From Minutocellus sp. GHC0000111 (lineage: Eukaryota), in assembly GCA_977018835.1 (NCBI GenBank), contig OZ361258.1, positions 4,588,001-4,652,000 on the forward strand: 64,000 bases of DNA. Direction: 5' to 3'. Below, in pieces: positions 1 to 64,000 of the stretch. Made by a program: the position numbers and the translations under genes. Position 1 is the stretch's first letter. Every line of letters starts with the position of its first letter. Under the pieces are notes generated by a model. That model did not search any database, was not told where the DNA came from, and saw nothing but the letters and a program-made list of their open reading frames with translations.

Positions 1-384
1 ATCGTCTTTCTCTGGCGGCCCATTCCTCTCCCCCCGACCCTGCTTGGCATGGTCGGGACTTCGTATCCCAACGACCGCATTATCTGCATATGCAGTGCCC
101 GGCGTCGGTGATGTCAGCCCAAACCTAGGCTGCCGATAATGAGCAGGGTGGTAGAGGTACTCGAAAGCGGTTTGTAGCCGTCGAAGGGTGGACGGCATCG
201 GCGGGACGGCCGCTTCGTCGCCATCGGCATGGTTGCCACTGCTTGTAATCGCGCCTTCACCTATGGTGAGATCAATATTTGCGCTTCCACTGCCAAAGTT
301 GGCAATCGTCTCGGCATCCGGTTCCGCTTTGAATGTGCTTTCCTCCCACCTGGGCCTGGTTCTCTTTCGTCGGACGAGGCTCAT
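1..384 (-). CDS. Possible 5' part of a gene running off the window edge; unknown product
   Basis: Frame open from ATG at 384 (MSLVRRKRTRPRWEESTFK...) to position 1; no recognisable motif. Confidence 0.25.
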   Translation of the reverse strand, partial: MSLVRRKRTRPRWEESTFKAEPDAETIANFGSGSANIDLTIGEGAITSSGNHADGDEAAVPPMPSTLRRLQTAFEYLYHPAHYRQPRFGLTSPTPGTAYADNAVVGIRSPDHAKQGRGERNGPPEKDD

Positions 385-775
385 TCTTGATGATTCCGGA
401 GAGCAGTGGCGGCCAGCACCTTTATGCGTCGCTGCCTCAAAACCGAATATTACCAATCTTTGCTAACATCGGCGTTTCGTTGGTAAAGAGATCAAGCAAG
501 GGGACGATAAAGAGAGCGGCGGGTGGCCATTGCTGTGGCAATGGGGTTGGACCAGACAGACCAGACACTCGTGACAAAATTCGTCCGGCCAAGGCTTAAG
601 TCTAATTTGTGGCTACAAGGTAATTTTTCTTAGAAGAGATGGCGGCAGAAACTGCAGCAGCAGAAACTGCACGGAGACCACTGGAAGCAGCATTGATCGT
701 GATCCATTACTACCAGTAGTAGATCTAGTTGATCTACTGCATTGAAGAAATTCAACGAAAAAACGGTTGTGCACT

Positions 776-2317
776 TTACAATTCACTACCTTTATCATCA
801 TCCATTCCTCCTCCTTCTCCTTCCCCACCACCACTTTCACCCTTTCCCTCATCAACTCGGCTACCGATACCGGCACAATTGTACTCCTTGATCAACCTCT
901 TCCTCGTCGCCGAGAAGCCCATTTCGGGCAATACATCGGCCTGCAGCATGAAGAATTTAAATCGCACCAATTTCCGTTCTGGATTATCAGAATCAGCGAG
1001 ATTGGTAGAATCCCATTGTCGACAAAGATACGACCACAGCGCTTCACAAGAGTCACCCTCCAGCTCGGCTAGATAAGGGTACGACCTCCATCGACCTGGC
1101 CTTGCCGTGGATGTACAAGGTGCACCGCTTCCGGGCATCGTCCAATCGACATGGTCCTCATTGCCCCAAACGTCCACTACAGACCCATCTTGTAACTTCC
1201 CTGGTGCTATCTCCCATGTTACATACTCCTCAGCTCCTACAAACACATTCAAGCGATTGTGTAGCAATGGACTCCAGATATGCTTCATACTTTGATTGCA
1301 TTCATTGCTTGCCGTCTCGAACCATATCGAGCCCACAACAAAAGAAAGAACCAATAGAATGATTGGAATGTGCCGCCTCAGAGGTACTTTCCGAACGGTT
1401 ACAGATTTGAATTGGCCCATGGGAGGCACGAAAATGCACCAAGCACAGTTTGCCACCAGACTCAGTAGCACTGTATTACGAATGGTTGCGGCAATGCCAA
1501 GGTGCAAGCTCCAAACGACACCGACGGCCGTCAGTACCACGTTTGAACTACCAAAATAACTGCCAAGTAGTGCAATCGGCGCAACAAGCAACTCCACCCA
1601 AACAACTGTCGGTGTCAGTAGACGCAAGCCAAACGGTCCGAGGAGTGCGTACAGATATCGCGCACCGACAGTATGACGGGCATAGCTATCCAAGGCCGGA
1701 AGTGGATCAGCGCCGTAAGTCCAGCCCTTGAGCGGATCTGTGAATTTTCCGTATCCAGCATCGAAATAAATCCAAACTATCTGCATCTTGAGAGCAAGCG
1801 TAGCAATTGACACGACCATATCCGTGCTTCTTGTTGCAGTGGAACCATCCTTCTTCTTGCTGCTTTTTGACAGCCAAGCGTCGACACTCCACACACCTCC
1901 GAGAGGCAGCAGCATGGCGTAAAATAACAAGTAATGGAAATAGCGATCGAGAATGAATGCCAGCCACGTATTCCGAAGCGTGATGCTAAGATAGAAGAAC
2001 CAGCTCAGGACCGACATGAGACGAGTTCGATATCCAATTATAAGCAGTGCCGCGAACACACATTGAATGCCCAGGAGAGCCTGCTGATATACCAGCGAGC
2101 CAGAGTAGCAGTGGACACACACTACTCTGTATATTGGATCGATCTCGGCACCCAATAGGCGCATGGGGAGGGTGCCCTCTTCGCTTTAAAATGCATGCAG
2201 ATAATTGAAGCGAAGCGCCAGTTCCGCAAAGAGAAGGATTCCCAGAGTGATGCGAAAAAGTGCCAGCGACTCGACGGGTGCACCCAGAGCAGCGAGGAGG
2301 CCAGACCAATGGCCCAT
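776..2317 (-). pseudogene. HTTM-like / DCC1-associated multi-pass membrane protein with an in-frame premature stop
   Basis: MGHWSGLL...SLALFRITLGILL...[19 protein letters not shown]. The TAA at 2186-2188 is in frame with the 462-aa ORF, where a Tyr is expected (F-Y-S-E/D-x-G). Several TM helices; motifs LRN, YFDAG and GRWRSY. Confidence 0.65.
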
Positions 2318-2441
2318 GGTAATGATATGATGTATTGGAGTATCAATCTTGTACTTTTCCTTTGCCAGGCAAAGGAAGTTGTTGTCAGCAAGCAAGTCTA
2401 GTAGAAGTCAGATGCCGATCTGCCGATCGGTTGCGCTCATT

Positions 2442-5033
2442 CACAGCCCCATCTCGTCTTGTTTCGCCGGTCGGATGAAGCGTTTTTCGGCAGAAGACGA
2501 ACACGTCACGAAGAAACCCACCAAAACCCAATCTCGTTCGTCACCCATTCTTTGACCGTCCAACACCATGGTGGTCCGTCGGCGTTGCGCCGGCGTATAA
2601 CTATATTTTCGTACCAAATACGCATTCATTATCATGTTTGGATATAGTTGAAGCGTACTGTATCCTCAGATTGGCCTCCGCTGCGTATCAACGCCACGAA
2701 CCATCGGCCCACTTTTCCTCCATCTGTCGGCCGTTCGTTTCTCTGGGGTGGTACCATTGCTCCGTCTTTGTGCTCGTCGTGCTCCCGTTGTGATGCCCCA
2801 GACCCTCTGGTACTTTCCCACGTTGTTGTTGATGATAAACTGCCGGGATTGCGCCGCACCCCCCGTATGACCGACTCTCGCTGATCCCGACCGATCGCAT
2901 CCCCACTCGACCTCCCGGAATTCCGACAATAATTTTGCGCCCGAGAGGAGACAGATAGTGTTGGGATAAGTTTATGCAACAATCAACCCGACAAAGGGAC
3001 TTTTTGGTCTGGGAGATAAATGGGTGAGTTAAGAAGGACGTGATGTGTTTGTTTGGGTGTACTGTTTACTTTTTTGCTCAATCGCGATGCTGTTTGTAAA
3101 AGTTGGACTATGCAATTCATTTGTTGTTGTGTAGTAGCAGTGCAATTTCATTTTCTAATTTTATACATGCCCTGCTCCCATCTCTACATCCTCATCTCCA
3201 TCGGTGGCCATCATGATCATTTGTTGGCGCTTGTCATCAGTTTCTGCTTTAACAGCTTCGGTCCTTTTCCTTTTCCTTGTTCTTGCCACCCGAGAGTTTC
3301 GCTCCCGCCTCTCCTCGACCTTTGGATTGGATGCCCTCTCCTCAGCCTTGAACTGCGCCGTCTGTTGGGCCTCATATCCCTTGACGCCCTGAGTCCGACG
3401 ATCTTCCTTAACACCCTCTTGGTGGGCTCGCTCTACAAACGATTCGTCGAGCCAACAGATGCCGCCCCATCCATTCTTCACTAGCCAAATGTGTTGGTCC
3501 AAGATGTGATCTTCGAGTAAGTGCCACTTGGGCGTTGTGCTAATGCCGATTGCCCGTGCTTGCTTGAGGGCACTTGCAATCAATGCTTCAAGCTCTCTCA
3601 CAGCCTTCTTTGCCTCATCATCCCATTTCATGTGCCATTTCAGAAACCTGGAATATGTTGCGTCAAGAGTGTGGAGCAAATTAGAGCAAGCTTTGCAGAG
3701 CTCTTTGATGTCGTCATCCGTCATGCCATCTTCCTCGCGATTGTGCTCTAGGAGAGTTCCTTTGGTGGAGGTGTTGTGGTGGATGAACTCTATTGTCCTT
3801 GGTTTCTTCTTGTTGTTGCCATCAGAAATATTAACAGATAAAGCTCTCCAGCATTCTGCCAGCACTGCCCTTATTTTACCTGAGTCGGCAGCCTCAATGC
3901 CGGCCTTTTTCAGGAAATGGAAGTGAGGGGCATCGTCATCCTCGGCATCATCGACAGCTCCCATCTCTGGCTCGCCATCACCGTGCTTCTGACGATGCTT
4001 CTCAAAGTGCTGCTGCATGCATGCTTCATGTGTAGCGTCCTCTCTTGCAATATCAGCTTCGTCCTCATAACAGGGCACATAGTCCTCGTCTTCGTCGTCA
4101 TCGTCCTCACTGATCTCGCCGGCCTCCGTCGTGGTCAGGGTGCCCACCGTCCCAACATCGTCGTCATTGTCCCACCCATCGTCCTGGCCATTGTGCCCAC
4201 CAGGGAACTTCTGGGCCTCGAGCAACATCTGCCTGTTGATTTCGTAGTCCATCGCCGCATATCCCACCGATGCATGTGGTGCGACCGACTTGAGGAATGC
4301 ATTGCATGCCTTCGTCAAATTGAGCCGCGGCGGCGGTGTTTCGAGGCGAAATTGTTGCGCTCGACCGTGACCATGTCGAAAGCCATCCATCCATCATCAT
4401 GGAGAGCGTCGGCTGCACGAGGATTGATGGAGCCGAGGCGAACAAACATGCTCTTTTTGTATGGGGTTCGCTGAACGTCGTCGGCAAGGCAGTGTCTTGA
4501 TGCCATTTCATCCCATCCATTCTGGTTGTCTGTCCTCACAAAAAACACATCGCAGTCTTCGTGTTTCTTCTTCTTCAAACCCAAGATGCCCGCAGTGTGC
4601 ATGACGGCGCCGTACATGATGGGACTGCATCCCAACACATTCATCAAGGAGTCGTTGTTGTTGCCGATGAAAAATTGTAGTAATGAAGTTCCTTTCTGCG
4701 AAGACGGACGAGCAGTTCAGCAAGGGCGTCCTGCACCGCAATTCTGTCTGCGGTGTTGACCGCGGGATTGCGGCCGTTATTTTTTTTGCTCATGGAGAAT
4801 TATGGATCGAGACCAACGGGAATATCACCAGGATGTCGGGAGTACCTGGTTGGTCTCGTGCCGTAATTCTCCCACACCAGCGCGAGATATCGCCTTCGTT
4901 CTGCACGTAGCGGCGGCAATTTGAATTTTTGCCGCCATGGTGGCTCGCGCCGGTGGATTGCTTCGCGCGCCGGCCGGCCACCGAAAGTGCGACCAAAAGT
5001 ATGCGAGTCATCCGGCTGGCAGATGGTGCTGTG
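2442..5033 (-). mobile_element. 2592-bp non-autonomous DNA transposon (Chapaev/Transib-like), copy 1
   Basis: Termini CACAGCCCCATCT...AGATGGTGCTGTG (13-bp imperfect TIR). Near-identical inverted copy at 23852-26450. Flanks are CATT (left) and AGAA (right). Confidence 0.9.
3161..4390 (-). CDS. Truncated transposase, C-terminal Chapaev/RAG1-like HxxxxH...ExxxERxHQ region (409 aa)
   Basis: TPKWHLLEDH...GICWLDESFVERAHQEGVKEDRRTQG resembles the Chapaev SxKxHxLxxH...DExGERFHQ...RYQG and RAG1 TNYFHKTLAH...SEGNE segments. No N-terminal catalytic D/D region is recognisable. Confidence 0.7.
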   Translation of the reverse strand: MDGFRHGHGRAQQFRLETPPPRLNLTKACNAFLKSVAPHASVGYAAMDYEINRQMLLEAQKFPGGHNGQDDGWDNDDDVGTVGTLTTTEAGEISEDDDDEDEDYVPCYEDEADIAREDATHEACMQQHFEKHRQKHGDGEPEMGAVDDAEDDDAPHFHFLKKAGIEAADSGKIRAVLAECWRALSVNISDGNNKKKPRTIEFIHHNTSTKGTLLEHNREEDGMTDDDIKELCKACSNLLHTLDATYSRFLKWHMKWDDEAKKAVRELEALIASALKQARAIGISTTPKWHLLEDHILDQHIWLVKNGWGGICWLDESFVERAHQEGVKEDRRTQGVKGYEAQQTAQFKAEERASNPKVEERRERNSRVARTRKRKRTEAVKAETDDKRQQMIMMATDGDEDVEMGAGHV

Positions 5034-5302
5034 AGAATGGTATCAGATCATCAGCGATGAATTTCGGGGTATTAATACCTCCACCTGTCCTAAAAAATAC
5101 CCGGAAGCTAAACTAGCAGATAGAGCCTGACCTCAGCTCACACACCGACCGGCCGGGGAGGAAACAACAACCTTCTCACAGTAGATCTAGATCTACCGGT
5201 ACCCGGTACCAGTACGAGTAGCTCTACATCTACCCTACATTTAGGTCCATTAGGAATTCCTACCATAAAGGATTTCACTCAATCATTCCTCTTGCTACAT
5301 GT

Positions 5303-8300
5303 CTAAATCTTAAAATCGCCTGCTCCGATGGTGGAGGAGGTGGTAGTGGCCACGGAAGCAGCAGTTGCGGTGCCCTTCATTTCCTTGCACTTCCGAAGAG
5401 CTCCCCACTTTTCGTATGCCTCAAAGGCATTGTTGTACTGGACGCTAGCCGCCAGGGTTTCTCCAGACGACAAAAGGAAGTCGCTGTATCGCTCGCAAAT
5501 GAGGGCCTCCTCGTTTACAAAGCGATGCTCTCTTGCTAGGCGGATTGCCTTCTCATACTCTCCGGCAGCTCCGACTTGATCACCCGCATTCGCCATCTGC
5601 TCGGCCTTGAGCAACGATAGTTTATGCTCGAAGTTCCAAGCCGATGACAATTTCCACTTCTCCACTCTAGCGAGAGATGTGTTGATGATACTACCCCACT
5701 TGGAATTTGTGGGATCTTTCCTCGCCATTGACAGACCTGCAAGGCCGCCGTAAAATGAGAATATCGAGACAGTGAATCTGCCCATCAAATTCTTGTCAAG
5801 TTCGGCTTCTATACATTGATCGTACATTTCGGCTGCAAATTCATCGCGGCCGAATGTGTAGGCAAGCACCATCCTCAGCAAGTAATATTGGCAAACTGAA
5901 GTTTGCATCCCCCGCTCAATTTGTTGCCTGAGAAATGCGTCGCCTTGGATCACGCTACCCTCAAGGACCGTTGGATCTCCTGAGCCCGACTTGCCAGCGA
6001 GGATCTCAGCGCATTGCCACAGAGGAAACGCAACAGCTGTTACCAGATCCATCTTATATTGCTTGCACTCGTTTCCTAGCTCTGATAGATCCTTCACGAT
6101 GCTGTCGAGAGGCTGCCCGCACTGAAAACAGTTCATGGCGTAAATCATCATCGTCATCAAGGCATATTCTGGATCACCAGTTTCGATGGCAGCATTACGG
6201 CCATCAATCAGAGGTGAAAGAGTGGACTGAACAGGTTCGACCCATACGTTGATGCAGCTGTAAAGTGAAACATTGATCCGAGCCAACAACTCTCGCGCAT
6301 TCAGCTTTTCAACGATAGCCGCCGAAATTTTGCCAACTCGATAACCCTCGGCAAAGTTGCTTAAAAATCCGCTACAGATTACTCCGTGTGCTGAAAAAGC
6401 CGTTGCGCTTTCTTTGCACAACCCATACTGCATTGTCAGGTGAACCATCCGGCATACAACCAGGGGCAACTTCAGCACATCATTGCAATAAAGATAAAGA
6501 ATCAACAAATTCAGAAACTTCATCGTGTTGAGAACATGACTGTCCGTCATCATGTTTTGCGACATGAACCATTCCATGTCCTTGGTTTCCAGTATATTCT
6601 GAGTACGTACAACTTCTTGCATCGCCATTGTTCGGCTGACTTCCTCCTCAAAGGGCTCCCCAAGTTGATTCAAAACTTCAAAGCAGGTGCTGATGGCCGC
6701 CTTAAGGTCGTTCTGTGCGGCGCAAGCACTAGCCAGCGTGTAATATGCTCGGAGCTTATCTTTGAAAGATTGTGCTTGAGTGAAGACTTCATTTAGGACA
6801 ATAGTCATCTCCTCGTAGTTACCAGTAACATATTCAATTTCAGATAGACTTGTGTAGATGTCAAGACACAGGCTGTAGTTGTCTCTCCAATCATTATCGT
6901 CGAGATATATGAGCGCAGACCGAAGATAGATGGCAGCCGGAAGAAAAGCGGAGGAAGCAATAGCACTCTTCGCCGCTTGGAGATTCAATTGTGCGGTGTA
7001 CACCTTTTCGAACGCATTTGTAATCAATTCGGATCCTCGATTCAATTGCCCGACGCAAGTAAATAGCAAGTCTGCTTCCAACCCTTCAGTGGACAATGTG
7101 GCCTTTAAAAGACTCCGACCAAGCTGCAAATGGAACGATGGTCGGTCACTAGCACTGACAAGCGAGTAAGCGGCCTGCTGGATCTGGTCGTGGCTGAATC
7201 GATACGTAGACCCTACCTTCATCAATAGGCCTTCATCTACCGGGCGGCGCAAAAGAGCAGTCAGGCCGTTCTCTGCCGCCAGCCCGAGGCCTTGACTAAG
7301 TAATTCTAGCGTCAATGCTTGAGTCTGAGCTCCCATGCACGCAGCAACCTTGACACTCCACATTTCTGTAGCACCAAGCCTGAGCAGCTTCCTCAACATC
7401 AGATCTACTACGTTGGATTTGATTTCAAGAGCTGCAATGGCGTCATCATCCCACTCCCAACGCCGAGCACTTGCGGAGTATCGCAGCAAATTTTGACGGT
7501 GCAAGTCAGAGAGCAGCTCAACGACAAAGAGGCAATTTCCACTCGTCTTGGAGTATACTGCATCCGAAAGAGGCCGCGTCAACAAGGGTGACAACTTGAG
7601 GGTGTCGGATATTAGAGCATTGATACTGCTTTTGTCCATGCTGCTCAGCTCGATATTGAGCAATTGGACCCCGACGCCTTGAATCTGCGAAAGCTGGGGA
7701 AGGAGAGGATGGTCCTGATCAACCTCATTGCTCCGGTAGGAACCTACAAACATTAATGATCGCATTCCACTTGCACAAACAATCTCTCGGATTAAATCAA
7801 GGCTCATTGCATCGGCCCACTGTAGATCGTCGATGAAGAGAATCACGGGATGAGAGGGTGTGGCAATAGCGCTGAAGAGTCTTCGGAAGAGGTAAATTAA
7901 ACGATTCAATGCCTTCGAATCAATCTCAACATCGCCTTCTTCTTGCATTTGTCCGGCGCTTGATTGCTTCCTTTGCATATTGATGCTTTCGTCAACTATC
8001 GTCGGAACTATTCTGCGCAGATTGGGAATGAGCCTTGTAATCGCGTCGGTATCATCTCCAATGGCATTTTTAATGGCTTGGATTGTATCCATATTAGGCC
8101 CGGGGAGTAAAGCCAAATCATCGCAGAAGGCGTCCAAAGCTTGCACAACTGCCAACAGAGGTTTCGTTTGGCGAAGTGTGTCGAATTTACCGGATATGAA
8201 GTAGCCGCCCTGTTCAACTGTAGGTTGGCGGAGCTGTTGGATCAGGACTGTCTTTCCGATGCCGGAATAACCAGACACGGTCACCACCTCTGTGCGTCCT

Positions 8301-9920
8301 CCCTTCCGAATAGCCCTTTCAAACACAGACATTAGAAGTGCTGTGTCCTCATCTCGCCCGTACAATTTACCTTGAGAAAATTCGAGCCGGCTTCCAGGTT
8401 GCCCCCATCGGCATCGCGCTTCGGGTGCATCGCTGTCCTCAATGTCGTAGAGATAACGATCAGGATCGTCCACCATTAACTGGACATCAATGATGAAATC
8501 ATCAATTTCTTTGCTGTGGTCTAATGTATTTTGCACGTTCATCAACGACTTTACCAGATCATCAATCGCTACCGGTAGCCCAAGATCTCGGAGAGGGATG
8601 CAATCATTGTCCGTAGATATTGCCGTAGATGCCCGCCCACGCTTCTTCTTCGTTTGTGCATCTGGGATATCTTCCTCATCTGTGTCTGCATCGACAACAG
8701 CTGCAAGTGAATCGAAGAGGTCCGCATCTTCTTGATTCTGGAACGGTGGAATTCCAGAGAATAGCTCGTATAATACTGCACCGACGCTCACAAGATCAGC
8801 CCTGATGGTGTCGTCAAATGATTCCGAGGAGTGATGTGGGGGCTCAGGGTTGGTGTCTTTGAAGGCAATGCAGTACCCCGCTTCTTCACCAGCTGCACCC
8901 CCGGGAACCTTCGAGACACAAAGAGTCTCCGTGCCAATCACACCATTACCAAAGATCGTGCCGTTCTGGTGGTATAGTCGGACCGTCTGTAGCAGCCTTA
9001 ATGCCAACTTGGCCGCCTCGAGCTGGTAGTGCCGGTCAGCCTCTTGTACCTGACTGCCGTGCAGAGACATGGCCCGGATCATTTCGCCACTGATCCAGTC
9101 CTTCAGAGAGACCGCTCCTCTGGTTTGATCGAGAGAGAATGTGTCCGGCGAGATCGATTCTTGGGTCAGGGTGGGTGACTGCCCCCAGCCAACGACCTGC
9201 ACCGAGTCCGATGCAAGGCCGTCGAATGCATCCGGCGGATACTGTTGAACCAAGATGTTGCCATTCGCGCAGGGACCATTGCTCTTCCACCCCCAGCCAA
9301 ACCCAACATGCTGATGCAATCGGAGACGGGTCCCGATCCGTCTGACATGGTATATTCCTGCTGGTCGCCAGCCGCGCGACCGACCGAGCTGTTGCAAGTC
9401 ACACCACTTGCCCCGACTCTGATCATCGCACTTCCATTATCTACGGTGCTTCCCTTCCGATCAGATTTGCCATTGCTGCTCATATTGCCCCCGCCGGTCT
9501 TCCTCTTGAGATGGTGCTCCCCCATCCGTATCTTGTCGATGTACTTGACGTCCTTCTCCCTCAAACTTTGCTTGGCCCGCTCCAGCATCGTCGCCTCGTC
9601 GCCTCGTCGACCGGCACCCACACGTCGGCCGCGGATCTGTCATCGCCAAATCCCCACCGCGCCGCCTGCTCCTTGGTGGCTCGCTTCAGAAATCGTCCGG
9701 GAGGATCCAACCCGGTCCGTATGTGCCGACATATCTCCCGGGCAATTTCGTTCTTGCGGGCCTTGTCACCACCGCCGCACGACATGTACTCGTCCTTCCG
9801 GGAGGCGATGAGGTTGCGAAAGTTCTCGTTGCCGGGGTTCGTCACGATGCCGGCTCCCCGACCGCACAGGACGTCGTGTCGGTTGATTTGATCGGCCGTG
9901 ATGTACTCGAAGCTTTCCAT
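5303..9920 (-). pseudogene. DUF6824 + degenerate kinase-like + COG3899-type AAA ATPase + helical-repeat protein; 5' part frameshifted
   Basis: DVLCGRG..NPGNENFR..GRFLK (DUF6824, 9561-9920). An 8-bp duplication at 9593-9608 and a second frame change near 9290. The main ORF 5303-9397 has YGRDEDTALL, Walker A GYSGIGKT and Walker B ILFIDDLQWAD. Confidence 0.7.
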
Positions 9921-10115
9921 GGGTGCTGAGGATGGTTGTGCTGGTTTCTTCTTGTTCTTCTCTTTGTTGTTAGCTTTGGTGCTGGTGCTGGTTGGTCGTC
10001 GTTGTTGTTATTGGCTGTGCCTACGCCTTCTGATGCTTGTGTCGGAGCCGACGAAAGGCCAGAAGCGGTAGCGCTAACGCCGCCATGATTATCAACGCCA
10101 TCGGTATGGGCACCG

Positions 10116-10253
10116 GCGGCGATGATAGCGCCGATGGCAAAAAGCACATACCAATTGGTACATGTAGTGTTATTGGTACAATTGTTATTTGATACACGTA
10201 GGAGCGGCGGCTCGGCTCATCGGCCATGTTGATGTAGTCGAAAACGAGGCCTA
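10116..10253. repeat. 138-bp direct repeat, copy A
   Basis: gcggcgatga...aaaacgaggccta matches 12040-12177 with a few substitutions. Confidence 0.9.
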
Positions 10254-10292
10254 GGAATTCCTACTACTCAACACATTATATAAATCATTATT

Positions 10293-10530
10293 GACTCTGT
10301 GTGCCTTTCCCGATCCCTGCGGCTCCTGATACGAGTAATCCGTGTACGATCGCAAGGCCAAGCCTCATGTTTTACATGTAGGCCCCATTTTGACTGGAAA
10401 AGAACGGGCTGCGCGGAAATCGACTCTGTGTGCCTTTCCCTGCTGATGATAATCCGTGTACGATCGCAAGCCTCATGTTTTATTTGTAGGCCCCATTTTT
10501 TTGGAAAAGAACGGGCTGCGCGGAAATCGA
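10293..10530. repeat. Imperfect tandem duplication (units about 129 and 109 bp)
   Basis: gactctgtgtgcctttccc...ggaaaagaacgggctgcgcggaaatc starts at 10293 and again at 10422. Confidence 0.85.
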
Positions 10531-10909
10531 TCCAGAGGTACTGCATGCCGTGCCATCCCACACACATTTTGCCGGGATGGTGCACTTCGCCATGAACCGA
10601 GATGTATGCCTGGTGGTGCCGCGATCTGTTGTTGCTTGTTCGTCCTGTTTTCCTGCGTTGTATTTTATTGTAGCATTGTAGGCCTACCTAGGTACAGTCA
10701 TCGGAGTCGCCAGCACTTCGCCGAGAACGAGACCATGACACATAAAGTCCTAAAAGCAAAAAAAAAAACACTACAAATCTACACCCGAATCAATCAATCA
10801 GTCATCGAGGGTACCTAATCAAGTGGTGGCACAGATCACAAATGTGTCAGATCTGCAGCGAAGATGGGGGGCCTACATGTAGATCTAAGCCGACGAATCG
10901 GCCTTCCGG

Positions 10910-11503
10910 ATGGCACTAGGCGGCGCGCCCGAGAACGGTGGGTCGGACACGGCAGACCAAAGTCCGAGGCCGAGGCCGTCGGACCAAGCAGGTGTAGAAC
11001 TAATGTGCCTAGCCGGAACCCGAGAGCCACAGAGGCATCGGGTGGTGGCTCTCTCGGACAATTGTGTAAGGCAGGCCGAGGCGACCTTTCACGTGCCCGC
11101 AGGTGGCAGAGCAGTCTCTGTTCCACTTGTTGTTGGCGAGATGAGAGGCCAATGCTCGGAGTCGTCTCCGAAAACAATGGCGCCGCCACCTGAAGAAGGC
11201 GGCGCCTCTTCGGCAAGCTTCGTCCAAGCATGTCAAGAGGCAAGTGATGTGGCCAGAAATGCACGCCGAAAGGAATTACGCCTTCTCTTCCGTCCTCACA
11301 AGAAGGAGCATCACTACATGGCCTTTGCAACGGCAATCAACGAATTAGCTGAACAAGAAGACAGCGCGGATAGCGATGTCGACAGTCACGACAACGACGA
11401 AACACTGGCGATTGAACTCTCCCTCTTGAGGAACATTGCAACACTGCTTCGTCCAAGGAAAGCAGAAAAACACTTTCTCTACACGGGGAGGGACATTCTG
11501 TAA
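10910..11503 (+). CDS. Hypothetical protein or gene remnant between the 138-bp repeats
   Basis: 197-aa ORF with a helical/acidic segment; downstream frames are interrupted by stops. Confidence 0.25.
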   Translation: MALGGAPENGGSDTADQSPRPRPSDQAGVELMCLAGTREPQRHRVVALSDNCVRQAEATFHVPAGGRAVSVPLVVGEMRGQCSESSPKTMAPPPEEGGASSASFVQACQEASDVARNARRKELRLLFRPHKKEHHYMAFATAINELAEQEDSADSDVDSHDNDETLAIELSLLRNIATLLRPRKAEKHFLYTGRDIL

Positions 11504-12039
11504 ATTGCAAACAACATTGAGCGTGCGCAGCATTTAAGTGCTGAATAAGTCAGAAAGGATGCATTAGAACATCTATTGCATAAGAAAGCTCGATTCGGCG
11601 CACTCTAAAACAATTCATCCACGGCATGCGTAGTAGATGATGACTGTGTGAAAAAGAACATTTAATAACCACATCTCCATGGCATTGTGATAATTAATCT
11701 AGTCAGCCTCGATGGGCCAAATCTCCGGCTTTTTCATGGGATGAAAAGTAAACAGAGGGTGATGGATTGGTTCAACATCTTTGGGTAGCTCAAAAATGGG
11801 TGCAAGACACAGGGGCTGAGAGACTTCGCCAAGTTTGCCACCATTTCTGCCACCTTTGCCACCCCCAGCGGCGCTGCCATGTTCGGACGCCCCTGCCTTC
11901 CCATCGTCGAGGTCGCACTGGGCTTCGACGGCTTCAACGAGATGCTGGCCAATAGATTCCGTCGTGATTTCCTCCCTGTCGACTATGGTGATTCATTCTC
12001 AAGTCGGGATGGCATGCGCAACGAACCGTTGTGTTCCAT

Positions 12040-12177
12040 GCGGCGATGACAGCGCCGATGGCAAAAAGCACATGCCAATTGGCACATGTAGTGTTATTGG
12101 TACCATTGTTATTTTATACACGTAGGAGCGGCGGCTCGGCTCATCGGCCATGTTGATGTTGTCGAAAACGAGGCCTA
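12040..12177. repeat. 138-bp direct repeat, copy B
   Basis: Matches 10116-10253. Confidence 0.9.
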
Positions 12178-12642
12178 CTAGTAGCTAGGAATTCCTGCTA
12201 CGGGTAGCTACGTAGAAGTGCAGGCCTACAGCACTGTAGCCAAAAGCCACTTCGATCGAACGAGTCCACTACGATTTAACACTTGAGTCGAGCCAGTCCA
12301 TTCATTCTCTACTTTCAGCATTCGGATAATATTAGAAACATCAGGGAAGGAAAGGAGCAAAAGGGGAAAAACCAACTCTCCATGGGCTTCCACCGTCATC
12401 CTCCGGCCCAGCGAGCACCGCCTCCATCGCGTATCTTGACCGAAGCCCGCTACGGCAACACATCTTGTGCTGTTGAAGGTTGCAAGATAGATCTACCAGC
12501 AGCCCACCGCGGAGCATCCCTTTGTTAGCGCTCTTTCATTCTTTGCGTACCAGGCGCCAATAACCAAAGCGGAAGGGCGCACGAAGTATTAGTAATCGGC
12601 GCAAATCTCGAAGTAAACAACCCCAAACGCCAACTCAAAATT

Positions 12643-15600
12643 ATGGCGACCGCCGTCCTCTCGGCTCCAGGCGGCGGCATGGGGTCCGGCCCTGCCTCTG
12701 CCCCCACCTCTGCCCGTCCGGTGTCCACGGCATCGGGCCTGCTGGCCATGCTGTCCGAACCGTCTCCCCAATTGGTCTCCGCCGCCCTGACCAAACTATT
12801 GGCCGTCGTCGACACCCTCTGGCACGAGGTGGCCGAATCCCTCCCGGACCTCGAGGCCATCGCCGAGGGTGCCTCGGGTACTACCGGTGCAGCCGATGCG
12901 GACGACGTGGCCGTCCCGGGCCTCGACCTCCCCTCCCGCCAGACCGCCGCGGCCATTGCCTCCCGGGTGTACTTCCATTTGGAGGAGCCCGTCCAATCCC
13001 TCCGGCTGGCCCTCGATGCCGGCGTCCAGCATTTCAACCCAGCGGCAGAGGGGAGCCGGGGCGACCCCTACGTCGAATGTCTGGTCGGGGCCGCCCTCGA
13101 GGCGTACGTCCAAAAGAGCCGGGGGGAGCACGACGCCGCCGTCGAGTCGGCCGGTGCAGAAAAGGGAGGGGCAGATGGAGGAGGAGACGAAGACGACGAC
13201 GACGAGTCCACCCTCCTCGATCCCGCCAAGCTGGCCGCCCTGGTCGACCTCATGTTCGTCCGGTGCTACGCCGACGCCACGCACGCGCACGCCCTCGGGG
13301 TGGCCCTCGAGGCCCGGTCCCTCCCCAAGATCGCCGAGTGCCTCACCAGGTCCGGCGAGGGCGACGGCACCGACGACGGCACCAAGACCCAGCTGGCCAC
13401 CCTCCGGTACGCCCTCGACGCCGCCGTGGGCCTAATATCCGACAACCGCACCTTTCGGGACGAGGTCGTCACCATCGTCTCCCGGCACCTGGCGGACATA
13501 TTCACCTCATCGACCAGCGGATCCACCGTGCACAGCGCCGCGGCCGTGGCCCTGTGCGTGGCCTACCAATTGCTGAACCAGGCCGACGAGGTGGGGGCGC
13601 TGCTGACCCAACTGTTGGTGGGAGGCGTGGAAGGCGAGGTGTTGCTGGGGTTGCAGCTGTGCTTCGACATGGTGGACAGCGGCGACGAGGTGTTCGTGGG
13701 GGCCGTCGCCGGGGCCCTCCCCGCCAAAACGGCTGCCGCTGCTGCTGTCGAGGGTGAGGGAGGGGATGAAACCACCACCGCTCAAACCAAGGACGAGCTG
13801 TCCACCGAGGCCCACTCCGCCCTCTATTCCGCCCGCAAAATCCTCACGGGTGGATTCGTCACCGAGCTGTCCCTCTCCTTCCTCCACAAGAACAGCAATT
13901 CCGATCCCCTCCTTATGGACCATCTCAAAAAGGCCCTCGACGAGAGGGGCAACTCCCGCAACTCCGTCTTGCACAATTGGGGAGTCGGTACGCACGCCGT
14001 GCTGAATGCCGGTACGACCAATGATTCGTTTTTGAGGGACAACCTCGACTGGATGAAGAAGGCCAGCAATTGGTAAGTCAGGCCAAGTGACATCAAGTGA
14101 CATGAGAGTTGGACCAATTTTGTGGGTGGAAGATGTGGAAAGATCCATGAGATGCAAGTCTCTGCATTCATTCCTTTTGGTGCTCACTATGTATTTTTAT
14201 GCTTTTTTGTCTACCCTAAAACAAAAACAGGGCCAAGTTCTCCGCCACGGCTTCTCTTGGCGTCATCCACGCCGGTCATACCACCGAGGCCATGACCCTC
14301 CTCGAGCCCTACCTCCCCCCGTCCGCGGAGGCCGAGGGCGGCGCCCCTCCGGCCGTCAACGCCGCCGGTGGATATGCCGAGGGTGGCAGCCTGTACGCCC
14401 TCGGCCTCATCCACGGCTCCCGGTCGGGCTCGTCCGCCGCCAAGCGCGACGAGGCCGCCGCCTTCCTCCGCACCCACCTGCGCAGCTCGCACGCCAACGA
14501 GGTCATCAGCCACAGCGCCGCCCTCGGCGTCGGCCTCACCGCCTTCGGCAGCGCCAACCTCGAGGTCGTCAAGGAGCTGCTGTACACCGATTCGGCCGTC
14601 GCCGGTGAGGCCGCCGGCATGGCCATCGGCATGGTCCTGGTCGGGTCCGGTGCCGGCAATGCCCACTCCTCCCTCCCCAACGCCGCCGAGGCCGAGGAGA
14701 TCGCCGAGGCCGTGACCGAGTTGCGCAACTACGCCCGCGAGACGCAGCACGAGAAGATCATCCGCGGTATCTCCATGGGCATCGCCCTCGTCCAGCACGG
14801 TCAGGAGGAGAACGCCGACGTCGTCATCGAGGAGATGCGCTCCGACCGCGACCCCATCCTGCGGTACGGGGCCATGTACTCCCTCGCCATGGCCTACTGC
14901 GGCACGGGCTCCAACAAGGCCATCCGCATCCTCCTCCACACGGCCGTGTCCGACGTCAGCGACGACGTTCGGATGGCGGCCGTCATCGCCCTCGCCTTTG
15001 TGCTGTTCAAGACCCCCGAGCGCGTTCCGCAGCTCGTCAAGCTACTGCTGGAGAGTTTCAACCCCCACGTCCGGTATGCCTCGTGCATGGCCGTCGGCAT
15101 TGCCATGGCCGGTACCGGTGACGCCGAGTCCGTCGCCCTCCTCGAGCCCATGCTGGAGGACATGACCGACTTTGTTCGGCAGGGCGCCCTCCTCGGCACG
15201 TCCATGATCTACATGCAGCAGTCCGACTCGTGCAACCGCCGGAAGGTCAAGTCGTTCCGGGAGAAGCTCGCCTCGACCATCAGCGACAAGCACCAGAGCA
15301 CCCTGACCAAGATGGGCGCCATCCTGGGCACCGGCATCATCGACGCCGGTGGCCGCAACTGCGCCCTGGACCTCGGATCGAGGAATGGCTTCACCAAGAT
15401 GTCCAGCGCCGCCGGTCTTGCCCTTTGGCTGCAGCACTGGCACTGGTACCCCATGATGCACATGTTCAGCCTGGCCCTGACCCCGACCTTTACCATCGGT
15501 CTCAACGGAGACTTCAAGTACCCCAAGAACTTTGAGATCCTGTGCAACTCCAAGCCCAGCGTCTTTGCCTACCCCAAGCGCCTGGAGGAGAAGAAGGAGA

Positions 15601-16244
15601 AGGAAAAGAAGCGTGTTGAGACTGTCACTCTCTCCACGACGGCCAAGAACAAGGCCAGGCTGGCCCGTAAGAAGGCCGAAGAGGATGGCACCGACGCCAT
15701 GGATGTCGACGAAAAGAAGGAGGAGTCCAAGGAGGGTGAAGAGAAGAAGGAGGACGGCGACAAGATGGACGTTGATGGTGAGGATGGCGAGAAGAAGCCC
15801 GAGAAGAAGAAGCGTGAGCCGGAGCCCACCTCCTTCCGCATCTCCAACCCCTCGCGTATCACCAAGGCTCAGGCGGAGCTCTGTGCATTCGATCTGAGCC
15901 AGCGATACCGTCCCATCCTTCCTGAGGAGAGGGTCAGTGGTGTTATCATGCTCACCGACTCGACTCCGGGCGAGGAGGAGGACCTCGGTGCCGTCAAGCC
16001 TCCGTCGATGGAGGTTGAGGGTGAGGCCGATCCGCCTGAACCTTTCGAGTGGGCCCCGCCTGGTCACGATGACTACCGCGAGGGTCTTCCTCCTCCTCCC
16101 ATTCCCGAGCCGGAGGAGAAGAAGGATGAGGATTCCGATGACAAGGAGGATGAAGAGGGATCCAAACCCAAGAAGCGCGAGGAGGATCACGAGGAGGATC
16201 TCGGCGGACCAGGCCTCGTTGGAGGCGCGGCCGAGTCCTCGTAG
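12643..16244 (+). CDS. RPN2: 26S proteasome regulatory subunit RPN2/PSMD1; 2 exons (intron 14073-14230)
   Basis: NAGTTNDSFLRDNLDW..SNW|AKFSATASLGVIH, YAEGGSLYALGLIH, ETQHEKIIRG, SDVSDDVR, ESFNPHVRY and IDAGGRN. The GT-AG intron joins the frames. Confidence 0.97.
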
Positions 16245-16351
16245 ATGCCAAAAGATATAGTAGCGGGCTAATTTGATCTGATCATATCATGTATAAAATG
16301 TAGTAGCGTGAGCGTTTCGCGCGAGTTACAATGGTGTCTTATTGCCTCTAG

Positions 16352-19083
16352 CTAGCGAGCAGGACGCCGATTTCCCAAGACTTTGGTGCTGAAAGGCATT
16401 GTTTGCCTACCTCTTCCAGCAATGAGGGAGAACCACGAGAACGAAACAGCGTCGGCAGGCGACATTTTAGCAAAAGTAGAGGATACAGGAACAGCTATGT
16501 ACCTGGACGCGGAAGCAGAGGACGCCGGTATCATCCTATAATTCTTGTCCAAAAGTTGAGCTTTCTCTAACTCGTTCTTCAGTTCCTTGGCCTTTGGCTT
16601 TTCGACATACGCCACATCTGTTATAGATTCCTTGGTGCTTCACGCTGGTAGCTTCGAAGATGCGCTTGGTGCTGTTGCTTTCGTTCCCAGTCCACTGATA
16701 TTTCCTCGGGGGCTGTTGCGACGAGTTGGATGGAAAGTTACGTGGTAGCTTTCCGCAAAGCTCGGCCCAAATGCGAATGAAGATATCCCGCCTCCAGCCA
16801 AAAGAATACTTGGCGGATTGCTTTCGAGAGAAATGCAAGTGTGCCTGACAAGCGACCCCACATCTATTTTGTCAGATGTGCCGCCGTCAATGAGGCGACA
16901 TTTGACTGGTATTGCCTCCAATCTTAGTTTGTTGCCCTCCACCTTTGCTCGACAAAGGCTCAATGCCGAAGTCGTGGTGTTAGGAGTGCTTGGAACACCG
17001 CCGCTGACGACCATAAGCGAACTTGATTGAGATCCATCTTCTATGCAGCACCCAGATGAAGCAATCCTTGCTAGTTGGTCATCTTCTACCATACCATGGG
17101 AAAGCGTAGTTATTGAGTGATTGCTCCTCTCAAGATCAAGTGTGAGTAGCATACTAGTAGGTGTAGTAATTGGCGCATTGCCATTGGCGTCCAATACGTC
17201 AGAAGAAAAAAAAAGATTGGCAGGATCACCGTTTCCTCCAAAAATATAAACGAGTTCTTGGTTGTGATCGGTCTCCGGCTGTGATAGTCGTACAGAGACA
17301 TGTTGAAAGAGACTAACTTCGCCTTTCACTGTTTCCCAAAGAAAGTGGCAGTGAGATATACCGCCTCTTGCTCCTTCATAGCCAGGAGGGGTCACGCTTA
17401 GAACATGACACGTCGGTACAATTCCCTTGGTAGTACGACCACCGCAAAGCACGGCAAGGCGACCATTCTTCCCTGACAATGCCGTTAATGTATGGCCCCA
17501 CCGAGCAGCAGGCGGCTCTCCGCGTACATCGGTCGGTCTCCAAAACATGTCTTCTCGGTATCCATCCTTTGTATAGACCAAAAGTTCGTTTGACGGTTGC
17601 GCAGGACTTCCTCTTCCACCAAAAATAGCCACTAACATTGCACGCATATTGAAGAGCGTTTCACGTATGTCAGAGTAGTGGTCGCTGCGCCTCAGTTGAT
17701 CCCGATCGAAATCAAACGCAGGTAGCAAGCACGCCGCGAGACCCTCCCGTGCGCCAAGAGTCGCATGCTGCAAGAGAATGTTGTTGATCACCGAGGTCTC
17801 GAATCGATCTGGCAACGGACCAGCCATTGCCGGAATTCGTTCCCACCCGCGGCCCGGGTCGCCGTCGCTGGACCACCGGCCGTATGCGTGTTCTATGTGA
17901 TACACTGCGTCGGATCGTTTGGCGCCTTCGCCGCTATGTGGGCCCATCCCGTACCTAGGTATCCTCCGAAGACGTCAATTTCAACATCGTTGGCGCTACT
18001 CGTGTGTAGCTTCGGCGTTTTTACCGCGGCGTGTCCCCACAGACCCAGCTTGGGCAACGGTTCAAAGATGGCTTCGTATTCTTCCACACTCGTTTCAACA
18101 GAGCCATTATTGTTTGCTTTGCCGTCACCTCCGTATCCTGTCGTGCTCTTGGGGACAAACAACTCCCCCTCCACCAGCTCATAGAACCTCCTCAGCTTGT
18201 TCTCATTCGCCACAAAGCGTTGGTTGGCCTCCCACACCAGCGCCACCACATAGTCGTCAGTGGGCCGCAGCGCCCCCCTCCGGCCCAACGGCACGGTCAG
18301 ACCCAGCCCAACTCCCCGTATCGCCACGGTCACCCGCTTGGGCGTCGATACGATCCCGCTCTCGCGAAATCCCAGCGCCAATGCCAGCGACAGAAGCTTC
18401 TCGGCACGGAGCAGGGTGGAGGCCGCCACGTGCAGCAGGAGGGGCTCGTGCTTGAACATGAGCGTCGGTGGTGCATCTGCACATGTTTCTTCCGCTGCAT
18501 CGGTATCAGCAGTGCCTGGTAGATTGTCATTGAGTATATCAATCAATTGCTGCGGATCGATCTGCCCGTGCGACGACAGCGCCCACCGGCCGCTGCCCTT
18601 GCCGCTGCTGGTCGCGTTGTCTCGTTCCGGTGCACTTGGTTCTGCATCAACAGCACCACTGGTGTCTTCATTCGAATTGTTTGCGTCGGCCTCGGCCTCA
18701 GCATCTAAATCTGCCGTACTAGAAGTGGCCGACGGGTCAAACAACGCAATCCGTCCGCTGCAGCTGCTCAGCGTGGCGTAGGCGGGGTGGGCATTGAGCA
18801 GATCCACCAGCGGTCGGATGGCCTCGTCGACGCTTCCTTTAGGACTCTTGTCTATAAATAGTTGGAGCGGATGATGATGGCCGGATTGGATCCCATAGAG
18901 GGCACGGAGGGTCTTGGCCCGGATGTCCCGGAAGGAGGGGAGGAGGACCGTGCCGGGGTCGTCGAGGTAGTTGTGCTGCAGGGCGAGGTTGAGATGCTGA
19001 GGGCGGTGGCTGCGGCTGGAAGGAGAGGAAGAAGAAGAGCCTGACCCTGCCGCTGCGTCCATTTCCTGCTGCTGGTCGCTCAT
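16352..19083 (-). pseudogene. TYW3: tRNA wybutosine-synthesis TYW3 + kelch fusion (TYW2/3/4-like), disrupted
   Basis: DKSPKGSVDEAI..TLSSCSGRI, FKHEPLLLHV and GFRESG (TYW3); kelch ARWGHT/LCGG/IFGG. An 8-bp insertion at 17951-17958 and an in-frame TGA at 16640-16642. Confidence 0.8.
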
Positions 19084-19134
19084 CTTGCCCGTGGACTTGC
19101 CTCCCACCTCTGCCTTTTTCATTGAGCAAGGGCA

Positions 19135-19200
19135 GCACGAGAGCACGAGAGCACGAGATGTGCAGAGTGCAGAGTTGCAGAGTGCAGGCAGAGTGCAGAG
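19135..19200. repeat. Short tandem motifs (GCACGAGA)3 and (GTGCAGA)n in the divergent TYW3/VPS60 intergenic region
   Basis: Read directly from the sequence. Confidence 0.7.
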
Positions 19201-19665
19201 CCGTTCGGCCATTTTCAGAAATTTCTTCTGTCCGTCGACCGTCCATTTTTTCTGTCCGTCTTCCGCAGTCCCGATAAAACGAAGGAAACCAAGACTGGAC
19301 AATGAACAATCTTGCCTTTTGCCTCTTGCCTCGTCGTTTGCGTTCTCAACATCACACATCTTGTGGAAAGGTAAGCAAGGAAGAAGTTTAGAGCCTAGCA
19401 TGGCGGTTTCCCGGCCGGGCCTTCGGTGGTGTATTTTTGTGTTGGTTTTCGTGCTGGGGGATTTGCCGATCTTCATCTCCATGCCGGTGAACTCGCCGTG
19501 TGCGGAAAGATGGGCAATCGATCGCAAGATACCAATTATTCCCTCCCACGACCCCGCCCTCATGAGCATTTATGCCATTATCTCACCAATTCAATCTATG
19601 CTTCTTCATGTCACCGACTGTATCATCTTCTTGGCACGTATCAAATACAAACCCAACCCAACAGC

Positions 19666-20322
19666 ATGAATCGAGTATACGGAAAGAAGAAGGCACCGGG
19701 ACCGCCGGCCCCATCGCTCGGCGAGGCCTCCGAGGGGATGGACAAGCGCGGCGGCGGCATCGACAACAAGATCGCCTCCCTCGACAAGGAGCTCAAAGGG
19801 TACAAGGACAAGCTCAAGACGACCAAGAATCCCGCGGCCAAGAAGCAGATCCAAAAGCGCGCCATGGACGTCCTCAAGCGCAAGCGAATGTACGAGAAGC
19901 AGCGCGATCAGGTCATGGCCCAGCAGTTCAACGTCGATCAGGCCCAGTTCAACATTGAAAGTGCCAAGGCGACGGTGTCGACGGTCGCGGCTATGAAGCA
20001 GGCCAATACCGAGCTCAAGGGCATGATGAAGAAGGAGCTGAACATTGACGACGTCGATGACATTACCGACGATTTGGCCGACCTCATGTACGATATGGAT
20101 GAAATCAACGAAGCGTTGGGACAGAACTTTGCCACCCCCGAGGATATCGACGAGGCCGATTTGGAGGCCGAGCTGGACATGCTGGATGATGAGCTGGAGG
20201 AAGAGCTGGCCGAGACGGAGACGCCGTCGTATTTGCAAGAGCCGCAGCTGCCGGCGCAACCGACCGGATTGCCCGGGGTGAAGGCCCCGGCCGAGGGAGA
20301 GGAGGAGGCGTTGAATGCATAG
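19666..20322 (+). CDS. VPS60: ESCRT-III Snf7-family protein Vps60/CHMP5
   Basis: MNRVYGKKK..PAPSL, KRAMDVLKRKRMYEKQRDQ..QQFNVDQ, EINEALG and DEADLEAEL. Confidence 0.9.
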   Translation: MNRVYGKKKAPGPPAPSLGEASEGMDKRGGGIDNKIASLDKELKGYKDKLKTTKNPAAKKQIQKRAMDVLKRKRMYEKQRDQVMAQQFNVDQAQFNIESAKATVSTVAAMKQANTELKGMMKKELNIDDVDDITDDLADLMYDMDEINEALGQNFATPEDIDEADLEAELDMLDDELEEELAETETPSYLQEPQLPAQPTGLPGVKAPAEGEEEALNA

Positions 20323-20453
20323 GGTGCTGGTTTCGTACACAGGTGGAGACCTACTACTACAATTTACATTTACGATAGAGCAATTGGCAATTGAAGACAT
20401 GTGTTCAACATGATTTCTTTGTACGCTTTGCTCAGCATTCATAACCTTGGTCT

Positions 20454-23400
20454 CTAAGCACAGAGGCCATCGCTTCCGCAAACAATCTTGCCGGTGCCTG
20501 CTCCCAATAGAGTTATACCAGGGACAGAGTTGTCGACAGTGTAAGTGTAGCTCGGCAGCTCAACCAGATCTCCAACGTCGATGTTGGCATGACAATTTCC
20601 TGCAGGGCTATTAGTGTACACATTATTCCGTTCGGCGGCATTTCCGGGCTGTCCCGGTGGATTCCCACTATAAACTCCAACGCATGTGTCAATGGGATCC
20701 TCTACATTGTCAAAGTAGTTGCCCTCGACGAGAACATATGCTCCCATGGCACTGCCAATGGCATAGGATTCCACATTCTCATAGTAGTTGTTGTAAACGT
20801 GGACAAGCCTGGAGAATCGCACTCTTGGCATTCGCTGGTCGCAGTCGACAAATCGATTGTGATGCAAGGTAATGTGGAGATCGTCCTCGTCGCCCACTTC
20901 ACCATTATCGGACCCGATTAGCATTGCCCTGAAGTCATTGTTGTCGTTATTATCAGGCACAACTTCATAATCATTGAAAGTGTTCCAAGAAATGGTGATG
21001 TAGTCGGAGCCCTTCTTGATATCAAGAGCACCGTCGGTACCTGGCGCTGGTTTGGAGAACGAGCAGTGGTCGATCCAGATGCACTCGGCTCCATCTTGGA
21101 TACCGATTCCATCGAAACCATCGGGGGCATTTTCGATGTTGATGTTGCGGATGATGATGTTCCTATCCTTGGCAGAAAATTTGTTTCCATCGATTCGAAG
21201 CTCGGCGCCCGAGAAACCGGACCTAGCCCCGAGCCCCAAGATGGATTTGTCGGAGGCGATCCGGTAGAAGGGCTTATCGTTGCAAAAGGTAGCACCACTG
21301 GTACAAGTGGGTGGAGGGCCTAGCATGCCGTTGACCAGGATTATATACTTTCCGTCTCTCTTTGCGTAATCGTAGAAGCTTTCTTCGTCGCCGACGCTCA
21401 CTGTGACAGCTTGGCCACCTTGGCCACCGGTAGTCCCGCTCGTTTCACAGTGGTTGCCGGTGGTAATTCCAGCAAATCCCACGAGATCGTAGTTGAGAAC
21501 GTAGTTGGGCACAATCGTAAATTCCACCCGGTCGGGATCCGTTACCATATTGACAACTCCATCGTCTCGCTTGAGCTTCATCTTGGCATTCAGGTCATCA
21601 CCAAGCGAGGCGGTAACTGATGCTAGGGGAATCTCAAAATACCAAGAGTCTGTGGCGGGGTCAAATTCCAAGTCTGGCTTAGCTTCTCTATCCCCATTGA
21701 CTTTGATTTCAATATTGTAATCCCTGACAATATCATTGAAGTCGTTGTGAATAGTGGGGTCGTTAGGATCATAAGACGGGTCGGTGACATCAAGGTCAAT
21801 AAGAAAATCCTTGTTCCACATAGCTCCCCAAAGGATGGTGTTCTCGGGCACTTCACAAGAGCTGGGGCATTCATCGCACGACGCCCCAACGTCCGCCGGT
21901 GTACCACAGAGAATGATTGGTTCGCTATCTTCCGTCTCTTTATATCCCAACACATAGCCTTCATCTCCCTCGCCAACAAAGGTATCTTGGATTTCAGTTG
22001 GTTTGGGACTTGGCGCCTTGCTCGGGGATCCAGATGGAGTTCTCGAGGGCTAGATATAGTTTAATAATGAAACAAAACAAATGAAAAAAGAGCCGTCTAT
22101 GATGAGCAGGCGATGCATTATATACGTAGTGCCACACATGGCGGAATATCGCTTGGAAGAATTCGTTTGACGTACCGTTTGAGTGGGGTAGGCCGATGGA
22201 CGAGGCGAATTGCTCGGCGACGGCAATGCTTTGGGCGTGGCTCAGAGGAAGGTAAGTACGAAGGAAAAGACGACGGGATATCGGTCGGTTGTTTCGTTGG
22301 TGGTCTAGAGGGCTGTCGAGTGAATAAACGTCCAACGAAGTGTGAGAAAAAAAAGGAAACAAGATGACGACGTCCGATTCTTACAATTAAAATAGAAACA
22401 AAGGTACCATCCCAGCACAAGATTAAATCGCCTGGCTCACCATCTGAGAGGGATTGACCGACGGCTGGGGCAATTTACTCGGCGCAGGGGATGATTCAAA
22501 CGTGGGTGGGTTCGATGGTTCCGAGGATGGCAAACCTTAGCGATGAATGGCGGTCGTGTTCAAGAAATGCGGGAAAGAGATTATATTAGCAACGGTATCA
22601 GAATAAATCAGCTATCACAGGCAGACCGACACACATTAATACTCTCACCTGAAGGGAAGAAAGACGGGACATCGCTCGGATTATGAGAAGGAGATCTAGA
22701 AAGGGTCGGTTCCATTGAGGGTTCTCTGCTTGGGAGTGAGGAGGGTCTATCAGATGGCTCCGAAGTCAGAGGAGGTGGAGGAGGCGGAGCTTCATCGATA
22801 ATTGTAAGCTCGAATCTGTCTGTCTGCAGCTTCTCTCTATCCTCGTCTTCGATTTTTTGCTTTGCAGTAATGATCCAATTTTGCCAATCATCCTGGGAAA
22901 TCACGTTAGAATCACTACCAAGATCGACCTCAAAGCTCCAAATCGAAGCTCCAAATGGCTCCTGGCTGTTGCCCTCGAATTTCATGGAACCTTTGGCAAC
23001 TCTGTCTCGGTCGTTCTTCACCTCATATTCCGTCTTCTTCAAGTTGGAATCGGTTGGCCCGTAGACACCGTTCCACCAAATCAAACCACGTAGGATTGCC
23101 GTACGAGGCACCTCGCCCGAATCCGGGCAGTTGTCATCACAGTCACCATCCTGACAGATGATTTTGTAATTGGTCATCGATGGGCCATAGGCGAGAAGAT
23201 ATCTGGAATCAGAACCCTCGGCCAGCTGCACCTGTTGTGACTGTTGTGACCTCCTCGTTCTCTTGCTGCTGCTGATCGTCTGGTGATGGGTTAAAAAGTC
23301 GAGACGATTTCGGTGGGTTGAAGAGACCACCACGGCGTCGTGCTTGGAGTTCTCGGGCGTCAATGGTCGAAGGAGATTCAACGTGTGCACTCTTGGCAAT

Positions 23401-23556
23401 AATCTGATCGCGGCTTTCGTCGACCAGAACACTTATGTCCTTCGGCGAGACATGCGCCCCATCGTGATCTGCCGATGGACTTCGAAGATTAATGTTGTCG
23501 TTGGCGCGGGAAGTGGCAGCCAACAGCGTCGAGCACATCAAGTGAACGAGCTTCAT
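20454..23556 (-). CDS. Secreted multi-exon protein: signal peptide, two related Cys-containing modules, Pro/Ser-rich linkers, C-terminal PL1 pectate lyase; probable frameshift near 23250
   Basis: GFA..TTGG.GG..VTV, WIDHCSF, DGALDIKKGSDYITISWN, ITLHHNRF..QRMPRVRF and HVYNNYY (20454-21953). Upstream PSxxPS exons and an MKLVHLMCSTLLAAT leader. Internal exon boundaries are approximate. Confidence 0.75.
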
Positions 23557-23851
23557 GTTGCGCGCATGGTACAATTCTTGTGAGATGACGAGGACGAGAG
23601 AACAACAAGCCGATAATTCTTCACGTGAAAAGCCCCTCGAGCGTTGAAGATGACGCGCACTGCTGCGAAGTTAATCATCTGCCTCTCATCCGCATCAGCA
23701 GGCAAGGTTGGGCCACCCGCCAAAGTTTTTTACAGAAGATGCCCGATGTCCATCTATCTTGACGAGAACAAGCAGGAACAAGGTGGGCAGGCTCGGAACG
23801 GAAGATTGAGTCACCCTATCCAACTTTTCGGTGATTAAAAGATACTCAATG

Positions 23852-26450
23852 CACTGCACCATCTGCCAGCCGGATGACTCGCATGCTTTTGGTCGCACTT
23901 TCGGTGGCCGGCCGGCGCGCGAAGCAACCGACCGGCGCGCCCAACGCGAGCCACCATGGCGGCAAAAATTCAAATTGCCGCCGCTACGTGCAGAACGAAG
24001 GCGACATCTCGCGCTGGTGTGGGAGAGTTACGGCACGAGACCAACCAGGTACTCCCGACATCCTGGTGACATTCCCGTTGGTCTCGATCCACAATTCTCC
24101 ATGAGCAAAAAAAACAACGGCCGCAATCCCGCGGTCAACACCGACCGCAGCAGACAGAATTGCGGTGCAGGACGCCCTGGCTGAACTGCTCGTCCGTCTT
24201 CGCAGAAAGGAACTTCATCACTACAATTTCATCGGCAACAACGACTCCTTGATGAATGTGTTGGGATGCAGTCCCATCATGTACGGCGCCGTCATGCACA
24301 CTGCGGGCATCTTGGGTTTGAAGAAGAAGAAACACGAAGACTGCGATGTGTTTTTTGTGAGGACAGACAACCAGAATGGATGGGATGAAATGGCATCAAG
24401 ACACTGCCTTGCCGACGACGTTCAGCGAACCCCATACAAAAAGAGCATGTTTGTTCGCCTCGGCTCCATCAATCCTCGTGCAGCCGACGCTCTCCATGAT
24501 GATGGATGGATGGCTTTCGACATGGTCACGGTCGAGCGCAACAATTTCGCCTCGAAACACCGCCGCCGCGGCTCAATTTGACGAAGGCATGCAATGCATT
24601 CCTCAAGTCGGTCGCACCACATGCATCGGTGGGATATGCGGCGATGGACTACGAAATCAACAGGCAGATGTTGCTCGAGGCCCAGAAGTTCCCTGGTGGG
24701 CACAATGGCCAGGACGATGGGTGGGACAATGACGACGATGTTGGGACGGTGGGCACCCTGACCACGACGGAGGCCGGCGAGATCAGTGAGGACGATGACG
24801 ACGAAGACGAGGACTATGTGCCCTGTTATGAGGACGAAGCTGATATTGCAAGAGAGGACGCTACACATGAAGCATGCATGCAGCAGCACTTTGAGAAGCA
24901 TCGTCAGAAGCACGGTGATGGCGAGCCAGAGATGGGAGCTGTCGATGATGCCGAGGATGACGATGCCCCTCACTTCCATTTCCTGAAAAAGGCCGGCATT
25001 GAGGCTGCCGACTCAGGTAAAATAAGGGCAGTGCTGGCAGAATGCTGGAGAGCTTTATCTGTTAATATTTCTGATGGCAACAACAAGAAGAAACCAAGGA
25101 CAATAGAGTTCATCCACCACAACACCTCCACCAAAGGAACTCTCCTAGAGCACAATCGCGAGGAAGATGGCATGACGGATGACGACATCAAAGAGCTCTG
25201 CAAAGCTTGCTCTAATTTGCTCCACACTCTTGACGCAACATATTCCAGGTTTCTGAAATGGCACATGAAATGGGATGATGAGGCAAAGAAGGCTGTGAGA
25301 GAGCTTGAAGCATTGATTGCAAGTGCCCTCAAGCAAGCACGGGCAATCGGCATTAGCACAACGCCCAAGTGGCACTTACTCGAAGATCACATCTTGGACC
25401 AACACATTTGGCTAGTGAAGAATGGATGGGGCGGCATCTGTTGGCTCGACGAATCGTTTGTAGAGCGAGCCCACCAAGAGGGTGTTAAGGAAGATCGTCG
25501 GACTCAGGGCGTCAAGGGATATGAGGCCCAACAGACGGCGCAGTTCAAGGCTGAGGAGAGGGCATCCAATCCAAAGGTCGAGGAGAGGCGGGAGCGAAAC
25601 TCTCGGGTGGCAAGAACAAGGAAAAGGACCGAAGCTGTTAAAGCAGAAACTGATGACAAGCGCCAACAAATGATCATGATGGCCACCGATGGAGATGAGG
25701 ATGTAGAGATGGGAGCAGGGCATGTATAAAATTAGAAAATGAAATTACACTGCTACTACACAATAGCAAATGAATTGCATGATCCAACTTTTACAAACAG
25801 CATCGCGATTGAGCAAAAAAGTAAATAGTACACCCAAACAAACACATCACGTCCTTCTTAACTCACCCATTTATCTCCCAGACCAAAAAGTCCCTTTGTC
25901 GGGTTGATTGTTGCATAAACTTATCCCAATGCTGTCTGTCTCTCCTCGGGCGCAAAATTATTGTCGGAATTCCGGGAGGTCGAGTGGGGATGCGATCGGT
26001 CGGGATCAGCGAGAGTCGGTCATACGGGGGGTGCGGCGCAATCCCGGCAGTTTATCATCAACAACAACGTGGGAAAGTACCAGAGGGTCTGGGGCATCAC
26101 AACGGGAGCACGACGAGCACAAAGACGGAGCAATGGTGCCACCCCCCAGAGAAACGAACGGCCGACAGATGGAGGAAAAGTGGGCCGATGGTTCGTGGCG
26201 TTGATACGCAGCGGAGGCCAATCTGAGGATACAGTAAGCTTCAACTATGTCCAAACATGATAATGAATGCGTATTTGGTACGAAAATATAGTTATACGCC
26301 GGCGCAACGCCGACGGACCACCATGGTGTTGGACGGTCAAAGAATGGGTGACGAACGAGATTGGGTTTTGGTGGGTTTCTTCGTGACGTGTTCGTCTTCT
26401 GCCGAAAAACGCTTCATCCGACTGGCGAAACAAGACGAGATGGGGCTGTG
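23852..26450 (+). mobile_element. 2599-bp non-autonomous DNA transposon (Chapaev/Transib-like), copy 2, inverted relative to copy 1
   Basis: Termini CACTGCACCATCT...AGATGGGGCTGTG. Flanks are AATG (left) and TTCT (right). Confidence 0.9.
24506..25729 (+). CDS. Truncated Chapaev/RAG1-like transposase C-terminal region (407 aa)
   Basis: Identical to 3161-4390 apart from a 2-aa indel. The upstream ORF 24165-24581 is probably a frameshifted N-terminal part. Confidence 0.7.
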   Translation: MDGFRHGHGRAQQFRLETPPPRLNLTKACNAFLKSVAPHASVGYAAMDYEINRQMLLEAQKFPGGHNGQDDGWDNDDDVGTVGTLTTTEAGEISEDDDDEDEDYVPCYEDEADIAREDATHEACMQQHFEKHRQKHGDGEPEMGAVDDAEDDDAPHFHFLKKAGIEAADSGKIRAVLAECWRALSVNISDGNNKKKPRTIEFIHHNTSTKGTLLEHNREEDGMTDDDIKELCKACSNLLHTLDATYSRFLKWHMKWDDEAKKAVRELEALIASALKQARAIGISTTPKWHLLEDHILDQHIWLVKNGWGGICWLDESFVERAHQEGVKEDRRTQGVKGYEAQQTAQFKAEERASNPKVEERRERNSRVARTRKRTEAVKAETDDKRQQMIMMATDGDEDVEMGAGHV

Positions 26451-26508
26451 TTCTGACAGAAGACAGCACAACACCCTCCAAGAGGAAAGGATAGCGCCCC
26501 CCGCCATC

Positions 26509-27333
26509 ATGTCAAAGGCGAACCCAACCTACTATGACATATTGGAGCTATCGGCCAAGCCCCGCACTGCGGTGACGTCTCTGGACATACGAAAGGCCTA
26601 CCGTCGTCTTGCGCTCCAGTACCACCCTGATCGAAATGCCGGCCCTGACCAAGAGCAATGCAAGGTGAAATTCCAACAGATCAGCCATGCGTACGAGGTG
26701 TTGGGTGACGAACAACGTCGAAAGGAGTACGATGGTCTCTTGGACCAGGGGCTGGATGAAGATGCGGACGGGGCCGTTGCGACAGGGACAAGCGGCGCAG
26801 GCAAGGCATATTCCACGACCAGACCAAGCTATTCCAACCCCTACAGCGTCTTTGACGAATTGTTCCGGAATGATCCATTCTTTTCCAAGGACATGGACGA
26901 TGAATTCGCACGGCGATTCCAAGAGAAACAGAATGATAGTGGAGAGGCAGGCGCGGGCGGAAGTACAGAAGAACCGTCATTCAATAACACGTGCACCAGC
27001 CTCCTATCGCTCCCTAAATCCGTCAAGAGCAAGGGAGGGGTCGGTCGGTGGCTTCTTGATAAAATGGGTGTGCAGGTAACAGTCACTTCGTACCGCACCG
27101 AAATGGATGGGACAGTATCCGCCAGTACCTACACGAACACCGGAACACCTGGAACGTATACAGACAAGAAAACACGAACATACATCAATGGCGAGGGAAA
27201 GCGTGTGACCATAAAAAGCATGGAGAGAGACGGAAATCGGATCGAAGATATGTGTGTCGACAATGAGCTCAAGGAGCGAAAAGTGAATGGAAAGGTTGAG
27301 CCGTTGAGCAGTGGAACAATAGCAGATAATTGA
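26509..27333 (+). CDS. DnaJ/Hsp40 J-domain protein (DNAJB6-like)
   Basis: YYDILEL..IRKAYRRLALQYHPDRN..FQQISHAYEVLGD..RKEYD; ATG at 26509, 58 bp from the transposon end. Confidence 0.9.
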   Translation: MSKANPTYYDILELSAKPRTAVTSLDIRKAYRRLALQYHPDRNAGPDQEQCKVKFQQISHAYEVLGDEQRRKEYDGLLDQGLDEDADGAVATGTSGAGKAYSTTRPSYSNPYSVFDELFRNDPFFSKDMDDEFARRFQEKQNDSGEAGAGGSTEEPSFNNTCTSLLSLPKSVKSKGGVGRWLLDKMGVQVTVTSYRTEMDGTVSASTYTNTGTPGTYTDKKTRTYINGEGKRVTIKSMERDGNRIEDMCVDNELKERKVNGKVEPLSSGTIADN

Positions 27334-27455
27334 TGAGCTTTTATAGTTTCCGCAATATTTAACAATGTATATCTAGTTCAAAACGGCTGGCCTTGGCAGT
27401 TCGTCTTCTCTTCTTTAGCTTGGTTGTATCAGGGCCTGTACAAATGTAGAGAAAA

Positions 27456-29417
27456 TTACTTGATAAGAGCATGTTGTTTCTCGCCCTTGGTCGAAGCCTC
27501 ATTGTCAAGAGTAGTCATGATTTCATCTTTGAGATTCTCGATATCCGCATCGCCAACTTGCACGACCTCGTGACTCTCCCACTCGGCCTTGAGGTAGTCA
27601 ACGACATCGCCAGCCGAGAAGCTGTAGCTGCCGTCCTCCTCATCTTGTTTCAGAAACTGACGGCAATTGTTCACGTCATCGCCAATTGTGACAAGTCCCT
27701 GCTCGGTATACTGATTTGTTGTTCCGTCGTCATTCTTTACCTTTCGAACCTGGGGAAACCCTGCGTCAGCGCAGAGAGCATTGCATAAGCATTTTCTACC
27801 TTTGGTCGCTTTGGCTTCACCGCCCTTTGCCACCCATTTATCGACCGGTTCTGAAGGACACCGGTAGCCGACCTTTCCATCTTCCTGAAGAAATGGAGTG
27901 CGAAGATACCCTAGATTGCAAACGCGCGGACGGGCATTGTATTTCTCTTCGTTGGCAAGAGTATTGTCGACTTGGAGGACCTTGAAGGGAAATCCGGTGG
28001 GCGATGCTGCGGGGTCAGTGAACACCTTGAGGTCCTTCTCGGCAATCTGGGCCAGGACATCCTTTCGGACCTTGTCGTCCATTCCAGATTCCTTGGCCAA
28101 TGCGAACAGAGTACCGACCTGTTTTAATTAATGTGAGGAGAAGGTAAGCAATAAGACGTTGAGATTTGACGATCGTAGCATTGGGGATATGACAAATCAG
28201 TTAAAAATCAGAGAAGAGTTCTTACCTGGACGCCATTTCCTCCAGCATCAATCACCTCATGGAATTTGTCAGGACGTCCGTAGCATCCAGCGAACCAAAA
28301 GGGCAACCCATGGGCTGCTTTGAGGAACTTGATCTTGTCCACTTCGTCCTTGGGCCCACACTTAGGCTCGCCATCTTTATTCAGGCCATCGGTAGAGTCG
28401 GGGTCGAACTTAAATCCACGGGGAGGAGCGTTGTGACCTCCAGCTGGGTTCAACTCAACGACGAACCCATCGATACCGATATTAGGTCCTTCGCCATCGG
28501 CGCGCTTGAGTAGGGATTGTGCCAACACGACGGACGATACGATCGGTAGAAATGCGGGTCTCTTGAGTTCCTTTTCGGCCAGTTCAGGTTTGAAGGCCTT
28601 GGTCCAGAACTCTGTTGGGCTGAATGTTTGGGCGTACTCGGCATCGTCGCTTGCACCAGCGACCTCAACTGGTAGTTTGCAGTCTTCGCCCTTGGAGAGC
28701 TTGTCAAGGATTCCAGGAATTTTGGTTGGAATGCCAGCTCCCATGATTACATAGTCCACGTCAGCCAACATCGCCCCGTAGAGACTGGGAATTGTTGGCA
28801 ACGCAACTTTTGTCAATCTGTTGATGCCGACAATGCCGCCTGTTTCGTTGCCCTCATCGTCGTGCTTTGCGAGCCAGACTTCGGCGTAATTTCCTAAAAT
28901 GGCAGCCTCAATGAGATGTTGAGGAGGATTGAGCGTCCACATGGGTACGCTTTTGTATGGTTTCATCGCGTCCTTTCCACCTTCGATGTAGTACTTGTCC
29001 ATGACGCGCTGGACCATGTGTTGATCGGGAAATGTCGCCAGAGCTCGACGGAAGGACCCATCGGGGTCGCCTGGTGTGGAGAATGGAACGATGCATCAAC
29101 ATGTTGGAATAAAGTAAATCAGAACACCAGAACGCACAGATTTGGACGCACATCGCACGAGCCAACAATTATTATTCTGTAGCAAACTCACCATCTTGCA
29201 TAGTCCTGACCAATATGGTGTCCATGGCGGTGCCGCTGATGACGCCCAGCTCGCCCTTCTGACTGACTTCACGCGCGAGCTTCCACGATGATATCCGAAC
29301 CCCCATGCCTCCCTGAATAATGCGTGGGAGGGGAGGGGCGAACGCATAGGATTCGACGTTGGCGGAGGGCAGCAGTACGCCGGCCAAAAGTAGGATCAGT
29401 GACGAGTATGATCGCAT
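27456..29417 (-). CDS. Nitronate monooxygenase-like FMN oxidoreductase, probably plastid-targeted; exons 29417-29192, 29070-28226, 28118-27456
   Basis: IIQGGMGVRISSWKLAREVS, IMGAGIP, AGGHNAPPRG, GVQVGTLFA, CNLGYLR and RKCLCNAL. Signal peptide followed by SYAF-APP. Confidence 0.88.
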
Positions 29418-29775
29418 TTGATGTGTTTGTCTGTTATGGTATGTGGATTGGGGATGCCTTTTTGTTATTGCTGTAGCACTGTTGGCAGTTTGTCTCTCTC
29501 GTAGTCCTTGGGGAATTATGTTTTGATCAAGATGCAGATCTGCATTGGTCGGCTGTTTTTGGATGAGAACGCGTGATGGCTGGAGTTCCGTTTGGTCTGG
29601 GAGGGTTCGCAGGCTGGAGGTGCGAACCCTTCGAAATCTCCACGTTGCTGCCTTAAAAAAAATCTGCCTCGTGCGCTCGTGCGTGGTGGCTGGTCGCAAG
29701 AGTGAGCCAATTGCCACGAGTTCATGTTGTTGAATCTCCCTCTTTGTATCTAATCACATTTTAGCGAATATGATT

Positions 29776-30414
29776 ATGAACAACCCCTTTGGTTTGCTGT
29801 TTCTACTTTTCATTTGGGCCACGCCGGCATCATCGTTCATGGCGCCACATCAAGTCCTTCATCACCGAGGGGTGGTGAATACTCGTATTGGCGTAGCGGA
29901 CGACGTGCCTAGGAGACACGACGTCGATATACACTGGCGCTTCCACAATGCTAAGCTTCCGAATTTGCGCCAAATAAGTGTGCTGCGAGCAAAGGGTGAC
30001 GATGGTCAAAACGAAGCGCAACTTCCAATCAACAAGTTCCGATCGCTGATGGGAAATTTGTACGGCGTGGCGGGCCTTGCCCACGCCGCCGATTGCTACT
30101 TCGGTGACAGTCAGCTTCTGGTCGCCGCCGGATCTCCACCCGCGCAGGACCTTCCTTTGGCCGGCCAGAGCTTGGTTGCACTTTGGTGTGTAGCCGGGCC
30201 AATAGCTTTTGGTGCATCAAAAGTTGGAGGAGTCGCTGCAGATTTGGGCTTGCTATTTTATGGTGCTGTAGAAGTTGCCGGGGCCGCCATTCTCGAGAGC
30301 GAATTACCGAACTTGGGAGGCACTGCCGCAGATATTGACCCGCTCATAAATTCAGTTGTTGTTCAAGGAATCGTCTTGGCGCCTTGGTTATATTCAAAGA
30401 ATAAGGAGGAATGA
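29776..30414 (+). CDS. Probable plastid-targeted membrane protein, unknown function
   Basis: Signal peptide + ASSF; several hydrophobic helices; LYGVAGLAHAAD. Confidence 0.65.
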   Translation: MNNPFGLLFLLFIWATPASSFMAPHQVLHHRGVVNTRIGVADDVPRRHDVDIHWRFHNAKLPNLRQISVLRAKGDDGQNEAQLPINKFRSLMGNLYGVAGLAHAADCYFGDSQLLVAAGSPPAQDLPLAGQSLVALWCVAGPIAFGASKVGGVAADLGLLFYGAVEVAGAAILESELPNLGGTAADIDPLINSVVVQGIVLAPWLYSKNKEE

Positions 30415-30473
30415 TTTTTGTCTGGGAACATGCCTTGTCTACATTTCAACATGTATCTCCGTCGCGGCTCCTT

Positions 30474-30863
30474 TCAAATATCGTCCAGCTTATCAACCAG
30501 TGACTGAAGAATTCGCCCGACTTTCTGCTTCTGATTTGTTTTGTACTCGTCCGTCAACTTTGACTTCTTGACGCCATGAAACGACTTGTGAAGCTGCTGC
30601 CGAAGAGTCTTGATATCAGCCCTGATACTTGCCATCTGCTTTTGGTGATGAGATTTCTTATTCGATCGGCCTCCACCACTTGGATTGTCCGTAGTGCTTG
30701 GCCAACCTCCAGCATCACCTTGTCCCCTCCCAAAACTGCGGGCGGTAATTGCCGGGAGATGTCCACGATGAGCGATTGCAGTTCTGGCGGCAAAGGCGCT
30801 TATGGACCGAAGACCAAAGGTTGATGATATGACAAAGCTCTTTAGCCCTCCAGCAAAGCTCAT
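30474..30863 (-). CDS. Small basic hypothetical protein, possible mitochondrial presequence
   Basis: 129-aa ORF with an Arg/Ser/Ala-rich N-terminus and a GGWPSTTDNPSGGGRSN segment. Confidence 0.4.
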   Translation of the reverse strand: MSFAGGLKSFVISSTFGLRSISAFAARTAIAHRGHLPAITARSFGRGQGDAGGWPSTTDNPSGGGRSNKKSHHQKQMASIRADIKTLRQQLHKSFHGVKKSKLTDEYKTNQKQKVGRILQSLVDKLDDI

Positions 30864-31221
30864 TTTGGCAGTGATGTATGAAAGGGAAAATAGAAGAAGG
30901 ACCGATTATTCACCGCTCGGTTCACGGTATATCAACAACACGTCAAATCTTGTCACTTTAGCTTCAACAAGAAAAATAGGAAGCATGCCGGCACACGCTG
31001 CGAGGGGGCGAGTATTTTCGACCACTCCACGATAAGCATAGTGCAATAGAGAAACAGAATGCAATTTCCTTTAGTGGCTACCTACTTACTAGCTAGTAGA
31101 AATTTCTATACGAGATTTCTTCTCGCTTGTGGCACTTGCTACTTTGCTGATTTTTGTAACCTATATTGTACACTCTGGTACCTAGGCCGAACAGAAAAGA
31201 TTGACTTCTTGGTCCCCCTAG

Positions 31222-31248
31222 TAGCTAGCTAGCTAGCTAGCTAGCTAG
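31222..31248. repeat. (TAGC)n self-complementary microsatellite
   Basis: About 7 units read directly. Confidence 0.9.
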
Positions 31249-31288
31249 ACCGCGGTAGAAATCTACTTGGCCTACCGAAAAGCTCTAT

Positions 31289-32540
31289 CTAATGGAGAGG
31301 GCGGATGTGCCTCAGCTCTTTCTTGTCAACAATCAGCTCTCTCTTGTCAACGACGTTGCCTTCCTTTGTTTTGATGATCTCGCATTTCAGCAAATTGCTG
31401 TCTTCAGTACATTTTTCGACCACAGTGGCGTGCTGGCGGAACTTCCGAAACGTGACCAAATCACCATTGTTGAAACACAAGACCTTCCTGCAATGCTCAT
31501 TGTGCCCGGCAGCCCACGCCTTTTTCTGGCATTCTTTACTGCAGTAATGGGCAAGGCGGCAATTGCTACACTTGAAGAAGTTTGTGACTGATGCCTCCTC
31601 ACGAGTCTTGCGGCAATGATCGCAAAAAGCTCCACCCACTGAAGATACATATTTCGCAATATAGTCCCTGTGCTCGGCAGACAAATTGTCTACATTGCTT
31701 AGAATCTGAGGCAAACGCGAGGGGCCTTCCAGTACCGCAAGCATATCGTTTGACGCACTGACGATGAATGCAACAGCCGAGGAGAAAAAAGAGAGGCAAT
31801 CGGGTGTTTCTATGCCCATCACAGTCGAAAGCACGTCTCCAACGACTCCCTCAGTGCCGGAAACGAAAGGATACTCAGAATCAACGATTTGAGCAAAAAA
31901 CAAAGTTTGCCCTACGTCTGTACGACGCTTCGTTCAACTCGTTGCAATTGCGGCACATGATTGTGGCCCGGGCCACCATCGCCATCGTCCGCAATGGCAT
32001 AGGTTCATCGTCGTTAGAAGAGACACGACGAAGGAGATCGGCGGCATCTTTGTCGAATAGGGGGACAAGCGCTTCAGTCCCTCCCAAATGTGAGTGGCAA
32101 GAAAACATCGCAATCTTGCACCACGCCATAAGCGTTGCGAAATACGCATGGCTTTTCACATCGTCGGTGATCGGAGAATTGACGAAGTCATGACTCGTCT
32201 CCTTAAGGAACTCGACAATATCGTCGTCAATACTTGAAACATGGTCAGGTAGTGCGCGAATACTTTCGGCAGCTGCAACGGTCCGAACGAAGATGCGATC
32301 GAAGACGAAACGGTGTTCATCTAGCGCACCGATACCCCTGGCGACCTTCAGCCTTTTGGTGACCAAAAATTTGTGCCCCCGAAATATCTCTTCAGGAGGA
32401 TTGCGGGCAAGCACTTGCTGAAGGAAATCTGCGGCGGTTGCATCGGTCACACCAAGAGTTGCGGCAACGGTATTCGCAACATTTTCGGTTGTATCCTCCT
32501 TGGGCTTGCCGCCACCTCGGCGCTTGCTCTTCTTTCCCAT
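31289..32540 (-). pseudogene. MYND zinc-finger protein with a frameshift near 31900
   Basis: MGKKSKRR start. CDHC..KCSNCRLAHYCSKECQKKAW...HNEHC lies in the downstream ORF. The frames overlap at a T-rich run. Confidence 0.7.
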
Positions 32541-32880
32541 GATGCTATCACACAAAAATGAACTGAGGCGCAAAAGAGAATTTGCCCGAAGGTCGATCAA
32601 TGAATGAATCGAAGAATCAAATATGCCTCTCTGCAGCAATTCAATGCCCGACAACAGCGACACGAACTCTCAACAGCGCTTTATTCGTCTCCAGTGGTAC
32701 ATGTAGAGCCGCTGGTAGTACGTCTTCTGTTTCCCGAGACGGCAAAGGAGGCCGTATCTTCCGCATTATTATGGCGTGCCGCCTTCTTGGTGACTTGCTC
32801 CGGGTTCTTTTACCGCCAGCATAGCATTCCAGCAGCATCCGCAGCCGCGTCCGCACAACAGACAATTGAGGCGAGGAACC

Positions 32881-34177
32881 ATGAGGTTAGCAGCCCTGAC
32901 GACCCTCCTCGCCAGCACCCGCGCCGCGTCTTCTTTCACCCCCTCGCTCGCCTCGATAGTTTCCGGAGCATCCGTCGCATTTGTCCCGTCCTCCGTCGCT
33001 GGTCATCAGGGCACAGGCCAACTCAGCACAACTCGCACATTTCGTTCCAGTACATCCTTGAAGATGTCGGCCGACCAAGATAAGGAGGCTCTCATCAACT
33101 GCCCCACCATTCCCCTGAGGGATGGTACCAAGCAGTAAGTGACCATGTCCGTGTGAGAAAGCAATATGCGTTGCATTACGCCGATATCTCAACCATCTTT
33201 CCTCCCTTGCATCATTTATTTCCTCCGATATCTCAACCAAATTTCCTCCCCCGTATCATTTCCTCTGCTGCAGCCCCGCCATATCCTTCGGCACCTACAA
33301 GGTCGGTTTCATCCCCTCCTCGGCCTCCTCGGCAGTAGCTACCGGCGCCACCGAGGTCCAACGCACCGCCGAAGAGTGCGTATCCGACGCTCTCTCGGTC
33401 GGATATCGATCCCTGGAATGCGCCGAGTTCTACGGCAACGAAGCCGAGGTGGGGAAGGCCATTGCGAAATCGGGCATTCCCCGGGAGGAGCTCTTCCTGT
33501 GTTCCAAGGTTTGGACGACCACCATTGAGAAGGGCGAAGATGCCATCCGATCTCAGCTGGACAAGACGTTGGCGGATTTGGGTACTGACTATGTTGATCT
33601 GTACCTCGTCCATTGGCCGGTCCCCGGCAAGCATGTGGAGGCGTACAAGACGTTGGAGCAGCTATGCAAGGAGGGCAAATGCAAGAACATTGGACTGAGC
33701 AACTATGCCGTGGAGGATTACCAGGAGCTCAAGGACAGTGGCATTGAGATTCTCCCGGCGGTCAATCAGATTGAGATCAACCCCTTCTTGTACCGAAAGA
33801 ACACGTTGGACTTCTTCACCAAGGAGGGCGTCGTTTTGCAGTCCTATCGAAGTCTTCGGGATGGCAAGGCATTCGATAACGAAACCGTCGTCAAGATTTG
33901 CAACGCCAAGGGCAAGACGCCGGCCCAGATCCTTGGACGGTGGTGCATCCAGAAGGGATATGTGTACATGCCCAAGAGTGTCAAGAAGGAACGGATGATT
34001 GAGAATGGCAAGGTGTTTGGTTGGGAGCTAAGCGCCGAGGAGATGGCCGTGTTGGATTCTCTTACCAAGCCTGAAGCCTTCACAACTTTCGAGGAATTGT
34101 ATCGCAAGTGCGTCAACAGAGATACCAGCAAGGATGGAACATTGGATGGTGTCAAGATGAGCATTACGAAAGATTGA
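32881..34177 (+). CDS. Aldo-keto reductase with bipartite presequence; intron 33135-33273
   Basis: H|PAISFGTYK, ECAEFYGNE, SKVW, DLYLVHWP, IGLSNY, NQIEINP and PKSV. Confidence 0.92.
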
Positions 34178-34581
34178 TAAGTAATAGGAGGGTATCGCAA
34201 AAGAGTGTATTAAGTTAGCAGAGTAATGATTAACAGTTTCAAAGCATAGAGCCTAAAGACATGATGTTATGTAGTCACCGCTACTACGTAGATGGCAATG
34301 GTTTGAGTTATGCATTATTCGATTCTTTGTATCTTATTGTTTCTTACGATGTGTTGTATTTGAGTGACATATAGTATGTGCCTCGCTTTTCCCTCCCTTG
34401 ACTTATGTTCTTCTCGATTCTTCACTCTCCAGATATTCCATTGGTGATCTAGATCTACAGATCTACAGAGAGTAGATTGTGCTGCCGGTGATCCGGCGCT
34501 AATCGTTTCGTGGAGATAGATATATGAGTGCAGAAAGTGGCACAGTCCAGTCTGTTCCTTTGCCGTCCAATCATATCTCAA

Positions 34582-37095
34582 CTAATGATCCACAACTTCA
34601 AGGGCCTCAGCAACCTCGTCGTTGGTCTTCTTTCGGAAGACATACTTCCTTTGCAGTTCCTTGTGCTTTTGGGCTTCAAGCTCCCTCTGCTGCTCGAGGG
34701 TCATTGACTTTTCGAAGGCCAGAGTCTCGGGTTCGGCAGTCGCATCGCCGCTGCAAGGACGAGCAAAATATAAGAGTAGATAGAAACTGTGAGAAGACCT
34801 GGAAAAACTTGGCAACCAGTACATTGACCAACTCGGTAACCAAAAGAATACTTACAACAAGTTTCCAAGTCCCCAGCAGGCCATAAAACCAGGGACGTCA
34901 TCATTCTGAACTCCTCGTCTGGTGCCGAGGCCGCATCCTCCATCAAGACCACAGTCGTAACCGCAGTTCATGTCAAAGGCATGAAGACAGCCGGTGTCTT
35001 CCTCAGTCTCGGTGTTGTACTCGCGCCGGTACTTCCGGACGGCGCGATTGGCACGGCGACGATTGCGCATGTGGGCGGTGGTCAGGCCGTGACGTTCGAG
35101 GGCCTTGACGGTCTGGTATCGCCTCCACGCGGCCTGCGTCTTGACGGCGGCTATAGTTTCGATATCAATCCAATCGTACCGAGGGGGTCCACCAAAGGCA
35201 GCCTCGCTGTCGGAGGGTGCATTGTCGATCATGACTCTGGATCGGTGTCCGACGAAGCCTCTCTTCTTTAAACCAAAACGGCTGCCCTTGGAGGCATCTG
35301 TATTCTTGCCCTTTGTCTTTCCCACCTGCTCGTGAGCAGCAACAATGCGCTCCTGGGCGGTAAGCTTACGGGCATTCTTCACCTTGTTCTGACGTCCCTG
35401 GCGACTTCTATTGGCGGCGATTGCCGCTGCACCAGCTCCGGCCCCCGCACCAAAAAAGAGCCAGCCCTTGCGGCTGCTCTTGGACGACTTGGAGCTCTTG
35501 GACGAACGGCTCTTGCGGCTGGAACTGGTGCTCCTAGATACAGTCGATTTACTGCTACTGGAGGCCACGGCAGCGGTCTTGGTGGTCTTGTCCGAAGCAA
35601 AGAAAGTTGGAATAGGCGTGAGGACCGACGAGGCATCGTCGTCCTTACCAACGGCCTTGGACTTGTGATAGGTATTGGTCGACGGGGTGGCGAAGAAGGG
35701 TGGAACCTCACGCTTGCTGCTGGTACTGCTGGTCGAGCTCCTGGAGGAGGCGACGGTGGAGCCATCATCCTTCTCTCCGTCCTTCCTGGCCTTGCTGAGC
35801 AGGTAGGCACCGCCAGCGGCGGTAGCGGCAGCTCCGACAACGACGGCACCGGTCTTGGCCTTGCTGCCGGTACTGGTTCCGGAAGCGTTCGATTCCTTGG
35901 CATCCTCCTGCTCGTTGCTGCTGTCGGAGGCGGCAGCCACGGCGGCAGCCCTCTTGGCGATACCGCCGTTGCTGCGCTTCTTCATGGTGGTAGTGGTGGC
36001 AACGACGGCGGCACCAGTAGCAACAGCGGCGGCACCTGCAGCTGCACCTGCACGAGGAGATGACGACGAGGAACCCGACGAGCGGGCGCTGCGAGAGGTC
36101 AGGACCGACTTGGTCTCCTCGTCGTGAGCGTTGAGGGGCATGTCGTCGTCGGAATCGTAATCTTTGCCGTTGCAGAAGAAAGACAGTCGCTTCTTCTGCT
36201 GCTTCTGGTTCTGGTTCTGGTTCTGGTCCTTGTTGGTAGTGGTGTCCTTCTTGTCCTTAGAGGACGACATGAGGTAGGCAGCCCCACCGACGGCAGCGGC
36301 ACCGGCCACGACGGCAGCGCCGGTCCTGGCAGCGGCCGATGGTGACGATGCGTCGGCATCCTTCTGCTTGGTGCCCTTCTCGTTCTGGCCTTCCTCCTCC
36401 TTCGAACGGGTCTGCTCCGAAAGGGTCAGGTCGTCCAGGATGAACGTGGAATCCTTGCCGTCGGCATTGTAGGACTCGTCGGTGTACTGAGCCTCGGCGG
36501 GGGCTTTGTGGCAGTTCCACCGACCGGCTTTCTTGCTCGACTTGGTAGTAGCCCTGTCACTGGTGGCGGCACCAGTCTCGTCAATTTCCAGGGCAACCTC
36601 CTGCCCGACGCCGTGGTTGGCGCTGGACGCGCTGGTTTCGCTGGAGTTGGCGGAGCTGCGGTTGGCGAAGAGATAACCCGCAGTGGCGGCGCCGGCGGCT
36701 CCCGCGGCCACGGCACCCTTGTAGACGCCACCGCTGGTGCTAGTATTGGCGCCCTCACGTCCATTGTCGTCACGGGCCTCCTCCTGATCACGGTGGTTAT
36801 CCTCCGCAACAAAGGCGTCGCGGTCGTCCATCTGATGGGCATTGCCGTTGTCGGTACGGCTCTGCTCCTGCTGCTTCTTGCTGCCGTTCTTGCCGCCCGC
36901 CACGAAGAACTTGTTGATCTTGCGGCTCTTCTTACCAGAGCCAGCCGAAGCGCTACCATCGCCGTCGCCGTGGTTGACCACGACGTGATGCTTCGATTTG
37001 GACTCCTGGTACTCGTCGACGATGATGATGGTCGTGGCATCGTCCTCGGCGGTTTCGTACAAGGGCTCGTCCCGGAAGGACAGGTAGGTGGCCAT
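34582..37095 (-). CDS. Ser/Ala/Lys-rich low-complexity protein with a C-terminal IQ-like motif; intron 34855-34751
   Basis: 747-aa ORF; YDWIDIETIAAVKTQAAWRR; the splice gives GNLF-GDATAE. Confidence 0.75.
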
Positions 37096-37930
37096 GGTCT
37101 AGCTGCTGCAGCAATGAATTGATGTGTATGTAAAGGATGCGGATGTATCTGCTACTGGGCTACTCGGCCAGGTACTGCAGCTAAATGTTGGGAATGCAAG
37201 GGGGCGTCAAGAAGCAAACAAGGCACGATATGTGCTGGTTCGGTTCTCTTGCAGTCAATGAGCAGTATGAAGCCAAAAGAGAGCAGTTGGGGAGCGTAAT
37301 TTTGGCCCCGCTGCCGTTGAGAACTTGTACCAGAGAGATGGCGATTGGATTTACAGGTACCCTCAACGCATTCGTTTATTGGCCTGCGCGTCCCGAGCCG
37401 TTGGGTGTCCCTCTGAGGCGAGGCGATGGCCCAAGAATTTTTGGCGGGTCGGCACTGAAAGGCGAGGCGGGCTCGCGACCGGTCATGCGTTGAGATTGAA
37501 AAAGCCCTCCTGAAAAAGAAAGCAAACTGACTGGAGAAGCAGAGGCCCAGCATCATTGAAGCAGGGGGATCGGTGCGCCGACATGCATGCCCCAACCGCC
37601 CCTGGGTATGGGAGACAAAGCTTGGCGGGATAAAGCGCATCGGCATCATCGAGCGCAGCCTGTCACCTGATCACTTGGCGGCGGATTGGTATCTCTGAGC
37701 ACAAACATTTGTGCGAGAGGGATCGCGACGGCGCATGTGCTAGTAGCTACTACTTTTGCAGAGAGATCTACTACGTAACTGTGCATTGCCTCATGCAGGT
37801 GAATGAGTAGCGTCGTGCCAGAAGCATAGACCATTTGCATACAGGCACCTGCCATCTTACAGTGGCAGGCTCTGATCAAAATCATACCATCAAATTGCGC
37901 AAACTGCACTCTGATATCATATCGCCAGCC

Positions 37931-39409
37931 ATGTCGTCGAGTAATCCCACCGCATGTCTGTCGGCGAAGCAGCAGGCCGAGCTCACCATGCTCATCAGCT
38001 CCCGCAAGTGGTCGGCGGCCAAGATATTTCTCAAGAAGAACCTCGTTGCCCCCAAGGCAACTGCCTCTGCATCCACACCCAAACCGACCGTTGGACTGTA
38101 TCTACTGCATCTATCCCTGCGTTCCATGGCCCCGCTGTCCATCGTCACCATCCTTCTCGACACGACCAAGGGTGGACATCCCCTCTCCATCACCACGCCG
38201 GAAAGCTCGACCGGCATGCTCCCCCTCCACCTGGCCTGCCGGTACGGTGCCTCTCCCTCGGTGGTCGATCTGATCCTCATGCACCATCCCTCCGCCATTG
38301 ACGTCAAGGATGAATCTGGCAAAACGGCCAGGGACTATGCCAAGAGTCCGACCTATCCCCAACAATCGGGGACCAATCAGGTGGAAGTCGTGGCCGTACT
38401 GAACCGCGCCGAGGGATACCAAACCATCGCCGCCATGATCCACCGCCAGGCCGGTGCCGAGATGGGGCAGCGGTTGGAGTTATTAGAGGCCAAGCATACC
38501 AAGGAATTGACAACAAAGCTGGAAGATACCAACCACCAGCACGAGACGGACACGGACCAGCTGCGGAAGGAGGTGCAACGGAAAGAGAAGGAAAATAGCC
38601 GTCTCCAACAAAAGTTGGACCTGCTCCGTCGCGGGTTGGAGCTCGAACGGTCCGACCGCGTACGGCAAGAGGACGAACTCAAATCCCGCCAGGCCAGCGC
38701 CGATGGCACCATGGCGACGCTGCTGGGCCAGCTCCGGCAGGAACTGTACGCGACGCAGAAGTGGGCGGTCATTATGGAATTGGAGGCCCTGGCGGCCAAG
38801 AGCACGGCGACCAATTTGGAGAGACGACTAACTCACGCCGAGGAAGACCTCGCTGCGTTGCGGGAGGCCAATAGTCAGTCGGTATTCTCCTCCATGTTTG
38901 GTTCCGCCAGTAGCACCGAAGAGACCTCCGTCCAGCGAATTCGTGAGCTGGAGGAACTCATCGACACAAAGGACGAGGAGGGGGTTCGATTGGCACGGCG
39001 CGTGGCCAAGCTCGAGGGCATGGTCCAGAAGGCGAAAGATACGATTGAGAATTTGGAGACCGAGAACGATGCGTTCAAGGAACGGATTGCGGAGTTGGAA
39101 GATGAAGAGGGCGAAGGAGCGGCATCGGGATCGCATGCACGACGAGGCAGATCTCGGAATGCCAAGTCCTTGGAGAGCCGCGATGCCACCGAGGTTGTGC
39201 AGCCGAGTGAAAAGGAAGCAGGCGATGCCGCCGCACCGTTCTATGCGTTGGAGGATATGCAAACGGCTTTGAAGCGAGCCCTCAGTGGTGGCGAAGAGCT
39301 TATGAGCAAAGATCTGGCTCAAGCCAAGGATAAGTTATCAGCCCCGGATGCGGCAGCAAGTCCGAAGTCGGCAACATCCATCACCTCTCTCTTTAGCGTT
39401 TGTCTCTAG
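37931..39409 (+). CDS. Ankyrin-repeat + coiled-coil protein
   Basis: GMLPLHLACRYGAS..VV..IL..P.AI..KDESGKTA followed by a long coiled coil. Confidence 0.85.
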   Translation: MSSSNPTACLSAKQQAELTMLISSRKWSAAKIFLKKNLVAPKATASASTPKPTVGLYLLHLSLRSMAPLSIVTILLDTTKGGHPLSITTPESSTGMLPLHLACRYGASPSVVDLILMHHPSAIDVKDESGKTARDYAKSPTYPQQSGTNQVEVVAVLNRAEGYQTIAAMIHRQAGAEMGQRLELLEAKHTKELTTKLEDTNHQHETDTDQLRKEVQRKEKENSRLQQKLDLLRRGLELERSDRVRQEDELKSRQASADGTMATLLGQLRQELYATQKWAVIMELEALAAKSTATNLERRLTHAEEDLAALREANSQSVFSSMFGSASSTEETSVQRIRELEELIDTKDEEGVRLARRVAKLEGMVQKAKDTIENLETENDAFKERIAELEDEEGEGAASGSHARRGRSRNAKSLESRDATEVVQPSEKEAGDAAAPFYALEDMQTALKRALSGGEELMSKDLAQAKDKLSAPDAAASPKSATSITSLFSVCL

Positions 39410-39655
39410 ATCTAAAATGCATGTTGGTGGACTGTAAAATAATTCGCTAACAAAAACTACTTTCTCGAAGATTTCACTTACTTTATATTAGTTTACAATA
39501 GTGGTTTGGCGACGAGGGTTCCTCTTTAAACTTGGAGGACACCATCGGTTACAAAAATGATTTCGTATAGCCTATTGATACACTGTTGGACTTTTTCATA
39601 TGTGCATTGTTTTGTGTAATATGATACAGGTTGCTTGTTACAGGTTGTTTTGTGT

Positions 39656-42265
39656 TCAGACGGACAGGGGCACCGTGGCGGTGGCTACGGCGCATGCGGG
39701 TGCAGGGTCGGTGTCTCCACCGATGCCCTCGTCCTCGATGATCTCTTCGTCATCTCCATCGTCAACTTGGTTGGCGGCGGTATCAGCGACGAGGCTCATG
39801 CGATTGTACAGCTCGGCCATGGAGAAGGCGGCCTTGCCAAAGGACATGGGAGGTGGCATAACAGGCGCTGCACTATCCGAAACGGCGTCGGAGATCGGCG
39901 ACGACTGAGTTGTTACGTCGGGAGTGCCCTCGTTGGACATGTCACAGAGATTCAGGTTTGAAAGCTTCCGACGGAAGTTGGGCCTATCATCGCTTCCAGC
40001 GGAAATATCGGAGGTAGACGTCAGAACCAAGGACGAACGCTTCTTTTGCCTGGGCGCTCGGCTGGGTTGCTCCTTGGCAGTTGCAGAGGCGGTTGTCTTG
40101 AAGTGCTGTGCAACCCACGCATGTTGAAGGGCATCCACGGCCGTAACACGAACATTGGGATCGCTTTGCATCATCTTCCGGATGAGATCCTTGGCTTCAG
40201 AGGAGACATTCTTCCAGTGGGAACCGGGGAAGGTGACGGGGATAACGTTGGCATTATCTGCCTCCTCACCATCGCTACTGCTCTCCTCCTCGGATGACGA
40301 CATGGGCGAGTCCAAGATGGACTGCATGGTATCGTAGGCATCGAGGCTGCCAGAACGCTGGCGGGGTGGGAAGCCACACAGAAGGATGTACAACGTGACG
40401 CCAAGGCTGTAGACATCGCACTGGGTGTCGTAACCCGAGCCATTCTCGACCTCGGGGGCGGCGTAAAAGTCGGATCCGACGGAACTGTAGGCCCGTCCGC
40501 GGGCACGAAGGACGCTCTGGGGAGTGATGGGAGATTCACCGCCGGATGCACTGGAGGAGGTGGTAGAGGAGGCATCATCGGCGTCCTGTTGGTTGTGATG
40601 ATGAGGACGATGAAGATATCTGGCCAAACCAAAGTCCGAGAGGCGAACCTCGAGGTCGTTGGCACCACCGATCCGATTGCCTTTACGATCAAGACTGTCA
40701 TTGCTGGACGTAGTTGTAGACATGAGGAACACATTTTCCGGTTTGACATCCCGGTGGACGATGCCCCGCTCGTGCAGGGCGGCCAAGGCCTCGAGGAGCT
40801 GGCCGATGATGGTGGCAGCCTCCTGCTCGGTGTAGCCCGACCCGGCACTCTTGACGCTGCGGTTCGCGCCCTTCTCCTGGGCGGCCAGCTGCCTGCGACG
40901 GTGGATGGCATCGAACAGCTCCCCACCGGGACAGTATTCGAGCACGAGCTGGACCTCGTCGTTGTCCTCATAGACGTCGAGAAGGTGGGTGACGTTGGGC
41001 ACCCCGTCGAGGGCCCGTAGGACCTCGCACTCATCGAGGCGTCGGTGATGCCGAGCACCACTGGAGCAACGATGGCGCTGCCTCACGGGCGACGACATGA
41101 TGCTCTCCCTCCCACCGGCACGTCTTGAGGACATGATCTCATACTTGGACAGGCACTTGACGGCCACCAACGTCTCATCGGACCGGCGGACGGCCAGACG
41201 AACAGTCGACGACGCCCCATGGCCCAAGAAGCGACAATGCGGCGAATCGGTCAGGTCGTAGTCGGCGTGGATGGATCGGTGGTGGTGGGCATCGGTGAGA
41301 CGGACGGTGGAGGATTCGTCCGCCTTGCGATATTCCGAAAGGCTGAGGCGTTTGCCCTGCTTGCTTTGTTGGAGTTTCTTCTCGGGTCGGCGCCCACCTC
41401 GCTTGGTCTTGGCAGCTGTTGAGAGGAAGGATTTGGCTGGGCGTATCTTGGCCGGACTTTGGGGCTGAGAGGGCGGTTGGGCAGATGATGAGGAATACTT
41501 ATTGCCCATTCTCATGCTGCTGCTGCCGGAATTGGCTCGATATCCTTGCAGCATTTGACATGCCCTCTGCAAGACATTGCCGCTGCTGCTGGTCGCACCG
41601 TTATTCTCGGCTGGCAATGCATTCGAATCGAGAAAGCTGAACTGGACCGTGGGCTGAGAATTGTTGGAATACTTGGTCGTGCAATTCCGATGAGAATTCT
41701 GTGCCGCCGGAGAAAGATTCGGCACATGTTCCGATTGCAAGTCGGGCGTCGAACCCTGGTCTGGATCTGCCATGGTTGCATCCTCGGCGACTGCCTTGAC
41801 CGCCAAAGATTCCTGTCCCCGGCGCTTGGTGCTCCGAATTCTCATTGCCGCGTTCGAAACCGGCGCGGCCGCCGCCGAATCTGCGGGATACCGGCGCTTC
41901 ATAATGTCCAAGAGAGAATTGGGTGGGCTGACCGGTGTGTCTGTATCAGTGTCATGTTGTTCTGCATCGATATCTTGCCGTGAAGCCGGATTGCTTTGCG
42001 TTATGACATGCCCTAATAAATGGGTGGCGGAGGCATTGGCACCGCGAAGTGCCTTGACATCTTCGGCATCACCGGCCAGAGGCCTCGAGCCAGCCGAGGA
42101 AGATCCGGACGGCGTCGAGATCTTTGGCGTTTCCGAGGAGGAGAACCCGGATAATGACGCGCTTCCCGACGACGGCAGGCCGCTCGGTATCGGCGAGGCT
42201 GACGCTGACGAGGAAAGGGCCGAGAGGACCGCCGAACGGAGCGCATCCTCGTCGGATTGGCTCAT
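39656..42265 (-). CDS. Ser/Thr protein kinase (CAMK-like) with a long disordered N-terminus; start uncertain
   Basis: LGHGASSTV, VAVK, EYCPGGELF, HRDVKPEN, DFG, APE and DVYSLGV. Confidence 0.92.
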   Translation of the reverse strand: MSQSDEDALRSAVLSALSSSASASPIPSGLPSSGSASLSGFSSSETPKISTPSGSSSAGSRPLAGDAEDVKALRGANASATHLLGHVITQSNPASRQDIDAEQHDTDTDTPVSPPNSLLDIMKRRYPADSAAAAPVSNAAMRIRSTKRRGQESLAVKAVAEDATMADPDQGSTPDLQSEHVPNLSPAAQNSHRNCTTKYSNNSQPTVQFSFLDSNALPAENNGATSSSGNVLQRACQMLQGYRANSGSSSMRMGNKYSSSSAQPPSQPQSPAKIRPAKSFLSTAAKTKRGGRRPEKKLQQSKQGKRLSLSEYRKADESSTVRLTDAHHHRSIHADYDLTDSPHCRFLGHGASSTVRLAVRRSDETLVAVKCLSKYEIMSSRRAGGRESIMSSPVRQRHRCSSGARHHRRLDECEVLRALDGVPNVTHLLDVYEDNDEVQLVLEYCPGGELFDAIHRRRQLAAQEKGANRSVKSAGSGYTEQEAATIIGQLLEALAALHERGIVHRDVKPENVFLMSTTTSSNDSLDRKGNRIGGANDLEVRLSDFGLARYLHRPHHHNQQDADDASSTTSSSASGGESPITPQSVLRARGRAYSSVGSDFYAAPEVENGSGYDTQCDVYSLGVTLYILLCGFPPRQRSGSLDAYDTMQSILDSPMSSSEEESSSDGEEADNANVIPVTFPGSHWKNVSSEAKDLIRKMMQSDPNVRVTAVDALQHAWVAQHFKTTASATAKEQPSRAPRQKKRSSLVLTSTSDISAGSDDRPNFRRKLSNLNLCDMSNEGTPDVTTQSSPISDAVSDSAAPVMPPPMSFGKAAFSMAELYNRMSLVADTAANQVDDGDDEEIIEDEGIGGDTDPAPACAVATATVPLSV

Positions 42266-43360
42266 CGTCGGTGTATCGTCCTGAGAGATGATGTGCGGTG
42301 GATCGTTATCGTCCAATGCGCTGTGGGTGATGGATTCATGTTGGATTGATTCGTTGGTCGAGCCAGAAGAGGGGAAATGCTGATGAGAAAAAAAACGAAC
42401 ACAAGACGTGGAAATTGAAAAAAGAACATTGTCGACGTCACGCGATCGAAAGTCGACCGAAAAAATTGCGTCATAATAAACTTTCTACGTCGTCAACATG
42501 AAGTCACATGGAAAAGATTCGTCCAAACCTCGTGCGTCTTTGTTTTCTTCCATGTCTTTGCTCCCGTAAGCAAGCAGGAAGGATGAGGAGGCAGCCGAGG
42601 AGTGGAGGCGATACGAGGAAAACTCAACGTGTATCTGCGCAGATACCAACGCTTTCGAGCGATCACTCCACCATTGTTGAGTTCCCGCTCGTACCATGTG
42701 CGTATCTTTTTGATCGGCAGTCGAATCTTTTTGCCGCTTGCCGCCATCCCAGCACAAAGCAAGTCAAGCAAAGATATGATGCGAGAATGATCGCGAGAAG
42801 TGGCGCTTCTGAAGCGTTGTGGTGGTATGCTTTGATTGACAGCGGCATATTCAACCGGCCGCCATGCCAACTCATCAAATTCATCACATCTCACCCAACT
42901 GCCCGTATGTTTGGCTTCCACTCGGTCGACCTTCGTCATCCATGGGAAAAAGTAGCGAGAACGAACAAGAATGTCAGCACGTACCTTGGCATCGCGTTCG
43001 GCAACGGCGAGAGTATCATAGTTGGTGACAACGGCGGCGCCTTTGGCTGTCGCCCACGCCGCTAATGAGTTGAGATGTGTGCTTCCTCAACGCAGACGGA
43101 AGGAAATGGAAGATCCAAAGATTTTGTGGCTCAGCGTCGCTCGCAAATTCAACACGCCAGTGCCGAAAGTCTGGCAAAAAAATGGCCACGTAAGAGATGT
43201 TGTTTTCGGAATGACGTAGAAACAAATGTTCCCATTTTATCCCCCTCATTTAATTCCCTCATAAAAATTCCTCTCGATGACCTTGCCTCTCAAAGATGAC
43301 CGCGCGGCCACCAACCTGCCCCCAAGCCCATCGTTGTTTTGCGTGTAACTTCAACCAACC

Positions 43361-44379
43361 ATGTCCTACCGCGCCAACAGGAGGGGCTCCCGGTCGTACG
43401 GGGGCAGAGATGGCTCCAATTATGACGCAGATGCGGCAGCGTACGGCGGCTTTGATCGCAAAACGAGGCAAAGGATATGTCAATTGAGCATAGCGACAAT
43501 CGTGTTCGTTTACTGCTTCGGACCAACCATCTTTCCCAAGATCAAGCAGTTATTCAAATCACAAAATTTTGGAGATTTCGTACCGTCCGTCAGGACGGAA
43601 AGTTCATGGGCCGCTATCCCAATTCCCTACTGACGCTATTTTATCCCTACACGTTGTTGCGAGACATTGTCCTCGACCAACCGATTGCCGAAAGCGACGT
43701 ACCCTTCTTTTGGTACGTTCACAAGAGCGACTATGAAATAGGGAAACGGGTCTTGACCGATTGCTATGGCCTCACTCTCGTGGAACTAAAGGATTTTGAT
43801 TCCATTGAAAAGGCCCGGAAGATGAACATTGTCTCTGGTTTGAGTAGACAGCACGTCGTCGTATCTCCGCACATTCGAGAAGTGGAAAACTTTGGGCGCA
43901 TGTTTGCCTTTTTCCGACATCCGCTCGACTATGACTTGGTGCCAGAGATGCCAACTTTTCCTTCGAAAGATAATTTCCTCACAAGGCTGCTCTCAAACGT
44001 TCATGAAGGGCCGATCGAATTCAAACAGCTGGGGGTAGCCAAGAAGGTTGTTTATGTTACAACGCTCGTGGGCAAAATAGATCGAATGATTGACAGCATC
44101 ATACGGTGGGGACAGTACTGGGGCTGGTCGTTTGCACCTGGAAAGGGCGAGAGCTGCGTCACGGAGATTGTTGAAAAGTACAATCCGGAAGAAACTTACA
44201 TTGACCACGAGAGTGATGAGTGGAAGCAGTTCTACCAAGACAATATATTGGACTGCAAATTATTTGAGCAATCGGATGCCGCATGGCGAGGGCAAATACA
44301 AACGGCAATTCCGTATGAAATCCAACTGAAGCGGGCAGAGCCGTCGGAGGATGAAGAAGATGAGGAGGAGGAAGAGTAG
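43361..44379 (+). pseudogene. Type II membrane protein with a sulfotransferase-like (FRHP) domain; frameshift near 43580
   Basis: The N-terminal TM ORF 43361-43633 must switch frame into DVPFFWYVHKS...GRMFAFFRHP...DNFLTRLL...DCKLFE. Confidence 0.55.
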
Positions 44380-44500
44380 GCAGCGGAGTACCGGTGTTAA
44401 ATAATACGCCATTGTAATAGGAGGGTATCGCACAAGAGTTTCTAAAGTTAGCAGATCTATGCCTATGCGCTTGACTTTGTTTGCAGTATCCTGGTTTCGT

Positions 44501-45331
44501 CTACCTCCCACCTGTTAACGACAATGTTGATCCGCTGCAGTATGAGCTTGCATCGCTCAGCAAAAAGTATATCGCTTCTGCAACTTCTTCTGGCTTCCCT
44601 GCTCTTCCCATTGGCACATCGGCTTTCACCTCCTCGGCTCTCTCATCCGATACGAGGTCAGTCTTGGTCGTTCCAGGTGCAACCGAGTTGATTCGTATGC
44701 CATCTGACGCTGGGAGTGATTTCGACAATCCCACCATCATGGAATCCAATGCGCCCTTGCTCATAGCATAGAACAGCGGGTAGCCCTTAAATTTCATTAG
44801 ACCCGATGTGACATTGACAATCGCACCTCCGGCAATTATCTTTCTCTTTTTGCGGGGACTTTCATCCTTTTCAATCTGGCCAGCAGAATATTCGGCCTCA
44901 AAACGCCGCTGACGGACAAATTCCCTGCAACAAAAGAACGGACCATACACATTTGTAGCAAGAACAGAATCCAGGTCTTCTTTCTTCATGTTCGCAATAT
45001 CTGTATCGGTTGGCCCAGTGACGGCTGCATTATTAATTAGATACTTTGGATTTCTTCCAAACTTGTCATAGACATCAACAAACAAACCGCCAACTGCGTC
45101 TTGATCGGAAACATCGCATTGAAAACCACGCAATTGTCCCTTGTTTTCACCGTTGGCCTCAGATTCATTAGCTCGTTTGGTTATTTCCTTTTGCATGTCT
45201 TTGACTCGCTCGGCCGAAGAATCGGATTTGTAAACACAGGCCACATCACATCCGCGTTGGATAAGGAGAAGGCATGTCGCTCTGCCGATGTGGTCCCCTG
45301 TGACGATAGCCAGCGGGCGATTGTCGTTCAT
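44501..45331 (-). CDS. Short-chain dehydrogenase/reductase with a shortened Gly-rich motif
   Basis: LINNAA, GAIVNV, YAMSKG, IRINSVAPG and PMGRAG.PEEVA. It has TGDHIG in place of TGxxxGxG. Confidence 0.85.
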   Translation of the reverse strand: MNDNRPLAIVTGDHIGRATCLLLIQRGCDVACVYKSDSSAERVKDMQKEITKRANESEANGENKGQLRGFQCDVSDQDAVGGLFVDVYDKFGRNPKYLINNAAVTGPTDTDIANMKKEDLDSVLATNVYGPFFCCREFVRQRRFEAEYSAGQIEKDESPRKKRKIIAGGAIVNVTSGLMKFKGYPLFYAMSKGALDSMMVGLSKSLPASDGIRINSVAPGTTKTDLVSDERAEEVKADVPMGRAGKPEEVAEAIYFLLSDASSYCSGSTLSLTGGR

Positions 45332-45590
45332 TGTTGCGCCGTTGCTTTCGAGCAAGAATGCAAAGGGCGCGCATGCAGCAAGCACGAATAGAAAAACCGG
45401 GTGTCTCTTTCGTCAAAATGTAGTCTTTTCGTCGTCCGGATCACGTGCTCGGACGACGGAAGGACTAAATTAGAGCCGCAAATTCTGGAAATCCGACGAA
45501 AATACGCCGCGAGATGCAGAGAGCCAAAGACAAAATTGACGAAAGTTTCCCCGCCCCTCGCAGCCACTCCCTATCCCCTTCCCGCCTATT

Positions 45591-47171
45591 ATGATGCGTT
45601 TCCCAACCGCCGCGGCCACCAGAGCAGCCGCCTTCGTTGCTACCCGCTCCGGAAATAACCCCACTGCTTCCTCGGCTCTTCGCTTCTCTGCCCTTCGCGC
45701 CATGAGTGCTGCTGCCCCCGGACCCAAGGTACGTCAGTGCATCGCCCAAACACAGATGGACGCATATCGGCACCCGTGCAAGTGCAACGTGATGGGCGCA
45801 TCGAAGACATGGATCATGGTTTCAAAGATTTTATTGCACAAACAATCGGGCACGCATTTTCAAGCTAGGGTGGATCTTTGAAAAGCAACACAAGATGTAA
45901 TGCTTTCGCTAGATTTGCATTCGAGTCAGATTTAGACATTCGCCAATTGCTGCACTCCGAGCGATCCATCGGCAGATCCGGCAAGACAAGAATACATTTC
46001 CCTTTCAGCTTTTCCTCACAAATTATTTTTATCTTCACAATGTCTCCTGCAGCCCGAGAACATTGAATTCTCCTCTGGACCGTGCAAGAAGCGCCCTGGA
46101 TACGAGGTCGCCAACCTCGACCAGCGCGTCCTCGGCCGCTCGCACCGCTCCAAGCTTGGCAAGGAGCGTCTTGCCTTTGCCATTTCGGAGACCAAGCGCC
46201 TCCTTGGCGTTCCCGATGACTACCTCGTCGGCATCGTCCCCGCCTCCGACACCGGCGCTTACGAGATGGCCATGTGGAACGTCCTCGGCGCCCGCGACGT
46301 CGATGTTTGTCATTGGGAATCCTTCGGCAAGGGCTGGTTCGCCGATGCCATCAGCCACCTGAAGCTTCGGGATACCGTCACCGTCAACGAGCACACTGCC
46401 GACTACGGTGACCTTCCCGACCTCAGCAAGACCAACCCCGAAAGTGACATCTGCTTCACCTTCAACGGTACCACCTCCGGCGTCCGCGTCAAGGAGGGAT
46501 GCGACTTCATCTCCGACGATCGCAAGGGCCTTACCCTTTGCGATGCCACCTCGGCCTGCTTCGCCATGAACATGCCCTGGGAGAAGCTCGATATCACCAC
46601 CTACTCCTGGCAGAAGGTCCTCGGTGGCGAGGGTGGACACGGCGTCCTCATTCTCAGCCCCCGTGCTGTTGAGCGCCTCGAGTCCTTCACCCCCGAGAAC
46701 CGCCCCCTTCCCAAGATCTTCCGTCTTACCAAAAAGGGCAAGCTCGATGCCGGTATCTTCAAGGGAGCCACCATCAACACCCCCTCCATGCTTGCCGTTG
46801 AGGATTACATTGATGCCCTTACCTGGGCTGACTCTCTCGGCGGTGTCCCCGCCCTCGTCAAGAGGGCCGAGGACAACCTCGCCGTTGTGGACAAGTTCGT
46901 TAGCGAGAACTCGTCCTGGATCAACTTCCTTGCCAAGGATCCCGAGACCCGCTCGGCCACCTCGGTTTGCCTCACTTTGGACTTGACTGCTGATCAGATC
47001 AAGGAATTCGTTTCCCTTCTCGACAAGGAGCAGGTTGCTCTCGACATTGGCGGTTACCGTGATGCCCCTCCCTCGATCCGAATCTGGTGCGGTTCCACCG
47101 TTGAGACTGCCGATGTTGCTGCTCTGATGCCCTGGCTCAAGTGGGCCTTCGATGAGGTCAAGGGGAACTAA
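45591..47171 (+). CDS. serC: Phosphoserine aminotransferase (alphaproteobacterial/Methanosarcina type), probable organellar presequence; intron 45729-46052
   Basis: [64 protein letters not shown] and YRDAPP..RIWCG. Confidence 0.95.
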
Positions 47172-47879
47172 GTAGAAGAGTGATATTGTGATAAAACAAG
47201 CGCTTAAACTTTATTTAGATGCTAGATGTGCTAAGAAACATTGATGAGTGGTGGTGGTTTTCTGCCTTGATGCTGCATGGGCGGGGCCATTGTATCACGG
47301 TGCGGTCGGTCATTGTTGTGCATAAATAATTCGACGTCGAACAGACCGTCCTGGCCGAAGTTTACCCATAGCCGGCACGAAAGATGACGGATCTTGCAAG
47401 TGATGACACGAATAGAGACCAGAAACGAAAAGCCTTTCATTCCAGCCGCCAACCTGTTTGATCATCAAAGATATTATCACCATCGGCATAGGCTCTCTTG
47501 CACGATCCTCGCACGATGTGATACATCAGCCCTCTCTAGAAAGCATGAATGAATACGGTATCGCATGAGAAAGATAAAATGGCCCGCTGCCCAAAGTAGA
47601 GATGTGGCGCCTCATTATCGCTGTGCTTTCATTCACAATTTGTGATCAAGAGATATTCGAAAGGGTATTTGCATCTGTATCGACGGTTCAATCCTCTGGT
47701 CTCTAATTCTGCTGTTGTGTAAGTGGATCGATACACAGCTATTGGTATGTGTTTGTCTCTTGGTGTGCGCCTAATGCTTACTGTCATGTCAAAGAAAACT
47801 ATGTCCATTCGACATGCAATACCTTAGGTAGCCTCTTATCTGACATGAGCACTTATCTTTCCTTACTTCAGAACAAATC

Positions 47880-49261
47880 ATGAAGCTTCCACTCTTTTTC
47901 CTTCTATCCATAATGCTCGTCATCAGTGTCCTTGGCGGCGTTTGTGAAAGTGACGATTTCAGTGGCTGTGAGAATGGTGGGGACTGTACCAGGAAGTTCA
48001 CTGGAGATACGTGCAAGTAAGTGTCATTTGAGTCGTCTCCGAATGATACGCAAATGGTTGCTAACTCTTCTTTTGTGGCTCATAATTTCAACTCAAATTA
48101 CACACATGCGACCTTCTGCTCGTCTGGAACCTAATGCTCATCAGGGATTGCTGCGACGAAGTAGCCCCTTATCCTAGGAGGGGCTTGTGTAAGGACCGGT
48201 GCAACGATGGAGACGACGATTACGACGACAAGTGCAGCGGTGACAGTAACCAGGATTTTCTTGACGATCTCAATGATTGTTTGGATAGCGAAAGTGATGA
48301 CGGTGACGGTCTTGAGTGTTACGAGTTCGAGTAAGTATTATTTCATATTGCCGGATTTGTGCTATGTTGGTGAGAGTTCGTACCTACTTACTAGCAGGGC
48401 CACACCTCACCTTATTTTCTTTATTGTTCATTCCTTGTACACATAGGCGTTGCTGCGAACGGGCATGCGAAGACGCCGAGCCCGGATGTGGCGGCGCCTC
48501 CCCCAGATCTTGCAGAGATAGATGCGAATACAGGCGTTGCCGCGACGTATGTGATAGTAGTGATGGAGATGACGACGATGACGACGATGACGACGATTCC
48601 AGCACTACCTTTTTGTCCAGCGATCAGACCCACAAGTGCAGCAACAAGAATAGCGAGGATTCTTGCGAGTAAGTAGCGTCAAAAGACTATCGCATACATG
48701 TATATTTTTTCTTTTCTTGTCTTTTTATTCATTTTCTCATTATCTCGTGAATCTTTCACATAACCACCCATGTCTTTGTTTTCTTCGATAATAGGAAATG
48801 CTGCGAGAACAAATGCTCCAACAAGAGTAACTCCGATGATCAGCTAGACTCCTGCAAGGATCGTTGCATTGATGAAGCTGACTGCAGTGAGGCCTCTAGC
48901 TCTAGCGAAAGTGGAGGAGGAAGCTGCTCTGATAAGATTCGCGACTGCTGCCATTGCTTGGAGGATGAATGCAGTATGGAAAGTGGTGATAGTGCAGACA
49001 AGGTACGTGAATGGAGTTTACTTGTCCGCAAACCTACCCACTGGTTTGAACGCCTTTCCATTTGATCGCATGTGTATTTGTCATCTCATTTAATGTTATG
49101 CCCCTCCCTTCAACTATTCATTCTCGATACTTCAGCACGACAAGGAATGCATCAAGGACGAATGCAAGAATAAATACTGCAAGGATGCTGGGAAATGCAA
49201 GTATGGGGATAAAGACGATTGGAAGAAGGTCGTTGACAGGAAGTGCAACGTTGAGTGGTAA
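47880..49261 (+). CDS. Secreted Cys/Asp-rich repeat protein; exons 47880-48016, 48145-48330, 48447-48668, 48795-49002, 49136-49261
   Basis: MKLPLFFLLSIMLVISVLG signal. Four GT-AG introns keep one open frame. Recurring xCC and CxDRC. Confidence 0.75.
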
Positions 49262-49495
49262 AAACTGGTTGTGCAGCTTTCATCGCGTATTTTAGGAATT
49301 TTAGAAAGAAGACCAAGGGTCAGGCGCCCCAAGCTCCAACAAAAACAGCACCGGCATCAGCTGATTCATATTTAGAGTAGCAACCTTGCCTCTTAAAAAC
49401 CAGAAAGATGGAAAAACAACATAAAAATGCATGCAAGTTAGCGCCTTGCTCAGAATGGCTTTAGCTTGAAATTTTCCATTCAAAGTTGTTTGTTA

Positions 49496-50485
49496 CTACT
49501 TCTCGTCACCTCCATCTTCATTCTTCTTCTCCTCACCTCCTTCCTCGTCACCTTCAATATCCTCAACATGTACCTCACCAACCGAATCCTCTAAAACCTT
49601 GGTCACGGCGTTGGACAGCACATTCTTCGCCACGCATCCAACGATGGTATCGATCAGCTCTCCGCCATAGAACAATTGAATAGTCGGGATGCTCACAACG
49701 CCCGCCTCTGCAGCTATTTCCGCAAAGTCATCGGTACAAACTTCCACAACATCAATTCTACCGGCAAAGTCTTTCATCACACCCTTTACTACGGGGTTAG
49801 ACTGCAAGAGAGTAGTTGAGGCACATGGAAGAGGAAGGTGGAAGTGAGATATTGAAGTTGGAAAGGTAGTATCGAAACCCGATAGGGCCACCAGTCAAAC
49901 CAATAATTCCAACATTTACACTGGCGCTATCAAACAACGTACCAATCTGCAAGGCCCGCACCATGGCGCCGAGTAAAAGACGAGCACCGGCCGTTCGGTA
50001 AGGTCCGGCGACAGCACATCCGCCTCGAACTGTTCGGTTGTCAAAATCTCCTTCCCGCCCGACTTGGCGATCATGGACAAGGCCAATGCCGAGTTTGCAT
50101 CAAAACTCTTTCTTGTTACAACGTATCGTCTCCTGCTCCCAGATCTTTGAGTTATAAACGAAGTAGCACCGATTTCCCGTCCTCCAAAGGCTCCTCCGCC
50201 ATGATTTATGCCACGATTTATCATCCGACCCCGTCCGCTGCTGGATGTGTTCATTCTACCGTTCGTGGAAAAGGCCATAACTGACGCCGGTCCTAGCGAA
50301 GTGTTCGCTGGGAAAAATGACGAGGTGGCCAGAGCGACGGCTGATACAAGGGCGGCAGTCCGACGCGCAACGTTGGAGGTTGCTCCCGACGAGGTGCCGG
50401 AAGCGGCAGCGGCAGCCGAGGCTGGCATTGCCGTCACATGGTGTCCGGGTCGGTCGGCGCTTTTGCAGGAATATGATGAAACCAT
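49496..50485 (-). CDS. Thioredoxin, probably plastid-targeted; intron 49942-49802; start uncertain
   Basis: PVLVFYSAPWCGPCRL|SNPVVK..GVVSIPTIQLF.GGE..DTIVG. Confidence 0.9.
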
Positions 50486-50972
50486 GCTGATCAGTTGTAT
50501 TGTAAAAATAAGTGTGCAAATATAGAAAGGGTGTGGGCACGAGCGTATCCTCCGGCGCGTCTGGAAAGGACTGACGAATGCGATGCGGCTCGCACTTCTT
50601 GCTTGACACCAATGAGTGACGTGTGAGTTGCTGTCAGGCAGGTCGATCAACTGTGAAGGAAGGTGGAAAAAAATACTGGACCGCACTCGTATCAGCGCAG
50701 ACAGATACAGCAAGGAAGAGCTTTCTATTGTGAGGTTGTATGCTTCGCTGCCGTATCTTTGCAGCTGACAACACAAGAGATATTATGCCCTGATACTTTC
50801 TTCCAGCCTCTCTGATCGAACAGCGACGAACTTTCGATCTCATTCAGCGGGTGATGGACAGACCGAATCATCGACGATGACTCACACTCGTGACCAACTC
50901 GACTCAAAGATGCGCCCCTTCTTCAACTCTGACGTTCGAAGGCAACATTTCCTTCCTCCATCGAAAGCTACC

Positions 50973-51422
50973 ATGAAGCTCGCCCTCTCTGTCCTTGCCC
51001 TCGCCGCTACCGCCTCGGCCTTCGCCCCGGCCTCCATTGCTTCCAGAGGACTCACCTCCTCGGTCGCTACCGCCACTCCCACCCAGCTCTTCTCCGAGCC
51101 TGAGGATGACGACGAGGAGGGTCTCGACCTCAACCTCGAGAAGATGTTCGACATGTACGTCTAGCTACCGGTTGGTCCTTGTGCCTGGATTGATGATGTG
51201 CTGCTTTGTGGCTGCCTGAAAATCCCCATTTTTCATTGGTCCAACTCTGATCGTGTCATCAGATGACATGTTGTGCATTTTATGACCTCACTCATTCATG
51301 TTGCAATGTGCTCTTTCTTTTCACGATCGATGATGCTGGACGCGATGTGATGTGTCAGGTTCGATGCTGCCGATAAGGGACAGGACTTTGACGATGCCGT
51401 CAAGAAGATCAAGAACGATTAA
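50973..51422 (+). CDS. Small acidic plastid-targeted protein; intron 51155-51358
   Basis: MKLALSVLALAATASAFAP presequence. The mature part is EPEDDDEEGLDLNLEKMFDMFDAADKGQDFDDAVKKIKND. Confidence 0.8.
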
Positions 51423-51893
51423 ATAAGCAGGGTGAATTCTGGCGCGGTGTTGCTGAAAATATGGTGTTTGAGTAGATGAAAATGTTGAATCGGATAGGGC
51501 GAATGAACGGGTTGATTGATGATTTGGCTCTGTCCGATACCGAAAAGATTTCGTCTCTGTCACCACACACATTTGACGCAAGTGTCGCGAGAGATTCACA
51601 TTGTTACATAAATCGAAATTGATTGGCATAAAAATAGACTTGGCATTTGTTTGTATTAGTAGTGTGCAAGATTGCAAAGGGGAGGGCGTATTATCGTATG
51701 ATTTATGCAATATCGCTGCTTATTCAATGTTCGCCGGTCTCTAGTCTGTACTGTAGTACCTTCACAAACTTCCAGTTATTGCCACCACACAGCTTCTTTT
51801 GGATGTTTCCAATATACACTCAAAGCTTTTGCTGCACAAAGCCAGAGTCCTCACTCCATTCAGTTTTTGGTCATCAATTCAATTCATACTTCC

Positions 51894-52367
51894 TCACAAA
51901 TCAACCGGAGGCAGACTTTCCAATGGAATCAGGTCCCTCGATCCCAGCATGAGTGGCACCAAGAACAGCACGGGTACCAGCGAAATGATAATATAGAGAA
52001 TCACCCGCGTCTGCTTGGGATCCGACAGGTCCGGGTTGAGCGCCTCCTCCAGATCCATGCTTTCTCCCTGACTCAGGAACGGAGCTGCCGTCGTTGCACC
52101 TGCTGCTGCTGGCTTGTCGTCTTCGTCGTCATCGGCCAGCTCGACCACGCCGCTGCTTCCGCTTCCGTCGGTATCATCTCCCGCCATGAACAGACTGGAT
52201 TGTTCTTGGCGCAGAATATTTCGTGTTGCGAGGATTGCTGTTGCTGACTTGCTGCAGCCAACTTGTGAGGATGGGAAGGTGAATGCGTCGGTGGTCGAAA
52301 GGAGGAGGGCGCTGGTGGCCAAGACGCCAAACAAAAGATACGATGATGATAATGATATGCGATTCAT
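51894..52367 (-). CDS. Small plastid-targeted single-TM protein
   Basis: Signal + TDAF; acidic linker; RVILYIIISLVPVLFLVPLML. Confidence 0.75.
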   Translation of the reverse strand: MNRISLSSSYLLFGVLATSALLLSTTDAFTFPSSQVGCSKSATAILATRNILRQEQSSLFMAGDDTDGSGSSGVVELADDDEDDKPAAAGATTAAPFLSQGESMDLEEALNPDLSDPKQTRVILYIIISLVPVLFLVPLMLGSRDLIPLESLPPVDL

Positions 52368-52408
52368 TCTGATTTTTTTCTCTTGTATCCAAATGTAGCT
52401 GTATGCTG

Positions 52409-52428
52409 TACCTAGGAATTCCTAGGTA
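52409..52428. repeat. Perfect 20-bp palindrome TACCTAGGAATTCCTAGGTA
   Basis: Read directly; the core TAGGAATTCCT recurs at 5251, 10252 and 12186. Confidence 0.9.
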
Positions 52429-52878
52429 TTGTATCGTCCCTTTACTTGACGCTTTGCTTTGCCCTCTCGATCTCCTCTTGCCTTGCCTTTCTGCTTTCTG
52501 CTTTTGCTCCAGAGCGACGTCAGTCCATTTTCTGGGGGAGCACTAAATCCTCAACTCTACTCACGAGCCGGCCGGCCTTCGGTGCACCCTCCCTCATTTT
52601 TCTTCTTGTCCTGACGAGAGCCAGCATGAACATTAGAAGGTGAATGCTTCCAGCACGTACCTTCAACTTCGCAGACTTGTAGCTTGACTGAAGAGGAAGT
52701 CGGCATTCCGCCATCTCGATCATTGTTTGGAGTTGTCCTGGTTGGTACTCGGTTCGCGGGGGAAGAAAAGCGAGCTGTGGTGAAAACCAGCACATGCTAA
52801 CGAGTTGCTGCTTCAGAAAATTGAAAGTAGCCCAGCCAGGCAGCCAAGCGAAGAATTGGAATACTGTAGAGAACAATC

Positions 52879-55807
52879 ATGTCGGAGGTCACACCCAACG
52901 CCACTTCTAGTCCTCAAATGGAGATGGAAATGGAGCCGGAGCCGGTTCCGGTGCCGGATCTGCCAGAGGGAGACGATACGCTCTTTGACTTTCAGCCCGA
53001 CGATGATTCCAGCGACGACGACAGCGACGAGGACGACTCCCTCCTGCACGACGACAGCACCCTCCTCGGGACCAGCGGGGAGGAGGCCTCGGAACTCACG
53101 CTGGAAACCCGCGAGGAACGCGCGTACGCCGAATCGATCGCCCGGGCCCAGCGCAAGATGAAGCAGGACGATTACGGCACGATCCATCCCGGCATCGGGG
53201 CCGGTTGGCCCAAGAAGAGTCTGCTCGAGGCGAGCGGGAGCAGCGGCAGCAAGAGCAACAGCAAGCAGACGCAGACGCAGAGACAGGTTTTGGGATCGGC
53301 CGCAGCTACCACTGGTGCCAGGACGGAGCAGAGTGCTGCTGTGCTCAAGACGGCCCGGGCCAACGCCGTTTCGAGGCGGGATCTCACCGTGCGAAAGCTC
53401 CATCAGGCCCGACGCAACAAGCGGATGCAGCAGCAGCAAATACAGCAAGAACAGGTTCAGCAGAATCTGTCGACGCCACGAACTCCCCGGAAGACGCTCA
53501 AGTTGGGACTGTCCGCCGCGGTGGAATCTCCAGGCACACCCGGCACGCCCAACACGCTCAACACGACCCTGAGCTCAATGGCATCGCCTTTGAGTCGGAG
53601 TGCAGGCGGACGTATGACCCCCACGAGAAGGTTGCGCAGTAGCAGTCCAAGTCCAAGTCTTAGTCCAAGTGGCGTTGGTCTCTACCACCGTCCACCGGTA
53701 TCCCCACCCCCACCGACCGCCCGGGCCTACAATCGATTCTTCCCACCCAAAATGGTCGAAACGCACAACGTCGAGGGGACCGATTCGGCCGTATGCGTCG
53801 AACCGGATGCCGTGACGGGGGAGGTGGAGCTGCACATTGAGGAGAAGATCTTCATGACCGACCCCGTCGCTGCGTCCGAGGCGGCCACAACCTCGCAGGA
53901 ATTGTTCGGTGCCAGCAAGTGGGATCAGATTGCCGAGATGGCCAAGAAGGAGCTGGAGGAGAAGGACAGCAACGTTGTTGCCGGGGAGGAGTGCATGAAC
54001 CTTTCGATGGTCATGTCCGATGATCGATCGGTGTTCAGCCAAAAGAGCCTGCCCAGTGTTTTGGGGAATGAATCCATCTTTCATGATACGGCCGTCCAGG
54101 CTGTAGCATCGCTTTTTTCACTGCCCAATTATGGCAGCCCTGGTCGAAGAAGTAGCTACGAGGCAGCCACCGCCGCCATCCCCGAGGGGGTGTCCGTCGA
54201 TGCCGACGAGGAGACCGGATCGGCAATCTCGGACCTGTCGGGATTTTCCACGTATTCGGCTGCCAACAATACTCGTGGTATGTTTGAGGCAACGCTCGAG
54301 GCGACGCCTGAAATGGGAGGCAAGGAAGGTGGTGACGACACGGAGGAGGACGAAATGAGCGTCCAATCCTTCATCACGGGACAGCTCGAGGACTTTGTTC
54401 AGAGCATTCCCGATCAGATGATTACTCCCACGCGTCAACTGTTGGATATGATTGCCGCCATCCATAGCAACGGTGAGGAGGAGGAAATGCCGATGACGAC
54501 CGCCGCTACCCGCAGCCTCATGACGAGACGGATGAATGCCTGCGGCACGCTCAAGCTGCTGGCATCCAAAGCGGCCAACCGCACTCAGTTGGCTTGGACC
54601 GGTGGCATCCTGGCGGCATTGACGTCGGTATTGGCCGATTCGCCCTTCAACTACGTCGACAAGGCCACGTACAATTCCTATATGGTGGCTCGCGAACGAG
54701 CCGTGTCGGCTCTGGTTTGTCTCAGCGCCGAGAAGGACAATCGCATCCTCCTCTTACATTCGCCGGGACTGGTCCACTCACTCATCAAAACCATTGATGA
54801 GGACGACCGTGAATGCCGATTGGGGTGCTGCGTCGTTCTGAAGAATCTTAGTATGGCCGTGGAAAACCGACGGCTCATGACGCAGATACCAGGTCTGATC
54901 GATGCGCTGCTGGAGGTGATTACTGGTGGGAACAAGGATCTCATCACGGCAGAACTATACGATAGCAGCCCCAATGAAAACCTCCATGCCGCGCTTGCGA
55001 ACGCCTTTGCCGTGTTTATGAATCTCACCAAGGAGCGCGAGAATGCGGTAAGTCCTTTTGGCGCAACGCAATGTTCTTTTTTCCTATACTTATTGCAGGT
55101 ATTTTTTTCTCATAATCCCCATTCTTTCCATCTGCCTTCTCTTCCTATAGCACCGACTTGTGAGAAACAAAGAACTTGTTGAAGTGCTGGTATCGGTATC
55201 CAAGCTGCAGAATTCTCCTTCACATGCTCGGGCATTGGCTGTGTTGGTTCACTTCACTCGCTTCCGTGACAGTGCAAAGAGTCTTGTGTTTGATAATCGA
55301 TCGTTCATTTCCATCATTGCCAATGGTACCAGCACCCCCAACCTAATTGCACAGCGTAGTGCAGTTCGCTCGATCCAGAACATCTCGGCAAGTCGAAGCT
55401 GCCGGCCGCACATCCTTCCCAACACCTACGGCCTTGTTGAGAGGCTTTGTAAGATCGCCCAAGGGAAGATGTGCAAAGATCAGACTGAGGTTGGAGGTTC
55501 CGTGAGACATTCGGCTGTTGGAGCGTTGAAGAATCTTGCCGATGAACCCTCCAATCTCATGCCTATGCTGAAGGTATCCGACTGTTTGCAGACCCTTATC
55601 CATATTTCTCACGGCACGGTGGCAAAAGGGGTGACGCAGGCAATGTCACTTATGGCCAAGGATGCGCTAGCAAACTTCTCCGAATTCTACATGCGGATCG
55701 TAACGGAGGCAGCGCGGAAGAAGGAGGGCATCGAGGATCCGGATGAAGAACCCCAAACGGTGTGCGAGCCATCTGCCAAAACACTCATGTACAGCCAGTG
55801 GGAATAG
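52879..55807 (+). CDS. Armadillo-repeat protein with a disordered N-terminus; intron 55048-55150
   Basis: Repeated L.NLS/LKNLA..N helical motifs; GT-AG joins the two ORFs in frame. Confidence 0.8.
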
Positions 55808-55856
55808 TGCAAGTGAGCGAATCATAGATATAATACACCTAAATAAATTCATCTAT

Positions 55857-58800
55857 CTACAACAATACTTCTCTTGGGGAAGCCTCTGGCGCCCGAAAGA
55901 AACCAGGTCTGAAGAGGCAGGGCCTAAAGAGACTGGCTTTTGCGGCAGAGCACGATGCGATTGGACAGGAAGAGTCTTGACACTCTATTGCGTGGGCTCG
56001 AAGAATTGCGATGTATCGCCTGCAAGGTGAACAATTGGGACCTTCAGAACATACCATCCAATGGGCAGCATGTTCTTTCATCTCAGCACAGGCAGGATGC
56101 GCACATGCAGGGACGACGCAGTGTGCGGAATGAACAAGGGCAGATGGAAGTATCGCCTGGCAGATGAAGCAGAGAGATGGCAGTGGCGTCATACTACCCC
56201 TCTTCTCTCCTACCGTTGCATCGTCATTACAATCGTCATTACAATTGGCACAGCTCTTGATCGACGCGCATAGCGCAACGGGGCATCGGTTGATTTGGCA
56301 CTGCCGAGCATGAAGCCGAAATAGAGGCAGGATGAAGCGACAAGCTCGGCATCCTCTTGCAAATCCTATCTCACAGTTCTCAAGATGTTGAAGACGAAGC
56401 TTCATATCACCGCAGTGGACGGCGTTGCATTCCATATTCTGGCACGTTGCGGCGTGAAGGAAAATGTCGAGAGTGGGCTTCTCGCAGTCTTTGCAAAGCT
56501 GGATTGCCCCAACGGAGTCGAACTGCTCGAATGAGTCGTCGGTATCGATCGAGGACGGTACTTCACTTTTCGTCGAACTTTCATCTCTTGCCCCCAGCTG
56601 CTCGGCAAACCGAGCCCTCGGCGAAGAAAGAGAGCCGGATTCTCGGCGGCCACAACTTGCTGTCAAAAGAAGCGACGATGCGACCGATCCACGCAAAGAC
56701 TGGTGTCGTTTACGCAGAGGGCTGTACATCGATGGCTTCTTCGAATGCCTAGGGCCTGCAGAAGAAGGAATGGCTGGCCTGTTTGGGTTTACTGGTACCA
56801 ACGGGGAGGCAGTCCGTCGCTTCGATGATTTCGAATGAGCCAATGGCGGTGGAGTACCACTCCTGCCTACTGCTGCTGGCGTTTGGCCCTGTTGTTGAGG
56901 CTGGTTCTCCGGCTCCCTTGTCGCAATAGCTGCCGCTGGGAGAAGGGTACGGAGAAACTGGCGCATCGGCTGGCGCTGCTGCTGCTCGTATTCTTGATGC
57001 AGATCCTGCCCCTGCGCCGGCGACGTCTCAGGCGACTGTGGTCCCTCACCAAGCATCTCTTGGGGCGGAGGCAGAGCCACCAATCTTCTCTGATTGGGCG
57101 ATGGGGACATATCAGGCTTTCCCACCGCGGCTAGAGTATCGACATTCCGTTGCTGCTGATTTTCTGGCCTCTCGTGCTTCTCTACCAGGACTTGTCGATG
57201 CTCCCGCATCTGCTGATCCTGATCTTGACCTTTCCGGTCCTCCTTTTGCGTCCCAGCGCACGGCGGCTTCTCAACCAGTATTGGCTGTGACGGACCCAGC
57301 CAAGACGGTGGCTGTTCCTGTGCCGGGGGCTGAAGCAACTGTGGTTTCGATTTCTCAGCAGCCATCTGCTGCTGGTGCTGCTGCTGGTACTGGCGCAGTG
57401 CATTCGGAACAATAATCGGCTGCTGTTGCTGCTGCTGCCCCTCATCTACCGGCGAAGGCCTCTCCGGTACCGCGCCGCCCCTGTCACCGCCGCCACCACC
57501 ACCATTGCTCAATGCCGAGGAGGCGCCTTCATCCCTACGGCGCATAGAGGCGATAGCCAGCGCGGCGGCAGTGTCCTCCTTTTCACCTTGCATGACCTCC
57601 CCCAACGGTTGGCACAGCCAACACGCCTCGTTCCGGCACCGATCGGCGTGCTGCTGCAGGGCACGGTGAGTGCGGCAATGGGGATAGTCGCACGATGCCG
57701 CCGTGTACGTGGTGTTGTGTCGCAGCAGCTCCTTGTACCGGTCGCAGTAGTCGACGGGACACGCGGTGGCGGGTGGTTCGACGCGGCAATGGCGAGCGTG
57801 ATGCAGGCCCAGCAACACCGACTGCCGATGGTGGAGGATGTCGACGGACCGGCTGTGCAGAGCATCGCCATGGACGGCCAACGTGGTCTCGAATTGGAGC
57901 TGCTCCTCGTCCCGGTCGCTGAGCATTTGGCGGAGGGCGGCGTTCTCGGAGAGGGTGGAATCGAGGCCTTGGGTGAGGGATCGGTACAGTTGTTCGTAGC
58001 GGGCCATCTCAATTACGCGTTCCTTCCGCTCCCTGGTCAGGGTCTGGAGCAGCGAGGTTTTGGTCGGACTGGTGGTGTTGACGGTACGCGTACCGGCGGG
58101 GTTGGTATTGCCATCATAACGACGCACCGCCGTTGGGTTGGTTTCCAGAGCAGCTGGTACGGGTGGAGCTGCGGCACTGGTATTATTGTCCGAAACGACA
58201 ATCATCATCCTATTATTGCTGCCATCACCCCGCGGAATACCACGGACGTTGGTAATATCAATCACCGGCAATGCAGGAGGTCGAGACGTACCAACGGATT
58301 GATGTTGTTGGGAAGATGATGATGACGACGGCGCCAACAGGGACGATTCTGCCAACAGGGACGATTCTTCCCAAGCCGACCGCTTCCGTTTCGACAGGAG
58401 CTTCTGGGCCGATGGGTTGAGATTGGTAAACTCAGAGGATGCGGCTGTTGCTATCGCTAATGCCGCTGCCTTCGTCTCATGGTATGCCCTGACCCCAACG
58501 ACGATGTGGTCTCGAGTAATCAATGGATGTTCTTGGCCGACGGCGCCGACTACGAAGTGAATCAGATCGTCGCCACAAAGGCGGAGGTCTTCGATAGCAC
58601 GCCGAGTAACCGACGCAATCTGAGCGGAAACGATATCCACCTCATCACCAGCCCCAGCTTCACCCCCGCCGGCACCACCTTGGCCTGAGCTGGACGTTTT
58701 GGTCTTGGCATTCTTCTTCTTGTTGCCGCCGCTGGGATCGGAATCGGTCGTCCTCTTCTTGTCCTTGCCCTTGCGGCCGCCACTAGTATGCTGATGATTG

Positions 58801-59102
58801 CTAGATCTAGTAGACGGCCGCGCCGCACCGCACTCGCCGCACTCTTCTGCCAGCAATCCGCACGCCGAGCAGTAGGCGCCAGCAGCAGCCGCGGCACTAT
58901 TCGAAGCCGCAATACTCGCAGCAGTAGCAGTGCCCGCAGCAGAGCCGTTGGCGTTGCGGTTGCCTCGGTTGGCTCGGGCGCCCTTGGTGGCGTTCATCCT
59001 CGCCTTCCTCTTCGCGAACGAGCGCTGCGTTCTCTTCCTCAACCACTGCGAGACCGAATTAGTACTGTGGGGCCTCTGCTTCTTCGACGATTTTGACGAC
59101 AT
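55857..59102 (-). CDS. Protein with three TAZ-type zinc fingers and Gln/Pro-rich regions
   Basis: HARHC..CP..YC..K.LL.H; HAATC..C...HC..MK..LQH..C; HSAHC..C..PAC..MK.HAAH..C..HA..C...CPI..C. Confidence 0.8.
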   Translation of the reverse strand: MSSKSSKKQRPHSTNSVSQWLRKRTQRSFAKRKARMNATKGARANRGNRNANGSAAGTATAASIAASNSAAAAAGAYCSACGLLAEECGECGAARPSTRSSNHQHTSGGRKGKDKKRTTDSDPSGGNKKKNAKTKTSSSGQGGAGGGEAGAGDEVDIVSAQIASVTRRAIEDLRLCGDDLIHFVVGAVGQEHPLITRDHIVVGVRAYHETKAAALAIATAASSEFTNLNPSAQKLLSKRKRSAWEESSLLAESSLLAPSSSSSSQQHQSVGTSRPPALPVIDITNVRGIPRGDGSNNRMMIVVSDNNTSAAAPPVPAALETNPTAVRRYDGNTNPAGTRTVNTTSPTKTSLLQTLTRERKERVIEMARYEQLYRSLTQGLDSTLSENAALRQMLSDRDEEQLQFETTLAVHGDALHSRSVDILHHRQSVLLGLHHARHCRVEPPATACPVDYCDRYKELLRHNTTYTAASCDYPHCRTHRALQQHADRCRNEACWLCQPLGEVMQGEKEDTAAALAIASMRRRDEGASSALSNGGGGGGDRGGAVPERPSPVDEGQQQQQQPIIVPNALRQYQQQHQQQMAAEKSKPQLLQPPAQEQPPSWLGPSQPILVEKPPCAGTQKEDRKGQDQDQQMREHRQVLVEKHERPENQQQRNVDTLAAVGKPDMSPSPNQRRLVALPPPQEMLGEGPQSPETSPAQGQDLHQEYEQQQRQPMRQFLRTLLPAAAIATREPENQPQQQGQTPAAVGRSGTPPPLAHSKSSKRRTASPLVPVNPNRPAIPSSAGPRHSKKPSMYSPLRKRHQSLRGSVASSLLLTASCGRRESGSLSSPRARFAEQLGARDESSTKSEVPSSIDTDDSFEQFDSVGAIQLCKDCEKPTLDIFLHAATCQNMECNAVHCGDMKLRLQHLENCEIGFARGCRACRFILPLFRLHARQCQINRCPVALCASIKSCANCNDDCNDDATVGEKRGSMTPLPSLCFICQAILPSALVHSAHCVVPACAHPACAEMKEHAAHWMVCSEGPNCSPCRRYIAILRAHAIECQDSSCPIASCSAAKASLFRPCLFRPGFFRAPEASPREVLL

Positions 59103-59549
59103 CCGATGGCAACGAACTGAAGAACGCACTGTGCTCGTTTTTTTTTTCGCGAAAGCTGAGGGCTGCAGGGCGAAACAGAAAAGGCAACCGAAAATCCGCA
59201 ACGTCGCCTGAGAAAAAAAGGGATGCTGCTATGAAGCCGAAAGCCGAATTTCCGTCGCAATATCAATTCTGAGTAGGAACAGTTAAGACGTACAGGCAAT
59301 GGGTCCATACTGTAGTCGGTAACCTTGCAAGTGCGTTTCATTTTGGAATTCCAAAAGTCAAGCCCTTGCAGTTTTGTTTTTCTCATCTATTCGCTGCCAT
59401 GCTGCTGATCATTCCACACACAGCTCAAATCCGCAAATCCTGGCGCAATTTGTGCCCCTCCTACCCCCAAGTCCAGGCCAAGGCCGGAAAGATAACGTCG
59501 GCGGCGGATAGGAATCCCATCTTCGGCCGCCGTGCCTTCCTTTGACCTT

Positions 59550-60548
59550 TGACCTCGCCTCCGCTCCAATCTGCAAATCTCGGCATCACTTGGATTTGGT
59601 CTGTATGCCGTACGTCCCAGCCTCATTTTCAAATCTCGACGAGGCCCGGCAGGAGCTGCTCACTGTTCGGACTGGCGGCAAATTATTGTTCTGCATATCG
59701 AGCGCTGTTCGAGATACCACCCAAGCAATGAGTCCCTCTCAGCGTGTAGGCAGTGATGATGGTGCCAGTGGCTGGCCAGCAAGAAGCGCCGCGTTGCGTT
59801 CGGGGCGGACGAGGCCGAGCAGCATCAAGAAGAGGCGGCGGGCGTCGAAAAATTTGGCGGTGATGATGCGGTATCTTCGGCCGTCGTGACGAACGAGCAG
59901 GTCGACCAGTACCTACCCCGCATACTGAAAAGCACTCTGGATGATTTGATTCGTCGCCAGCTGGTCCAGGGGATACCCCTTAATCTTGACCAACACTACC
60001 ATTGGTGTTCCCATCGGGGGAGAGGTAAGTTCACTCATCTCTAATATATATTTTCGTCGAACGAGTGTCTAATTCACAAATTCTGTTTTCTGTTCAGGCC
60101 GACAACATTCATTGGGCTAGCGTGGCAGACATCGGTCGATTTTGTCCCAAGTTAGAGGTGTTGAAGCTTCCAATTATTACAGGCAGTAGCGAATATCTTT
60201 CTCCTCCTTCTATGATTGCACTCCCGGCACTTCGCACATTCTCAATTGGATCCGCCATTCCGACTAACGCAAACACCAATTGGGCTCTGAAGTGGCTTCT
60301 CAGCGCCATGCCGATTGTCGAGGACTTTTCCTTTGGCCACGGAGAGTGTCCCAACTATCGAATCCATCACGCTGGAGAATTGCGGCAACAACCAAGTCGA
60401 TGCTCTCAAGAACTTTTGCCGCCGTTACCAGGATCATCTTGGAGATGGTGCTACAGCGATGCCATCTCTCGGTGTGAGTGGAAATAGCGCCTTCATGGTT
60501 CGCGATTCGGCTGCATTCCCTGCTGATGTCGTTGAGATTGATGAATGA
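59550..60548 (+). pseudogene. Fragmented LRR/F-box-like gene remnant
   Basis: RFCPKLEVLKLP, LPALRTFSIG and IESITLENC occur in different frames; possible intron at about 60025-60098. Confidence 0.35.
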
Positions 60549-60689
60549 TTTGTACTCGAAAGTTCCAAGCTGAAACATGCGGTTGATCAATAGTAGAGTA
60601 ATTCCTTTTCTATGGTAGCGATGTAGTGAATACAAAGCCTCATTAATTGCATCGCTCTTCAGGCTAAAATTTTACGCAAGTTGTGATAT

Positions 60690-62000
60690 TCAAAAATTCA
60701 AGGAAAGACCACGAAGAGCAGGTTCTGTCCTCTCATCGACAATTACGAATGCATCGTCCTCTAAACTAAGGTCGAATCCGAGTGCAATGAGCCTCTCCAA
60801 AGACGCCTTGGCCCATACGTGCCCGTGGCGATTGCCGATTCTACCACCCTCATTGGTATTTGAAAGCATTTTCTGTAAAAGTTGATCTCTTGACAGTGAC
60901 CTAGGGTCAAATCCATACTTCATTACTTCAGAAAGTTTCTCACATGTGTAGTTAGGAACCTTCTTGATTGAGATGGCTTTTAGATCAACATCAGGGGATA
61001 CCGGAACTGGCCACACAGAGAGGTCTTGCATCCGTTTGGTAAAATCAACAGTGACTTCTGTTTCTCCCACGACGAAGTTTAACTTCAAAGGATTGACAAG
61101 CCGAAGCAGGATATCAGCGCTATTTTCAGCTAAGATTGTTTTTCCACCTTTGCGAGAACTCACTGCATCAAGCATTTCCGTTGTGTTGAGACAAGTAGCA
61201 CTGGGCTCGCATACTATTAGAGAAATGGCATTTGCAATGGGGAAATGAACGCACAAATCACGGCAGATCGTGCACCCAAAGGGGTCAATGCTCACGCATC
61301 TCCCTCGGCTGACTTCCTTCACGTTGTTTGAGATCCCATTGAGGCGAGAGAGGGTGCTGGGAAATGCCTCGTTCTTGAACGCAGCAACGCAACCTTCGAG
61401 CAGGCCACGGAAAATAATCTTGTGGTTGCGTGGTTCTATGCAATATCTATGATGATATCCGTATTTCCGCATCAGACCAGTAGGTCCGCCAACGAAGGTT
61501 CTGCGCAACTTGGTAACATGAGCAAGGAATGATGGAATGCGACTGGCAATTTCTGAAGAAATTGAATGCGCGTGCAGGACTATATCGCCATCCATACCCT
61601 CGTCGTCATCTACATCGTGTGGGCTCAGCAGGCAAAAAATGTTGACGTTGGGGAATCTGCGAATAGCCGGCACGTTCATTTGCGATGGAGCCATGATATT
61701 GACCGTTCGCACGTGCTTGACTGATTCCATGGCCACAAATTTACCCGCCAGCAGAGCTGACCGGACCTCACCGTAAGGCATAAAGTCGAACACCGATCCC
61801 ATCACCTCGGCAGGTAGTTTGGGTTGCTGGCCGGACGTGTTGCTCTTCATCGTGTCGGCCGTCTTGGCTTTCTTCGTCGGAGGAGGGTCGAAATGCATCT
61901 TCTGATGTGACGGCGATGACGCTTCGCGCTTGTTGGACTGGCGAGCATCGGCCGCAGCCTCTGCATCCCTAGACGCTGACGAATCGTTGGGAGATTCCAT
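60690..62000 (-). CDS. Diatom-type F-box-like hypothetical protein
   Basis: LPAEVMGSVFDFMPYGEVRSALLAGK...RRFPNV. Confidence 0.7.
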   Translation of the reverse strand: MESPNDSSASRDAEAAADARQSNKREASSPSHQKMHFDPPPTKKAKTADTMKSNTSGQQPKLPAEVMGSVFDFMPYGEVRSALLAGKFVAMESVKHVRTVNIMAPSQMNVPAIRRFPNVNIFCLLSPHDVDDDEGMDGDIVLHAHSISSEIASRIPSFLAHVTKLRRTFVGGPTGLMRKYGYHHRYCIEPRNHKIIFRGLLEGCVAAFKNEAFPSTLSRLNGISNNVKEVSRGRCVSIDPFGCTICRDLCVHFPIANAISLIVCEPSATCLNTTEMLDAVSSRKGGKTILAENSADILLRLVNPLKLNFVVGETEVTVDFTKRMQDLSVWPVPVSPDVDLKAISIKKVPNYTCEKLSEVMKYGFDPRSLSRDQLLQKMLSNTNEGGRIGNRHGHVWAKASLERLIALGFDLSLEDDAFVIVDERTEPALRGLSLNF

Positions 62001-62374
62001 GGTAGACTGCCTTCTACTGTACAGCGAGCGACTTAGCACCAAACGATACGCCGAGAGCCGAGAGTTTGAGTTTGATTGCATGTGCCAGGCACTCTTCATT
62101 TATTATGACAATGAAAAAAAATGACTTGTTTTTTGTTGGGAGTGTAATACGATCTGTCCATCGTCCGTCAATTGTTGGCGAGCCGAAGAACGACGATGGG
62201 GGGACACAACAAGACCCGTCGTTGCATTTGCGTTGCCACATCGTAGAGTCCAGCAGAATTGTCTCCTCCAGGACCACAACATTACGGCACGAGCTAGAGC
62301 AGTCAACAACGATCAGATAAGGCACTCTCACTGGTGCCATTCGGAATCAGACAATAATTTTGATACAAACAACA

Positions 62375-63217
62375 ATGAACGGAAAAGCCAAGTTCGCTCT
62401 GGTATCGGCATTGGCATTGGCCTCTTCGACCCCGATGGTCGTCGAGGCCGACAGCCAGCACGATGGAAACCTCGTCAAGCTGGCCCAATGTCCAGACGGG
62501 TACGTCAATAACGGCCTCAAATGCGTCCGAGAGCGCAAGGTGATTACCCGCGACAGAGTCGAAGGCGAATGTCCTCCCGGCATGAGCTACCGCAAACGAT
62601 ACACCTTCATGTGCTACCCGGATCCCAACTCGCGCAACGTCCGTGCTCCGCCGCAGAAGCCGCACTGTCCCGACGGCTGGGACGTCCACGGCAAGGACTG
62701 CCACAGCCCCTGTCCCAAGGGATATACGCCCAAGTACGGCCAATGCCTCCTCCCCTCGGACACTCTGTCGACCAAGTTCATGACCTGTCCGAGTGGATCA
62801 AGACGGGTCCAATCCTTTTGCGAGGAGCAGCACATCGAATGCAAGGTTGCCGATGGCATACCGGGAACCTTCTACTTCAAGGACGGGAATCGATGCGAAC
62901 GCGATCCCAGCAAGATCAATCGCGAGTACACCCTCAAGCCCAAGGGTGGGGAGTGTGCCGAGGGTCAAGTCCAGGTGCAGGGTGCGTATTGTCAGGATCC
63001 CTGTCCGGAATTCTACCGGGCCCGCAAGGGCAAGTGCGAGCTGTCGAGGTGTGTCATCCGGACCGATCGGAGGGAGGAGCAGATCATGTGCCCGGAGGGG
63101 ACCTTCCAACCCATCGTCTACGTCGTGAGGTGCTGCGTGCAACTTTACACTTCCATGTGTGTTGGTGGGGACGGGAGATTGCCGTCTGTGCGTCGTGAGC
63201 AGGAGCAGCAACATTGA
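62375..63217 (+). CDS. Secreted Cys-rich protein with CPxGY/W repeats
   Basis: Signal peptide; CPDGY, CPPGM, CPDGW, CPKGY, CPSGS and CPEGT. Confidence 0.75.
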   Translation: MNGKAKFALVSALALASSTPMVVEADSQHDGNLVKLAQCPDGYVNNGLKCVRERKVITRDRVEGECPPGMSYRKRYTFMCYPDPNSRNVRAPPQKPHCPDGWDVHGKDCHSPCPKGYTPKYGQCLLPSDTLSTKFMTCPSGSRRVQSFCEEQHIECKVADGIPGTFYFKDGNRCERDPSKINREYTLKPKGGECAEGQVQVQGAYCQDPCPEFYRARKGKCELSRCVIRTDRREEQIMCPEGTFQPIVYVVRCCVQLYTSMCVGGDGRLPSVRREQEQQH

Positions 63218-64000
63218 TCCACTGCAGGTCGCCGTGTGTACGGATTGAGAATGTATGTCACAAGTTATGGGCCCCCATTACAACGGCAACGAGGAATATG
63301 AAGGATTGATTGTTCGGGTCATGCGCTCCACACAACCAACAACAAGTCTTCCGCGAACTCCTGACATCATCCAAACGAACGAATGTTTTTTTGTACCGGT
63401 ACGATCGTACCGATGTAATTCATTTTTCTGTAACGTTTATCTAAAATTATTTGAAGAAATTTCATTTTTTTTTAGTTCACACGCATGCTTCGCTGTACTA
63501 CATGTAAGTATGTGAAAATGCACGCCATGTGCATTGCACCGTCGATCGTCGGCCTGAGCAAAACAGTTCATTTTCTACAATGCATCGATCCGAAAGTTCG
63601 ACCCTGTTCTACGGCAATTCTCAAAAATGACAAATTGACCTGTTCTCATCGTCATATGCCCACAGTGAAAGAGTGCTCATAGCACAGTTGCGCCGGTCCG
63701 AATGAAAGAGTGGTACATGTAGTCAGCCTCAAAACAGAGAGAGGTGATCAAAAGCGTGCGTGGTAATCCAACATCCCACGAAACAGAATAATATAAATAA
63801 ATTGATTGAACGAGCATCAGAGGCTTCCTGGTAACATGCCAAGTCAAATAAAGATCATCCCAACTTCAATCCAAGTGCCAGTCGATCGAGAGAAATATCG
63901 ACGATCGTCTCATAGCACAAACAAAACCGAAATACTGGTAGATGATGTGCCGGCAAAAGTCAATAGCCGCATCGACGACGATGATATATCCAGCCTCGGT

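Follow-up and report, generated by a model that had tools for sequence, protein, structure and literature searches.

The locus described here raises the question of whether transposons outside the Transib and RAG lineages carry the short and long ends that characterise V(D)J recombination signals, and what such ends would mean for the enzyme that cuts them. An earlier note, made from the sequence of the window alone (the window being the whole stretch of 64,000 nucleotides analysed here, from Minutocellus sp. GHC0000111, OZ361258.1:4588001-4652000), had described a transposon with 12/23-type ends and a RAG1/Chapaev-like transposase in a diatom-like genome. Our analysis indicates that the window contains two internally deleted copies, each with one short and one long end, and that the transposase, predicted to have the RAG1 fold, likely prefers to pair a short end with a long one, as under the 12/23 rule; we give this reading a probability of roughly 0.6. 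The end geometry is real and well supported at the sequence level, and from it we infer the pairing behaviour of the enzyme.

The four ends were found by direct reading at the places and with the sequences that the earlier note gave (Table 1). Between the two ends of one copy the 13-bp terminal block is identical at 11-12 of 13 positions, as is a 13-bp inner block, GCCRGYCGGATGA, which occupies positions 14-26 at the 5' end and 25-37 at the 3' end. At the 5' end the inner block adjoins the terminal block; at the 3' end 11 nt lie between them, and within the window the difference is a clean 11-nt indel. With one mismatch allowed, the end pattern CACWGCNCCATCT has five matches in the window (0.64 expected), four of which are the element ends, and five matches were reached in none of 100 shuffles; an inner-block match this good at any offset has a shuffle p of 0.002 for the window ends. 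Subterminal repeat arrays were considered as a source of the inner-block match and rejected, the complete block GCCRGYCGGATGA being found once per window end. Because position 14 is where the shared block begins, the 12/23 numbering is arbitrary as long as the window is taken alone, just as the earlier note had cautioned in saying that the label depends on where the box is taken to start (here at CGGATGA), while the 11-bp offset is independent of that choice; the position of the box is set by the ends of relatives only. End variation in the window's own family rests on the two deleted copies.

Table 1. Features of the two transposon copies and of the DNA around them (window positions).
Feature	Position	Strand	Remarks
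Copy A, internally deleted non-autonomous transposon	2442..5033	-	2,592 bp
Copy A long (3') end, 13-bp terminal block	2442..2454	+	begins CACAGCC
Copy A long end, 11-bp extra spacer	2455..2465	+	missing from short end
Copy A long end, inner block	2466..2478	+	end positions 25-37, CGGATGA at 31-37
Copy A short (5') end, inner block	5008..5020	-	end positions 14-26, CGGATGA at 20-26
Copy A short end, terminal block	5021..5033	-	begins CACAGCA
Copy A transposase remnant, frameshifted	3161..4793	-	has copy B's deletion, junction near 3749; open frame 3161-4393
Copy B, internally deleted non-autonomous transposon	23852..26450	+	2,599 bp
Copy B short (5') end, terminal block	23852..23864	+	begins CACTGCA
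Copy B short end, inner block	23865..23877	+	positions 14-26
Copy B long (3') end, inner block	26414..26426	-	positions 25-37
Copy B long end, 11-bp extra spacer	26427..26437	-	
Copy B long end, terminal block	26438..26450	-	begins CACAGCC
Copy B transposase remnant	24101..25729	+	frameshifted close to 24143 and 24536, with the deletion junction at about 25147
AATG after copy A 3' end	2438..2441	-	crosswise 4-bp target duplication 1, duplicate of 23848-23851
AATG before copy B 5' end	23848..23851	+	crosswise duplication 1
TTCT before copy A 5' end	5034..5037	-	crosswise 4-bp target duplication 2, duplicate of 26451-26454
TTCT after copy B 3' end	26451..26454	+	crosswise duplication 2
Host segment between copies A and B, 18.8 kb	5034..23851	.	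orientation probably inverted or misassembled

An element is indeed present in the span first marked, but the span is not one single element: it consists of two inverted copies with host genes between them. A 24-kb composite element (2442-26450) was rejected, its outer flanks not being duplicated and both its outer ends being long ends. The host segment carries genes for an AAA_16 protein, RPN2, TYW3-kelch, Snf7 and a pectate lyase, and the host genes in the window are eukaryotic. The kelch ORF at 16643-17974 has a weak RAG2 match (E 0.016) and was rejected as a RAG2-like gene: it lies outside both copies, directly after the TYW3 domain, as in the wybutosine-synthesis fusion gene. Neither copy A nor copy B has a matching target duplication of its own; the flanks match crosswise only, and both crosswise 4-bp matches would arise by chance with a probability of about 1.6e-5. 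Since the flank duplications are swapped between the copies, the segment between them was probably inverted by recombination through the two copies, or is misassembled. All 26 substitutions between the copies fall in the outer ~370 and ~700 columns and none in the central ~1,540, and this substitution-free centre fits conversion at the crossover and assembler collapse alike. In one of four sequencing runs a contig links a 3' end to a 5' end over four bases, at about single-haplotype depth, which is compatible with a 4-bp target.

As to the transposase, the window holds only a frameshifted remnant. The deletion, common to both copies, removes residues 329-902 of the full-length protein (574 codons) and with them the two catalytic aspartates D516 and D615 and the cysteines C632/C635; two motifs are retained in the copy B remnant, H-x4-H at 25361-25390 and the glutamate one at 25448-25477. 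The ENA assemblies contain full-length family members of 1,089 and 1,097 aa (P0005 and P0008) and a 920-aa protein (P0001) that is 96% identical over the searched region; for the window's own family, no ends belonging to an autonomous copy were observed. A cluster of 70 members (P0013) has a deletion junction identical to that of the window copies, indicating that the deleted form itself has been amplified, presumably in trans. Read depth on a single contig is 18,000-22,000 within the element versus 110-230 in the flanks, which suggests element copies on the order of a hundred, read depth being no true copy number.

Among 33 aligned relatives, counted over the rows that have the residue, conservation is 30/30 for D516, 31/31 for D615, 30/30 each for C632 and C635, 30/30 for H704, 25/25 for E1004 and 24/24 for E1008; P0008 has H978-x4-H983, and the CACATTCG family has H(3)H instead. 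The proteins are about 1,000-1,200 aa long, with a long coiled-coil insertion. The clade comprises 2,067 clusters at E <= 0.001, and two of the 20 clusters looked up bear species names (Thalassiosira oceanica and T. exigua), from which the host is probably a diatom; no relatives were found in viral contigs or prokaryote genomes. No Pfam family was detected in P0008, P0010 and P0011. DUF1280 (PF06918) matches weakly in 3 of 33 relatives (best E 4.8e-6) and in 3 of 51, one above the gathering score, and it is the sole transposase Pfam match among the relatives, RAG1 never being matched. The elements contain no RAG2-like gene, the 3' tails of all 12 related elements measuring 154-921 bp with a longest open stretch of 187 aa, and their small second ORF matches no Pfam family. 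The GRP motif is absent from 13 of 13 proteins, as is any CxxC, as in a Chapa zinc finger, in the first 330 residues.

PDB sequence searches gave no RAG1 or Transib match, coiled-coil noise alone being returned. The AlphaFold2 model of P0008 (mean pLDDT 72) matched RAG1 at an E of 2.8e-12 in a structure search, and it aligns with RAG1 at Z 22.0 and rmsd 4.4 over 478 residues (model 402-1055 on RAG1 459-1007), with HzTransib (6pqx) at Z 20.4 and rmsd 4.2 over 435 residues, and with ProtoRAG at Z 19.8; the first unrelated structure in the ranking stands at Z 10.2, and the PDB matches included no Chapaev structure as a competitor to RAG1. Identity in these three structural alignments is 8-12%. 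Look-alikes of the model in the Atlas comprise animal proteins without a name, one cluster with 12% DUF1280, and clusters of RAG1. The full-length transposase is thus predicted to have the RAG1/Transib core fold, and by this predicted fold it belongs with the RAG1/Transib/Chapaev proteins, in agreement with the earlier note. For the N-terminal part, the first 387 residues of the protein of a related element, L008, were folded (pLDDT 85.6). The top matches of this model are RAG1 chains, residues 262-373 lying on RAG1 395-508. The domain on RAG1 459-508 alone already gives Z 7.6 and the longer alignment has the same Z; residues 262-323 on RAG1 395-458 thus contribute some 60 more aligned residues with no added Z and an rmsd of 11-12. 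By its position, this helical region of about 60 residues is a plausible equivalent of the nonamer-binding domain (NBD). The N-terminal ~180 residues of the model are well predicted and have no structural match above Z 4.6, and when the putative box-binding region (model residues 205-324) was modelled as a homodimer the score was 0.00, which gives no verdict.

Whether the 11-bp offset is a property of the clade was examined in its relatives. Scanning metagenomes (595 of about 750 stretches) yielded at least 52 related loci, 17 of which have candidate end pairs under a rule that uses the first 13 bases only. The offset scan covered 13 elements, namely 12 loci and copy B; L024 (a duplicate of L023) and the weak pairs L007, L017, L029 and L050 were left out, and for L016 and L028 the second-ranked end pair was taken by hand, the top pair of L028 ending inside the ORF. 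An inner block significant by itself (p <= 0.016) is present in six of the 13 elements (the window, L001, L003, L008, L014 and L016), and in all six the offset is 11 in size; in L016, which is without target duplication, the polarity is reversed, the long end being at 5'. The best offset is 10, not significant alone, in L004, L019 and L028. L010 and L047 give offset ties, for L023 and L045 the best offset lies elsewhere and 10 ranks second, and none of these four, taken alone, has 10-11 as its one best offset. A peak at 10-12 is seen in 14% of cross-family and 12% of shuffled controls. Without any choice by hand, a 10-11 peak appears in 61% of 11 perfect terminal pairs (two duplicates among them) and in 9% of 50 weaker pairs, and the four dropped weak pairs show none. 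When the scan is run with six settings, the window, L001, L003, L008, L016 and L019 stay fixed and L004 ties once; L014 shifts to -26 in three of the six, and L010, L023, L028, L045 and L047 are less stable.

Taken together, with one element for each of the six non-window lineages, the summed score at offset 10/11 is 54, as against a mean of 20.5 and a maximum of 31 in 3,000 shuffles and 13-28 at adjacent offset pairs without 11; the summed score of the scan is 25 at offset 0, which is background, versus 67 at +11. Within the CACATTCG family, 12 short ends were used to build a profile of positions 20-28, and this profile falls at offset 10 in six of six long ends, the spacer varying in sequence at constant length; in the L008 family an isolated 5' end (L007) and an isolated 3' end (L009) give offset 11. 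Core identity among the seven lineages is 22-29%, and they lie scattered over a tree (FastTree, midpoint root) that holds this clade only. The offset is therefore not random among the relatives, being 10-11 bp in six further deep lineages; with the offset kept and the predicted fold shared, the reading of the earlier note that a stramenopile lineage of this clade may use RSS-like end asymmetry is supported.

The relatives also place the box. When the ends are shifted by their offset, identity peaks at short-end positions 20-28 (6, 7, 5, 8, 9, 9, 9, 7 and 6 of nine families, with position 18 also at eight of nine), the height of this peak being partly built in by the choice of each offset and its position not. 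The box occupies positions 20-28 of the short end and 30-39 of the long end. It matches at 6-9 of 9 positions between the two ends of one element and differs in sequence in every family (33-78% A+T across nine end families, which share CAC alone), in keeping with the earlier caveat that it is not the RSS nonamer. None of the nine families with both ends has a symmetric inner box, and the short end is at 5' and the long end at 3' in eight of them, the weak L010 counted.

We propose that the transposase would work as a dimer: its catalytic core would hold the terminal block of 11-14 bp, with the cut falling at the border of CAC, and a paired N-terminal DNA-binding module would read the family-specific inner box. 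One extra helical turn (11 bp) would leave the helical face of the box unchanged, and by tilting, the module could accommodate a short end together with a long one. Where a genome has many copies, such pairing would favour excision of whole elements over 5'/5' or 3'/3' pairings. Box and binding domain would diverge together while the geometry stays fixed; the deleted copies would have been mobilised in trans by a full-length transposase, and the segment between them inverted by recombination. By analogy with RAG, we infer that the enzyme requires a short/long pair. The same spacing, equally far from the end, without RAG2 and with a different box per lineage, suggests that the geometry is a property of the shared enzyme architecture and older than current models have it, or that it arose twice. 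More tentative, and in our estimate somewhat short of an even chance, is the wider proposal that 12/23-type pairing, with V(D)J geometry and freely interchangeable boxes, is enforced throughout a large clade of Chapaev-like protist transposases that have no RAG2. If enforced pairing is true, the rule would predate the split between Chapaev and Transib/RAG and be independent of RAG2, and the elements would provide recombination ends that are orthogonal and direction-defined. Since L001, L003, L004, L008 and L014 are intact, with a single ORF and both ends, the question can be tested with one protein.

The strongest competing explanation is helical phasing without a pairing rule, in which the box is a true binding site that has to face one side of the helix, so that spacers a turn apart would both serve and symmetric pairs would transpose too, the asymmetry being a state that is tolerated or slightly favoured. 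It agrees with the reversed polarity of L016 and with two published precedents: most Transib families have two long ends, as passages of PMC1131882 describe, and RAG1 without RAG2 loses the 12/23 requirement according to an excerpt of PMC4840297, these elements having no RAG2. A free choice at each end should, however, yield some symmetric families, and there is none among nine; likewise, the score at offset 0 stays at background even though the lineages are so divergent. We regard phasing alone as the less likely of the two, though with an appreciable probability, and prefer the short/long pairing.

Less probable still is that these are true Transibs (subgroup I) or RAG-like transposons and that their asymmetry is the known one. 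Subgroup I Transibs and the stramenopile AanRAGL do have asymmetric ends (PMC9435367), the best structural matches are RAG1, HzTransib and ProtoRAG, the Atlas look-alikes include RAG1 clusters, and duplication length can vary within Transib according to part of a preprint (bioRxiv 10.64898/2026.08.26.747230). A 5-bp duplication is nevertheless found in none of 14 elements: among 12 related elements the duplication is 4 bp in one, 3 bp in five and not detectable at >=3 bp in six, and with 4 bp in the window these lengths lie on the Chapaev side, as the earlier note held, and not on that of Transib/RAG. DUF1280, the sole transposase match, is Chapaev (passages of PMC3985635), identity to the RAG1-like structures is low, and RAG2 is lacking. 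The remaining idea, that the asymmetry plays no part in transposition and goes back neutrally to a single ancestral 11-bp indel, or that the ends resemble each other by chance, fits the clean 11-nt indel seen in the window alone and the weak inner blocks of several single elements, but is largely refuted and very improbable given boxes that are wholly unlike between lineages and yet match within each element, spacers that vary in sequence at fixed length, and an observed score not reached by shuffles.

[quoted passage not shown] Like Chapaev/Chapaev3, for which an excerpt of PMC4079192 gives CAC..GTG termini, a 3-4-bp duplication and C(2)C, LH and H(4)H motifs, it possesses each of these. Chapaev has an N-terminal Chapa zinc-finger domain (passages of PMC4411706 and of bioRxiv 10.64898/2026.01.24.700457), whereas the proteins of this clade are without it, have the length given above and carry the coiled-coil insertion; the finger being absent, the element would be filed as a CMCT-clade, Chapaev-like transposon and not as Chapaev. 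The published Chapaev3 terminal inverted repeats are short, of 11-19 bp, with TWA targets (part of PMC3014272). In the papers searched (text only, without Repbase Reports or Yuan and Wessler 2011) we found no description of short/long ends in diatom elements or in Chapaev-like ones, and the supplement of PMC9435367 contains no Chapaev, no diatom genus names and none of this clade's motifs. Asymmetric ends are thus already known from Transib and RAG-like transposons, and what appears to be new is their presence in Chapaev-like elements.

The origin of the 12/23 rule is debated, models placing it in the ends of Transib (PMC1131882), in those of RAGL-A (PMC10629977) or, in part, with RAG2 (PMC4840297), and the same spacing in a clade only 8-12% identical to RAG1 in structural alignment bears on this debate. 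Some Transibs have bipartite ends that resemble RSS12 at 5' and RSS23 at 3' (PMC9435367 and passages of PMC1131882), namely subgroup I according to the former and five families (Transib5, Transib2_AG and TransibN1-3_AG) according to the latter. The present elements are like these 12/23-type Transibs in having a single transposase, here with a predicted RAG1 fold, CAC ends and, for the most part (8/9 families), the same polarity. They are unlike Transib, which has a 5-bp duplication, a CACAATG heptamer and an A-rich nonamer in the same passages, in having a 3-4-bp duplication and a family-specific box, and the Transib consensus of CACAATG plus A-rich nonamer appears in none of the nine end families. 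From RAG and RAGL they differ in lacking a RAG2-like gene, the GRP motif, the nonamer sequence and the 5-bp duplication, and in a terminal block of 11-14 bp in place of a heptamer. Among the RAG-like transposons, the ends of PflRAGL-A differ in length by 10 bp (part of PMC10629977), AanRAGL of Aureococcus has 13-bp and 10-bp elements with 4/13-bp spacers (PMC9435367), and ProtoRAG works better with its asymmetric end pair (excerpt of PMC8289069). In RAG itself the two nonamers are bound by an NBD dimer, which enforces the rule by pivoting to accommodate 12 and 23 (passages of PMC10629977), the nonamer lying after the heptamer and a 12-bp spacer (PMC1131882, in part). Like the RAG RSS, the ends described here have their second element at the nonamer positions 20-28 / 31-39 and a length difference of 10-11 bp, and their transposase resembles RAG in the core fold of its predicted model (Z 20-22).

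The 18.8-kb segment between copies A and B, the two inverted, internally deleted copies of one DNA transposon, is bounded by 4-bp duplications that match crosswise, and the same central block is found in identical form in both copies, which suggests that the segment has been inverted between them or misassembled. Besides a 138-bp direct repeat, it holds a gene that we take to be a host wybutosine-synthesis fusion gene. Its kelch repeats are preceded by a TYW3 domain and give a weak match to the RAG2 Pfam family (E 0.016); a RAG2 identity (the second gene of RAG-like transposons) was rejected. A DnaJ gene (window 26509 onward) probably has its start codon 58 bp downstream of the end of copy B, whose insertion may influence the DnaJ promoter. 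A 3' end is fused to a 5' end via four bases in one contig of run X1 (window 26450/23851) at about single-haplotype depth; this junction would represent either an excised circle or two copies arranged head to tail at another site in that genome. Transitions make up most of the differences among family copies, compared over window 23852-26450, with C>T and A>G frequently occurring as pairs at CA/TG, a pattern that decay of methylated CG would be expected to leave.

Coordinates of features in the window and in related metagenome loci
Feature	Location	Strand	Remarks
Segment between copies	window 5034-23851		18.8 kb
Direct repeat, 138 bp	window 10116-10253 and 12040-12177		96% identity, spacing 1,924 bp
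TYW3-kelch gene	window 16643-19569	-	TYW3 domain, then kelch repeats
Second ORF	L008 3422-3961	-	3' tail
Second ORF	L003 4265-4825	-	3' tail
L016 element	L016 96-4569		polarity reversed, 5' end = long end

One sub-lineage of the related loci carries a second, convergent ORF of ~170-187 aa, present also in L002, L007, L009, L011, L012, L021, L022 and L031, with 26-66% identity between distinct loci. RAG2 was rejected here as well, the ORF being too short; no Pfam family was found for it, and tblastn gave no match in the window or in other lineages. In the reversed element L016, whose end pair is less certain as it is without a target duplication, the minus strand of the 3' tail contains an unrelated open stretch of 168 aa.

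The predicted structure of P0008, a full-length 1,097-aa relative of the window transposase, places an antiparallel coiled coil of ~120 residues (733-850) within the catalytic core, where it separates the LH motif from the YHGG motif; RAG1 or HzTransib structural matches of comparable length leave this coiled coil unaligned. The model of the N-terminal 387 residues of the L008 protein gave no structural match above Z 4.6 for residues 8-180; this well-predicted domain, another candidate for recognising the inner box, stands in place of the Chapa finger, the N-terminal zinc finger of Chapaev transposases.

Follow-up and report, generated by a model that had tools for sequence, protein, structure and literature searches.

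In the assembly of Minutocellus sp. GHC0000111, an 18,818-nt block of genes appears to have been flipped by homologous recombination, accompanied by gene conversion, between two oppositely oriented copies of a RAG1/Transib-like DNA transposon. We put the probability of this reading, made from the assembled sequence alone, at roughly 60%. The two copies (Table 1) are 97.9% identical; no third copy was found within the window, i.e. the whole 64-kb stretch of DNA analysed.

Table 1. Positions of the two transposon copies, their target-site duplications (TSDs) and the block between them
Feature	Positions	Strand	Remarks
Element copy 1, 2,592 nt	2442..5033	-	non-autonomous RAG1/Transib-like DNA transposon; 13-bp imperfect TIRs starting CAC
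Element copy 2, 2,599 nt	23852..26450	+	5' TIR with one substitution, position 4
Core of copy 1, identical to copy 2 across 1,393 nt	3268..4660	-	
Core of copy 2, identical to copy 1	24236..25628	+	
Transposase remnant in copy 1, frameshifted	3164..4736	-	matches aa 1-328 and 901-1097 of P0094
TSD of site A, outer copy (CATT)	2438..2441	+	
TSD of site B, opposite-strand reading (AGAA)	5034..5037	+	left end of inverted block
TSD of site A, opposite-strand reading (AATG)	23848..23851	+	right end of inverted block
TSD of site B, outer copy (TTCT)	26451..26454	+	
Inferred inverted block, 18,818 nt	5034..23851	.	

The preliminary description had read four 4-mers next to the copies as exchanged TSDs. 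All four were found in place; they directly abut the element ends, which are intact at all four junctions. As assembled, neither copy has a TSD: no pairing of flanks of the same copy matches at any length k from 2 to 10. With the flanks swapped, both sites match for k = 4 and for no other k from 2 to 10, which points to a TSD length of exactly 4 bp at these two sites; the joint chance of both 4-mer matches, calculated from base frequencies and uncorrected, is 1.2e-5. Exchanged TSDs at two inverted full-length copies are a published mark of transposon-bounded inversion, and the two mechanisms proposed at the outset, recombination between the copies and aberrant transposition, are the two that yield them (PMC2775673, partial text).

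The element is best classed as an internally deleted, non-autonomous RAG1/Transib-like transposon of the CMCT clade (EnSpm, Mirage, Chapaev, Transib and RAG1; PMC12730594, partial text). Its CAC..GTG termini and 4-bp TSD agree with the CA..TG termini and 2-5 bp TSDs of this clade, and the clade's C(2)C and H(3-4)H motifs are present in a full-length relative, P0094, as C632-x2-C635 and H978-x4-H983, both conserved in P0115 (31% identical). Going by RAG1 motifs, D516, D615 and E1008 of P0094 are the predicted catalytic residues. The transposase remnant lacks ~570 aa of P0094, among them the CxxC and the first two predicted catalytic Asp. A RAG2-like gene is absent from both deleted window copies; a weak RAG2 Pfam match (E 0.016) was set aside as a host Kelch gene outside the element. 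As in Nozomi/Kodama of the CMCT clade, we deal with a short deleted derivative with one deletion junction in common (PMC12730594; bioRxiv 10.64898/2026.08.26.747230; partial texts).

The element differs from CMCT members in lacking any Pfam or PDB sequence match and in a long coiled-coil insertion (~aa 730-850) in the full-length relative. Pfam searches of three transposase proteins found nothing (0 of 3 above E 0.06), and PDB sequence searches with the transposase gave zero matches. With a low-confidence structure model of the full-length relative (mean pLDDT only 42), VIA aligned BbRAGL (6b40; Z 10.2, 3.4 A, 154 aligned) and HzTransib (6pqn; Z 8.6, 3.4 A, 140 aligned). Among the 50 VIA rows listed, these two were the only ones spanning ~699-1003 at low rmsd, with Z scores tied with those of coiled-coil rows. 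Foldseek gave zero matches at E <= 0.001, the RAG1 rows (E 0.30 and 0.54) lying amid noise. Comparison with Atlas RAG1 clusters gave 0.90-0.95.

Canonical Transib TSDs have 5 bp, whereas the window copies have 4 bp only and in this respect fall outside canonical Transib. The TSD of Chapaev is 4 bp long, as in the window copies. TSD length is reported to be labile inside Transib, and the range in CMC is 2-4 bp (bioRxiv 10.64898/2026.08.26.747230, partial text). AanRAGL of Aureococcus anophagefferens is likewise a RAG1-like transposon of a unicellular stramenopile with TIRs that start with CAC, but its TSDs are 5 bp long, its TIRs are bipartite and it carries a RAG2-like gene (PMC9435367, partial text). 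The label N-RAG-TP was rejected, as it denotes a RAG1 N-terminus-like element (PMC8355894, partial text).

The element family has > 200 member sequences. Family counts kept 109 of 119 proteins, leaving out 10 distant relatives, with up to 15 members per cluster among those listed; pairwise counts used 77/114 and 97 proteins after length and identity filters. The protein collection may be that of another strain (none of 6 host ORFs and neither of 2 element ORFs is in it). In metagenome contigs, an exact search with 26-nt flanks gave 0 matches, and a transposase search gave 12 candidates, 0 of them confirmed.

An identical core with private mutations, set between divergent arms, points more to recombination with conversion than to aberrant transposition, though not decisively. 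The copies differ by 32 events (26 substitutions and 6 indels), none of which lies in the core; the 5' 373 nt hold 15 of them and the 3' ~830 nt the other 17. The probability of so long a difference-free gap is 7.5e-10 (0 of 200,000 simulations), or 1.5e-4 when only the 15 non-TpA events are counted. Substitution divergence in the arms, 2.2% (26/1,205), is in line with the 2.1-2.8% implied between unrelated copies. The core itself carries a 2-nt frameshifting duplication and an N-to-H change; among the family proteins listed, none of the 52 that cover the first site has the duplication and none of 65 has the N-to-H change. The coding core is not constrained in the family: the median difference is 5.4% of amino acids over 2,208 pairs among the proteins listed, with zero differences in the core region in just 2 of these pairs. 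TA load shows no consistent phase (10 vs 4 TA in the 5' arms, 33 vs 32 in the 3' arms), and the comparison for private changes common to the arms, which spanned 57-195 nt in each arm, spoke for neither reading.

Of 22 transitions between the copies, 13 are changes of TpA to CpA/TpG (P = 1.7e-6), unevenly spread, with 6 vs 0 in the 5' arms. Across the family, variable residues are mainly Y to H/C and I to T/M/V. CpG decay was rejected as the source of the differences: CpG observed/expected is ~1 and the target is TpA. The same TpA bias is described as hypermutation in Bigelowiella natans, there in chlorarachniophyte viral inserts, whereas in the window it is a secondary trait of a diatom-like transposon; the word 'diatom' does not appear in the passages of that source covered here (bioRxiv 10.64898/2026.01.13.699255).

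Recombination with conversion would have proceeded as follows. Separate insertions at sites A and B, with transposase provided in trans from a full-length copy, would each have created a 4-bp TSD, and the copies would then have diverged, chiefly by TpA-to-CpA/TpG changes and small indels. In one repair event, one core would have been copied onto the other, with resolution as a crossover inside the core. The present copies would thus be chimeras, the old copy at A consisting of copy 2's 5' arm, the core and copy 1's 3' arm, and the old copy at B of the converse. Swapped TSDs are the expectation for ectopic recombination (PMC2775673, partial text); diatoms have high mitotic recombination between homologues, which is allelic, not ectopic (bioRxiv 10.1101/2020.11.08.373134). 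The closest parallel is the Galileo inversion 2z3 of Drosophila buzzatii, with oppositely oriented copies, exchanged TSDs, fully kept flanking DNA and the same two candidate mechanisms. There, chimerism was proven by TIR divergence and empty alleles were sequenced, whereas here it is suggested by the identical core; the window element also differs from Galileo in its 13-bp TIRs, RAG1/Transib-like nature and 4-bp TSD (PMC2775673, partial text).

The foremost alternative, which we consider unlikely, is that insertion of a hybrid element made the flip, the arms diverging later and the core being re-converted or missed by a patchy mutator. It yields the same TSD pattern (PMC2775673, partial text), the core's private changes would be in both copies by descent, and the TpA changes are indeed patchy. 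It is strengthened by signs of local duplication: among the proteins listed, near-identical pairs are confined to contigs of the same length (3 of 77 such pairs vs 0 of 3,473 others), and in one pair, P0091/P0094, an identical middle is combined with differences toward the ends (P = 0.003) and with private residues in common also outside the identical run. These pairs indicate that local duplication takes place in the family. However, hybrid insertion predicts copies identical from end to end at origin, and the 32 differences now present are about the level of unrelated copies; the core is identical, shared private changes included, and later change could explain the arms. Since non-TpA events likewise avoid the core, hybrid insertion too would need a further event, for which conversion is the simplest candidate.

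Less probable again is an assembly artefact, with normally flanked copies and either an assembler crossover in the core or cores equalised by polishing. A 1.39-kb perfect inverted repeat is a typical site of mis-joins in short-read graphs. Inversions between inverted repeats are visible only with reads of at least 10 kb (PMC9879454). Against this, both full copies are resolved with their 32 distinct differences, and the window contains no N; such resolution of two copies of a > 200-member family suggests that long reads were used. Polishing collapse should favour common alleles, whereas the core holds a private frameshift.

A flip made by the transposase without recombination, in which the inner ends were cut and the block rejoined in reverse, with the core a separate conversion, is very improbable. 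Cut ends rejoined in reverse are known from the RAG hybrid joint; the full-length relative is RAG1/Transib-like, and the inner junctions of both copies are indeed 5' ends. However, rejoining of hairpin ends is usually imprecise, whereas all four junctions are base-perfect; this route also requires pairing of two like ends and leaves core identity unexplained. That both 4-mer matches are accidental and no TSD survives can practically be dismissed: the match does rest on two sites only, but its joint chance is that given above, and 4 bp lies inside the CMCT range of 2-5 bp (PMC12730594, partial text).

The gene content proposed earlier for the block was largely borne out by Pfam, with AAA_16, RPN2_N/RPN2_C, TYW3 plus Kelch, and pectate lyase; the gene named VPS60 could be followed to the Snf7 family level and no further. 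The block also encodes DUF6824. All breakpoints are intergenic, with zero ORFs interrupted at either block end; the TSD of site B at the outer copy lies ~55 nt upstream of the start of a DnaJ-domain gene at 26509. Intergenic spacers of 330-420 nt are plausible in either orientation, and gene order favours neither. In both orientations, the same element end stays beside each flanking gene. Because the breakpoints are intergenic and each gene retains its element end, the flip is probably near-neutral for the cell, and reversible. For the same reasons, an effect at cell level is unlikely, except for local suppression of recombination in heterozygotes, which is expected from inversions generally.

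Inversion mediated by transposons is well known in flies and yeast, and its mechanism is textbook knowledge. We found no such transposon-bounded inversion described in diatoms in the literature searched, and no multi-copy RAG1/Transib-like family with 4-bp TSDs described for diatoms in literature surveyed at listing level. The window would be a clean instance of this known route, apparent conversion tract included. A bolder reading, which we hold to be quite doubtful, is that the RAG1-like family itself makes local paired copies, by hybrid insertion or local hops, whose cores are kept identical by repeated conversion and whose blocks flip both ways in living clones. If true, additional cases would include the three near-identical pairs on the same contig, and the family would drive reversible micro-inversions throughout the genome, with the TpA mutator serving to date them.

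Two opposite-facing, internally deleted transposon copies (97.9% identical; Table) bound a block of DNA that the preliminary description took to be inverted. The four 4-mers it named are indeed located at those positions, flush with the element ends. Flanks paired as assembled matched at no length from 2 to 10 nt, while the exchanged pairing matched at both sites and at 4 nt only (CATT at site A, TTCT at site B), confirming the proposed swap of target-site duplications (TSDs); the joint chance of both matches by accident is 1.2e-5, uncorrected. The genes listed for the block (AAA, RPN2, TYW3, VPS60 and pectate lyase) have Pfam support at the family level; a match to DUF6824, a domain linked with diatoms, is also present, and together with the compact gene layout it suggests that the host is a diatom. 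Beyond the TSD, the 5′-side flanks (5038-5057 vs 23828-23847) agree at 13 of 20 bases (nominal P 2e-4, chosen post hoc) and the 3′-side flanks at 7 of 20; the 5′-side likeness possibly reflects a one-sided target preference.

Features of the putatively inverted locus and other repeats in the window
Feature	Position	Strand	Length	Remarks
Copy 1	2442-5033	minus	2,592 nt	core 3268-4660
Copy 2	23852-26450	plus	2,599 nt	core 24236-25628
Putative inverted block	5034-23851		18,818 nt	
Site A				~120 nt upstream of likely start at 2317; ~295 nt upstream of start at 23556
Site B				~270 nt beyond AAA stop; ~55 nt upstream of DnaJ-domain start at 26509
Membrane-protein gene	776-2317	minus		in-frame TAA at 2188
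Open frame into DnaJ-domain gene	26257-27333	plus		begins within 3′ end of copy 2
Direct repeat	10116-10253 and 12040-12177		138 nt	96%, ~1.9 kb apart, inside block
Tandem duplication	10290-10530		~110-130 nt	enclosed by 138-nt repeat
Direct repeat	34181-34222 and 44414-44455		42 nt	90%, 10.2 kb apart
Perfect palindrome	31222-31247		26 nt	

The ends of the element are imperfect inverted repeats of 13 bp that begin with CAC; no third copy was found within the window. Its transposase ORF belongs to a family of >200 member sequences in 18 clusters, mostly on Mb-size contigs. Of 114 family proteins, 3 are of full-length type (920-1,097 aa), and the deletion junction of the window copies recurs in 58. 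Aligned to the full-length-type relative P0094, the remnant covers aa 1-328 and 901-1097. Since the ORF is frameshifted and lacks ~570 residues, among them CxxC and two of the predicted catalytic aspartates (the first and the second), the copies cannot move on their own. Transposase relatives with 31-71% identity (P0009, P0014, P0115), some with internal deletions of their own, are found on short ENA contigs; thus, the lineage occurs beyond this genome.

In P0094, and likewise in a relative 31% identical to it, a C(2)C motif is present along with an H(4)H motif. Neither Pfam nor a PDB sequence search gave a match for the transposase; in the Atlas, RAG1 clusters (0.90-0.95) ranked after unnamed, mostly cnidarian clusters. 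A low-confidence structure model (mean pLDDT 42) matched, at ~aa 699-1003, the RAG1-like protein of amphioxus (154 residues, Z 10.2) and HzTransib (140 residues, Z 8.6), in both cases at 3.4 A; the remaining matches, with similar Z, were mostly coiled coil alone, and a Foldseek search with the model returned no significant match. The 4-bp TSD departs from canonical Transib and is reminiscent of Chapaev. TSD length is described as labile among these transposons (bioRxiv 10.64898/2026.08.26.747230). As motifs and ends fit the CMCT clade (EnSpm, Mirage, Chapaev, Transib, RAG1), defined by C(2)C and H motifs, CA..TG ends and 2-5 bp TSD (PMC12730594), while sequence searches are blank and structure matches low-confidence, we call the element RAG1/Transib-like, with superfamily not fixed.

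Between the copies there are 32 differences, 26 of them substitutions and six indels. None falls in a core of 1,393 nt; the 373 nt on its 5′ side hold 15 and the ~830 nt on its 3′ side the other 17. Under uniform spread, the 1,387-nt gap has P = 7.5e-10 (0 of 200,000 simulations), 6.8e-9 after merging doublets and 1.5e-4 using the 15 non-TpA events alone. Coding constraint does not explain the identity, because family proteins vary in the same region (median difference 5.4%; 2 of 2,208 pairs identical; 77 of 114 proteins past the filter). Nor are the copies simply near the family's common state: in a set of 109 family proteins, two changes present in both cores did not recur, neither a 2-nt frameshifting duplication (52 proteins covering it) nor an N-to-H change (65 proteins). 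Arm substitutions (2.2%) are in the range implied for unrelated copies (2.1-2.8%). In all three controls the copies compared may derive from another strain or differ in calling, since the protein collection contains none of the window ORFs (0 of 6 host, 0 of 2 element).

Transitions between the copies are enriched in TpA to CpA/TpG (13 of 22, 14.5% expected, P = 1.7e-6), and the copies have a lower TpA observed/expected ratio (0.40-0.44) than the remaining window (0.57-0.61). In the 5′ arm, all six such changes are in copy 2; this type also predominates at variable residues of the transposase family. The same change was published for Bigelowiella natans (bioRxiv 10.64898/2026.01.13.699255); a literature search found nothing relevant on comparable changes in diatoms.

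Exchanged TSDs arise from ectopic recombination between two insertions, leaving chimeric copies, or from hybrid-element insertion, leaving identical ones (PMC2775673). A single crossover with a conversion tract of ~1.4 kb would produce a privately shared core between arms as divergent as unrelated copies. Since this is the trace seen, we put the probability that the block was inverted by ectopic recombination between the copies with gene conversion at roughly 0.6, judging from sequence. Counting against this reading, TA counts of the arms (5′, 10 vs 4; 3′, 33 vs 32) gave no phase for chimerism, and the scan for private changes common to both copies' arms spanned 57-195 nt per arm. Diatom homologues recombine in ~4 of 100 divisions (an allelic, not ectopic, figure; bioRxiv 10.1101/2020.11.08.373134), so mitotic repair is a plausible setting for the flip.

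Hybrid-element insertion followed by conversion is unlikely but keeps some weight, because the family does show local duplication. Family pairs within 0.5% were 3 of 77 on same-length contigs vs 0 of 3,473 elsewhere (Fisher 1e-5, pairs not independent). These pairs (P0091/P0094, P0072/P0075 and P0001/P0032) are candidates for more local duplications or inversions. P0091 and P0094 are identical over aa 209-1061, with five events nearer the ends (P = 0.003), and have private residues in common at 62 and 152, outside the identical run. An assembly flip via the identical core is less probable still, as both copies are fully resolved in an N-free window, and the private frameshift in the core speaks against collapse.

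The 138-nt repeat inside the block also encloses a 197-aa ORF without a Pfam match; this region is possibly another insertion. A 42-nt repeat and a palindrome are located outside the block.

Rearrangements of this type are already known, and the proposed inversion is a further instance. Among the matches listed, no paper on diatom transposon-bounded inversions was found, nor, in titles and abstract starts, on diatom Chapaev or Transib elements (most subscription literature lying outside the search). That the family continually generates reversible micro-inversions seems doubtful.

Every breakpoint is intergenic. Because spacers are plausible in both orientations, the ancestral order gains no confirmation from gene layout; searches of metagenome contigs (exact 26-nt flanks; transposase) did not find a relative's version of the locus. 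The membrane-protein gene next to site A, with a weak Pfam match to DoxD alone, is presumably HTTM-like; its TAA, between likely start and long ORF, marks either a null allele or an error in the sequence. At site B, copy 2 could, from its open frame, be the source of a promoter or N-terminal extension of the DnaJ-domain gene. Since each gene meets the same element end in either orientation, the flip itself is predicted to alter little, and any effect on genes would stem from the insertions.
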